Of a stretch of 64,000 bases of DNA, positions 1-64,000 are shown in pieces. The stretch lies in the NCBI GenBank assembly GCA_964247055.1, contig OZ176054.1, forward strand, positions 8,060,001-8,124,000, read 5' to 3'. Source of the stretch: Paragordius varius. Taxonomy: Eukaryota; Animalia; Nematomorpha. Each line of letters opens with the position of its first letter. Within the stretch, counting starts at the first letter, position 1. The notes below the pieces were generated by a model. It ran no database searches. It was not told where the DNA came from and saw only the letters and a list, made by a program, of their open reading frames with translations. A program made the translations under genes and the position numbers.

Positions 1-279
1 TATACTATAAAAATATACTCACAAAATCTTAATAAAATTGATATTTTATGAACAATTTTTTAAAAATTCCATCCAATTGGCAAGAATAAGATAAAATTGT
101 TATATTGTTTTTGCATTTTACAGTTTGTTTGAAAACTAATATATCTCTTATAAATGCCCATATATATTCATATGCGGCCACCATTTGTGTCGAACACCTC
201 TGCTTCAAAGCAAGCATATATACAAATTTTCTTTTGTATTTTCATTAAATATAATTTTTTGCCCAATACCGAACAAGCT

Positions 280-619
280 AAACGTTTTTAATATAGCCGA
301 AAATCGGATTTACGTAATAAATGTTAATTAATTATATACATTTTCCCAAAAGGGCGGCGTACAAGAATATAAGGGGGGTGTGAAAATTTTGGAGAATTTA
401 AGTTAAAAAAACAAGAAAAATTGAAGGATTTTTAGTGCGAGTTATTAAGATTGTCACCAATATGGAAAAAATATATCAAAATGCAGATATAAGGATCTCA
501 TTAATTGGGATATTATAATATATTTTACATTTTTATCTTGGATTTTTTTGAGAGGGGAGCGCAAGAATTTTTATTTTCAGTTTGGTGGGGTGTGAACAAA
601 AGTAGGTTGGGAAGCACTG
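280..619 (-). mobile_element. hAT-like element end
   Basis: The reverse complement begins CAGTGCTTCCCAACCT at 619, a typical hAT terminus, with GC-rich subterminal motifs. The adjacent ORF 29-217 may be a decayed transposase piece. Confidence 0.45.
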
Positions 620-879
620 GCTTAAAGTTTTAGGATAATAAATATTGAATTGATAATTATAAAAGAAAAGAGTTATTTTAATTTTCTGCAATAACCAAAA
701 CTAAAGAATCTCATTTTTATAGCACATTTAGGTCGAAGAAAAATTAATATAAATTGGAAAAGATTATATGTTAATAAAATTTACAAAAATAAGGATATAA
801 ACGCTAGCATTGTCGATAAAAATGTAACATTTTTTGAGCCCTATTTTTGTTCGCATAGTGTATGGTTTATACAAAAAAT

Positions 880-1386
880 ATTTTTAAATTTAATCTGCAA
901 CCCATTTAAAGTGGTTTTATATCACAGGCTTTGAAAAAATATTTTAAAAAGGTATAAATATTAAGCCGAATTTTGAAATATGCTTTCTGTCTCAACAGTT
1001 TTAAATGTAAAATTGTAATAAACTTTTTTTTGCCGCCATTTTTTCCTATAATTTTTTATAATGGCTAATGAAACAGGCAAATGTATATTATGGTTTGAAA
1101 ATGTAAAAATTTACTTTAAAAAGCTCAGGCTACATTTTACCAGCAAAAATTTGATATATTTTGATTTTTATATCAACTTTGTGCTTCTGTCCCAATTTTA
1201 GACTCTAGAAGTCACAAAACCATAAAAACATAAGCTTTGTTATTTAATAAGTAAAAACAATGTTTGATAAAATTTTAACTAAAATAACTTTCAAAGCTGT
1301 AGTTATTATTTACAAGAACTCTTGGATATAAAACTACCCCAATACGTAAATTAGGACAAAAAAGTGAAAAGGCAATGAAGTGTTAA
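880..1386 (+). mobile_element. MITE family C (TTAA-CACT ends, piggyBac-like non-autonomous)
   Basis: Ends in AAGTG-TTAA at 1386. It shares its body (GCCGCCATTTTTT, GACTCTAGAAGTCACAAAAC) with the copies at 12933, 21021, 25590 and 52299. Confidence 0.7.
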
Positions 1387-1631
1387 ACATGTTAGTTTCC
1401 TCTTAGAAAATTCAATATTTTTTGTAATTATATTATGTACATGTTTAGGAATCTACAATTACACTTTAAAATGGAACTATATTTCCTACTTATTATAAAT
1501 TTAAAAGTTAGAACAATTAAAGGAATTGTTAATTTATTATTAAAAAGTCATTACTTGAGGGTTCAAATCGACCGACACCTCTCATTTTTTTGTGCATATA
1601 TTTAAATGTTTTCATAAAATAAATTGTATTA

Positions 1632-2199
1632 TTAACACTTCGATTCAAAATTGGGGTATCTAAATTCCCCAGACAATATTTAAGCTGACATTTTTCAAAA
1701 CTATTGAAATAAACGGTTCCAATTTAAATGTATACTATCATTATAAAAATTATATAAATAAGCCAAAATATCTAAATTAAATTTAATTTTTGAAAAAAAG
1801 TTTCGTATCAACCTAATGGGCGCCTATTTTACAATATTTTTGCAAAATACCGTGTTTACCTGATTCTTAACCTAAAATATGGTTCGCCTTTTTATTTAAA
1901 TCATATTAAACATTGATAAAAAATGAAAACGTGGTATATTTTGCTTTATTTTTATATTTAGCTTTTGCACACATATGATTTTAGCTAAGTTTTTACCTTT
2001 GGGTTTTACCACTGAACAAGTAATATCAAGCATTTTGAATGATTTTATTAAAGTTCGGTTTATTGTTATATAAGTGCAAACTTTTGCCATGGTTAAAATT
2101 TATTCCTTATTTTTGAAATATTTAATTTTAAACAAGCCTGGGGGATCTAACTACTCCAAATCGAAGGACTTAAATGACTGTGTTGTATCCAAGTGTTAA
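1632..2199 (+). mobile_element. MITE family B, complete copy (about 560 bp, TTAA target duplication, piggyBac-like)
   Basis: TTAA-CACTTCGATTC...GTATCCAAGTG-TTAA, with subterminal GGGGTATCTAAATACCCC palindromes. Multiple copies occur in the window. Confidence 0.8.
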
Positions 2200-2794
2200 A
2201 CAAAAAAATATATGCCAATTAAGATTTACTTTTAAAAAACTTCCGTGACAGATTGTCCGTATTGGAGCAGGTTGAATAAACATCGACAAAATATTCCTTA
2301 TTCTCCAATAAATATAGTTCATTCTAAAATTTAAAATAAATATCTTACTATGGGGATATTGGGATATCCCTGACTTATGAATGTAGAGTTTATTTTACCA
2401 TATTCATATAAATTGTAATAAAAATTGCTGTATGGACATTTTCTTGGCTGAGTTGGCATAACATATATTAGATTTTTATATCTTTTCAAATCAATTTGTC
2501 TAGGGGCAAAAGGTGCCGTTTCTAAATGTTTACAAAAAGTTATAATTATAAATCAGAAAGGTATTAATGCATAAGATTATAGATAATAATGTCACTTAGG
2601 AATATCTTATATTTAATATTTTAGTAACTTACTATCCAATTAATGTATATATTTATATATATATATATTGTTTTTATATATCAAAAAACATATAATTGGA
2701 ATAATTATATAATACAACTTGTTTAGTAAATTAGAAAAATATATTAAAGAAGTGTTGATGTAAATGGTTTTTACATTGAATATATGAAATCTAA

Positions 2795-3392
2795 TATACC
2801 ATTTACACCTCGAATTCAGCCTCGAACAATTCGAATCCTAAAAATAAATTATATACCATTTACAATTCAAATTCACCCTTAAACAATTCAAATTCACCCT
2901 TAAACAATTCAAATTCACCCTTGAACAATGCAAATTCACCCTCGAACAATTCAAATTCACCCTCAAATAAATAACATGTTTTTTAAGATTAAAAATTACC
3001 TATAAATATATTTTTAAAAAATATAATTTTGTTATAAATTAAAATAATACTGAAAAAAATAATTAATTATGCCATAAAGATATATTTTATATTAATAATG
3101 AGTTATATTATTTCGAAAACATATAATTTATTTTCAGGGTGAATTTGAATTGTCCGAGGGTGAATTTGAATTGTTCAAGGGTGAATTTGAACTGTAAACG
3201 GTATATGTTTTCCAGTTAATATTACTATCATTATTCCTTTATGGCATATTTTACATTTTATCAGTTTTATGTTATTTTTAAACGAAATTTATTTTTAATA
3301 TATATAAAAATATAGGTAATTTTTAATATTCCACAAATTATTTTAGAGTGAATTTGAATTGTTTAAGGGGGAATTTGTGGCATAAATGGTAT
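2795..3392. mobile_element. Foldback-like element with 21-bp tandem modules
   Basis: Tandem AAACAATTCAAATTCACCCTT units at about 2862-2965 are mirrored by AGGGTGAATTTGAATTGT units at 3137-3200 and 3345-3375. The termini are TATACCATTTA...TAAATGGTATA. Confidence 0.7.
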
Positions 3393-3394
3393 AT

Positions 3395-4560
3395 ACCGTG
3401 TGCAAAAGCTGACCAGCATATTCATTTGCCGCAAAATTTTTTATTTGTTGACAACTAGTTTTTGAAATATTGAGAGAAAATCGAAATCAAAAAGTGAAAA
3501 TTAAGGATAATTCAAAAAATAATGATAAAATTTGAGATACTATGGTTTATTATTATTTTAGTATATATTTTCAATATATAAATAGGCTAAAATTATATAG
3601 TTAGGGTTCCTATAAATTTCAGCTCAAAAGATGGCGTTTTTCTTTTAACACACCCAAAAGACAATATTTTTTAATGAAACTATATTAAAATAATTTTTTT
3701 TGTTCATTTACTACCTAACAATATTAAAATCTTAATATTTATATTTTATTCAGTAAAAAAACTTATATATCAAAATAAAACCAAAAACTATTGTTTTTTA
3801 TTTTTGCATTTTTTGTCATCTGGTTTATGAGTGTATAAAAAATTTAAACTGTTTTATCTTAGAACCGTACATCAGTGGAAATTATTAAAAAGGATTTAAA
3901 ATTAGTGGTTCACTCAACAATCCTTACAGATCCCTGTAACAAATCTGTTTTATGACAAATTTATATTTTTATTGGGATTTGTACGGATTGTTGGTTGATA
4001 TCCACTACTTTTAAATATTATATTGCATAAATTACATAATAAATAATTCCCGCTCATGTAAGATTCCAAAATAAAACAGTATAAATTTTTTATACAATCA
4101 TAAACCCGATGACAAAAATGTAAAAATAAAAATGGTTTTATTTTGATATATAAGTTTTTTTACTCAATAAAATATAAATGTTAAGATTTTAATAGTGAGT
4201 TTAGCTAGTAAATAATTAAAAAAATTATTTTAATATAGTTCTATAAATTTTTTTTGTCTTGTGAGTGTGTTAAAAGAATAACGCCATCTTTTGAGCTGAA
4301 ATTTATAGGAACCCTTACTATATGATTTTAAGCTATTTATATTTTAAAAATATATCCTAAAATGATAATAAACCATAATATCTCATATCAATTATCCTTA
4401 ATTTTCACTTTTTGCCCGATTTCGATTTTCTCGCAATATTTTAAATACTAGGTTGTCAACAAATGATAATTTTTAAGGCAAATGAATTCGCTGGTCATAA
4501 GCTATCTAATGAAAAAAAAATTTGTTATAAAAAATTAACACTCTTTTTGCACACAGTGTA
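3395..4560. mobile_element. MITE family A: about 1.15-kb near-perfect palindromic element, TA-flanked
   Basis: Termini are ACCGTGTGCAAAA...TTTTTGCACACAGTGTA. Arms of about 520 bp (3420-3930 and 3980-4500) are reverse complements around a short loop. Confidence 0.85.
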
Positions 4561-7500
4561 TATATATTAATTTAACAGGTTCACTGAGGCTGTGTTGATA
4601 AATTCCAGTTAATATTAATTTTACGTTTAGTCATTCTTAGACATCAGATATTTTTATTACTACGTCAATATTGTTAGAATCTAGTCGCTTAAGCGACTCT
4701 TAGCTTTCTCGTAGATTAGTGTTTTTAATTTTGAACTACCGACCACGAGAAATAATGGGAAGTATGAGGTTGGTAAGTAATTTAGATTAATTACCCGACG
4801 GGTTTAGGGCTGCGGGTTCCCGCAACCTCTTTTAACGAATCGAATCCTAAAATTACATAAATAAATTATTGTAAGTTATCAAATAGAAATATGGAAATTC
4901 GGAGAGGGTAGTTGAAATCTATGCTCTCCAGAAAATTACCAAGAGTTTTCAAAAACACAACATTTGGAATTTGTTTATCCAGGATACATCAATTCATAAA
5001 TCGGATCAATAAATAACAACAGGATAAACCATTGCTTTTAGGGTTAGTGTATAAATACTTTGATAATCGAATTATTTTAATAGTTTTTTCTATTTGGCCA
5101 TAGTTAAGCGCCCTAAATAGGCGCGCGCGGAAGTCAAATCCCGAGTATTGGTTTATAGACACAATTCGGGATATATTAATGATCAAGGGTGACTGGGGAG
5201 CAATTATAATTACTATATTGCATTTAGATTGATTTAACTTTAAACACAATAATTTTTTATCATAAAATACCTAAGATAATCAAAATCAACAACTGAATCA
5301 ATTAACAGCCAAAAGCCGCATAGGTTTTTTTTATCCCGAGGACCTAACCAGATATCAATAACTATCACATAGCTGTTATAATATATATGAGAATAATGCA
5401 TGTTCTCTTTCCTATTTTATTTTCACCATAAAGCTTTAATATATGTAGGGGAAAAATTATAATACCTCGACTAGCAGTATAGTTTGTGTTTGATTGAAAT
5501 GTAGAAATATTCAACATAAATATGTTCTATATTTAAATTACAGCATAATATCGGTGATCGGTAAGTTAGCAACTTTAGCCTTTCAATGTTGTTTATAACC
5601 TATGTTTTTGTATGGAAAACTCAATTGTAAAGTTCACTGAATCCCATTCTATCCTATATAAAATTATTGTTAGTTAAATCGTATATCTTAATAGTTCATG
5701 GCCTCAGTATTCGATTTATGCGATGAATTAAGTCACCCTTTTTTCTAAATAGAAAAAACTGGAAATGGCTTTGAATATATAGAGAACATAAAGTAAAATT
5801 TGCCAAAATTATGATTTAATTAAGTTGAACATTTATATATAAAATAAAATGAACTCTTCAAAATTACAGTGAAAGTACAAATTTATATCTGAAAAATTCG
5901 CTAGTTTATTTGTGCGAACCATTTATCTTTCCCATAAAATAATACAACATTAGAGGAATGCGGCCCATGGACTGCAGTTTAAGTACCGAATCTCAATTCT
6001 CTCAACAGTTATTAAACCTAGGAATCATTTAGGGTAGTTTGATTCAGAGGGTAAACAGAAATCCTCAAATTATTAATTTTCCTGATCGAAAAATGAGTAT
6101 ATTAGAACAGGTATGGGTGCATTATATTTAATCTGTTCCCTTATTTTGCAATTTAAGGACATAATATATAAACGATATTTATATTTTAAAGGTTTGATTG
6201 ATTGAAAATAGGTTAAATGATTTATTTACATATATGTGACACTATCAAGATAAATTCAAATCTATGTTAAAATGTAGTTCAAATATTAATATATATTTTT
6301 TAAATACCTAAAAACCCAATACAAATAATTAAATTTATTGGGTTAGGCATAACAACACATATATTTTGCATAGCCAATGATCACTAATTTTGACCATTAA
6401 CTAAATTCACCGGTTATTTTTGACCAAACCCAACGCTATTTGTAATAATGCCCAAATAAATTAATTTTTAAACAATAAACAGCTAAAGTTAGGTTTAGGT
6501 TGTAAATAGAAGTTTTTCTTGTTTTTCCCTTAAAAGGCGTAATGTGTATTCAAGTAAGAAAAAATTATTCTTGTTCACAAACATATAATTTTATTTAAAG
6601 CACGATATGCTTAGCCAATATATTTCTGTTTACTGTTATATCTATAATACTAGCTTAAAAATACATTTTAAAATGAGCATCGCATATATATTTATATCAA
6701 AACTTCAAATATTTAAGTACTGAACTCTTATTTTTAATAAAGCAAACCTTGTAATAAAATTTTTATATATCTATGAACACCATATCAATTAATTTTCTTA
6801 AACAAATTCGAAAACTAAACAGCTTAAACAATAAAGCTATTATTATAAAATAAATATCATTTTTTTTAAATAAGTATAAAGGTATATTAAAAGTTAAATC
6901 TCACCATAAATTGATCGGGATACAGCTGAATACAATAATTGGATTATTATTAAAAAAAGCAATATGACCTCTGCCATGTATACTACGTTTACGCTAAAAA
7001 TTTGTGATATCAAAAAAGCCAAAAAAATTGTTATCTAAATATTTTACACCTATATTTATTTAATTAGCTATCATTTGAAAAACATATAAGAGAGCTATAT
7101 TTATTTACACAACTTTTTCGAATAATTTTTTGATTTTTTGAAAAAAGCATATACCTGATTTTATTTGTATATACATTATATCATTAGCGAAGTGTTTATT
7201 GTTTATATTTGTCTTTACCTTTGTATTATTTCGGCAAAAATTCAAATTTCTTTACAGAGATGTAATGTCAGCGCAAAAATTTTATGTTAATTCATTTAAA
7301 TTTGTTAATTTTTTTATTATTTAACAAAAAGGGCATATATTAAAAGATATATATTACAACTAACTATATTTATAAATAAACGAACGACAAATTGGACATG
7401 CCAGGGAAGTCCAAAACAAGCATTCAAATATTAAGGACAACATAAAGTTTAATTAAAATACAATCATGAGTAATTCTAAACAAACAAACGAGGAATTTAA

Positions 7501-8280
7501 TTTATTTTACCACGTTTGACAGTTTTCGTTATTTATTTAAACAAATATAATCAATCCTATTTAAATTGTAGTCTTTTTGAATCAAATAAATGTATTTATT
7601 TCCAACACTTGTTTGTAATCACATAACAGTTTTCAGTTATGGATCTCTAAACAAAAATATTAAGCAAAGTTTGTCAATCATTTTTTAAAAATCCATTTAT
7701 AAAGTGTAGATCAAGGATGCGGCCAAAATATTTAGGGCCCGCGAAAAATTAAAAAAAATAAATATAATATTTGATTATTTAAGTAAAAACAATACAAATA
7801 CTTGAAATCGAATCGCTTACAAACGATTTTAAATATAGAGGTCACTTCGATTCAGAGAATTTATTGGAATGATGAAAGATTAATATTATTTTAATTTGTT
7901 ATAATATTTAAGTTGATATCTTTTTTATTGAATTTTTATGTGAGAAATATATAATCGGAAAAAATTTAGTATCACTTAGCACATACAGGCTGTTAATTAA
8001 AATCATATTTAGCAGACAGCTAACTTTTTTAAAAAAATCGTATATTAATTTTTGGAACATATTTATATGATTGAATTTAGTCGATATAAAAAAGTGAGTT
8101 GTTAGAATCAAGATTCATAAAAAATATTGTAGTGTAATGCTATAAGGTTATTGAGGATAAAAATATATTAGTTTTTAAAAACAATGCAAACCGGGGGACG
8201 CGCCTGCCTTGGGCGTTAAATATTTATTTATGATATAAAAAAAAGTGTTTTGTTTTCTCGATTAATAAAAGCGGAATTTA

Positions 8281-8316
<36 letters not shown>

Positions 8317-8618
8317 TTGTTTACATAGCAAATCGATGAAATCCAATATTTTATTAGTAGTTTGAATTATAGAGATTGGATAAAAAAACCGTTGTGCGCC
8401 TAATTTTAGTTTAGATATAGGTAAAATAAATAAATTTTACAAGGAGAGGCGTTTTAAAAATTGGGAACGACTGATAAAAAGCCTTAGTTTTAAACACACT
8501 TTTTCATTTTTGGAGATGAGTTATAATTCATTTTGATTTATGATCGAGGGAGAGAGAAAATATCAATACTTTTCGTTAAAAAATACTAAAATCCCGAATA
8601 TATTATTACAGTTAAAAT

Positions 8619-11592
8619 ATACACCGTGCAAAAAATTTTTTTTATGAGATAGCTTATGACCAGCGTATTCATTTGTAGCAAAAATTATTATTTGTTGACA
8701 ACCTAGTTTTTGGAATATTGAGAGAAAATCGAACTCGGGCAAAAAATAAAAATTAAGGGTATAATTCAAAAAATAATGATGAAAGTTAAGATATTATGGT
8801 TGCTTATCATCTTAGGAAATATTTTCTATATATAAATAGCCTAAAATCATATAGTTAGTGTTTCTATAAAATTTTAGCTCAAAAGATGGCGTTTTTCTTT
8901 TAACACACTCACAAGACAAATTTTTTTTTATAAATCTATATTAATAAATTTTTTAAATAATTTATTAGCTAAACTCACTATTAAAATCTTAACATCCATA
9001 TTTTATTCAGTAAAAAAACTGAAATATCAAATTAAGCCAAAAAATATTGTTTTTTATTCTTTAGTCATCTGGTTTGTGAGTGTACTAAAAATTTATACTG
9101 TTTTATTTTGTAATCTTCCATGAGTGGGAAATATTTAGTATATATTTTATGCAAAATAGAATATTAAAGTAGTGGAATTTCAACCAACAATCCTTACAAA
9201 TTCCTGTAACAAGTCTGTTTTATGACAAATATATATTATTAATGGGATTTGTACGGATTGTTGGTTAATTTTAACTACTTTTTAATCCTATTTTGAACTC
9301 ATAAATTCCAAAATAAAACAGTAAAAAATTTTTATACACTCATAAACCGGATGACAAATAAATGCAAAAATAAAAAACAATATTTTTGGTGTTATTTTGA
9401 TATATAAGTTTATTTTTACAGAATAAATATGAATGCTAAAAATTATAATAGTGAGTTAAGTAGTAAATAATTAAAAAAAATTATTTTAATATAGTTTCAT
9501 TAAAAATATTTTGGATTTTATATGTGATAAAGAAAATCGCCATTTTTTTAGCTGAAATTTTATAGAAACCCTAACTATATGATTTTAAGCTATTTATATG
9601 AAAATATGGGCCTGCTGAATAAAAGCTAGTATATACTAAAAACTAGGTTTTTTCCAGTATATACTAGCTATGTATTGAATAAAAAAATATATTGCTTTTA
9701 CTATCCAGTACGTACTATGTTTACCAGTATTTACTGACAAATATCATTGAATAAAAATTGTCTTTTTACAAATTTTACCTAGTACTTACTGGTTTTTTTT
9801 AAGCTGGTAAATGGCAACATTTTAAACTATTATTTTTTCACCTAAAAAAATATCGGTTATATATTTATAATTCTAAGATAAATGTTTTTTTAAATTACAT
9901 GATTCATATATATATATATATATATAAACTTATTAATATATTAATTAAATATTATTTGTTTTTTTATTAATAATAATTTTTTTCCTTCTCTATTTTAAGC
10001 TTTGGGAGTTCAATTTGCAGAGATTAATACTTTTGTTAAAAAATATTGGTTTTTTTTCAAGAATGTCCACAATCATATCATTTTCTTCGATTATTTCATT
10101 TTTGTGTAAAATATTTGAGTTTATATACTTTATAATGACCTTAATTTTATTTTATAAACATTTAAATATTATATATTTGAGTGAAAATGAAGCTATTTTC
10201 TATATAAAAAACCACCGATTTATTTAAATTCGAGTTATGACTAAGATAAAATGACCTTTCCATATTTTGGTTAAAAATTAAATACTTTAAGGAAACTAAT
10301 TCCCAGGATGCAAATGGAGGTATTTATAATATCATAAATCTAGATTTTGTGTTAAGATTTCTTGGAGATCCGGGATATCAAGCGGTTATAGGACATGATT
10401 TTAATGTTCATAGTTCCACTATGGCTATCCAAATATAAAATGCCAACTGCTATTGGTTGCATTGATTGTTCATACTTTGAAATATTAAGACCTAAAGAAA
10501 ATGTTGCGGCCTATACAAATCGAAAGGGTCGATCGATGTACCCTCAATGTACAATTCACATGTAATGCCAATGAAGAAATTACATCCCTGGATGCACAAT
10601 GGCCATGTACATGATTCAAGGATATGGCGAAACACGATTGTTCAGTCATATATGTGCAAACAAAATGATTTCTGTTTGTTAGGTGATAATGGATATCCAC
10701 TATCACCCAGGCTCCTATCCCCCTTCAAAAATACGAATATCGACAACGAGAAAAAATTCAATAAATTAGATTGTTCTGAAAGAAGCATTATCGAGCGCGG
10801 GTTTTCGGTCGAATGAAGACCCGATTTCCTATACTTGGTAACGAAATTCGTTTAAGTCCAGAACGAATCACAAAACTTATATTAAGTTCCATATTACATA
10901 ATGTATCCTAATATATTAACGAACTCTTAATAGATTTTGATAGTAATTCATATTTTGATATTGAATATGTGGATGATTGTGAAGCAAATTTTGATCTAAC
11001 CCAAATACTCAAGGCTGGCAAAATGAAACGAGATTCAATTGTTCAAACATTATTTTGATTTATTTTTTGTGTATTTATGAATAAATGTGTATTAATAAAT
11101 GCATTATTTAAAAATATGGGTAGATAATCGATATTTATTTTCCAAAAGTTAGACTTTCTAATTTTCTTTATGAATTTTTCATACGCTTTTTATGAATGAA
11201 ATCGAAAACTAACAAAAAACAAAATGAAAATAAACATTTTACACATACTAAAGACTTAAGTACGTACATGATAGTAAGTACCTATTTTTATTCAATGTTT
11301 TTTCAAAAACTGGTACATACTATCAAGCACCTACTACCCAGTAGGTGCTTGTTTTTATTCAGCAGGCCCTATATCCTAAAAAGATAATAAACCATAATAT
11401 CTCAACTTTAATATTATTTTTTGAATTATCCTTAATTATCCTTAATTCTTACTTTTTGCCCAAGTTCGATTTTCTCTCAATATTTCAAAAACTAGGTTGT
11501 CAATGCGGCATATGAATTCGCTGGTCATAAGCTATCTCATGAAAAAAAATTTTTTTTGTTAAAATAAATTAACGCTCTTTTTTGCACACAGT
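8619..11592. mobile_element. Second family A palindromic MITE, interrupted by a Harbinger element
   Basis: It has the same termini and arms as 3395-4560. The right arm is split at 9607/11370. Confidence 0.85.
9608..11369 (+). mobile_element. PIF/Harbinger DNA transposon, decayed (1762 bp)
   Basis: TIRs GGGCCTGCTGAATAAAA at both ends, with a 3-bp duplication TAT. The frameshifted DDE_Tnp_4 transposase at about 10230-11060 has AIGCIDC, YTNRKG, HVHDSRIW, LLGDNGYPL and IIERGF. Confidence 0.9.
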
Positions 11593-11621
11593 ATATATAT
11601 ATATATATATATGATAGAAAA

Positions 11622-12757
11622 TGTATCAAGGATTATCATAGTGCTTTTGGTGCCCTTAGGATTGATATAAGAAAGTTATTATCACTTTTTAAATAACTGC
11701 TCCATATCAGAAAATGGCAAAATTTGCACACATTAAAAATTTTGGTGAATGATAAATGCTTTATTTAAAACATAACACTAAAATATATAATAAACTACAT
11801 AAAATAAGCAAAACAACATTGTTTAATTTTTTTAATTTTTAAAGTGGGCTTTTAAATCTTAAAAAAGAGATTGAGCGGTAATTAAAACATCACTAAAATA
11901 TATAATAAACTACATAAAATAAGCAGAACAATATTGTTTAATTTTTTTAATTTCTTTAAAAATCCCAAATTTTCGCTCGCCTAAAATCATTTAATTATTT
12001 TAAAAATGAGATTGAGCGGTAAAAATTAAAAAATTCTAAATTTTGATATCAATTAAAAATATAATGCATACTTTTTTTAATAATCAATTTTATCAAAATT
12101 TTGTTAAAACGTACACCTTTTTGTATGATGAAAACGATATAAAAAAGCTCGAAGATAAATATAAATTATATACTTTTTTCACAATTCGATAATGGTGAAC
12201 ATTTCTATCGCTTAATTTTAAGCTTTGTTTGCTTTCAATTTTTGGTGAATTTGATATGAAGACTAACTTGTATTTAATAAATATTCTGGAATAGTAATAT
12301 TCAGCATCATCGAATTATATAAAAAATATAATATACACTGTTTCTATCATACCTCAAAATAGTACACGTTTCAACAAAATTTTGGTAGGAATTAAATTTT
12401 TAAAAGTATGTATTTTTATAATATTTTTAGTTTATATCAAAATTTGGTAAATATTTTAATTTTTACCGTGCCATCTCAGTTTTGTGTTTTTAAGGGAACT
12501 AGCCCATTTTAAAAGGTTTGAAGCCCCCATCTAAAAATTATTTTTTTTTAAAAAATATTTATTGCTTTTTTATATGTATTTTATCATAACATTTAGTTAT
12601 TATTTGGAATGAAGCATGTAGATTACACAAAAAAAATTATTTAAAAACATGTGCGAAATGTCATTTTTTGATATGGAGTAGTTACCACAAAGTGTAAATT
12701 AGTTAATTATATCACTCTTAAGGGTCGAAACCAAAAGCACCATGATCCTGATACACA
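11622..12757. mobile_element. MITE family D, palindromic copy
   Basis: TIR GTATCA(A)GGATTATCATAGTGCTTTTGG ... CCAAAAGCACCATGATCCTGATAC. Fragments recur at about 35020-35330, 38450-38680, 39120-39300, 39780-39920, 40320-40450 and 53600-53830. Confidence 0.75.
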
Positions 12758-12932
12758 ATATATATATAATTTCATCAGGATAATAACCCTCGATATGCAG
12801 TGTTATATTGTTGAAGCATTGTATCTAAAAAATTGACCCCTGAACCATATAATAATTTTACTTTTTTATCCTTATTAAACTAATGAATTCTAAATATTTA
12901 ATATTGAAATTAAAACACGGGCCTTTACTTTT

Positions 12933-13456
12933 ACTAACACTTCCTGACCTTTCTTTTGTCCTGATTTACATATAAAGGTAGAGCTTAATTTGGTAAATTA
13001 CTGTTTTTAAATTATGTTATTTAAAATTAAATTACCAAACGTTGTTATCATGTATTAGAAAAAAAGCTATTTTTTTACAGTTTTGTGACTTCTAGAGTAA
13101 AATGGGACGGCTCCAAAACGAGATTGAAACAAATAGCTGATACAAAAAACAATATATATATATATCAAATTTTTGCTAGTAAGATGCAGTCTAAAAATTT
13201 TTAAAGTTAATTATTAACATTGCCATAATTTACATTTATTTGCCTGTTTCATTAGCGATTTAAGAAAAATTATAGAAAAAAATGGCGGAAAAAAAGTTTA
13301 TAAGGTTTTTTTACAATTTTTCATTTTTTTTAAAAAAATTGTTAAAAGACTAAAGAAAGCATATTTTTATATTCGCCTTCATACTTTAAACACTTCTTAT
13401 TCAAAATTTAAATCGCTCTGGGATATAAACTATTACCAAAGGTAATGGAGTGTTAA
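12933..13456 (-). mobile_element. MITE family C copy
   Basis: Reverse-oriented homolog of 52299-52843, ending GGAGTG-TTAA. Confidence 0.75.
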
Positions 13457-13719
13457 AAAATTAATTTGCAACTTTTAGTTATTTCTATTCAAAAACGAAT
13501 CGTTTAAAACCTACTTATATGCGGCCATGACTCCTATTTTTTCAGATTTTGATAGCTAATGTTTTTCACCATTCAGAATAAATAAATCAAAGGCTTTAAA
13601 CCTAAATATAATGTAGAAAACACAATAAGCTGGTTTTATTATTTAGACGATATTGAAAGACAGAATATTTAAATAAAAAAACAAAAATAAATGGTTTATG
13701 GGCCGTCATTCACCCAGTC

Positions 13720-14800
13720 ATTAATTTCCCAATCAAATGAAACATCCTTGTCAATCAAAACGTTTTCCCCATAATCAAAACATTTCCCAATTAATAAAAA
13801 CGGTTTTATTTTTGATGACATTAAAAAAAAGATCTGAAAAACTGTTATCATTATTAAGATATTCAGAAGAACACAATAATTAAATTTTTTTATCTATCCA
13901 ATTTTTTAAACCATTTAATGACCTAAAATCATATTTTTTTATATTTAATCCACATGTCAAATTTTTAAATTATTCAAAAATATTCTAAATCTAATTGGGG
14001 GTTACGAGCTAAATAAATTCAGAATTGAGATCAATATTTGTTCTTGGCATAGTTTATTATTTTCTCCATTCCCAGCCGCAAAGTGTTATAATTTTTTGTA
14101 ATAATAGTTGTTAAATCCGTAAGATAATGAATGATAAACTAAAATCGAATAGAAAATTAAGTGGAAATGATATTTATGAATTGAATTATAAATGATATGT
14201 GAAACCCTTGACCCCAAGTCAAATAGTGTGTCGTACTGATGAGTGCTAGTCTAAGATTGCTATTGACGAAGGACATATATCATTTATAATTTCAATTTAT
14301 AAATATAACTTTCTAATTTTCTCTTTAATATTCGTTTATAATTATATCTAACGGATTTAACAATTGTTATTACAAAACATTATCGATCCGTCATTTACAT
14401 TTACAATATCAATGTTATAATTTTAATTTAAGTGATTTGTATTAATAAATTTTTTATTTAAACATTGTAAATCAGCCAGTTAAAATAAGGAATTATCTAA
14501 ATATGATATTATTATATAAAAAAGATGAACCACGCCAAAAACAAATATTAATGTCAATTATAAATTATTTATCTCAGAAATACCCAAATCAAATTCATAC
14601 CACTTCCTAGTCTAAAACAAAACATTTTTAGAGTCAGTCGTAACGTTTTCCTATTCATTCGAAAGCCAGTTACTCGAAACTTTTTAACCAAACAAAACAT
14701 TTTCCCAACAATCGAAACGATTTCCGAATTAATTGAAACATTTTCCCATTCAATAAAAACATTTTGCCGGATCAATAAAAAGATTTTTTATTTGATGCTA
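13720..14800. repeat. Degenerate 21-22-bp periodic repeat blocks flanking a 300-bp palindrome
   Basis: AAACATTTTCCCAA-type units at 13720-13860 and 14560-14800 (reverse copy at 18960-19070). Inverted arms at 14085-14200 and 14275-14385. Confidence 0.55.
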
Positions 14801-15082
14801 ATATTAAAAAAAAATAAACTTTCACGACCTTAATCAAAAAGGATTTATTATTTGACACAATTATTTATTGAATTTTTTTTATTATTTAACTGACATAATC
14901 TTATAAAAATATGATCTGCATCTCGATTTAACCTCAAACGTTTCCTATTCATTCTTCCTCTTTAAATACACAATTTACTCTAAAATTTGGAAGTTTTTGA
15001 ACGGAACAACTCATAATTCAGATTAACATTTATCTTTAAAAAATAAATATAACACTCGTGTAAAGGGAATTTATGATATATG

Positions 15083-18000
15083 TAGGGTGACTAGACGTCC
15101 CGCTAAGTTTTAGAAATTTCCTGCTTATTCATCATTTTATAAAAATTTTTTTAGATCCATTTAATTTTTTATAAAAAATTTATATTTTTATCTGTTTAAA
15201 TTTTTTAATCATTAGTTAACTTACAGATCTATATCAATAAATTAAAAATATTTATTATTTCCAACTTTATATCATATGATTATACACTTTGCTTCCTCCT
15301 CCTACTGCCAACCAAAAAGACAAATTATACCACAAATCGGCATCTTATATGTTTACTCCAGAAAATTAAGGTAATATAATATCTTTTTATACTAATATTA
15401 GCTTAAAAATATAAGTACAAAAAGAGGTTGTAAATTCAACGATGAATTAATGAAAGAATTTCCTTTTATCAAAAAAACGAAGAATGAATCATTTGTTAAA
15501 TGTTCGTTATGCGAGGGGGAATTCACCTAAGCACATGGCGGCAAGCATGATATTTAAAAGGATATGGAATGATAGAAACATAAAAAATGTTTAGATATAG
15601 CGGCATCTTCAAAACCGCTTTTATAGAGGAAGAAAAGAATTTGGCACCTGAAGGCGTTTTATCTTTTCACGCCGTTAATCACAATCATTCCTTTAGAACT
15701 ATGGATTGTACCTCACAGGTTATTCGCACCTTATTCAATAAAAAATTTACATGTGCCCGTACAAAGGCTGAAGCCATTGTATGCATAGGGTGGCCAGATT
15801 TTTAAAGGAAAAAGCGGGACAAATTTGAGAAAGAAGGGGGTAGGGGGGTACAACCAAAAATTTTTATACAAAAAATTTATTGTAATATTTATTTATTTTT
15901 AACACAAAAACATTATAAATATAAGAAAATATTATATTTTTTGGTATATTTTTTATTTGAGTGAATACGTTTTAGCAGATTGTCATTTTTTAAAATATTG
16001 TATAAATCTTCACAATTTGTCAAGTTATATTTGACAGATAAAATGGCCTTTAAAGTTACAACATTTAAATTTGATTTTTCCGATGCTCACACCTGATTTA
16101 CTGTGGGAAAAACGCGCTCAGCAGCGTTGGTTCTAAGTAAAGATAGTGCAAATTCCACAAAATAAAATATTTCTAACCATTTCTTTTCTACTGTATTTTT
16201 TTCTGTTGTCCATAATTTAAGCTTTTCATTATTATTAATATATATTTTTTAACTAATGATACTTCAGAAAAAAGATCATTTTCTAAAAGATTCCTTTTTG
16301 GGAATTATTGGGAGATGCAGATGTAATCAAATGATTTTTGAACATCGCACCAATTCTGGATTAATGTTATCCAATGAATCGCATTGTCCAGTCTTCCAAA
16401 TAATATTTACAGTTTGTATAAAACATTTTTATATGGTACAGGATATCTTGGCGATTTATTAAGCCTTGTTTTTCTAAATTATTTATAATATTGCGGATGT
16501 TTGATAAAATTATTTTCTAACCTTTCTTGACAATTGAATTTTAGGTTACTAACTTCATTAGCTACTTCGATTGGCAAAATTTTGTCACCTTCTATCAATT
16601 TAATAATATTTTGAAAAAGAGAAGCTTGATTATGTAGGAACTCTAAACATATTTTTGAAGAATCACTTTTAAAAAACTTTTCCAAAGTTGTAGGACATTT
16701 GTCCTGTGATAAAAAAAAGGATTTTAAAGGATCATACATTTTTAAAATCCTTTCGAGCTGTCAGAAGAGCTAACCAACGAATTTTACAATATCCCAGCAT
16801 TTTATATTGAACTTCTGCATTTTCCTAGAATTTCTTAAGCGACTCACGCGTACCGTGTCAATATAAACCGGAATATATTTTAACAACTATATTTTCCACA
16901 TATAGGGGGTAACAAATCAGCAGCTGTTTGAATAGCGTTGTGTATTATATGCGTTGCACACCCAACACCAATAATGTTTTGATTAAGATTATCTGCTAAT
17001 TTATGAAAAATATTTTTTGTTCCTTTCCTTGCTTTTCCACAGAAGTTCGTATTGTGTTGTCAGCGCAATATGCAATGATTTTGTCTTTTGAATTGTTTTT
17101 TTTCTAGAATATTCATTGAAGTAATAATCATGCCGGAATTTCCACAAGGTAGAGAAATAAAATCTAATTTTAATTTTTACTCCGGTTTCTGGATCAAAAT
17201 ATCTTATTAAAGTGGGTAATATTCTTGTTTCCTTGTGATTTGATGCATCAGAGTATAGCGATATGAAATTAATTTTCAGCAATCTTTTTGTATTTGAGAA
17301 AATGTATGAGGCGAAAGGATGTATGCAATACCTTCAGCCTTTGTACGGACACATGCAAATTATTTATTGAATAAGGTACGAATCACCTATCGATACTAAT
17401 GGAATGATTGTGATTACCAGAAAATTTTAGATTTCTCTACCTGGTGAAAATTCCGACATAACAATAATAAATATTTTAGAAAAAAATAATTTAAAAGATA
17501 AAATCATCGCATATTGCGCTGACAACACCAAGAACTTCGTTGGAAAAGCAAGGAGGGGAACAAAAAATATTTTTCATAAATTAGCAGATAATCTTAATCA
17601 AAACATTATTGGTGTTGGGTGTGCAGCGCATATAATACACAACGCTATTAAAACAGCTGCTGATTTACCCCCTAGATGTGGAAAATGTAGTTGTTAAAAT
17701 ATATTCCCATTTATATAGACATGGTACGCGTTAAAACGCTTAAGATTGGTTTAAATGCAGAAGTTCAATATCAAAAAATGCTTGGATTAAAACTCGTTGG
17801 TTAGCTCTTTGCCAGCTATCGAAAGAATTTTAAAAATGTATGATCCTTTTAAATCCTATTTTAAATCACAGGACAAATGTCTTACAACTTTGAAAAAGTT
17901 TTTTGAAAGTGATTCTTCAAAAATATGGTTAGAGTTCCTACTTATTCGAGCTTCTCTCTTTCAAAATGTTATTAAATTGATAGAAGGTGACAAAATTTCG

Positions 18001-18690
18001 GCAATCGAAGTAGCCAATTAAGTTAATAACCTAAAATTCCAATGTCAAGAAAGGTTAGAAAATAATTATATAGCATTAACCATCCGCAATATTATAAATA
18101 ATACAGTAAAACAAGGCTTAATAAGTCGCCAAGATATCCTGTACACTGTAAAGATTATTTAAAAGATTGGACGGTGCAATTCAATGAAATTGATCATTTT
18201 CATTGGATAACATTAAAACCAGAAATTGGTGCGATGTTTAAAATCATTTAATTCATCTGTATCTCCCAAAAATCTTTCAGAACATGATCTTTTTTAAGTA
18301 TCATTAAAAATATATCAATAATGAATAACTTAAATTAAACAGAGAAAAATACAATAGAAAAGAAATGGTTACAAATATTTATCATTTTGAAACAAACTAT
18401 GTTCTATACAATAATATTTTAAAATTGTGGAATTTGTCCTATCTTTACCTGGAACCAAAGCTGCCACTGAGCGCGTTTTTTCCACAGTACAGGTGTGAAC
18501 ATCGGAAAAATCAAATTTAAATGTTGAAACTCTAAAGGCCATTTTATCTGTCAAATATAATTTGACAAATTCTTGGGAAAACTTCCACAATATTTTAAGA
18601 AATGATGAAAACGCATTCCCTCAAATAACAAATATACCAAAGAATAAAATATTTTTTATATTTATATGTATTTCTGTTAATAAATATTAC
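15083..18690 (+). mobile_element. hAT transposon (TAGGGTGAC-type TIR), decayed, with an inverted second copy inside
   Basis: Left TIR TAGGGTGACTAGACGTCCCGC is at 15083. The transposase N-terminus (C2H2-like CSLCEG...HK; FTCARTK) runs to 15785. It resumes at 17421 (IIAYCADNT, GVGCAAHIIHN, LPGTKAATERVFS) and continues to about 18690. Confidence 0.85.
15786..17420 (-). mobile_element. Inverted, 5'-truncated copy of the same hAT transposon
   Basis: Right TIR TAGGGTGGCCAGA...GCGGGAC is at 15786. The minus-strand transposase (SDASNHKETRILP; YDPLKSFFLSQDKCPTTL) closely matches the plus-strand copy at 17421-18690. Confidence 0.85.
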
Positions 18691-19208
18691 AAATAAATTA
18701 ATTTAGCATAGAAACACCCAAATTATTTTAAGAGTAAATTTGACATGTTTAAGCCGATATATGAAATGTTTGTGGTTATATATGAAGTGTAAATGTATTA
18801 CACATAAAAAATTTCATAGAGGTCAGTTAATGATTGTGCAATATTCGAGTTGAAAATATTAAAAATTCAATTATATTGTGCTATCTAAATAGAATCTTAT
18901 TAATGAGATAGTGATCTTGTTTTGATATTTATCATCAAAAATAGAACCGTCTCCATCAATTTTTTATAATTATGTTTGGGTAAAAAATGTTTTGATTGCC
19001 AATGAAATCTGGTTTGGAAGAACGCTTCGCTTGACTGGGAAAATATTTTTTTAGACTGGGATAAATATTTAAATTTAAACATTTAAAAAAAATGCTTTAA
19101 ACATATAGTAAATACCGTGTTTTGAACTTTAAATTCCAAATATGTTTGCGTAAATTAATTGGTAAATTTGTAGTCAATAAAATTTATTTATCATATATTA
19201 ATAACAAT

Positions 19209-19657
19209 TTAATTCTCTGCATCATTTTTATATTTTTTCCACTCATCAAAACCACCCTCATAATGTTTTACACTATAAATAGATAAAAAATTACTTTTTA
19301 TAACCCAATGATTGTGCCAGTTTTAAGGCGTCCAAACTTCTTCGACCTTTAGCACAATGAAATATAATTTCAGAATCTTTTGAAAATTTATGATCCATAA
19401 ATTCACCACATTTCAACGCAAATTTTATAAATTTTGCTATAATATTAAAAATATATACTAGGGATATTAATGGAGCCAGGAATAAGGCCAGAATGAATTA
19501 ATTCCTCAGGAGTTCGAACATCCACTATTATAGGCCTCTTTTTTTCGTTTAATATTGTCTTAAATTGGTCATAGTTCACAGTAACTTCTGAAACATTGGT
19601 AGTAGAAAAATATCTATAAGCATGTGCTTTGCGTACGTGCGCTAATAAGTTTCGCAT
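19209..19657 (-). CDS. Single-domain rhodanese/thiosulfate sulfurtransferase-like protein (TSTD/Hsp67B-like), 134 aa, 3 exons
   Basis: Exons are 19657-19459, 19436-19295 and 19272-19209, joined by two 22-nt GT-AG introns (19437-19458, 19273-19294). The spliced frame has the rhodanese motifs IVDVRTPEE, IPGSINIP, active-site loop FHCAKGRRS and HYEGGFDEW. The Arg-rich, acid-poor N-terminus resembles a mitochondrial presequence (inference). Confidence 0.9.
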
Positions 19658-19764
19658 GATGTTTTATAACAGACACACCGAAGAAAATTGACACTTTCAC
19701 AGTGCACACAAAGAATATTTTGTATATTCTGATAGATACTATAAGTGGTGTTTTTGCCTTTAAC

Positions 19765-20411
19765 CAAGGGATAGAAAAAGAGTCAACGTGACATGTGTCC
19801 AATGAAATTGAAAAATAGTACAAAATAAATCGCTTTTTCTATTTCTATCAATGTTAGTGTAATTTAAATAAAAATTAGGTTTAATTTTACCTTGAAATTA
19901 TGTGAAGACGATATTTTGCAAAAATTTTGTAAAAAAATGGCGTCGAAGTAGTTTGACATGGAACTTTTTTTCAGAAAAAAATTTATTTATATAAATTTTA
20001 TTAGGATAGAAGCATAAATTTAAATTGGGACCGTTAATTTCAGTAGTTTTTTGAAAATCCTAACTTAAATTTAGTCTGGGGTATTTGGACACCCCAATTT
20101 GAATCGAAGTGTTAAAGCTAAAATTAAAGTCAAGATTTATATAAATCACATCTACATTAATAAAAAGAGAAAGTATATTTTATTATATTTTACGACTTAA
20201 CTAGTTGTGTTGACTAATTAATTACCTTTGGTTTTTACTGCAAAATAAGTAAAAGTTAATAAAATTTTTTATATTTTGGTTCATTAATGTTATAAGTGGA
20301 AACTTTTGCCATGGCTTCATTTTTAGAAGTTTTTGATTTTTAACTGGCCTGGGCATCTAACTGGATTTCGAATCGAAGGACTTAAATGAATGTTTTTGTA
20401 TCCAAGTGTTA
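19765..20411. mobile_element. MITE family B fragments directly upstream of the rhodanese gene
   Basis: An inverted left end finishes GAATCGAAGTG-TTAA at 20114, and a right end finishes GTATCCAAGTG-TTAA at 20411. Confidence 0.75.
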
Positions 20412-20441
20412 AAATTTATATTTTTTAAAAAAACTTTGATA

Positions 20442-20638
20442 AACCGTATTTTATGATTTTGGGACATGATGAAAACGGGAAATCATCTTTAAGGAAACTA
20501 TACACTTTTTCCATAACAATATTCTAATCAAATATCTGAAATGACTGAAATTTTTATCATCATATTATTTAGAAAAACTTTTTTACAAGGTAATAAAGTG
20601 ATTTCATACCGTATCATGCAAAAACCATAAAATACGGA
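20442..20638. mobile_element. Small (about 200 bp) MITE
   Basis: Inverted termini CCGTATTTTATGATTTTG / CAAAACCATAAAATACGG. Confidence 0.55.
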
Positions 20639-21020
20639 TCATCATTGCTAAAAATTAAATTTTAATAGATATTTTCCATTTTTACAATATATATTTAATT
20701 GTCATATTTACGACATATATCATTAAAATTCTAATAGCATTCGGCATTTTTCCGAGAAAACTAACCCATTTAAAAGGAGGAGGGAAACAAAAATTTGAGA
20801 CTTCTAAAGCCCACATCTAAAAATTATAACTTTATGAAAATATTTTAAATAATAATTTTTCGAAAGAAGTCTGTTTTTACCAAAAAAAATTATTTCCCAT
20901 AATATGCTTAAATTTTGTCGTTCGACTTGTAACGATTATTTTTATCGACAGTTCAGGACCTTATATCGCAAAAAATATTTTTAGCATTCGGCCAAATTTA
21001 AAAATATGCTTTTTTTGCCT

Positions 21021-21915
21021 TTAACACTTCATAAACTTTTGGTGTTTATCCGAGAGCGATATAAAATCTGAATATCTTAAAAGTATTTAGGTATTAGGCC
21101 GGATTTAAAAATATGCTTTTGCCTTTTAGGCGCATAATACAATAAATTTTTTCAAAAATATGCAAAATTATAAATATATCCTCATCTCAAACTTTTTCGC
21201 CCCCGTTTATTTTAATTTTTTAAATGGTAATAAAATAGGAAAATAAAACTATATGGTTAGAAAATTGTATATAATTAGTTTTAGTTAGATTAAGATTTTA
21301 TAAAAAACGTTATATCTATTTATTTTAAAATTAGATGTTTAGTTTAACTGTTTTGGGGCTGTTACAATTTTAGACTCTGGAAGATATAAAACTGTAAAAA
21401 ATATAACCTTCTTTATCTAATACGGGAGAACAATATTAGATAATTATATAAACTAAAATATCTAAAACAGTAATTCATTTGCCAGATTTTTTGGAATATA
21501 AATCAACCCGAATATATGGCGGACAAAAAATAAAAGATGAAGAGCCCATGATACAATAAAGATTATTAAAATTGTAAAAAATACTCATCTCATACTTTTT
21601 CGTCGTTTATTCGTAGAACAGGCAATAAATGTGTTTTATGATTGAAAAGTATAAATAACTAACTTTGGAAAGCCTTCAAATGACTATTTACCGGGAAATT
21701 TTTGATATTTATTTATTTCAATATGAGCTCTTTGTTTCAATCGTGTTATGTATGGATTCGGAACTCTAGAAGTTAGAAAACTGTAAAAATTTAAGTTTTT
21801 TTACTAATAAAGAAGTAATTAAATTTTAATCAAAACTTTCTAAACAATAGTTTTTACCACTTTAGCTCTAAGGTGGAAAACTACCCCAACATCGAATAAA
21901 AAATGAAAATGTAAC
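21021..21915 (+). mobile_element. MITE family C, extended/duplicated copy
   Basis: Starts TTAA-CACTTCAT and contains internally duplicated family C modules. Confidence 0.65.
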
Positions 21916-22058
21916 GAGTGTCAAACTACTGGTATAAAACGAAAAATATCATGAGATGCTGATACATTTATCTATCAGAAATATATATAATATTTTATAG
22001 ATTTTATGTATTGATTCCATACAAGCGTCGTATCTGAAATTTTATCGACTCTCTAACG

Positions 22059-23465
22059 CAGCGGTACTTAAACCGCGGCCCTAAAATTGATTTTTGTGAC
22101 CCTGAATTATGTATTATAGTTTTTGATGTATTATTTTGAATATAATTATCTGCATAGTAGTACAGTTAAATTTTTTTTCGGTATTATATGGTTAATGGTT
22201 CTTGAGCCAGAAATATTTTTTGAGGCCCTTTAAATTTTGGTCAGTACCGATCTATCGTATGCACTATTTAATGGAATTTATTAAAATAGACAGATGGAAT
22301 CATATGAAATTTTGTTTTCTAGATTTTGCGTGAGCAAATTTTTAATTTTTTTTTATCCATTTGATCCGCCATCTCCGCTTTAATTTTTAGTAACGATAAA
22401 GTTCTCAACTTTTTTTCAGCCATCATGCTTCTAATATAATTTTTTATAATTTTTAACTTTGAAAATGAACGTTCCGCTGTAGCAACAGGGACTGGTAAAG
22501 TCAAATACAATAACAGCTGTTAGAACTTCGTCACGAGCTGAAATAAAATTATTGGCCACCAGATAATTAATAGCTCTCTTTGCCCTCATTGTTTATTTGA
22601 GCGATCTCATTCTTAAGTGACACCATCCAAATAGGAAAATATTCACTTAAATTGTTTGAATAAATTTTAATTTTAGCTGAATTGTTAATCTGATTTCACT
22701 CATTTTAGTTATTTTTTATGAAAGCAGAAAAGAAAACACATCCAATACATTTTAAAACCCGCAAAATCTTTTTTTTAATTAAAAAATTATAATCCAAAAT
22801 TTTATTGAAAACATTCGCTCTAAACTTATCATCTAAATCAGAATATCCATGGGCATCGGCAAGTTCGTTAATATGTCTTTTATTTGTTAAGAAAAAAATT
22901 CAGTCGCCCCTGGTTGTGAAGAAAAATATCCATTTCCTTATTAAGAAAAATATAATGTTTAAAAGGATTATATTAAAAAGTAAAGTATATTATTGCAAAT
23001 GTTATTTATAGAATGAAATTCTTTATTAGTTTGATATTTTAATAACAGAGGGAAAAAATTACCTCTATTAGAATTTTGCTTGAAATCATAAAATTGAAAT
23101 TCCAATAAAAGATAACAAATTCATAGCGTTTAATAATTTTACGACTTGAAAATTTATAATCACTTTTGTGTCAACCATCCATCATTTATTTATTTTTTAA
23201 AACTATTTTTTCATTTTTTTTTTCAATGTGTTAATTGGAGATAAAGATGGAATATCATAATGAAAAAAATGCATTTTTTCGCTCTTCGTTTCAATCGATA
23301 ACAATTTATATATTGTAATAATACAATCAAGCAATCTTTACTTACATATTCAGTAAATAAAAAAGTTAATAGTCCCGCAAGCCCAAAAATGTTAATGAAA
23401 TAAAGGCCTGTGTTTTGTCTAGTACCCCCCGCACTGCTCTCCCTAGCTCCCCTTAGCTTCGCCAC
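22059..23465 (-). mobile_element. Internally deleted hAT element with dimerisation-domain remnant
   Basis: ORF 22319-22510 encodes LTLPVPVATAERSFSKLKIIKNYIRSMM, the hAT C-terminal dimerisation motif. A hAT-like terminus CAGTGGCGAAGCTAAGGGG lies at 23465 on the minus strand. The other end (CAGCGGTACTTAA, 22059) matches only weakly. Confidence 0.7.
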
Positions 23466-23964
23466 TGACCCAAGCGTGTTAAGCGATAGTTTATAAAATC
23501 ACAAGAGAAATTATTGAGCCTCTGACATTATACCCCGATATCGCAATTATTAATAGGTAAAAACACAAATAAAAACAATCAAAAATATTTAATTTGGTTA
23601 CATTAAATGTGTGCAACGAGCGAAATTCTAAATTTTGCAATTAGCAAACATCAACACGCAGCCCTCCGATTTATGTGCCGCCCGCGTAGAATTTGAAAAT
23701 TAATATTTCTAAAAATTTTCTAAATTAGTTTATCCTATAAAGAACTAAAAAAATTTATTATTGCGTTTGATTTTTGCAGTCTTATGTTTTAAATGCTCAA
23801 ATAATTTCGAATGCGGCCCGCGAAGTGTTTCGGGTCGCATATGGATTATAACAAACCCATATTTTTACAAATTACTTCTCTACGCCTTTATAATTTATTT
23901 TTGTTAGAATATAAAAGCTTTAATATTAAAATTTTGGAACACACTATTCCAAATATTAAAATAT

Positions 23965-26136
23965 ATGAAGATGTTGTTTTTAGCAATTATATTGCACACT
24001 ACTTTTGTCAGTGGAAATGGAATCAAACAAAAGGGTATACTCTTACTAAATCATTAATGAAACATGCGGATATGTTTATATTTATCATGTACTTTTATAG
24101 CTGAAAACTGGTTAAATAACGCAACAGTAGAATCAAGTTACCGCATTACAAATGCTACCAGATCTAATCATTATAATAACAACAACCAATCAAATTTTGC
24201 AGGCCCAAAGAATTTTACAGTAATCCGTCCCTTGACATCGCGTATAGTTGTGAGATCCGGGAAAGAGGCAAGACTCGAAAAAAGTTTGGGATTAGTGCAT
24301 AAAGATATTCATTTACACAATCAATATCAATGGGTGGATCCTGATCTTAAAAACACCTTCAAAACCATAATCAAAGATAAAAACTTTATACTAATCCTTA
24401 TTGGTGTATTGGGATGCATAGCCCTCATAATTGTGTCAGCCATTATGTTTTTGGGTGCAAAACGGTTACGTCGACATCACTGTGGTCATTTGGAAATCCC
24501 ACGTCAAGCTCTGACAGATTGCATGAGTTGTATAGCTAATGCAAATAGTAGGTTAACCCACCGTCTTAATGCAAAACGGAATAATTCAACAGTCAGTGGA
24601 TGGTCCAGATCAGGAGCACCTAGCTCTCATGTGTTTGGCAGACTCGGGGCAAATATTAAAACTAATAATAATGATAAAATTAATAATAATCCAACTTCAA
24701 CCAACACTAATTTACATAACGATGAACTTGAAGAGGAAAATGAATTTATGATAAATAGCCCTACTGTATTTAGCGGGGAACGATTTCGGCATAAACGTGG
24801 GATAAAACATTTGCCTTGGACAACCTTTCACAAAGTATGTTTTTTTGTTATAAGGTTTGTAATAAAAGGGTGAATGCCTTATGCATTATGCCTATAAAAT
24901 ATAGCCTCACCCCTAAATTAAAAAATAACAATATAAGCTGTATGCAATCTATTTCAAATCAAAAATTCCATTTTATAAAATGCCAAAAAATGTTACCGAT
25001 ACTAATGCCGATTTTAGATTAAAAACAAATAAAAAAGTTTTGTGAATGCTTTTTGCCTTATCAGGAGTCATATCACACATATTTGTAGTTTATATAGTCC
25101 TCGTACTTAACTGAAAAACCGGAAGCCTGTGTACTCGAAAAAATCGCATAGAATATAACGCACGAAAATTTTATTCGATAAAATTTTAAATTTTTTTAGA
25201 TTCCTTAGCTATTTGAGAAAAATATTATCTTTTTCAATCGAGGGCTTCCGATTAATTTTTTTAGGACCTTATATATTGCAATATAATTATTTTCTTTTAT
25301 ATCCTTAAATTCTGAACGATATTATAATGATTTTATTTATTAGAACGCAAATTCACCAATGAAAAGTTCCTTATTTTACAGGGTAATATATTTAAATTTT
25401 TTATAAAAAATACTTTTTGCAAAATTGATAAATATACCCTAACATTATTCATTGATTTTTTTATGCTTGCATTCATTAAATTTTGTTGTTGCATATCCTA
25501 TTTTTTCATTAATGACCATTTCACTTTTTTGTCCACGATGGCATATTGGGATTTATATCTCAGAGATTATGGTTAAAATTTTATTATCAAAGATTGTCTC
25601 TTGTATTAGATAAAAAAATTATAAGTTTTATAACTTCTCGAGTCCAAACTTGGAACAGCTCCAAAACACGATTAAACTAAATAGCTGACATTTTAAAATC
25701 ATTTAATAAGTTTTTGCTGGTTAAATGCAATTTGAAAGCTTAAATTATTAAATTTTATAACTATAATATACATTTATTTGTCTATTAGCGATCTAATTTT
25801 CATAGAAAAAATGGCGGCGAAATAAATGAGAATTTTTTTCCTATTTTAGATTTTTTAAAAAATTTGTATTATGTATCTAAAAGGCTAAAGAAATCATATT
25901 TTTGAATTTGGCCCAATAAAAATATATTTTAAGCTATTGAAATATCAAATCGTTTTGGGATATAAACTATCTCAAAAGGTAATTAATACTTTACGAAAGT
26001 AAAGGTATGTATGCATGATCATCTTTGGTGTTTATATTAATTATTTTATATATTGTGTTACTAGTCTGATAGATGGATGAAATCCTTGAAAAGATTAGAT
26101 ACGAAAACGGGCAAAAATCCAGTTTCTGGCCAATAA
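23965..26136 (+). CDS. Orphan type I membrane glycoprotein, about 291 aa (signal peptide, N-glycosylation sequons, one TM helix, cytoplasmic tail)
   Basis: Exon 1 (23965-24034) encodes MKMLFLAIILHTTFVSG. A phase-1 intron (24035-24100) leads to exon 2 (24101-24834), which has NAT/NQS/NFT sequons and the TM segment FILILIGVLGCIALIIVSAIMFLGA followed by KRLRR. A GTATGT donor at 24835 is phase-compatible with a putative last exon at 26065-26136 (SDRWMKSLKRLDTKTGKNPVSGQ*), which is less certain. Confidence 0.65.
25590..25995 (-). mobile_element. MITE family C copy (inside the putative orphan-gene intron)
   Basis: Homologous to 12933-13456 (GGAACAGCTCCAAAAC, AAAAAATGGCGGCG). Confidence 0.65.
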
Positions 26137-27472
26137 TCTTAAAATACATTTAATTTGTTTTCATATTCAATAAATAATTTATACTAAAATTATCAGAGTT
26201 ATAATAGTATCTATGATCCCAAAATAATTAGTTTCAATTCTCCAATGAATAGGCAACAGTTTGTCAATAAAAATGCATGATAAAATATAAGTAAAAACTG
26301 TAAAAATATTTAATACTGTAATAATATATTCTAAAAACTTTTTAATATTGCATAGATTGGATTTCGATAGTAAACAAATTTGAAAATTTATAGCTAAAAT
26401 ATGTCTGCATCATAATATATTTATATAATTGAAATTAATTGTATCCCATTCTACTCATTAAATAATTAATTTTGAGAGATTGTATATAGCAAATTTATAA
26501 ATTGAACCTTATTTTTTTCTAGTTTTATATATAAAATAATTTTAGTCCTGCTGTCAAATGATTTGATTTAAATTCCATTTTTTGAGCAAACATATAACCT
26601 TATTATTTTAATTTAATAAATAGTCACAATAATGTAATTTTCACAGCAAAATTTATTGTATGCTACTTTACTCTAAATAAACATCCGGAATCAAATTATT
26701 TTCGTAAAAAACACTGAAAGCAGAACCACTTTTTGAAATATGTCCTGACCGCTCTTTTCGTAAAAATATGGAAAACCGAAATCAAAGACAAAATTAAGAA
26801 TAAAAACGTAATTCCAATTCCTGTTGTATTAAAAAATTAAGTAGCGATTTGGCCATAGCTAAAGAAAGTTTTAATGGTATAAATAATAATATCAAGATTT
26901 GTCAGAATATGACTAAAATAGTAATGAGCTTAGATCAAATTTGTAGTTATATACAGCGCTTCTAGAATAATATTTTTATATTAATATTTCAACAATATTT
27001 TTTATAAATTGGTTTTTTCATCAACCTCGCAAGATATGAAAAGGATGTACAGAAAAATGATGATTAACACTTCCCTACCTTTTCATTCTTTTAATAGATA
27101 CATACATATTGGACTTATGTCCTAGAGCTTTATTTACAGAAACAGATTACTATCAGTATTTACTCATAAATTAAACATTTACATTATTAAATTAATAAAG
27201 TTTTTATTCCAGTTTAATAGCCTCAGATTTAAAAATTTTGCACAAAACCCAATAAACACTGATCTAAAGCTTTTTTGAGTATATAAATTTCATTTTCTGA
27301 CCATATTATAATTTTACAGTTTATCTAGCGAAACAAAAAATCCAAAAGAAATATTTGATATTTAGCGGCTTGAATCAAGATTTACGGAGGGTAAAACTCA
27401 ATTAATAGAATAATTAATTGCTTAACTTAGTATTAAGAACGTTGGCATGTATATGGAGAAGTTATAGCATTT

Positions 27473-27880
27473 TTAGTCAGAGATTTTTATCGGAGTTACA
27501 ATCGGCGCTTTTCTAGCAGCGGATGTTTTGGGATATTCTTTTTTTTGCATTAGGACGATCTTTTGATTGTGCCACGGTGATTCAGGTGTAAGTACATTTA
27601 CTAGATTGTTTAAAAAAGGTATTTCCTGTATAAAAATGTTTTCTTCGCGAAATGTAGTAAGTCCATAACCCAAGAGTTTTATTCGAAATGCTTTTTCCAA
27701 CAGTAACCTTGTCTGTTTCTTTGCAAATGATTGTTTTAAAATAACCAGTGACAAAAGTTTGCCCTTTAAATGTTTTTGTTAGTACCATCTGTAAGTTATT
27801 ATAAAACTTGAATTCGTCATCGAGTGAAACGATTGTAGGGGCAGAGGCCTGAATTTTATAAGCCTGATGTAATTTATCCG
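27473..27880 (-). CDS. Last two exons of an unidentified protein-coding gene
   Basis: There is an acceptor CCCTAG at 27881. Exon 27880-27786 joins exon 27763-27473 through a 22-nt GT-AG intron (27764-27785), which merges two separate ORF-track frames into one 128-codon frame ending at TAA. Upstream exons were not resolved and would lie beyond the mariner at 27900-28880. Confidence 0.5.
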
Positions 27881-27899
27881 CTAGGGGTTATTAAAAGCA

Positions 27900-28880
27900 G
27901 CGTGTTTAGCCTGATCATTTGATACTGGCGTATGAGAGAATCATTTGTTGCAAAAAAATTTCTATTAGCCTCTACACATTTTGCCCATCTTTCAAGAAAT
28001 AAATTAATGTCATGCCAGAAAAACTGATTGTTTGTAGCAAACCATTCGCCAAATTTTCCAACGTCTTCAAAATTAGTGAAGTTCTGTGCGAGCGTGTGCC
28101 TCACCAGAAGAGGTTATAGTCAGATGGCGCCAGGTCCGAAGAGTACGAATGCGGAAAATTTCCGATCAGATCGATTTTATGGTCTCTTTCTGGTTTTTCT
28201 GCCAATGACGGAGCATTATCATGCACCAAAACCACTTTGCCATGTCTTTTGGCCCAAGTCGTTTTTTGATTGTTGCATGGTTATAATTAATTATTTATTG
28301 GCGCTATCCTTGTGTATAAACGTTTTAACCGAGGTTTAAAGTTTGTAAGGCACAATACCGCTGTGACAGGACATGGTCTCCTTGCCGAAACAATTTCTTG
28401 CTATCAACCGTCAAAATTCAATACAAAAATGATTTAGTTTTGTTGCTTTGCCATATACCAAGTGTATTGGTTGTTCCCCTTGCTAGTAGAGTCTACTGGT
28501 TGTTTTTTCTGCTACATATAATGGTTCTGCCGATTGCTGTTGAGTTGAGTCATTATTCTGTAAACATAAATTTTTAAAACCATGTTTCCCATGATTTAAT
28601 AGATTAAGCTTATTCGTTATATGTTTCTATCACTAAAAGATGACTTTTAAAACCCTTTTCTTCTGATGAAATAAGAAAACCAATGCGTACCGGAATTCGT
28701 TTAGGCAGAATATTTGACATAATAATGATAAATATAAAACGCTATTTCTTGACAAGCTCATTAAATGGGTGCTTCTAGTTTAATGTTAAATGAACAAATT
28801 AAGGTATACATAAAATATATCGTCTGCGTTACTTTCTTCGCTTAGTCAAACCGGTACACTTGTAGAGCACCACAGCCGTT
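27900..28880 (-). mobile_element. Mos1-like mariner, decayed
   Basis: Minus strand has an MSNILPK-like start, VHDNAPS, DLAPSDYNLF and RWAKCVEAN. A TIR remnant TACCGGTTT lies near 28860. Confidence 0.85.
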
Positions 28881-29859
28881 TTTAATGATTACGCCTAAAT
28901 TGTAAAACGAATTGTGTTCTTCGCTAGTTTTGTTGCATATGGGTTACTGACAAGCCGAACACTTGCAGGTTAAGCCGTTTTAAACATTTATTAGTTACAC
29001 TATACAAAAAGCAATTTTTAGTAAAAAAAATTCATAAAAAATTTGCTTATAACCAAGAAATCCATTTGCCGCAAAAATTTTGATTTGTTAACTGAGTTTT
29101 TGAAATATTGAGATCGAAATTAAACACAAAGTGAAATTTAAGGATAATTATAAAAATATTGGTTTAATCATCTAACACTTAGATTTGAGGTAAAACACAG
29201 ACTATATTTAAGTTGACATTCAAAAAACTACCGAAAGATATCTAAACTTAAATTTATGCTTCTATCCTAATAAATATTAATAGCCAAAATATCTAAGATA
29301 AATATAACTTTAAAAAAAGTTCCACATCAAACCACTTCGTTATATTCTACAACCGTTTTTGCAAATACCTTTGGGGTAGTTTTATATCACTGAGCCATTT
29401 GAATGAATACCTTAAAAGGAGGGAGCCTATTTGGAGGAAGCTAATTAACTTTGGGACGTACAAATTCAAACTTTAAAAATAATGTTTGCATGAGATATCT
29501 TAATATTTTTTTTGGATTATTAAGCTTCCCCAGAAATATTATTACTGTGAAATTTTGCGAATTTGGGCAATTACCACAAAGTGTAAATTTTATTATATCG
29601 CTAGTACAGCCCACAACCAAAAACACCAAAAGAATTCTGGTAGATTTACCTATCAGACTATATATTTTTTTTACCAGGTTATTTTTTAAATGCCCCAACT
29701 TAATGTACAATGCATTTTCTATATTCAGACGCTCGTTACCTTCATTTCATATAATGCGTTTACAATAACTATATTAACAATTTTGATAATCCTGTAAAAA
29801 GTGTAAATTTTAAAGCTTATTTTATTACAGTCAATATAGTAGCTTTTCGCAATTTCTTC

Positions 29860-31135
29860 AACACTTCGATTCAAATTGGGGTATTTAAATACCCCAGATA
29901 ACATATAATTTGATATTTTTTAAAAAACTACTGAAAGAAACGGTCCCAATTTAAATTTATCCTTCTATCCTTAAAACTATAAAAACGCCGAAATATCTTA
30001 TGAAAATTTAGTTTTAAAAAAAGTCCAATCTCAAACTATTTCGCCGCCATTTTTAGTTTGCAACATTTCGTTTTTATATAATTTAAATTGAAGCTAATTT
30101 TTTATTCAAATCATATCTAAAATGATAGGCACAGAAAAAGTGGTTAATTTTGTATTTCTTATATTTTGCTAATACACAATGTCACGTTGAATAAATTTTA
30201 CCTTTGGTACCTTAAAATAAGCAATATCAAGTATTTTTAGCACTTCGATTTAAATTGGGGTATCTAAATACCTTGACCAAATTTAAGTTAGGATTTTTAA
30301 AAAACTACTGAAAGAAACGGTCCCAATTTAAATTTTTGCTACTATCCTAAAAAAAATTACATAAATATACCAAAATATCTAAATAAAATTTTGTTTTGGA
30401 AAGAAAGTTTCATGTCAAACTGCGTCATTTTTATTTTACAAAATTTTTGCAAATATCGTCTTCATTATATTTTAAGGGTAAAATTAAAGCTAATTTTTTA
30501 TTTAAATTGCATCTAACATGTATAGAAATAGAAAAAGCGGTTTATACTGTGTTATTAAATTTTATCATTGCGCACATGTCACGTTGAATAAATTTTTATA
30601 TTTCGGTTTTAGCTTATAATAAGTAATATCGAATATTTTGAATAAAAATTATTATGTATTTCGGTTTAATATTATATAAGTGCCTAATTTTGCCATGGTT
30701 TTAATTCCTTCCATATTTTTACAGGAATTAAAACAACCCTGGGGTATCCAACTACCCCAATTTGAATTTAATTACCGAAATGAATGTGTTGTATACAAGT
30801 GTTAAATGAACTTTTTTATATTTAGGTTAATTAATGTTATATAAGTGCACACTTTTGCCAAGTTTTCAATTATTAATATGTTTTTTAAAGTATTTAATTT
30901 AAAACAGGCCTGAGGTATCCAACTACCCAATTGAATCGAAGGACTAAAATGAATGTGTATCCATATGTTAAAACTTTTTTATATTTAGGTTAATTAATGT
31001 TATAAAAGTGCATAATTTTGCCATAGTTTCAATTACTAACATATTTTTTGAAGTATTAAATTCTAAACACACTTGGGGTATCCAACTACCCCAATTGGAT
31101 CAAAGGACTAAAATGAATGTGTATCCAAGTGTTAA
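29860..31135 (+). mobile_element. Cluster of MITE family B copies with triplicated right end
   Basis: Left ends are at about 29860 and 30241. Right-end modules finish at about 30805, 30970 and 31135 (GTATCCAAGTG-TTAA), 51 bp before the RPF2 ATG. Confidence 0.8.
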
Positions 31136-31186
31136 CAATATCTTTGGTTGGTTGAAAGGGCACTCACTCATTCCTTATTGTAAAGC

Positions 31187-34100
31187 ATGACAATCTCACA
31201 AGAAAGAAAAGCAAAAACTAGGGCTGGGAAAATATTTTTACTTAGCAAAGAATCAAAAATAATTGAGAATGACAAAAAAACTATTTTCATAAAAGGAGAA
31301 ACAGCTAATGATGCAACTACTCGCATTTTAAAAGATTTATTTTCATTAAAAAAACAAGATGGTAAATATTTTGGCAAGAAGAATCCAATATGTCCATTTG
31401 AAAATTCGGTTCCTCTGGTAAATTTAATGTAAAAGTATAGGAATTTATATGCGATAAAAATGACACTTCCATGTTTGTATTTGGTTCCCATTCTAAAAAA
31501 CGTCCTAATAATATAGTTATTGGTATGTGTATAATTATTTTAAAGGTCGTATGTTTGATAAACACTTGTTAGATATCTATGAGTTTGGAATCCATAATTA
31601 CAAAGGAATCAGTCAATTTTCAGTTTAAATATTTATAATATTAGGTTCCAAAAGTTACACAAGGCATAAAGCCAATATTGTCCTTTAATGGATTGAGGTT
31701 TGAAAGTGACCCTAAAATGAAACGACTTAAAAATTTGTTAATAGGTTTATAATTTTTATATTTTATAGATATATTTAAAGGTCCTAAAGTCGAGCAAATA
31801 GCTGTCAATGGACTGGAACATGTTTTGTCATTTACATGTGAGGAATTAAATGACGTCGTTTATTTCCGTAGTTATAGAATGTAAGTCTAATATAATTTGC
31901 TAAGTGCATTCTTATCTTTTTCTCTCGATTCTAATTACGTAGTTAATTTATTCATTTCGATTTTTTTATAAATATAGTAAAAAAATACACAATACTAAAT
32001 TCTTAGTGAATTTTCGTCTTGGGAAAAAGTTATTAAAAATCTGCCAGATAGGTTCATATTATAATACAATATTATATATTCAAAAATTTATATAGTTCAA
32101 TCCGATCAAATCAGACTGATTGCTGTAAAATTGAATTTAAATAACACTAGACAACAAATTTTAACTTTTTTAACTGCCATTCGTGTAAATTTAAAATTAA
32201 TTTCATTAAAGTACATAATTAGTATATCTGAAAAGAAAATTGGTCTAGCATGCAAGAATTTTTTTATATTAGTTATCGATAATTTTTGGCCCCGATTTAA
32301 CATTAAACTCGAAATTTCGAAAATTAAAAGTTTTAGATATGAAGCCATGTATTTTATATCATTCGAAAGAGCGCAAAAAACTGCACCTTTTAAATGGTAG
32401 TAAGTCATTTAAATCAATCCGATGTAAAAGTTATTTGGATTTAAATGGTCGAAATTTTCAATCCTTAAATAAGTCAAGAATTTTCACAGACAAACTAATT
32501 TAAAAATCATATAAATTATTTAAATATAATTATTAGGGTTATATTAGTATTTAATTTAATAAAAATGTTTGAAAAAATTTTTGGTTTGCTTTTTTAAAAA
32601 AATTATTGTTATCATATATATTTTACCTAGTGGATACTAAAATGCATAGTTATAACTGAAAATTTATTACATAATGGCTATAAAAGATCAAAAATACCTT
32701 AAACTTTGTTTTTATCTTTAAAATTTTGAAATTATCAGCCTCGTAAAGAAAATAAATTAATATTGATGAGATGGTAATTTTTAAAAAACAAAATACTTAA
32801 AAATGGCTGTTTTGAGTGACATAAAAGCAATAAAAAATGTTTTAATCAACCGTAGAGACGCAATCTATTAGTTTGGATGATTTTATCGGTTTTTTAATGA
32901 AAGTTGGTATTTTTGGTGTACGAAAGCAGCTTTTGAGTATTCGACTTTCACTAGTTAGGAGTTTTGTTTAATTATTATTATTATAGCAAAATCGTCGTCG
33001 ATTTATTGCTTTTTCGAAGGTATATTTTCTCCAGTTTATTCGATTTGTAAGCGAGTGCTGTTAGCTGTTGTAAAGAAAAATTGGTTTCTTTGGTTAGGTT
33101 TTCGATTCAGCGCATCTTGCAGCGTCAACGTTTCCTGGATCCTTCGACCTTACTGTCATTAGTTGGAATTCCAAGTCATTAGTTCTGGTAATGTGACCAA
33201 AGTATGATAATTTCATTTTGAGGCACATGCCGATCAGGTGTATCTCGGGATTTATTTGGTCAAGGATTACGGTGTTCTTTATTTTGTCTTTCCAGGTGAT
33301 TTGTAGTATCTTCCGCCAGACCACATTTCAAAGGCATTAATGTATCTATCCTTTTTTATTGTCCAACCTTCGGACGCGTATAGCATGCTAGGAAACATTA
33401 GGGATTTGAATAATCGGATTTTTTTTGAGTTTGATGTCGTGTGACGACCATAGTTTATTATATTTTATCAATTTTTGTCTTAGCAATTCCTATTCTTCTT
33501 CTGATGTCGGGGTGCTGTTGTTGGTCGTATTTATAAAACTGCCTAGGTAAGTGTATTGGGAGACTACTTCTATTTTTTGGTTGTGAAAGGATAAGTTGTT
33601 ATAGTGGTTCTGAGCGTTTATAATCAGAATTTTAGTTTTTTTAAAGTTGATCGTCAGACCGAATTTTTGACATTCAGTTGAAAATTTTGTTAAGAGTTTT
33701 TTTAGGTTGATGGGCGCTTAATTATTCCCCAAACAACAAATCGGGGCGGTACAACCACATCCCCGAACTCATTCGTTTTATCCCAATTCATATCCTAACT
33801 GATTCATCGCATTCCCCCAAGATTGGTGAAAATCAATACTCATCCCCATCTTGAAAAAAGGCGATCCTAAATCATTTAACAACTATAGAACTATAGCGCT
33901 AATCAACCAAGCCTCAAAAGTTTTTCTCAAAATAATTCACAGGCGTATCAGGGCATAATTGCCGAACTTTTTAACACCCAAGCGGGATTTAGAACCAATC
34001 GCGGATGCAGGGACATGATCAGCAATATACGCTGGATATTCGAAAAACAAATCGAATTTCAGAAAGAAACCCATATTTGCTTCATTGATTTTTCAAAAGC

Positions 34101-36402
34101 CTTCGACAGCGTGAAGTACGACACGCTGTGGAAGCACTATCTCAGATGGGAGTATCAGATCATATTATAAACATCATCAAATCCCTTTACTCCAATTCAT
34201 CATTAACCATAAAACCCCCACACGGCACAAGTAATTGGATACGAATGAGTAATGGTTTACGCCAAGGATGCGTCCTCTCACCGACTCTTTTTAACGCTTG
34301 CATAGAAAGTGTATTAAGAAATATAGATAAAGCTAATGGCATAAGCATCGCCGGCAATATTATATCATCACTTCACTATGCCGACGATACTATACTGCTG
34401 TCAAATTCAGTGGTCAATTTAAAAAAACTCTTAACAGAATTTTCATTTGAATGTCAAAAATTTGGACTGACGATCAACTTTAAAAAAAACTAAAATTATG
34501 ATTATAAACGCTCAGAATCATTAAAACAATTTACCCTTGTTTGATTAGTTTTGTTATGCCCAAGTTTCAGAACCATAGGTAAGATCTGGTCTTATTCCTG
34601 CTTTGTAGAGATACCATTTATTATTATTGTTATTATTTTTGTATTGGAAATCATATCTAATTATATTATATCCAACCTTGTTGTATTTTTCTTTTAATAG
34701 CCTTTTATAGGCTGCCCTGGGATAATATGACATCTTTTAGATAAACAAAAGAGTCTATCAATTCGATATTATGACCATTAATTTTAAGTAACTTTAGTGG
34801 ATTAAAATTATTATTACTGGGTTCAAACAATTTAAACATTTAGAATTTATTGCATTTGTTGAATATCTGGGTGTTTCCCTTTCACTCGTTATCATTATTT
34901 TTGTTTTTGTCGGGTTTATAATCCTTCCATATTGTTCTAGGCATTTTTTCCACTTGGTATATTTATCTACCATAAATATACATATATATATATATATTTA
35001 TATACTCATAGATAATATAAAATTCTCATGGTGCCTTTGGGTTTGGGTCTTCCGAGTGTTATAAGAGAATTAATGCCATTTTTATCGCACCTGCTCCATA
35101 TAAAAATATGGCAAAATTTGCGCCTATTTTGATAAATTATTTTTTTTTGTGGCATGATATATTTTAGTGATATTTTTTGGGATGAAGCACTTAGCTTTCA
35201 CCAAAAAAAATTTACAAATGTGGGCAAATTTTGCCATTTTTTAAATAATAATCACAAAAGTGGCCACCATGTTAATACTGATACATTTTTATCTGAGCAT
35301 ATATATTTCATTAGGATTTTTTAATAGCCCCACTTTTGTGCGTAGTGTATATGGTATCGTATCACACCAATGAGAATATCACATTATGGCCATTGTTAAG
35401 TTAAGGTTTTGAATGCAGTCAATTAAGGAAATGCTATATGCGATATAAAGTCTACCTTTTTGAATACTTCTAATAATGTTTACACTTTTAATTCATAAAT
35501 ATAAAATAAATTATAATTTGACTATCATAAAATAAATTTTTATACAATATTTTAATATTTTTGTTGTTTTTTATAGCCGTTACCGTCAGGGTTAGAAGTA
35601 TTTATAACCCGCCAGATCCTACACTAGTAGTAACAATAAGAACTTTTTGACAAAACATTGGACTTATCTTTGATACATTTAAATGACATATTTCTAAAAA
35701 AGTGGTAAAAATTCATTATCATTTATTATGTATGGTGTATTTTCCTATACCAATAATTATTATATTACTTAACAATACTGCCTAGTCCATAATAAGTTGA
35801 ATAATTAATTTTAACCTGTATATATCTATTTTTAGCGATACACAACACAAAGCTACTGGACCTTGCGAATTAACTGAAATTGGTCCCAGGATGGATATGC
35901 ATCTCAGGCGCTTTAACATTGCATCGGATGATTTATTTAAGAAGGCTTTGAAAATCCCTAAACAACTCAAAGTATTTGTTTGCTTTTTAGAAAATTTATT
36001 TGTTTTATAAATTCCTATGTGGTTTAGATTCTATCCCATATTTTATTTCATATATACAATCCGCTCATCAATTTATCGATAATTTATTTTTAAATTATAA
36101 ATGTGTTTAAAACTGTAGTTCATTAATAATTTCTTTTTTCAAACCACCTATTTTATTGCCTCTAGGCTAAAAAGATCAAAAACATATCGTATGACGAGGA
36201 GGGTACTAGATTTGCTCGTATTCATATTAAACAACAAAATTTGAGCGCTTTAAGGAGCCGTAAAATCAAAGGCTTACACAAACAAGCTCCAGGTAGTTCT
36301 GATGGATTAACAGAAGCTGGAACCAACAGAGGTCCATTCCCACCTATCTTCAAGAAAAACATTGAGAAAATCAATAAATTGTGCGAAAAAATGGAGGTGT
36401 AA
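31187..36402 (+). CDS. RPF2: Ribosome production factor 2 homolog (Brix domain), 324 aa, 7 exons
   Basis: Exons: 31187-31417, 31441-31522, 31546-31622, 31645-31744, 31769-31880, 35836-35971, 36166-36402 (975 nt, phases consistent). Introns are 23, 23, 22, 24, 3955 and 194 nt. Motifs FGSHSKKRPNNIVIGRMFD, LIDIFKGP, VYFRSYR, ELTEIGPRMD, IASDDLFK and RIHIKQQNL match RPF2 from memory. Confidence 0.95.
33060..34520. mobile_element. RTE-like LINE remnant with inverted 5' part (in RPF2 intron 5)
   Basis: Plus strand 33720-34520 has the RT core (FIDFSKAFDSV, GLRQGCVLSP, YADD). Minus strand 33712-33060 has the C-terminal part (LSYFGHITR). About 100 bp is shared between the two pieces. Confidence 0.85.
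34540..34970 (-). mobile_element. Fragment of a second LINE family (same family as 62020-63180)
   Basis: Minus strand encodes KWKKCLEQYG.IINPTKTKIMI and LYKAGIRPDLTYGSETW. Confidence 0.7.
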
Positions 36403-37534
36403 CGTAGTTCCGTTGCCTTTCTTTTCTCCGTCTATACATACACTCTTACCTATCTTTATGAATGTTATGAAAAAAATCCAAAAATATAATCCATAGAAGG
36501 TGTGAGAAACACTCCACTTCAATACTTTGATAATAACATATACTCGCTAAAAATTTTATTGATTACAACAACCATAAATTAATGAATTATAAAATAAATT
36601 GTCATAAATTTATTATTCCAAATTGAAAAATGATATCGTATATAGTAATAATAATATGTAGAATATAGAGGGTATCTAAAGGCGAAAATTAACTTCATAT
36701 TATTATAAAGTTTCAAAAAATAATTAACTGAAAAATGATATTTACATTAATATTATTTTAATAGGCATTTTTGGATAATTAATAAAAATTGATACATTAC
36801 ATACAATGGGGGGATAACACAATTTAGGTTTTGTGCTTAATGAGATACATTTCGCCTAATTAATTAATTATTTTGAAACATAGGAAATATTATATAATTG
36901 AAAGGCATAATAGTAATGGCTTAAACTTTTGATTTTTAAACAAACAAATATTCGGTATTTAATTTAGCAATCATCATAAAATATAGGTAAATTGATGTAT
37001 GATTATTTATAATATAATTATATCGAGTATGAGTTTGAAGTATAAAAAGTAACATATATAAATTATGTAAATAAGATTAGGGAAGATTCTGAATGACACA
37101 CTATTAATAATGTTTTGAGTTAAATTTGAGTTTTTTAGAGCCTTTTTTTATTAAATTTTGTAATAAAATTTGGTTAAACAATGACCATTCAAGTTTTTGC
37201 GTAAATCATTTTGTTGTATTTATTTTGGTATAAAAGCTTTGTTTGTTTTGCAACAATTAGTATTTATATGAAGAAGTAATGTTAATGATAGTTTATGTGA
37301 GTGCATAATTCTAGAATATTAAGCAATTCGAGTTAGGTAAAAAAGAGTAATACATAATAGTTTCGCGTAAAACTTACAAATTAACTACTATAAATAGAGA
37401 AATGCAAAAAAAGGATTAATTTATAACTGATACCCGATTCTTGCACTATGGTAGTAAATCACACATATGTAATCATCGCAATTTTTGTGAAAAAAAAATT
37501 AACGAAAAAATATATATTTGTTTTGACAATAAAA

Positions 37535-38195
<661 letters not shown>

Positions 38196-38849
38196 AAATG
38201 AGACAAAATCTCTAACAATTATTTCTTTTTATAATAGAGTAAAGTTTTTTGTAAAATTATATGGGTATATTTTTTATGATATGTATTAGATTAGTAATCC
38301 AAATATATAAAAACAGATAAAAAAATTCTATTTATAAAAATATTTTGTATAAAAGCATATTCGAGTTTTCAAAAATTTACTACACAATGTCCACAAAAAA
38401 TATCCTAATAAATAAATATATATAATTATTTTTGATAAAAAAAAGTTTTAAGATTATCATGGTGGTTTTTAAAACCTTGTAAATAAGTTATTACTAATTT
38501 TATGGTTACTGCTCCATATCAGAAAATGGCAACTTTTGCGCAAATTTAGTTAAATAAATTTTCATGAAAGCTAATTATGTAATTCCAAAAAATACTACAA
38601 AATATCATAAATTACAAAGGAAAATATAAAATTTATTTTTAATTTTCTATGTGGGCTCCCCAAGTGTCTTCGGACCCGTTCAAAATGACCAATTCTCTGA
38701 AATAGAAGCACATGGCCTAGATTGGGTAAAATTTGTGAAGCTTACAAACACTTTTCCTTCAAATTCGTTGATGCTGAACATTTTTATATTCACATTGTTA
38801 ATTTAAAGGTTTTGGGTGAATTATAGAACAATTGGTTTTTGTTGCTAAG

Positions 38850-39600
38850 GTTGATTCCAACTAACTGCAACATTGAAAATATAACTTCTCCATTAATTGC
38901 AAATACAAGATGTGGCATTTTATTTGGATAATGTTTAGTTGGTTTCTTTAAGAATGTTATCCATCCAACTAGTTCTTCTTCTTGTTCTTTTACATGTACC
39001 ACTCACTTCAGCATCAGTAAACAGTGCGTCCGAAATCGAGAGGTTTATAACAACTTGATGAAATATATATTTATATATATATAATATATTTATATATATA
39101 TATATATATATTCTAGAAAAATATATCAGGATTATGGTGCTTGCCCTTCTGAAAACTAAAAAAGTAGATTTTTAATAAAGGCTGTATATTAAAAATGGTA
39201 AATTTTGCACTCTGTTAAATAATTTTTTATGGTAAAAGCTAAATGCTTTCCAAAAATTATCACTAACATCATAAACTACCTATAAAAAGCATATAACATT
39301 TTAAGTAGATTTAGACTCCGAAAACAAGTTTTAGCCCTTCCAAAATGGGCCATTAATCTTAAACCAAACGCATTGCCGAGATTGGATGAAAATTTTAAAT
39401 ATATCCAGTGTTTACTACAACATCTCTTAACAATTTGTACGTTTCGACCATGTCTCGAAATAGCATGAAGCAGGTTTCAACAAAATTTTGCTATAATTTT
39501 TTAAGCAAAATATCATTTTTTCAGATTTTTTTTTGTCAAGATATCTTGCAGCGCTTTCATACCGTCTTCATCATGCCTCATAAATAGTATGAAGTACGCT
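38850..39600 (-). mobile_element. Heavily decayed RTE-like LINE 3' remnants interleaved with family D MITE pieces
   Basis: Motif traces KRTRRRTSWMDN and LAYF..MRH. Confidence 0.4.
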
Positions 39601-39929
39601 AATTTTGGTATAAATTAAATTTTTAAGCAAAATATATATTTTTTCGTAAAATCTTTTTGGATAATATATAAATTTATAAATTCCCGTTTGTTTCACGAAA
39701 ACTATCGAAGGCATTAAAATATATTTTGTGTTTTTTATCAACATGTAGTTAATCCTTTTATTACGATATTTTCTGGAATAAAAAGCTTTCACCAAATTTT
39801 TTTATAAAATGTTTCGCAAATTTTGTCATTTTAAGATATGAAGCAGTTACCAGAAAACTGTAAATAAATTTCTCAAATCACTCGTAGGGGCCAAATCGAA
39901 AAAACATATCCTAATACGTTTTCACATCA

Positions 39930-39970
<41 letters not shown>

Positions 39971-41809
39971 TCATGGAAATATTGGGGACACTGTGTGAAT
40001 TCGAACACTTAATATTGAAATCCAAATTCTGAGAAGATAGTATTGTTCATTATCAACAAATTATGTATGTGTGTTTACAATATGTAAAATCGTTTTCATA
40101 CCGTTTCCACCATTCAAAATTCCAGATGTTATGCTTAATTTTTGCCAAAATCAAAATTATAAATTTTTAAAAACTCTTTTATGATGTCATGATGCAGCAT
40201 AAAACCTTTAGCGCAATTTCAGCATTTTTGCATTTATTTTAAGACAAATAATCCATTTTATGGTGCAAAAATTTGTGATTTCAAAGCCTACGTCTCAAAA
40301 TTTAAAATTAATATGAAATATATATATAGGAAAATGTTTGCTAATTTTGCGATTTTTTAATATGGATCATCCACAAAAGTACAAATAAGTTTCTTAACTC
40401 GTAGGCCCCAAAACGAAACCCAATTTGAGGATCCTAATACATCAAATCATCATATATGTTTTCAGGATATTTATTTTGTGCTCTTTTGTGAAATCAGCAA
40501 AAATTTATTAAAAATCAAGTAGAAGATCAATATGGGTCTTTAAATATAGACATATAAATTAAAAACAGGTTTATATATGCTTACTTGTAAACCATCAGAT
40601 AAACTATTTGAGCAAGCATTCCATTATAATTACTTTATCCCGTCATCATCATTAAAAAAATTGAAGATAAAGAGGCTCTGGCTTAAAAACGAAATACATC
40701 CTAACTTTTGCGGATAATATTCAATTTATACCCAAATTCATCCTTGAATATTCCATCCAATTCGATCGTTTAAATTCGATCAAAGTTCGAATCATTTAAA
40801 ATTCATTCTTGACATTTCAAATTCACCCTCTGATTCATATAAACCCTTGTACATTTCAAATTCAGACTGTTAATAAATTATGAGTTTCTGGACAAAATTA
40901 TTTCTGTATATTCTCTATTTTGAAAAAATAATTAATATTATAAGTTTATTTTACCCAGTAACAAATCTTTAAAAATCAAGGAAATTTTAATATGAGATTA
41001 AATTAACAAATAAAGGTGAATTTGTGCATAAAGTAAATATTATTTAAGGGTCTTTTGAAGTTAAAATAAATTGAATTAACGTTAAAAATTTTACATATAA
41101 ATTTTATTAAAATTTAATAACTGCTTTAAACTTGATTTAAAAAAAGTTTGATCTACATTTAAATTAAGTTTAGGCAAAATTCATTTTTGGTGTAGTACGA
41201 TAAAATCAAAATTATTTATGATGGTTTGATGACAAATGACTTTAAGTATGCGCATACCCCTTTTGATCGGGGGTAATAAATCCTTTTGAAATATATATTT
41301 ATATATAATCTTTTAAGTTTTTACAGGGTTAAAAATTATCACCTCTTATAGCTGCTATGAATCCCAAAATCTCAAACTTAGCCCCCATAATGCTAAGTTA
41401 TTTTTTTGGTAGAAACTAAATGTTTCAATTCAAATTATTTTGTTAATCTATATACTAAATTATATTTAGATGGAAACCAATGTTTGCAATTTAATTATTT
41501 TGCTGGCCTTAAACTTCACACATTTTCAAGACTTTTACCTTAAACTCAACAAAACCGTGATTGAGCATTATTTTATCCCTATGATGACCGAAACACTACA
41601 TGGGTCTTTATCCGCCACCCTTTTTGAAAAAAATACTAAAAATTATTGATTTAAATTTTATTTTGAAACTATTTTTTTGTTGTTACTAATTGATTTTTTT
41701 GATTAGGTCAATGCGTATGAACGAATAATTAACATAGCTGCTCAAAAACTGGTAAGTCATCATGAGTTATAGGCGTTGTTAATCATGAAGTTCCTTAAGA
41801 GTGGACCGG

Positions 41810-42935
41810 CAGGAGTATTCATAAGTTATTACCGGTTTAATCAAAAGAAGATGCCAGCGAAAAGTAAGTAGCTGATTAATTTGATACAGACACCAATTCG
41901 TTTATCTGACTTTAAACGACAACATACACAAATTGATTTCGCCAAAACTGGCGTCTTGTTTTTAACTTTTAATAATCACATCGAATTTGGTGCCTAATAA
42001 AGAACATTTGCGGTACTCATTGCCATCAGAAGAAAAGGTTTGAAAGGTATCGTTTGCTGGCAGAAACATAAGGTGAATATGCTCTATTGATTAACATGTG
42101 AAACATGGTTTCATTAAAAATTGTGATAGGTAAAAACGTATGGGCCCCTTGGGTACCTACTGCTGCGAAGACGCTAAAGTACAAGAGTTTTTGGATATGA
42201 TGACCCAGCTTAATCTCCAAAAGCAAATGTATCACAAAAACAATCATTGATGTCCATGCCACGGGAAGATCAATAAAATAGGTAAATGGCTCCCACACAA
42301 TTTGAATGAAAATCGCAAAGTGATTTATGAAATCCTGCTTCAACTTAAAGATACGAAATTTTGCATCGAATTGTGATCGAAGCGGCTCTTTTTTGTAAAT
42401 CCCTAGCGGGAAAATCATGGCTTTAACCTTGCCAAGCCTGTCGGTTAGCCAAGACCAAAGCGCTTTGGCAAATAGACCATGCTCTGTGTCTGGTGGGATT
42501 AGAGTGATATTGTGTATTATGGATGTAACCCGGTGCACACCGCTATCGCCAACAAAGGATCAATTTAAACCATGCATTATTCGAAAAACGATCGGAATAG
42601 ACCAGAACACATGGCATAGTGACTCCACATAACAGTGCTCCATATCACATAGTAAAACAAGTAAAAGACACCTTGAAACCGCTCTTTAGACTTGGCCTCA
42701 CCTGACTGATACACCTTCAAATTTATCGGCTACAAACTTCAATAACTTCAAGCCGTTATAAAATGGCTTAAATAATGGTTTACCGCAAAAGTCAATTGGG
42801 TTTTCTGGCAAAGCATTATATTACCTGAAACATGGACGAATGTGTAGAAGCGGGTATACACTATTTTAAATAAATAATTATTTTCTACAAAATTAGGTAA
42901 TTTTTACCAAAAGCCGGTAATGATTACATTTGATA
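41810..42935 (+). mobile_element. Mos1-like mariner, near full-length, decayed
   Basis: LVPNKEHLR, KIGKWLPHNLNE, LHRIV and RFGK.TMLCVWWD, with many stops and frameshifts. TIR remnants containing TACCGGTTT / AAAGCCGGTA occur at both ends. Confidence 0.88.
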
Positions 42936-44217
42936 TATGGGAAAGATTATAATGAAAAAATTATCATTGAAACATTTAGGGTTACCGGAAGAAATGGTTT
43001 CCTAATAAGCGCTAATCTGCGCAAATTTTGACGTAGTTTGCATAAAAGTTGATGTTTTTTCTGAAATGAGACTCGTAATCTCTGAAATTGCTTCACTATT
43101 ATCAGTGGATTTCGTTTATAGGTATCTTCTAGTCTTTGCTTTAGAAATCGGTATTTATAAAAAATCTGTTGGAATTCGGACCAACATAAATTAAAAATAA
43201 TGGTTATATGGCAATTAAAAAGCAGTGTATAGTTTCTAAAAAGTTGCATTTGTGTTTGGAAAGCACCCCTTCTTTTTGAATATTTCGATTGAGAACTAGT
43301 GGTTTTAATAATTTAAAATCAATATTTTTTTTCAGTGCCCTTGATTAGCGCAGAAACATCCTCCACTTGGTTCAACCTCATTAATCCCAGATTAATTTTA
43401 TGTGTAAACAGTTGATTTTGTATTTACCTTTCACACCCTTTTGCAAACACACAAGGATCCTACGCTAAAGTATTAAATAATGAAAAATTGAGTAAGTCTT
43501 CCTTACCATTTTTTTTATTTATTAAATAATTTATTTTATCAATAATTTCCAAGTATATATTATATTTATCATTAGATAATACAATATAATGTAATATTAC
43601 ACATCCAGGGCAATCATTATTTTTATTTTATTATTATATTGTTTGTATTTGCATTGATTTATTTTCCCAATAAATATTACTTACTATTTCATATAATATA
43701 ATTTATTAATATTTTTCAAAGGAAAAATAAATAATATTTACAATAAGTATTGGATAAGCACCAACACAATACAAATACACATGATTATTGGATTTAACTA
43801 AAAATTTTACATTAAGTAAAAGAAGAGAGGTAAAAAATTTTGCTTGAATCCTATAACATTTTTAAGGGATTTTACCAATTTAAATTTTACCTAAAAAATA
43901 TAATTGTATGACGTATGTCATTAAAAATTTGGGGAGCGGCAGCACCCCCCCCCATCGCTTTTTGTTAAAATGAATAAAAAAAGATAAAAAAGAAATACCA
44001 ATTTTCAATTTTTTACTACAAATCATATTTATTATATTTTTCAAATGCAAAATTTGCCAATAGATATGTAATTCTCATGCATGTTTTGTTCGCGTATTTT
44101 GGTGCAAGGAGCGCTAACTTCATATTTTATAATAATAATAAAATATTAAACCGTCGTCATACTTATTAGGCGCATTCATATACTATATACCAAATAAATT
44201 AATTAGAATTTTGCGTT

Positions 44218-44219
<2 letters not shown>

Positions 44220-44255
<36 letters not shown>
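44220..44255. repeat. (TA)n microsatellite
   Basis: Pure TA run. Similar runs occur at about 8284-8312, 9904-9925, 11592-11612, 39063-39110, 39929-39966 and 57398-57415. Confidence 0.95.
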
Positions 44256-44259
<4 letters not shown>

Positions 44260-45902
44260 TGCAAATATATTGTAATAAAATAATTTCTCAAAATTATAAA
44301 TAATATAATCAAGATGATTATGATATAATAAAATGGTAGTGGAAGCAAATTAGTACTATTCCCATCCCTTCCCTGCAAATATTATATGCATTTTTGCCAA
44401 TTGCTTGCTTACCGTTAATATTTAATTATATTTATAATATATATATATATAATGAATTTATGTTTTGTGTGCGTACGCGTTATATAAATTCAATAATCTT
44501 AGCATTTTTTTTATTTCTTTCAATATCATTCTTCTTTATCATTATAATTATCACACCTTCAACATTGACTATATACCAGTCAGTTAAACCCATGTACGTA
44601 TTTTAATTACAAAACTAACATTGGTGCGTTCTCCATTCACTTTGAAAAAACAAAAACCTATAACCAAAAATATATAAATAATTATTATATAATCTATTTA
44701 TCTATCATATCATATCTAGTATTTAGTGGGAATCCATCCCATCATTTTTTGTTAAATTGACAAGCTTATAAATATAAATTTGTGTTACAAATTATGACAC
44801 AATTCAACATAATATTTCGCGCTCTGTCCTATAATTATTATCAAAATCATTATTAATGATCTATTTTTTTCGTTTTAATCTCCAACACAACATAGCGAGC
44901 AAAGTATAAATGATTACCTACATTAATTATATTTCATCCATATCCAATTATCCGACCTAATAACTATGCCTTACTTTGGATTATGCCGATGGTAAATTAT
45001 ATTTTAGCTTTGAGGCAAAATATTTTTACAACTGACCATTTAAATTGGTTGTTGACAAAAGCGAAAACAATGTTTAATCTGTTGGTGTGGTAAGGCCGAG
45101 TCTTATTTACACCGGACGACAAACAATTACACTTTTTTGTGATATCTTTTTGTTGGAGTTTGTAAGTGTCAAACATATTCAAAAATATTTGTTGATAGCT
45201 AGTTATAATAATTCAAATTTGGAAATTTTTATGTGCTGTCATTCTCCTTTAAATGTATATCGATATACATGATAAAAAATGGTAATTAAAGATATTGGAC
45301 AGTAAAAATCATTCAAAAAACTCATAATGTAGCCTAATGGTTTCCGGAATGATAAAATGGAATTTTACATCAAACATATGAAATCGCATGAACGGAAATT
45401 TTAACATAATTACAGAGGATATTTAACATCATTTTCCCATTTATATTTGGCGATGACAATTTTTACACTAATACCATCCAGCAGTCATTTTAAATAAAAT
45501 AGTAATCCTTTCGTTATCAGGAATTTAATAAACCATCACACTTCATAAATTATATTACACAACCTAAAATTTATGTATTAATATAAAATAATCCCCTGCT
45601 CTCCAAATATCATAATCCTCATCTACCTTTTAAGCAAAAAAACGTTCACCATTTAAGTTAAATGGTGTGTGATTTTGAAAAACCTTATCGGATTATAAAT
45701 AATCAGTTTTGTCACATTTCATAATATATTTTAACCAATATATATAGTTAGGCAAACAGTCAAATTTCAAACGATTAAAATCTATAACCATGGTTATGGC
45801 ATTACGTACATCACACATCGTTGTGCTTCATATATTATTTCCTTGAATTAAACAATCTTAAAACCTTTGTTCCAAATCAAAGTCAAAACATAGTATTTTG
45901 GA

Positions 45903-48900
45903 ATGTATCGGGTGCCCCAACAAAACACTTACTTATCCAGAAGGGCTAAAGAAAAGCTTCGAAAGCTTGAGTTCAAAATTTTGGTATCAGCCGTGGTTGG
46001 TACAGTATTTGGATTATTCCTTATGTGTATAGCGGTGGGTACGACCTATTGGACCAGTTTGAAAATGCCCAAACCCCATTACATCAATGAAACTAACAAC
46101 TATTTTTTATCATCCCACTCAGGGCTTTGGAAGTACTGTATAACGTCTCGCAACACGACAAAGTATCGTTTTTCAAAACCTATGCCCGTAGAAAGTAAAC
46201 ATCTTTTTTATATATTTTACCAAAATTTGAATTGAATATAATTTGATATATTATTGTGGATGGAGTGATTTTATTTTTAGATTTTTTTCGTTTTTGTCTA
46301 ATTATATAATGTATGTTTTAATATATGATGGGATAAAGTAGGATTTATATAAAATAATAAGTTTTTAGTTGGTTTATTTTACAAAACTTAATTGAATTAA
46401 TTATTCATTGTGTTTTATACATTAAATATAAAATGCTGAATAATTAAGCACGCTACTTACACTACATCAAGTTTTTCTTTACATAAATTTTAGTGTCAAA
46501 ATTTAATGCGTTTGATTTGATATATTTTTAGATTATATGGTTTTTTTACTTTCCTAATTACTTGATTAAAAATCTTAATGACATATCCAAAAAAATTGTC
46601 ATTAACTTTTGAGATATGACAATTGCTTGATGATCGCTTCTGCTTAACAAATAAAAAATTAGATTCCATAATTTTAGTATATTTGAAGTATCAGATATTA
46701 AACATTAAAGTTAATGGATCTTCCCATTAGAATTCCCTTAGGGGAATTACTTAAAGTATCTTCCAAATTTAGTGGATAGTGCATAACCCTTAAACACTTC
46801 AAAACCATTCTCTAAGTTTTGGACTGTCCTCACAGAATTATGTTAAATGAATTAACTTTTATATTTTTTTATTCGTTTTTTTTTTCTTAAGCGTACACAT
46901 GCAGATTTAAAAAATTTAAATAATTTTTTCATCTAATTAACATATATTTTTTTGCCTAAAAATAATGATTAAATTAAATTAAATCTGTTTCAGATATTTT
47001 ATTTGTTTTTAGTTTTTGCTGATAAGATTTGTAAAACATTGAATACATCAAGTCAATTAATCATATATATTAATCATAACCCAAATATTCTAAAGACAGA
47101 ATATGTAAGATGAAGATTTTGTTTACAACCTTAATTCAAACAAATAAGTACACCTAGAAAGCCATAAAAGATAAGCTCTTTATTTCAATGGATATTTTTT
47201 TATATCTATACTGCGTTCTGCTTTAAGATTTTTAAAAAGTACAGGTTTTTACATCTTACCATCACCCCAAATCAGTGAGAAACACATTAAATCCGCATTT
47301 ACTTTGCCAACACAAATTTAGCTTAAAGAATCTAAGGATTTATCGCAAAAAATATTATTTGAAAATCGAAAAAGTGCACATGACAAATTTAGATTAATTT
47401 TCATTATTAATAATCCTACATCTCAGAATCATTAGAAACTGAGAAGTGATAAACAAACCTAAAATATTTAAATTCATACAGCAATTAGATAGGATATACC
47501 CTTTATCAAAGTAGGTTCTTAACAATATTCGCGAAAATATATTGTAAACTAGGATATATATATATATATATAATATTTTTCTTAATATTTAAGTTACGTA
47601 CAATATTGTTGTTTCGGTGGCTTACGATTAACAACTTTGCAATTTTCTAGGGAAACTTTCTCTATTTTGTTAAGGCCTTTACCAAAGTGTGAATTTATAC
47701 AAAAATATAATATGTCATCCATCCAACGGGTCTATATTGCTAGTATCCCAAAATAAGAGGTCTTTGAAGAATTCGTTAGGCGTATCAGTTTTATATCTCA
47801 CTGACTTCCTTCATTAATTATTCGCAAAGAGCTATGATAAAATCGAATAGAATTTTAACGGTTAATGGACTATAAGCCACCAAACATTTGTTAACCAGTC
47901 TAATACATCAGTTAAATATAAAATACACACTAGGGATCATATTTTTTTATATTTTTTAAATTTGACGGGCCCGGTGGTAAAGAACCCTGGAATACCAACG
48001 ATGAATTTTTGTAAGATTTACTAAAATTAAATTACCAGCTGAAATCATCAGTGACTACCAGTTTAACTAAGAGAAGTCAGCGAAAAGACAGACGAGTGAC
48101 ACATTCAACGATAAACATACACAAGTTGTGTCTATAAAAAACTAGTCTTATCATTATCCTTTAGAAATTATATGTTAAATTTATGCCTGAAAAAGAACAT
48201 TTGGGGTCGCCTATGAATTAACACATGTCAGAAATATACGAAATAAGAGTTATGAAAGAGTGTGGCGCTGTGCTACACCACATGACTGCTTACATTATGT
48301 GCAAGAGTTATTAAATCCAACTCAAATTTAACAACAATTAGAAGAATTATATGTATTATAAAAAAACAATTAATAGTTGTTACCACCAAAGGGAAAGACC
48401 AATAAACATTGGTAAATAGGTTTCACACCTTTAAATGAACGTGATATCCATAATCGCAAAGTGACTGGTAAAATCCTGTTCAACACGAAAAATCATTTTT
48501 GCATCAAATTGGAACGAGTAACGAAAAGTGGCTTTATTTTGAATCCAAAACGGAAAAAAATCGTGGCTTTTATTTTGCCAAGCCGGTCCATCAACATCAA
48601 TGCCAAATCGTTTTTACAAGAAGATCATGCTCTGTGCCTATGTATCATATGAACTTTTGAAACCCGGTGAAACCGTTAATACACAACTCTATGCCAACAA
48701 ATTATTAATATAAACCATGCATTAATCGAAAAACGACCGGAATAAACCAGAAGACATGGCAAAGCGATTTTATCACATGACAATGCTCCCTTCACATAGC
48801 AAAACCAGTGAGTTAAAATCGTTTCGATGGATAATTCTCTCACACCCGCTGCTCTAGCAGCACTTCAATAACTTTGAACGTGGAAAATGGCTTAACCAAT

Positions 48901-51386
48901 GGTTTTCCGAAAAAGACAATCAATTTTTATGGCATGACATTTATATATTAACTGAGAGATGGGCAAATATGTAGAATCCTATACAATAAAATAAATAATG
49001 GATTTTCTTTAAAAATTACACATTTTTTTTGGAAAAACCGGTAAAAACATTTGACTACACCTGGTAAATATTATATAAAAAACAAAAACGCGCTGCCGCC
49101 AGCATTGGATAACATTTATGCCTCCACTAAAATACTAACCCCATATTTTGCAACTTTTATAAAGTCCATAAATATTTACGAAATCTAAAAAAAATAGTCT
49201 TAGCGTTTTTACATGTAAATAATTATGAAACCAATATCAGCTAAAGGAGAGAAATTTTTACAGATTAATAAGTAATATATACCATATAATGTCCATAAAA
49301 ATAATTAATCATATATATATGATACATATAAATTGGCGCATATGAAGCTTTTAATATTGTAACATTAAATAGATTGACCCTTTTAGCGATATTTTTCCTT
49401 AGAACTAATACATTCCCTTTTTTCCATAAACATATTTTAGTGGCATTGCAAATTTTTATGAATTGTATTTCCTTTTCAAAACAAATTACCGGATGACCTT
49501 ATATATTGTCAAAAAAATTTTTATGGTTTTATGGTGATACCAGTATAATTTTATTTTATATTATTATGTTGTTGACAGCAAAGTAAACATGAATAGAAAC
49601 GTAGAATTTTTTGCTGTGGAAAGCAAATAAAATTTAATGTTGCAGTTAATAAAGAATAATCATTAATCTTAATTAAGTTTGGTTTAATATTTCCTTTTTG
49701 AGTCAAAAATATATAGAATTTATATTTTTTTTATTTTAGCCAACTGTTTTTCTCACCCAATGTTTCCGACACCGGAAGAAATAGCCACTAACCCTAGAAC
49801 GGATGAAACAAGCCTACGTATACAACTTTTAATTAATTTGGACCATTTTAAATCTCTTTTAAAAAGGCCAAAATTGAATTTTTACTGCATATTACAAATA
49901 ATAAAAATTATAAATTTTGTAATTGATGATCTCAAATATTTTCGATTATAATATTTATGATAGTAAAATGAGTTTTTTCTCCAAAGATTTATATATTTTA
50001 CACGTTTACCAAATAATTACCCGATTTGATCTTTAAAAAATTTTCACATCATGATTTCTTTGTTATTTGACTCGCTTTTCTGGTAATTTGTTTTAAGATA
50101 TGCATGCCTTTACTATTTTGCCAATAAGAAAATACATATTAAAATAATTATCTAGGTTTTTTTCAAAATTAATTGTTAACTGCAACTTTTTGCCGTTACA
50201 TTTATAAATACAACAATATCAAATAAATAATATTTTTATGATTTGCCTAATTTTTTTTAATATGGGTTTTAAACGTCAAAATATCTCAAATTTTTATATT
50301 CATCTTCTTTCATCAGAAAAAATGAAAAAAAATGTAATGTATGTAATTTCTTTTTTAATTAACCCTTATTTTCCAAAATATTTTTGAATATACCATAATA
50401 TTTAATCAATATTTAGATTATAGCCGTGCTGAAGGCGCATTTGCCGTAATCACAATTTTCATTATGGTAATTTCTCACATTTTTTCCATTTATTCCTTCA
50501 AAGAACCACGTTACATGTTTAAACGGCTAGCTGGAATTCTATACTTTTTGGCTGGTAAATACGTTTTTTTACGTTTGTAATAATAAAAAAAATGTTTTTA
50601 TAGCATAACTTACTTAGATTTTAGTAATTATTATATGTTTATTATTATTAATATATTTTTTGATTGCGTGTGTGTGTTAATTAATTTTTTTAATGGATGT
50701 AACTTAATATGATGAATTGGCGAACGAACGAAAAAATTGTATAAAACTAATAGATGCCTATATTATAGAAAGTTATAATATTTTTTTAATTAAAAACATT
50801 AATAATGAGCAAAATAAAGAGATAGAAAATTTCCTGATGACAATTTTCCCATTTATTTCAATAAATAAAATAGGTTCATAGGGGACACCGTTTCTGAAAG
50901 GTTTTATATCAATAGCTGAATAATTATTGATTTCAAACACAAAATTTAACCTGCTTTTAACTTTTTTAATTTAGCAGTTATTTAAAATAAAGTGTGACAG
51001 TCCAGAAATAGTTTAATTTTCATTGATTTTGCTTTTGTAAGTAAAAAAACTGAGTCCCGAATCAGACATGAAAACAAGAAGCAATATTTTTATTATTATG
51101 TATATGGTTTGATATAAATGTGTTTAATTTCGTAGCCGCAAATTGTTTTGTTACCATTGAAATGGTCATATCCTCACATTTGTACGAAGAAAAATATTTA
51201 CCAGCCGCTTATCCTAAACATGCTATCCTTCGATACGGTTATAGTTTTTACCTGACTTGCTTGGCCCTAAGCCTGTATATTTTGGCTTGTCTTGTATTCC
51301 TTATATACTCACATAAACGGAAAGAAGATAAAGCCCTCACAGCTGAAGAAGCTATTGAGAACAGACCCATGAAAATACGGAGATAA
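45903..51386 (+). CDS. PMP22/claudin-superfamily tetraspan membrane protein (TMEM114/TMEM235/CACNG-like), 252 aa, 4 exons
   Basis: Exons are 45903-46194, 49740-49817, 50417-50554 and 51136-51386, all phase-1 compatible (759 nt). It has the claudin ECL1 signature W...GLWKYC...C, four hydrophobic segments, EPRYMFKRLAG and YGYSFYL. Introns are 3545, 599 and 581 nt. Confidence 0.88.
47130..47900. mobile_element. Possible Penelope-like RT remnant, locally scrambled
   Basis: Minus strand RWMDDILYF (about 47720) is preceded by an AN..MKEV-like trace. Plus strand shows RKP and SYHHPKSV (47150-47290), which resemble PLE RT motifs RYVDD, YRKP and S.HP. Confidence 0.35.
48035..49064 (+). mobile_element. 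Mos1-like mariner with TA target duplication (in intron 1 of the claudin-like gene)
   Basis: TA-CCAG...CACCTGG-TA termini. Contains MPEKEHL, ELLKPGETVNT, HDNAP and ERWA. Confidence 0.88.
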
Positions 51387-52298
51387 ATTTCTAATTTAAT
51401 TCTTTTATACAAAAACTCTAGTTTTATTCATCAAGGTAACAACACTCTATTGTGCCTTAAACAAATAATTATAAAACGTTAAGAGGATTCTTCTGAGATA
51501 TGGAATTATGTTGAAATATGTTAGTTTTGGTAGCTAAGATATGTTAAATTTTAAATACTAAAATTTAATTACGGTCGACAATTAATTTCGATTCATATGT
51601 AATACACCCTTAAAATATATTATTGTAATTTATATATACAAGTATGCATTTTATATGATATATTAACTGAATATATATCACACCTCTCTTATATTTACAA
51701 TTAATTATTATTATTATTAATAAATTTATTGTAAAATGTTGTAAACTCCTTTAAGTGTTGAGTAATTTTTTGGAAAATTTTACAATAAGAAATATTAAAC
51801 GAATTTACTAAATATTCGTACATATCCAATTCAATATATGTATTTTGACACTCGTGGTAGCTTTATATTAATATGGACAATCTATCGCCCTGTTTTAGCT
51901 TAATAATTGGAAAATTTCGGGACGATTTAATTGTTAATTTGGGATAATTTTTATTAAACCTTTAAATAAATAGCCTGAACCCTGTGTTCTGTTTGGATAG
52001 AAAACTATTTTTTTCTTGGCTGCAAAAATTGAAAACTTATTTTTTAGGAGAAGGAGTGGGGGTGAGGGTGGGGGTGTACTATGGAATAGGAAATATAAGA
52101 ATGGAACAAATCGTTTTGGTAGTTGAAATTTTATTGAGAATTAGCAAGCTTATTGATTCAACTAGTTGAAATGAGATAGTTCAATGATTAGGAATGGTTT
52201 GATTGGTTTTGGTTCAAAACCCATATAACATTTTTTTGTAGTTATCTTTGATTTTAATTTTTTTAATTTAAATAGAGGTATATATAAAATAAAATATT

Positions 52299-52843
52299 TT
52301 AACAGTCCATGACTTTTTGGGGTAGTTTTATATCACAGAGCGGTTTAAAATTTGAATTGAAAGGTATCTAAAGTATCAAGCCGAATTTAAAAATATGCCT
52401 ACTTCTTTTAGACAATTATAAAAGTTTTTTATCAATGTAAATTTGTAAAAAAAATTCATATCTCAAACTTTTTCGCCGCGATTTTTTACTATAATTTTTT
52501 AAAACGCTAATGCAACAGGCAAATGGATGTATATGATGGTTAAAAAATGTAAATACTTAACTTTGAAATTTTTCAGGCTACAATTTACCAGCAAAAACTT
52601 GATATATTTTAATTTTTATATCATCTGTTGATTTCAATCATGTTTTATAGCTATCCCAATTTTAGACTCTAGCAGTCACAAAACTGTATAAAATATAAGC
52701 TTTTATTTAATACATGAGAACAATGGTTGATAATTAAATTTTATCTATCTAAACAGTAGTTTATTAACAATATTGAGCTCTAGGAATAAACTAGCCCAAT
52801 ATGTCAACTAGGATAAAAAAGTGAAAAGGTCATAAAGTGTTAA
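52299..52843 (+). mobile_element. MITE family C, complete copy
   Basis: TTAA-CAGTCCATGAC...GTCATAAAGTG-TTAA. Confidence 0.8.
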
Positions 52844-54059
52844 GGTAGTTAAATATTTACAAAGACAGGTAAACATAACGATGGCATAGAAATGTTTGAT
52901 GAGTATAGGTGTTTTTAAGATTTTTGCTACAAATAAGAAACCGGTTGATTTAAACACATGTTATGTCGCGAAATATGCCTAGAGTTCAGCGAATTTACTG
53001 TTTGGATCTTAATTTATCCGTTTAAATATATTATTATTAATAAAAACAAGTCAAAAATACAGAGTTTCCTTAATATTTTGAATTATAAATAACTTGGTAA
53101 AATGTATCATGATTCTTAAGCGCTTTTTGGCGTTTATTGTTTGTTGTTTCTCAAAATCCAAAAAGCGTAAATTTAGATTTAGATGATTGTTTTTTAGGTG
53201 GATAATAATTTTCTAATGCCATAAAATTCGATTCGCAGAAAAGGTAATTGTTGACAATCGTTTAATTTCCAATTTAGGTGAATTTTTAGATAAAACACAA
53301 TATTTGACATAAATTAAAAGGCAACGAATATTTCAATTATAATTCTGAGGTGATAGAAGTGTCAGCATCATCCATTTATGTAGAAAGAGTGTTTTTAAAG
53401 AATTTAAAAGCGTTGGTCCAACAAAATATTGCTAAAAATTAAATTTTCGTAAAATGTATTCATTTTTTAAAAAAATGTTTTTTTGATTTCAAAATTTAGC
53501 ATATATTTAAAAATTTTATCGCACAATCCCATCCTTTTTGCATTTTTTTAAAAGAACTAACCCTCTTAGGAAGAGAAAAATTTGGGTTCGGAGCCAACAT
53601 CTAATAAAATATAAAATTTGTGGTTTGGTTTTTACTAAGTAGTTTATAATATATTTTAGTGATATTTGGAATAAAGCATTTACCTTTCATGTAAAAAATT
53701 TATTACAAAACATGTTGTCAAATTTTGCCATTTACTGATAAGGAGGACTTATCATAAAAAAATAAATAACTTCCTTATATCACTCGTAGCTCCAAAACCA
53801 AAAGCAACATTAGTCTTGCCAGATTTTTCTATCAAAAATATATTTCTCATCATCATATTTTGTGTACACTGCTATTTAAGCTTTGAAATATTCTTAACAT
53901 GCATTAGATAAAGTTAATTTACTAGTCAATATTAAAATACCTTCAAATTTCAAAAAACATCCTAAATTGAAAAATATATAAAATAATTGTTTCTAAAGTT
54001 AACTACTTATAGTTTTATTTATATATTTTTTACCCGTTATATTGGCGTTTTAAAAAATT

Positions 54060-56372
54060 TAACACTTTAAGTTAAATTTTTTGAATAAATTTATTATATT
54101 CCGGTTTATCAATGTTATATAAATGCAAACTTCTTCCATCGTTTTCCATATTTTTTGAAATATTTAATTTTAAATATGCTTGGGGTATCTAACCACCCCC
54201 TTTGGGTCGAAAAATTGAAATAAAATTGTTGTATCCCAGTTTTAACACTTGGATACAATACAATGATTTTACTCCTTCGATTCAGTTGGATACCCCAGGC
54301 CTGTTTAAAATTAAATACTTTAAAAAGTATGAAAGGAATCGAATCCATGGCAAAATTTTGCACTTATATAACATTAATAAACCTAAATATATAAAAAATT
54401 TTATTCAAAAATATTTGATATTAAATATTTTAAGCCAAAATCGAGAGGTAAAAATTTCGCCAACGTGACATGTGTCAAATAATAAAATTAAAAAATAATA
54501 CAAAATAAGCCGCTTCTATCAATGTTAGATGTAATTTATATTAAAATTTAGCTTTAGTTCTACCCTTAAAATTAAATGAAGACGATATTTTACAAAAATT
54601 TTGTAAAATAAAAATGGCGTCGAAGTAGTTTGAGATGGAACTTTTTTTTCAAAACAAAATTTTATCAAGATATTTTGGCATATTTATATAATTTTTATCA
54701 GGATAGAAGCATAAATTTAAATTGGGACCGTTTCCTTCAGTAGTTTTTTAAAAATCCTAATTTAAATTTAGTCTGGGGTATTTAGATACCCCAATTTAAA
54801 TCGAAGTGTTAATGAAAAAATGGCTGAAAAATAGTTTAAGATATTTTATATTAAATAATTTTATTCATTCTCTTTAAAAAGAAGCTTATCATCAATGGCC
54901 CAATATTAAAACTAATTTTAATATATTCATTAAAATCGCTCTGTAATGCAAAACTATCCCAAAATATAGTAGGGTTTTAAATTTAGACAGTGGTACTTTA
55001 CAACGGGTCCCACCAATATGCGGCCCTATAGTACTCTCTGATTACGCATTATTTATATTTTTACCAACCTTTTACGTGTCTGCAAATGTGTCGAATTATG
55101 AAGTATTAGTATTATATGGCATACGGCCCTTAAAAAATTATTTTTTGCCGCCTTTTAAATTTTTTGGTGTACCAATTTTAAAATTACTCTAGAAAATATA
55201 TATTATAGTAATTAAGGAGTATTAATTAACACTTCGATTCAATTTGGGGTATCTAAATACCCTAGACCAAATTATAGTTAAAATTTAGAAACTACTGAAG
55301 GAAACGATGCTAATTTAAATTTATGCTTCTATCCTAACAAAAATTATATAAATAAGCCCTAATCTAGATAAAATTTTGTTTTAAAAAAAATTCCATCTCT
55401 AACTACTTGGACGCCATATTTATTTTGCAAAATTTTTGCAAAATATCGTGTTCATTTATTCAAGGTATAATTAAATCTAATTTTTTATTTAAATCACATC
55501 GTGGTTTTTAGTTTTGCCAATGCACACATGTCACGTTGACTAAATTTTAACCTTTGGGTTTTCTCAAAATAAGTAATATCAAGTATTTTTGAAAAAAGTT
55601 TTTTATATGTTCCGGTTTATTAACACTTCAATTCAAATTGGGGTATCAAAATACCCCAGACTAAATTTGACTTAGGTTTTTTAAAAACTACTGAAGGAAA
55701 CGGTTTCAATTTAATTTATGCTTCTATCCTAAAAATATAAATATGCCAAATTATCTAAATTAATTTTGTTTTAAAAAAAGTTTCATGTCAAACTACTTCG
55801 ACGCCATTTTTATTTTTGCAAAATATCGTCTTCATTTAATTTTAAGGGTAAAATATAAGCTAATTTTTTATTTAAATTACTTCGATTCAAATTGGAGTAT
55901 CTAATAACCCCAGACTAAATTTAAACTATTTTTCAAAAACTACTAAAAAAACGGCCCCAATTTAAATTTATGCTTCTATCCTAAAAAATTATATAAATAT
56001 GCTAAAATATCTTAAAAAAATTTTGTTTTGAAAGAAAGTTCTATGTCAAACTACTCCGACGCCATTTTTTTGCAAAATTTTTGCAAAATATCGTCTTCAC
56101 TAAATTTTTAGGGTAAAATTAAATTTTTTATTTATATTATATCTAACATTGATAGAAAAGGAGAACCGTTTTATTTTGCATTATTTTTTTAATTTTACCA
56201 TGAATCGAAGGACTAAAATAAATGTTTTGTATCCAAGTGTTAATGTTGTAAAAGTGCAAAATTTTGCATTGGATTCGATTCTTTCCATACTTTTTAAATT
56301 ATTTAATTTTGAACACAATTACCTCAATTTGAATCGAAGGACTAAAATCAGTGTGTTGTATTCAAGCGTTAA
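54060..56372. mobile_element. Large cluster of MITE family B (one inverted full copy at 54242-54812; tandem left ends at 55230, 55622, 55880; doubled right end)
   Basis: Repeated TTAACACTT.GAT ends and GGGGTATCTAAATACCCC modules. The last TTAA is at 56369-56372, 79 bp before the RABL3 ATG. A short hAT-like piece (CAGTGGTACTTA, GCGGCCC) lies at about 54985-55150. Confidence 0.8.
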
Positions 56373-56451
56373 CAATGAGATATAAGCTTATGATAATTAT
56401 ATACGCAGCTGAAAGAGTTTAACACATTTATTTAGAAAACATGTGTAAAAT

Positions 56452-57218
56452 ATGAGCTTGAGATCAGCGAAAGTTGTGCTTTTTGGTGATTCTGGTTTAT
56501 ATTTGTATATATATTTTGGGGGTTGGAAAAACATCGTTTATAGATTCTTTATGTGACAATACAACTAGTGCTGAAAGGAAATGGACTATTGGCGCTCATG
56601 TCGATATAAAAGTCGCATTTATTTTTATCATAGTATCATATTTATAAAAATGGAAAACATGATGCTGAAGAAACTTTTATAGAACTTTGGGATATTGGCG
56701 AAAATTTAAAAAATTGTGAAAATCTATCAGTTTTCTTAAATGAATACAATGGTGTATATAATAGTTACTTTAGGGCTAATTTTCGTATATGACACCTCCA
56801 ATAAACGTAGTTTTAAAAACTTAGAAAAATGGATTCAATTTGTTGTTAAAAGCAATGAACCTTTTTTCATGTATTTAACACCCTTATTTTTAGCAAATCA
56901 GAACAACGACAATCATTTCCTCTATTTATAAATATCCCAACACTTTTTGTCGGAAACAAAGTTGATCTCTGCAATAGTCATATGTCGGCGAATCAATTAA
57001 ATTCGGCCATTTACATTAATGGGTACAAGGATGAAATATCTTACGTATTTTTATTTAAATGTTTAGAATAGTAAAAACCCAAAAAATGGATACTCCCAAA
57101 ACGATAAACTTGACACATTTTTTGATAAAGTAACAAATATATTTCAATGAAAATATAGGTTTTGGAAAATATGGATTATGTTAACAATCATTCTATTTAT
57201 AATAAAAATCGGAATTAA
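56452..57218 (+). CDS. RABL3: Rab-like protein 3, 207 aa, 7 exons
   Basis: Exons: 56452-56494, 56520-56611, 56634-56751, 56774-56870, 56894-57044, 57067-57129, 57159-57218. Introns are 25 (GT-GG), 22, 22, 23, 22 and 29 nt. Motifs KVVLFGDSGVGKTS, WTIGAHVDIK, FIELWDIG, GLIFVYDTSNKRS, IPTLFVGNKVD and KLDTFFDKV fit RABL3; there is no prenylation motif. Confidence 0.85.
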
Positions 57219-57440
57219 GTCGATGATTACATTAAGATCACTTGGCTTTTAACGTCAAAATAAGACAGTGAGAATCGCGCAATGGGAGCATCAATTATGT
57301 TAAAATTTTATATCAAATGTAAATAAATTATAATTATGGCTTCATATAGATTTATTAAAGTTTTAAATTATATTAAAACTATTTTATCTTCTATAAGATA
57401 TATATATATATATATCGATAGACCAGTTATAATTTATACT

Positions 57441-60420
57441 TCACGGTTTAGCGTGTCTAAATAAAGCTGACGACTTTTTAGATACACGTGTGAGGGCAGA
57501 ACCAGCGCTTTTAGCGATTATTCCAATATTTTTTACCGCATTAACTGGATTGAATATTTTATCAATTTCTTGATTCTCACCAGAATAACTCTTAGATAAA
57601 TTCTCAATCAAATCCATCATGATTTGAGCCCTATCTTCCAACCCCAATGCATTCAATTGGTCAACGCAGTGTCTAAGATTCGTTAAATCTAGCATATTAA
57701 AGTAAATTAAAATATGAAGTACTTTTACACGTAACGACATATAATTTATAAAAATGTTTCGTTTTAAATATATTACATTTATTCCTGTCTTCAGTATTGA
57801 TTAACTTTGACAAAATTGATATGGTGTACATGTAATCGTTATCAGAACAAATACGTAGGACAGCAAGTAATAATTTTTGTGAAAGAAGCAATTCAACCAA
57901 TGATTTATCCAGAAGGTTATATTCCAAGTTTGGATATTCTAGCATAAAATTATCATATAAAAACAGAAAGAAAAAATTACACATAAGGGTTAAATTTAGA
58001 TTTTAATATGACTTGTATGTACATCTGAATTTTAAATAGCTAATGATTTTCCCTTAAATGTTAAACTGATTTTAAAATTGTATTAAAATGAAACTTATCC
58101 GGATTCTTTCTATTTTGGTTCCAGAGGTATTTTGGTTTCAATAAGTTTTTAACTTGATAAATTCTAATGCATTTATATCGCCTTATTGAAAATAAGTTAA
58201 GAGTGTACCACTATTTCAAACCATACAAAAAAGGCTTGAAAATCCATTCTTTCAATCGTTTACAACAATATTCATTTCCATATATATGTTTTGAAGATGT
58301 AAATAAATTACATAAGTGATTTATGGCACCAATGATTTAAATCAATCGATTACTATATTCACAAACACGAAGTATTGTCATAAAATTTATTTTTTGTATC
58401 TAAAAAGGTGTTATAAGGATTAATGGAAAAAGGATATCCTAATACGTAAATAATAAAATGTTATTTTAAAATACATTGGCAAAATTTGTGGGAAAATAAT
58501 ATTTACTTTTGAATAATCTTGAAATTTACTAATAAGCTTTTGACTGAGATATAAATTAGTTTTGTATCTGAAAATTTAAGAAACCGTGTTAATAACTGTA
58601 ATCATGCTAAAAATCATTTTTTTATCTTTTTTATACTGTCTCAGAACAGTTCACACTAGATTTATTAACTCGAGTCCAATTTTTGCCTTAAGCCACGGTT
58701 TCATCAAAATTCAAGAATCGGTTCAAGTTTTTAAGGTTCTTATTCCCGCCAAAAAGAATTTGATAATAAAAATAAAGATGTTTTACGTTAAAATTCAACA
58801 AGGATAAGACATTTATAATTTGTAAGTTAGATCATGTTTTGGAAAACGTATTTAATTGATTATGTTTCAGTCTATTGTACTCTTCTTTATTAGTGACATG
58901 ATATAATATCTAGGTAAACAGCAGTCTACCATATGTTTATTAAAAGAAACAGGTTAATAATGATAAATGCCATTTCTAAACAGCAATCCAGCTTAACCTA
59001 TGGTTCTGAAACATGGACAATAAACAAAACAATCAAACAAAACTCCAAACTAGCGAAAACCAAACATTGAAACACCAACATCATAAAAAACCGACAAAAT
59101 TTATTGCATCATACTAATTAATAGATTGCGCCTCTACAGCTGTGCTTAAAGAAGAGACGCAACACTCTTCAAAATTCATTGAAAACAATGTTGTCGGCAA
59201 AAGAAAAAAGGGGTGCCGACTTTGTTCTTATAATAAGCTTACCATAGAACAATATAAAAATTATAAATTGTGGCGGAAAATACTTAGTCGCAAAATTCCC
59301 GATCCGGAGACCTGACTTTTGCCTCCATAAGTTAGGCTCGTGGTAAAAAAATAATATATTAACATACCAGCATAAAATTTATCCATCATTTCAAAGGCCA
59401 ACGCTTGACACTCTTTGCTAGATGTCTTATCGGTTGAATAGATACCGATTTTAATTATATAATAATTGCAACATAATGCAAATACCTCATCAATAAGGTT
59501 AGTGTCTTTGTTATTTTTTGAAATTAATTTGGCACAAAAAGTCATATATTGTATTCGTATATTTGGGGCGTCTGGTGAATTATTAATTTCCAAAAAATTA
59601 ATTAAATGGAAAAAATTATCTTCATATATTTGGATTGCAATGGGTGTTTTCTTTTTCGACATAATATAATTATATTTGGTATGTATAAGGGATAGTATCC
59701 ATTTTTCAGTTAATACACTCCAAAATTTGTAAGAATGTTCGGTTTCTCTAAAATTAAAGATTAATTGTTTATTTTAAATATCCAAATAATACAGGAAAAA
59801 TAAAAAATAAAAGGCGTAAATTAAGTTTTTTATAAAGATACAAGGGTTAATGATTAAAGTCCCGCCATAATAGGCTTCCTAAAAAAGAGCTGTAAAATAT
59901 TATATTGATTGTTTTAACCCCATATTTATCCTAATTATATATAGAAAAAATGATTTTAAATTTGGCTTTTGTAAAACTTAAACTTTGCCTGTATAAATTT
60001 AATAGCCACTATAATCTATTACTTGTAAGCGTAATCTTTTGCAATGTCCCATATATTTTGAATAATTTTACTATTATTATCATCATAATCATCGAAATTA
60101 TCTATTATTATCTGCAAAACATTGGTAAATATTTCAAAAATTTTGTCTAGGTTATCAGGTAAAAATAGGGAAGGATTAATGATTAAATAATTCGGTTCAC
60201 TATCCAATTTTGTAGGTAAAACAATTTTAAATTGTAAAGTTTTTTCATCCAAATTTTCGATAATATAATCATTTTTGACTAAATCAGTATTTTCACGAAT
60301 GAGAGATGAAAATTCAACAGTTTTTAAATAATTTCGCAAAAGCACTGTATTATATGGACTCAAAACAAACTCTGATTGATCCACGTCATTTCCATCAATA
60401 TTGTGAAGATGAGGAAAAAC
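57441..60420 (-). CDS. 3' exons of a large alpha-helical protein, tentatively NBAS/Sec39-like C-terminus
   Basis: Exons 60420-60023, 59747-59368, 57938-57777 and 57688-57441 are phase-consistent with GT-AG introns of 275, 1429 and 88 nt; the last donor is ambiguous. Weak remembered similarity to the NBAS C-terminus (ELLLSQKLLL; QLNALGLEDRAQ). The coding status is well supported but the identity is not. Upstream exons were not resolved. Confidence 0.55.
58940..59250 (+). mobile_element. LINE 3' remnant inside the 1429-nt intron
   Basis: LTYGSETWTINK and a VGKRKKG.P motif. Confidence 0.55.
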
Positions 60421-62019
60421 CTATAAATTTAACAAAGAATATAATGAATATTTTATATTTAATTTTGCGATATGAAAATATGTTAAACTGTAAAATTTAA
60501 TGTTATTATCAATTTTAGGTAATTTTTACTTACCGATATATTACAAAATGGTTTTTTACTATTATTAAATCTGATACATCTTTATGATCCAATAAAACTA
60601 AAAGTAAGGGTCAGATAACACTAACAACAAATTTTTCTGCCGCTCGAATTTTTTTACATTTCTGATATTTTATTATCATTTTAACAGTAACTCAAGATTT
60701 TTGTCCTCTTTATCAAAATTTTACTAAAATATATTTTTTTTAAATACAACAAATGCCCTTTGTAATATGTCATTCGAAGGATAATGAAAACTCTATAAAA
60801 TTTATACTATGTTTAAAATCAATAATTAATAGACATAGAAGTGACGAATCCGCGAAGCGAGGGCTTTTTTCTCAATTAATATATTTTTAAAACTAATGGA
60901 TGAATAGTTCAAACTTCAGGCTTCAAACAAAAATAAGATGATACCAATGGTTAAATTTAAAAATTATATTTAAAACCTTCTTTTTGATATTGTTTTTACT
61001 TAAAACATGTATAACTCTCTTTTAATTGTTATTTATTATTAATTTTTAAATGAAAAACAATTTGTGTGAAGAATTCCACCCAAAATTATTTAGATCTAAA
61101 TTATTTCTTAACTTTCTTTATTTTTCATCCTCCATTTTACGAATTCAAAAATGTTAGTTTTTAAGACATAACCCTTAAACTTTCTGCAATACAGATATTA
61201 GCAATCGTATCGTAAATGTATGCATGCATTAAACCAGCAAGTCTAGCTCGAGGGCTCGCAAGTCTGACTAATGGCTTGCAATCAGACTTATTATCACATA
61301 GCCCCGTGTTTCTGATTTGTAATTTATCACAGGGTGAAGAGCTTTGGTGTATAACACAGTGTGCGAAATTGGGAATTTTTTTCTCGGGATATCACACCTA
61401 GCTTAATATGACCCTTGTGACATATACATTTCAAAGGATGAAAAAATCGTCAATGTTAAAATTTTTTTTCCACTTTTTTCATATATGATTATATTCGGAA
61501 AAAATCAATTTATTTGCATAATACTTCATCAAAAATTATAAAAGTAACTGAATATTGGCAGAAGTCAACTAAAAATATCAATCTATGGAGGAGTTTTATT
61601 TACATTGTTTCAAAAAAGCGACCTCGTCTGAACACATTGATCCTAAAACAGTTAAATAATTTTGGATTGAGAAAATTAAATATATTATATGTATTAGATT
61701 TTTTACACAATGAACAAATGTAAATTTATCAAAATATAATTTTCTGGTGGATGTTTGCTTGTGATTAGCAAGTTTGTCTTTAAAATATGATTTTCACAAT
61801 GGATTAAATTCATTTTTTAAGAATTTTACCAAAGACATAGTAAAACATTTCTCGTGACAACTTGCAGTTTCTTGTTTACCGAAAAATATTTAGAATTATA
61901 TTACTTTACTTATCCAATACATCCTTATCGAGAGGAATACTAATTTTTGCTGATTTTCATTGGTTTTTTAATGTTATCTTAATAATGTAAATTCCACAAT
62001 ATTTTAGTCTATAATTATT

Positions 62020-63180
62020 ATAGAATATACCACATCAGTATCAGGGTAAAACAACCCCTGCGATTGTTATCTTCTGGATGTAGGGATAAAATTTTATTTG
62101 TCCATTGTTCTGGAGCACGTTTGATGTGTCCGAAATATCTAAGCCTATTTATTCTGAGCATAACATTTAAAGGTTCGATTTGGTACAGTTGATGTAAATT
62201 TGACTTTGACTTATTGGGGTGGAATAAATGCATCCGCTTTTCTATGTTCATTAGTTTTTTCTCAATTGAATCTGTCATCGGCTAAGTCGCGCTTCCATAC
62301 AGGAGTATGGGACGTATACCGGCTTTGTAAATCAAACATTTGTTTTTATTTTTGAGCGCAAATTTAAGTTGATGATATTTTACACAAGCCTGTTGGGATC
62401 TATATTTAACTGATTGGTTTATTCCACCTAGGCAATGTATGACATCACCTAAGTATTTAAAATTATTTACCAATTCGATTTTGGCGTCTGCCATATAAAA
62501 GTATTTTATTGAAGTGGGTGAGTGATTTATTGTTTATTTTTGCATGAATCACATATAAATTTATCATTGTTAATTAATGTCAGCGAGCAATTTTTGTGTG
62601 CCCACTTATTTAATCCCCAGTATTAATCACATCCACACTGCGAGCCAACAACGTAGGTGATTAGATAGTTAAATTAATAGAAATGATGTACTACAAAACA
62701 ACAAACTGCGTCAGATTAACACTAGGCAACACACCTTTTTTTCCAAACGAATCTGGTCTTCATCAAGGCTCAATTCTAAGCCCTCTATTCTTCATTTTAA
62801 TAATGGATTACCTAACAAAAGATATAAAACAAGGCCCACCATGGAAACTTATCTATGCGGACGACATTGTCCTCACCGCAACATCTATGGAAGAATTAAA
62901 TCAAAAGTACAACACATGGAAATTACACTTAGAAAAGGGTGGAATGAAGATAAATATAAGCAAAACAAAGGTGCTGATAACGGGTACTGTATATGAACGA
63001 CCTAAGTTTCCATGTGGAGTATGTGATTTGGATGTTAAACTCAATTCAATCCTATGTACATCATGCAATAAGTGTGTACACAAAAAGTGCTCGCTTGGGA
63101 CATTAATCAACAATGATAAATTTATATGTGAATCATGCAAAAATAAAACAACTCTGTTAAAATGTAATTTTTATTATATA
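62020..63180. mobile_element. RTE-related LINE with PHD-like zinc finger, 5' part inverted
   Basis: Plus strand 62620-63180 has GLHQGSILSP, YADD and INISKTK, then CGVC...CTSC...HKKC...CESC. Minus strand 62510-62020 has FKYLG, IRPILLYGS and RLRYFGHIKR. Confidence 0.85.
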
Positions 63181-64000
63181 CTAGCGTAAATCTCGTGCTG
63201 CTACGCAGCCCGAGGAGGTCCTTCGGACTTCTGGGGGGGGGGGCATTTTTAATTTTATAGGCAATTTTGGTATGCGGCACGAAGTTTTAAAATGATTCAC
63301 ATAGTGTCATATACTGAAATTTGGCTCCAAAGACATGCTGTATGGATATGAATGCGCAGTTGTGGGCGGGTGGCCCCCTACCCAGAGGCCAATATAAAAA
63401 TGTAGTTGGATAAGAAAAATTGCCTTTATCCCTGGAATAATCGTTCAGTCCTAATAGTTTATGGAAGAATGGTTTCAAAACTAAATAATAGTTCAATGAT
63501 AGCGCATTTTTAGGGAGTAAAGGGCCTATTTAACGGTTAATTATAAAAATCCGCTTGACTAAAATTTTTGACTTTTTACGGGTAATACTTTAAGCAGCTA
63601 TTGAACTCTATGGCCTGATAGGTTTTCTGAAATTTAGCCCCAAAAGCACGCTATTTCGATATGACGGGTCAGTTTTTCGCGGGTAGCTCCTTACTCAGCT
63701 GCTATCATCAAAGAAACGGTGGACTAAAATTTTTGCCTTTTAACAAGGAATACGTGGAATCCATATTGAATTTTTACGGTCTCATACCTTAGGCAAAAAA
63801 TCGATTAAAAAAATATTTTTGTGGACTTTATTTTTTAAAAAAGGTGGCATTTTACGGGGGGAGCGGGTAAAAAGAAGGCCTAAATCAAAAAAATGAGTCG
63901 ACTATGTTCAGCGCGATCAAAAATAAGTAAACAAAAATCATATTTAAAATTGAATGGTCCAACACGTTCTCCAAAAAATTGTTTCAAAGACACGATTTTT
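63181..64000. repeat. GC-richer unclassified element truncating the LINE; runs off the window
   Basis: There is an abrupt composition shift after TACTAG at about 63180, with a G10 tract and a GGTCCTTCGGACTT hairpin. No coding frame was recognised. Confidence 0.35.

Follow-up and report, generated by a model that had tools for sequence, protein, structure and literature searches.

Four conserved genes of a hairworm relative probably contain ancestral spliceosomal introns reduced to about 22-24 nt

Four conserved genes in a 64-kb window, the whole stretch of DNA analysed here, are interrupted by 14 very short segments. These are very probably genuine GT-AG spliceosomal introns that occupy ancient animal positions and were reduced to about 22-24 nt in a hairworm-type lineage.

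Results

We re-derived exact coordinates for 14 micro-introns in the rhodanese, RPF2, RhoA and RABL3 genes (Table 1). Thirteen of them are 22-25 nt long. Their ends are GT-AG in 13 cases and GT-GG in one, RABL3 intron 1. The GC content is 16.6%, compared to 30-37% in the exons. Excision in silico produces full ATG-to-stop frames in all four genes with colinear matches to homologues, as the original prediction had claimed. It had also counted 16 tiny introns. Fourteen were recovered at the claimed lengths, but those assigned to the RhoA 5' UTR and to an unidentified gene were not confirmed. For the former, a candidate GT-AG 22-mer is present. For the latter, no convincing 22-nt intron was located, and the sole ORF-joining candidate near the 269-aa ORF is a 20-mer (24835-24854).

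Table 1. Positions of the genes, exons and introns within the window
Feature	Position	Strand	Length (nt)	Description
Rhodanese gene (single-domain, TSTD1/RDL2-like)	19209-19657	-		spliced ORF 134 codons, three exons
Rhodanese exons	19459-19657, 19295-19436, 19209-19272	-		spliced ORF
Rhodanese micro-intron 1	19437-19458	-	22	GT-AG, phase 1, GC 9%
Rhodanese micro-intron 2	19273-19294	-	22	GT-AG, phase 2; excision gives GYKNVKHYEGGFDEW
RPF2 gene (ribosome production factor 2, Brix domain)	31187-36402	+		324 codons, 7 exons
RPF2 micro-intron 1	31418-31440	+	23	GT-AG, after CDS nt 231, phase 0
RPF2 micro-intron 2	31523-31545	+	23	GT-AG, after CDS nt 313, phase 1
RPF2 micro-intron 3	31623-31644	+	22	GT-AG, after CDS nt 390, phase 0
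RPF2 micro-intron 4	31745-31768	+	24	GT-AG, after CDS nt 490, phase 1
RPF2 intron 5	31881-35835	+	3955	GTAAGT...TTTTTAG, holds reverse-transcriptase fragment
RPF2 intron 6	35972-36165	+	194	GT-AG
RhoA/Rho1 gene	37535-38160	-		192 codons; coding exons 156, 150, 273 nt
RhoA micro-intron 1	37982-38004	-	23	GT-AG, after codon 52, phase 0
RhoA micro-intron 2	37808-37831	-	24	GT-AG, after codon 102, phase 0
Candidate RhoA 5' UTR intron	38174-38195	-	22	putative, GT-AG
RABL3 gene (Rab-like 3)	56452-57218	+		207 codons, 7 exons
RABL3 micro-intron 1	56495-56519	+	25	GT...GG; 23 nt in another haplotype
RABL3 micro-intron 2	56612-56633	+	22	GT-AG; SNP 56624
RABL3 micro-intron 3	56752-56773	+	22	GT-AG
RABL3 micro-intron 4	56871-56893	+	23	GT-AG; SNP 56875
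RABL3 micro-intron 5	57045-57066	+	22	GT-AG; SNP 57060
RABL3 micro-intron 6	57130-57158	+	29	GT-AG; SNPs 57135, 57136, 57149

A mechanical ORF-joining scan could not tell signal from noise in this AT-rich DNA, so support comes from homology and intron position and not from ORF statistics. The exon translations match contiguous profile or chain coordinates, which places the micro-introns beyond chance. The eight introns of RABL3 and rhodanese are assigned solely by protein homology, with weak E-values of 0.03-0.5 for short exons. Reading of the sequences indicated that each of the 13 canonical micro-introns ends at the first AG that lies at least 20 nt from the donor, and that AGs closer to it (positions 5, 13 and 18) are bypassed. 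In addition, the exons of the four genes contain 30 GT..AG decoys of 21-25 nt.

The RPF2 gene provides the most extensive comparison of intron positions. Its exons match the Brix profile colinearly (46-69, 91-119, 122-158 and 178-193). The spliced protein is 59% identical to the RPF2 of Gordionus montsenyensis (GCA_954871325.2, XP_065324326), and the alignment is colinear and free of gaps at the micro-intron junctions. The intron positions and phases in the Gordionus gene are identical to those here, and so are the exon lengths of 82, 77, 100 and 112 nt. The Gordionus genome is also similar in base composition (26-27% GC) and repeat richness. However, its introns at the sites of micro-introns 1 to 4 measure 45, 417, 49 and 1037 nt, with none below 30 nt. 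At the same four sites, the introns in the coral Dendronephthya measure 149, 84, 107 and 106 nt. In the annelid Owenia, the first is absent and the others measure 261, 685 and 291 nt. Since Gordionus retains introns of 45-1037 nt at these positions, and the shortest in its RPF2 gene measure 45-50 nt, the shrinkage appears to be lineage-specific. Two 5' RPF2 introns kept in Gordionus are lost here. Retention of micro-intron 4 would introduce an in-frame stop.

The spliced RhoA aligns with arthropod and mollusc Rho1 over 192 residues in one ungapped block with 92% identity, and its three exons cover Ras profile positions 1-47, 48-95 and 98-160. A starfish RHO gene has the identical exon structure, with introns of 311 and 1254 nt. 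A bird RhoC likewise has an intron after codon 52, in agreement with the position shared with vertebrates that was originally noted for intron 1. Micro-intron 2 is a multiple of three in length and contains no in-frame stop; read-through would add eight residues that are absent from every homologue found. Together, all six comparable micro-introns, four in RPF2 and two in RhoA, coincide in position and phase with introns of ordinary size (45-1254 nt) in other animals. The proposal that ancestral introns shrank in place is borne out at these six sites.

The RABL3 gene is identified by its exons 2 and 3, for which Rab-like protein 3 was the sole match in a PDB search. Exon 2 corresponds to residues 46-75 of chain 6vih and residues 2-30 of exon 3 to 77-105, so that exon 3 starts at 76. 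Ras/Roc profile matches were also found in RABL3 exons. Joining GDSG to VGKT across intron 1 requires the removal of 25 nt, and a GT donor is available in one register only. A 2-nt deletion at 56506 is present in this intron in one DNA run. The closest AG lies 49 nt from the donor, and its use would remove the P-loop in frame. The SNPs listed across the gene are split evenly, with six in the 143 nt of intron and six in the 624 nt of exon (Fisher p = 0.013), or about 4.5 times more per base in the micro-introns. Among the listed exonic SNPs, three are synonymous and three conservative.

In the rhodanese gene, exons 1 and 2 match the Pfam Rhodanese profile at 3-36 and 54-87, respectively. PDB rhodanese chains are colinear with the gene, and exon 2 contains the catalytic HCAKGRRS loop. 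Exon 3 gave no database match and is too short for any.

Longer introns are found in the same window. Those of 194 and 3955 nt mentioned in the original prediction are both located in RPF2. The latter contains an RVT_1 match (34089-34490), and its orthologues in the comparison species are 103-482 nt long. The window, rich in AT and in repeats, also contains further reverse-transcriptase ORFs, consistent with the claimed lack of compaction. The persistence of long transposon-filled introns in the same genes indicates that intron length is bimodal and that the genome is not uniformly compact. Micro-introns were described as the dominant class. This is true of the four genes, where they make up 14 of 16 coding introns, but not of a claudin-like gene and its neighbor in the same window, whose introns are ordinary or kilobase-sized.

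In genomic DNA contigs from four runs (three samples, two studies), every covered segment is kept and none is skipped at the joints. Searches of protein sets found no transcript-derived protein of the source species. Neither spliced 30-mers nor exon 30-mers were found in metagenome contigs.

Discussion

Several other readings of these segments were considered. If they stayed in the RNA, they would be frameshifting insertions or assembly errors, or the genes would be pseudogenes. This is very unlikely. It needs all 14 segments to start with GT, 13 to end with AG, and all to measure 22-29 nt at about 17% GC. It also needs each of the six testable segments to coincide precisely with an ancestral intron in position and phase. 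Furthermore, the exons are open and conserved, as seen in the match of RhoA to Rho1 and in the synonymous or conservative nature of the listed exonic SNPs, and the sequence is reproduced in independent DNA runs. Excision could instead occur at the DNA level, as for the internal eliminated sequences of ciliates, with the assembly representing germline DNA. The size range is similar to that of Paramecium eliminated sequences, but the segments have GT..AG rather than TA..TA termini and occupy classical intron positions of other animals, and the four DNA runs, from three samples of unspecified tissue, contain no skipping joint. We give this reading a negligible probability. The finding would already be known if the genome were that of a myxobolid myxozoan, for which 22-bp median introns are published. 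An AT-rich, repeat-rich window whose intron lengths peak near 22 nt does fit Myxobolus rasmusseni (PMC11557904, PMC13644364). However, the best match of RPF2 exon 1 among 1.84 billion representatives is Gordionus RPF2, at 90 bits compared to 67 for the next. The spliced RPF2 is 59% identical to Gordionus RPF2, whereas every other protein in a 5.8-billion set is at most 51% identical to the Gordionus protein. In a maximum-likelihood tree of RPF2 that contains no myxozoan RPF2, the window is sister to Gordionus (100/100) and groups with arthropods, apart from two cnidarians. A myxobolid origin is thus extremely improbable. The tree indicates that the genome is that of a hairworm relative and not of a myxozoan.

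Splicing as ordinary introns is the reading we prefer. The major (U2-type) spliceosome in its ordinary form would excise the micro-introns from pre-mRNA via intron definition. The recognition signals may be pared down to a 5' GT(A/T), an A/T-rich body and a 3' (T)AG in which positions -3 and -5 are T. A length mode near 22 nt would mark the physical minimum for the animal spliceosome, with no need for a new machine. These signals alone are insufficient to explain specificity, given the 30 decoys in the exons. The decoys are in line with a distinct pathway for micro-introns, in which the 3' site is chosen by its distance from the 5' site, like a ruler, rather than by recognition of the AG and polypyrimidine tract. 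GT-GG ends would be acceptable to such a pathway, which would also mean that factors of the U2AF/SF1 type are altered or lost. The tight length cluster, the choice of AG described above, and the GG end of RABL3 intron 1, found at the normal distance in each of two haplotypes, also favor it. Still, the GT-GG case is a single one known from DNA alone and gives thin support, and classical GTAAGT...TTTTTAG introns (194 and 3955 nt) exist in the same genes. Myxozoans with 22-bp median introns keep a conventional U2 snRNA and U2AF (PMC13644364), so a modified spliceosome, as proposed originally, is not required. We therefore regard a ruler-like pathway as rather unlikely.

Chlorarachniophyte nucleomorph introns are 18-21 nt long. 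In ciliates, introns are about 25 nt in Paramecium and 15-16 nt in Stentor (PMC13644364). These spliceosomal introns are at or below the size seen here, indicating that such a size is physically possible. Ciliates and nucleomorphs are unicellular systems where practically every intron is tiny, whereas the present case is an animal with bimodal intron lengths.

Among animals, median introns are 27 bp in Henneguya salminicola and 22 bp in Thelohanellus kitauei and Myxobolus rasmusseni (Hadjez et al. 2026, PMC13644364). The original list of short-intron lineages left out these myxobolids. The same minimum of about 22 nt has been published for them. Myxobolid introns resemble those here in their mode, in their GT-AG ends, in their location at conserved exon junctions and in motifs that are reduced at both the 5' (GTa) and the 3' (AG) site. 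Myxobolids are also parasites, like the host of the present introns, and the M. rasmusseni genome consists of 68% repeats (PMC11557904). Tiny introns without compaction are thus not unique. Unlike the bilaterian hairworm relative, myxobolids are cnidarians. Their short class is the genome-wide median and its splicing is backed by Iso-Seq, whereas here it is found in four genes, next to the longer introns of RPF2, and is known from DNA sequence. Dicyema japonicum is likewise a parasite with GT-AG introns below 30 nt, conserved positions and reduced motifs (Lu et al. 2019, PMC6736024; PMC13644364), and the reduced motifs here resemble those of both groups (PMC13644364). Dicyema belongs to Spiralia, while the present genome is a relative of Gordionus. 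The dicyemid genome is described as reduced (PMC6736024), in contrast to the transposon-filled kilobase introns and wide intergenic DNA seen here.

In the literature consulted, animal introns of this size are described only for myxobolids and dicyemids, and a hairworm relative is not among the described lineages. If the micro-introns are spliced, this would be the third animal group with introns so short.

Probable micro-introns in four conserved genes

The four gene models were read directly from their loci and then rebuilt by script. All 14 micro-introns are shorter than 30 nt, and 13 measure 22-25 nt. After their removal, open reading frames run from ATG to stop over 134 codons in rhodanese, 324 in RPF2, 192 in RhoA and 207 in RABL3. 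GT and AG form the termini of 13 of the 14; the exception is the first intron of RABL3. The GC content of the micro-introns is 16.6%, compared to 30-37% in exons of the same genes. GC throughout the window is 23-35%.

Genes, candidate introns and neighboring features in the window
Feature	Position	Strand	Micro-introns or candidates (nt)	Other introns (nt)	Remarks
Transposase-like ORFs	17431-18159	+			by eye (AYCADNT...GCAAHIIHNAIK)
GT-AG segment joining two of these ORFs	17690/17693-17718		26/29		candidate
Rhodanese	19209-19657	-	22, 22	none	
Locus with 269-aa ORF	23966-24873	+			signal-peptide-like start MKMLFLAIILHTTFVSG from 23966
GT-AG segment in this locus	24835-24854		20		candidate
RPF2	31187-36402	+	23, 23, 22, 24	3955, 194	exon 1, 31187-31417
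RVT_1 reverse-transcriptase fragment	34089-34490				within RPF2 intron 5
RhoA	37535-38160	-	23, 24	none in coding part	24-nt intron, 37808-37831
Claudin_2/PMP22-family gene	45903-51383	+	27 (50577-50603), 29 (51107-51135), candidates	kb-sized	exons 45903-46232, 50359-50577, 51072-51383; profile 1-53, 84-137, 138-191
High-copy repeat	56300-56440				just upstream of RABL3 start
RABL3	56452-57218	+	25, 22, 22, 23, 22, 29	none	intron 1, 56495-56519
Neighbor gene	57444-60420	-		~90, near 57700-57800, by eye	long exons (119-170 aa ORFs)
RVT_1 fragment	62665-63186				followed by weak PHD-finger match

The original prediction counted 16 tiny introns. Fourteen were re-derived with identical lengths. 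Of the other two, the putative RhoA UTR intron is a candidate at 38174-38195, and no clear 22-nt intron was found near the gene that the prediction had left unnamed. This gene may be the locus at 23966-24873. There, the signal-peptide-like start lies upstream of an ORF that contains a transmembrane-like stretch and is not on record in a protein search. The locus holds the 20-nt candidate and longer possibilities near 24030-24100.

Several other loci were inspected. The 27- and 29-nt candidates in the Claudin_2/PMP22-family gene are segments whose removal would join open frames. The transposase-like ORFs have no Pfam match. The PHD-finger match after the second RVT_1 fragment has E = 0.0017 and is below the Pfam cut-off. 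The neighbor gene downstream of RABL3 has no significant Pfam match, and its intron appears ordinary in size, which indicates that micro-introns are not in every gene here.

Homology across the exon junctions

Spliced RhoA aligns with arthropod and mollusc Rho1 in a single ungapped block of 192 residues at 92% identity, and its three exons match positions 1-47, 48-95 and 98-160 of the Pfam Ras profile. The 24-nt intron of RhoA has a length divisible by three and contains no stop in frame. Its retention would therefore evade nonsense surveillance and insert eight extra residues, which are present in none of the homologues listed. Unlike this intron, the 24-nt intron of RPF2 introduces a stop if retained. 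RPF2 exons match the Brix profile colinearly (46-69, 91-119, 122-158 and 178-193).

For exons 2 and 3 of RABL3, Rab-like protein 3 is the sole PDB match. Exon 2 corresponds to its residues 46-75, and residues 2-30 of exon 3 to 77-105. This places the start of exon 3 at residue 76, with the 22-nt intron falling between neighboring residues. Exon 4 matches the Rab GTPase beta4/alpha3 region. On both the Pfam profile and TSTD1/RDL2 chains, the first two rhodanese exons are colinear; the catalytic loop lies within the second. No matches were found for rhodanese exon 3 and RABL3 exons 5-7, which are too short or divergent; their proposed junctions are based on an open frame and short motifs. The complete ORFs, ungapped or colinear alignments and contiguous profile coordinates agree with the earlier claim that removing the micro-introns restores the protein in the four conserved genes.

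We also scanned for GT..AG segments of 16-70 nt whose removal joins open frames. Compared to four control dinucleotide pairs, there was no signal and no length peak. The scan is not used as evidence because chance swamps such a test in DNA of 27% GC. The exons contain 30 GT..AG pairs of 21-25 nt. Support for the proposed micro-introns comes from homology and intron position.

Orthologous intron positions

RPF2 proteins of Gordionus, Owenia (an annelid) and Dendronephthya (a coral) were mapped onto their own loci for comparison of intron positions.

RPF2 introns at shared coding positions (lengths in nt)
After CDS nt	Phase	Window	Gordionus	Owenia	Dendronephthya
231	0	23	45	absent	149
313	1	23	417	261	84
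390	0	22	49	685	107
490	1	24	1037	291	106
602	2	3955	103	482	132
738	0	194	1824	186	390

RPF2 exons of 82, 77, 100 and 112 nt have the same lengths in the window and in Gordionus. The fifth intron keeps its phase in Owenia and Dendronephthya but precedes the position in the window by one alignment column. In RhoA, the coding exons of 156, 150 and 273 nt are exactly those of RHO in the starfish Acanthaster, whose introns of 311 and 1254 nt are located at the sites of the 23- and 24-nt introns. The first RhoA intron had been proposed to occupy the vertebrate position, and bird RhoC indeed contains an intron after codon 52, in phase 0.

All six comparable micro-introns, four in RPF2 and two in RhoA, therefore share codon and phase with longer introns elsewhere. 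This indicates that they are ancient introns that shrank in place, as the original prediction held. The orthologous positions are the strongest evidence for the putative micro-introns. Taken with the homology, they indicate that the segments are very probably real introns. With high probability, they would be ancestral introns shortened in this lineage to about 22-24 nt, alongside long introns that bear transposons.

Introns have also been lost. RPF2 exon 1 is unbroken in the window, and the corresponding region holds two introns in Gordionus, Owenia and Dendronephthya. In Gordionus numbering, these two follow CDS nt 20 and 153 (3001-3488 of L001, the comparison locus carrying Gordionus RPF2). 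Their absence here and presence in the three species indicates that the lineage has lost introns as well. No RhoA, RABL3 or rhodanese was found in the 10-kb flanks of Gordionus RPF2.

Relationship to Gordionus

Among 1.84 billion representatives, the best match of RPF2 exon 1 is P0121, the RefSeq RPF2 of Gordionus sp. m RMFG-2023 (GCA_954871325.2), with 58% identity and 90 bits; the next match scores 67. Spliced RPF2 is 59% identical to it. In a maximum-likelihood tree built from 22 RPF2 proteins, the window is sister to Gordionus sp. m RMFG-2023 with support of 100/100. The pair is located among arthropods and apart from two cnidarians; the tree covers one gene, with myxozoans and nematodes not included. 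Both the 23-bit margin and the tree thus group the window with this hairworm. The genome appears to be that of a relative of Gordionus, not of Gordionus itself. A myxozoan origin was considered for the 22-bp median introns and 68%-repeat genome found in that group, and was rejected on the RPF2 tree, as judged from one gene with no myxozoan included.

Querying a set of 5.8 billion clusters with Gordionus RPF2 returned no other protein above 51% identity and no second hairworm. A word-indexed protein search with RPF2 exon 1 gave no match, and a read-through RhoA protein query gave none above 88% identity. A RhoA exon-junction 30-mer and an exon 30-mer were both absent from metagenome contigs. 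These searches thus yielded neither a protein derived from transcripts of the species itself nor a contig of it. Nothing informative on taxon or snRNAs came from scanning the window with Rfam and for tRNAs. Gordionus montsenyensis is reported to have 26.93% GC and 63.79% repeats (10.1101/2023.06.26.546503), much like the window. By mid-2025, GenBank reportedly contained 11 hairworm assemblies (10.64898/2026.02.03.703548).

DNA-level and splicing alternatives

Four public sequencing runs, from three samples and two studies, were placed on 56300-60500. Their contigs are colinear with the genome through the RABL3 introns, so the runs are DNA. RABL3 word shares of 0.58-0.65 had raised the possibility of spliced RNA, which the intron-spanning contigs rule out; the low shares come from polymorphism. 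The RABL3 sequence was confirmed in all three samples and both studies. Excision of the segments from DNA was weighed as an alternative to splicing. Ciliate-type internal eliminated sequences were rejected: the boundaries are GT..AG and not TA...TA, and the segments are present in the contigs of all four runs. The runs argue against DNA-level excision, and address somatic absence only partly. Among the 12 SNPs listed in RABL3, six are located in 143 intron nt and six in 624 exon nt (odds ratio 4.5, p = 0.013). Of the six exonic SNPs, half are synonymous; the other three are conservative changes (L>V, F>L, L>I). This excess in introns among listed SNPs is supporting evidence only.

The signals of the micro-introns are minimal, consisting of GT(A/T) at the 5' end, T at -5 (11/13) and -3 (10/13), and AG. 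These reduced logos resemble those of myxobolids and Dicyema (PMC13644364). None of the 14 contains the U12-type (A/G)TATCCTT 5' consensus or the TCCTTAAC branch site. In RABL3 intron 1, joining GDSG to VGKT requires removal of 25 nt, and only one register retains a GT donor; its 3' end is GG. The first downstream AG is 49 nt from the donor, and its use would delete the P-loop (GVGKTSFI) in frame. A haplotype in run X1 carries a 2-nt deletion at 56506 that shortens the intron to 23 nt and leaves it GT-GG. In each of the 13 canonical micro-introns, the AG used is the first at least 20 nt from the donor, and the GT-GG boundary lies at the usual distance. On these grounds, selection of the 3' site by its distance from the donor is a fair minority hypothesis. 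A further proposal, which we consider unlikely, is that two mechanistically different splicing modes act on the same transcripts, one measuring out micro-introns of about 22 nt with almost no 3' signal, so that even GT-GG is usable, and the other removing transposon-filled kb introns in the classical way. If true, it would offer a large, tractable animal for dissecting the size limit and signal requirements of the metazoan spliceosome. The modified spliceosome originally invoked appears unnecessary, judging by myxozoans. The preferred reading is that ancestral introns shrank in place.

Just upstream of the RABL3 start, at 56300-56440, contig word depths sum to about 157,000-217,000 in runs X1, X3 and X4, compared to a few hundred in the gene body. 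In run X5 the values are about 2,300 and 5. Such depths point to a repeat of very high copy number, with a related copy seemingly located near 59345.

Implications

To our knowledge, animal introns shorter than about 30 nt were believed to be absent until 2026. A survey of 51 animal genomes then found introns below 30 bp only in myxobolids and Dicyema japonicum (Hadjez et al., Mol Biol Evol, Sept 2026, PMC13644364). Its main text does not mention hairworms and predicts further lineages. No report of micro-introns in Nematomorpha was found in the Gordionus preprint or by full-text searches on hairworms; Cunha et al. (2023) is outside this scope.

The original prediction also stressed tiny introns without genome compaction. 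This holds in that RPF2 carries micro-introns beside kilobase, transposon-bearing ones, which suggests that shrinkage cannot merely follow compaction of the whole genome. The case is less unique than proposed because myxobolids have a median intron of 22 bp (PMC13644364) and the 174.6-Mb genome of one of them, Myxobolus rasmusseni, is 68% repeats (PMC11557904).

Standard gene finders and aligners use a minimum intron size above 22 nt. Genes like these four would therefore be broken or missed, and for such genomes the gene counts and completeness scores could be distorted as a result.

Myxobolids and dicyemids are tiny, highly reduced parasites. The hairworm relative would add a third independent animal case, with no precedent in Ecdysozoa or in a macroscopic worm. 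Gordionus has a minimum of 45-50 nt at the RPF2 sites where the window has 22-24 nt. This comparison would bracket the timing of the shrinkage, and the two species form a natural pair for asking what changed.
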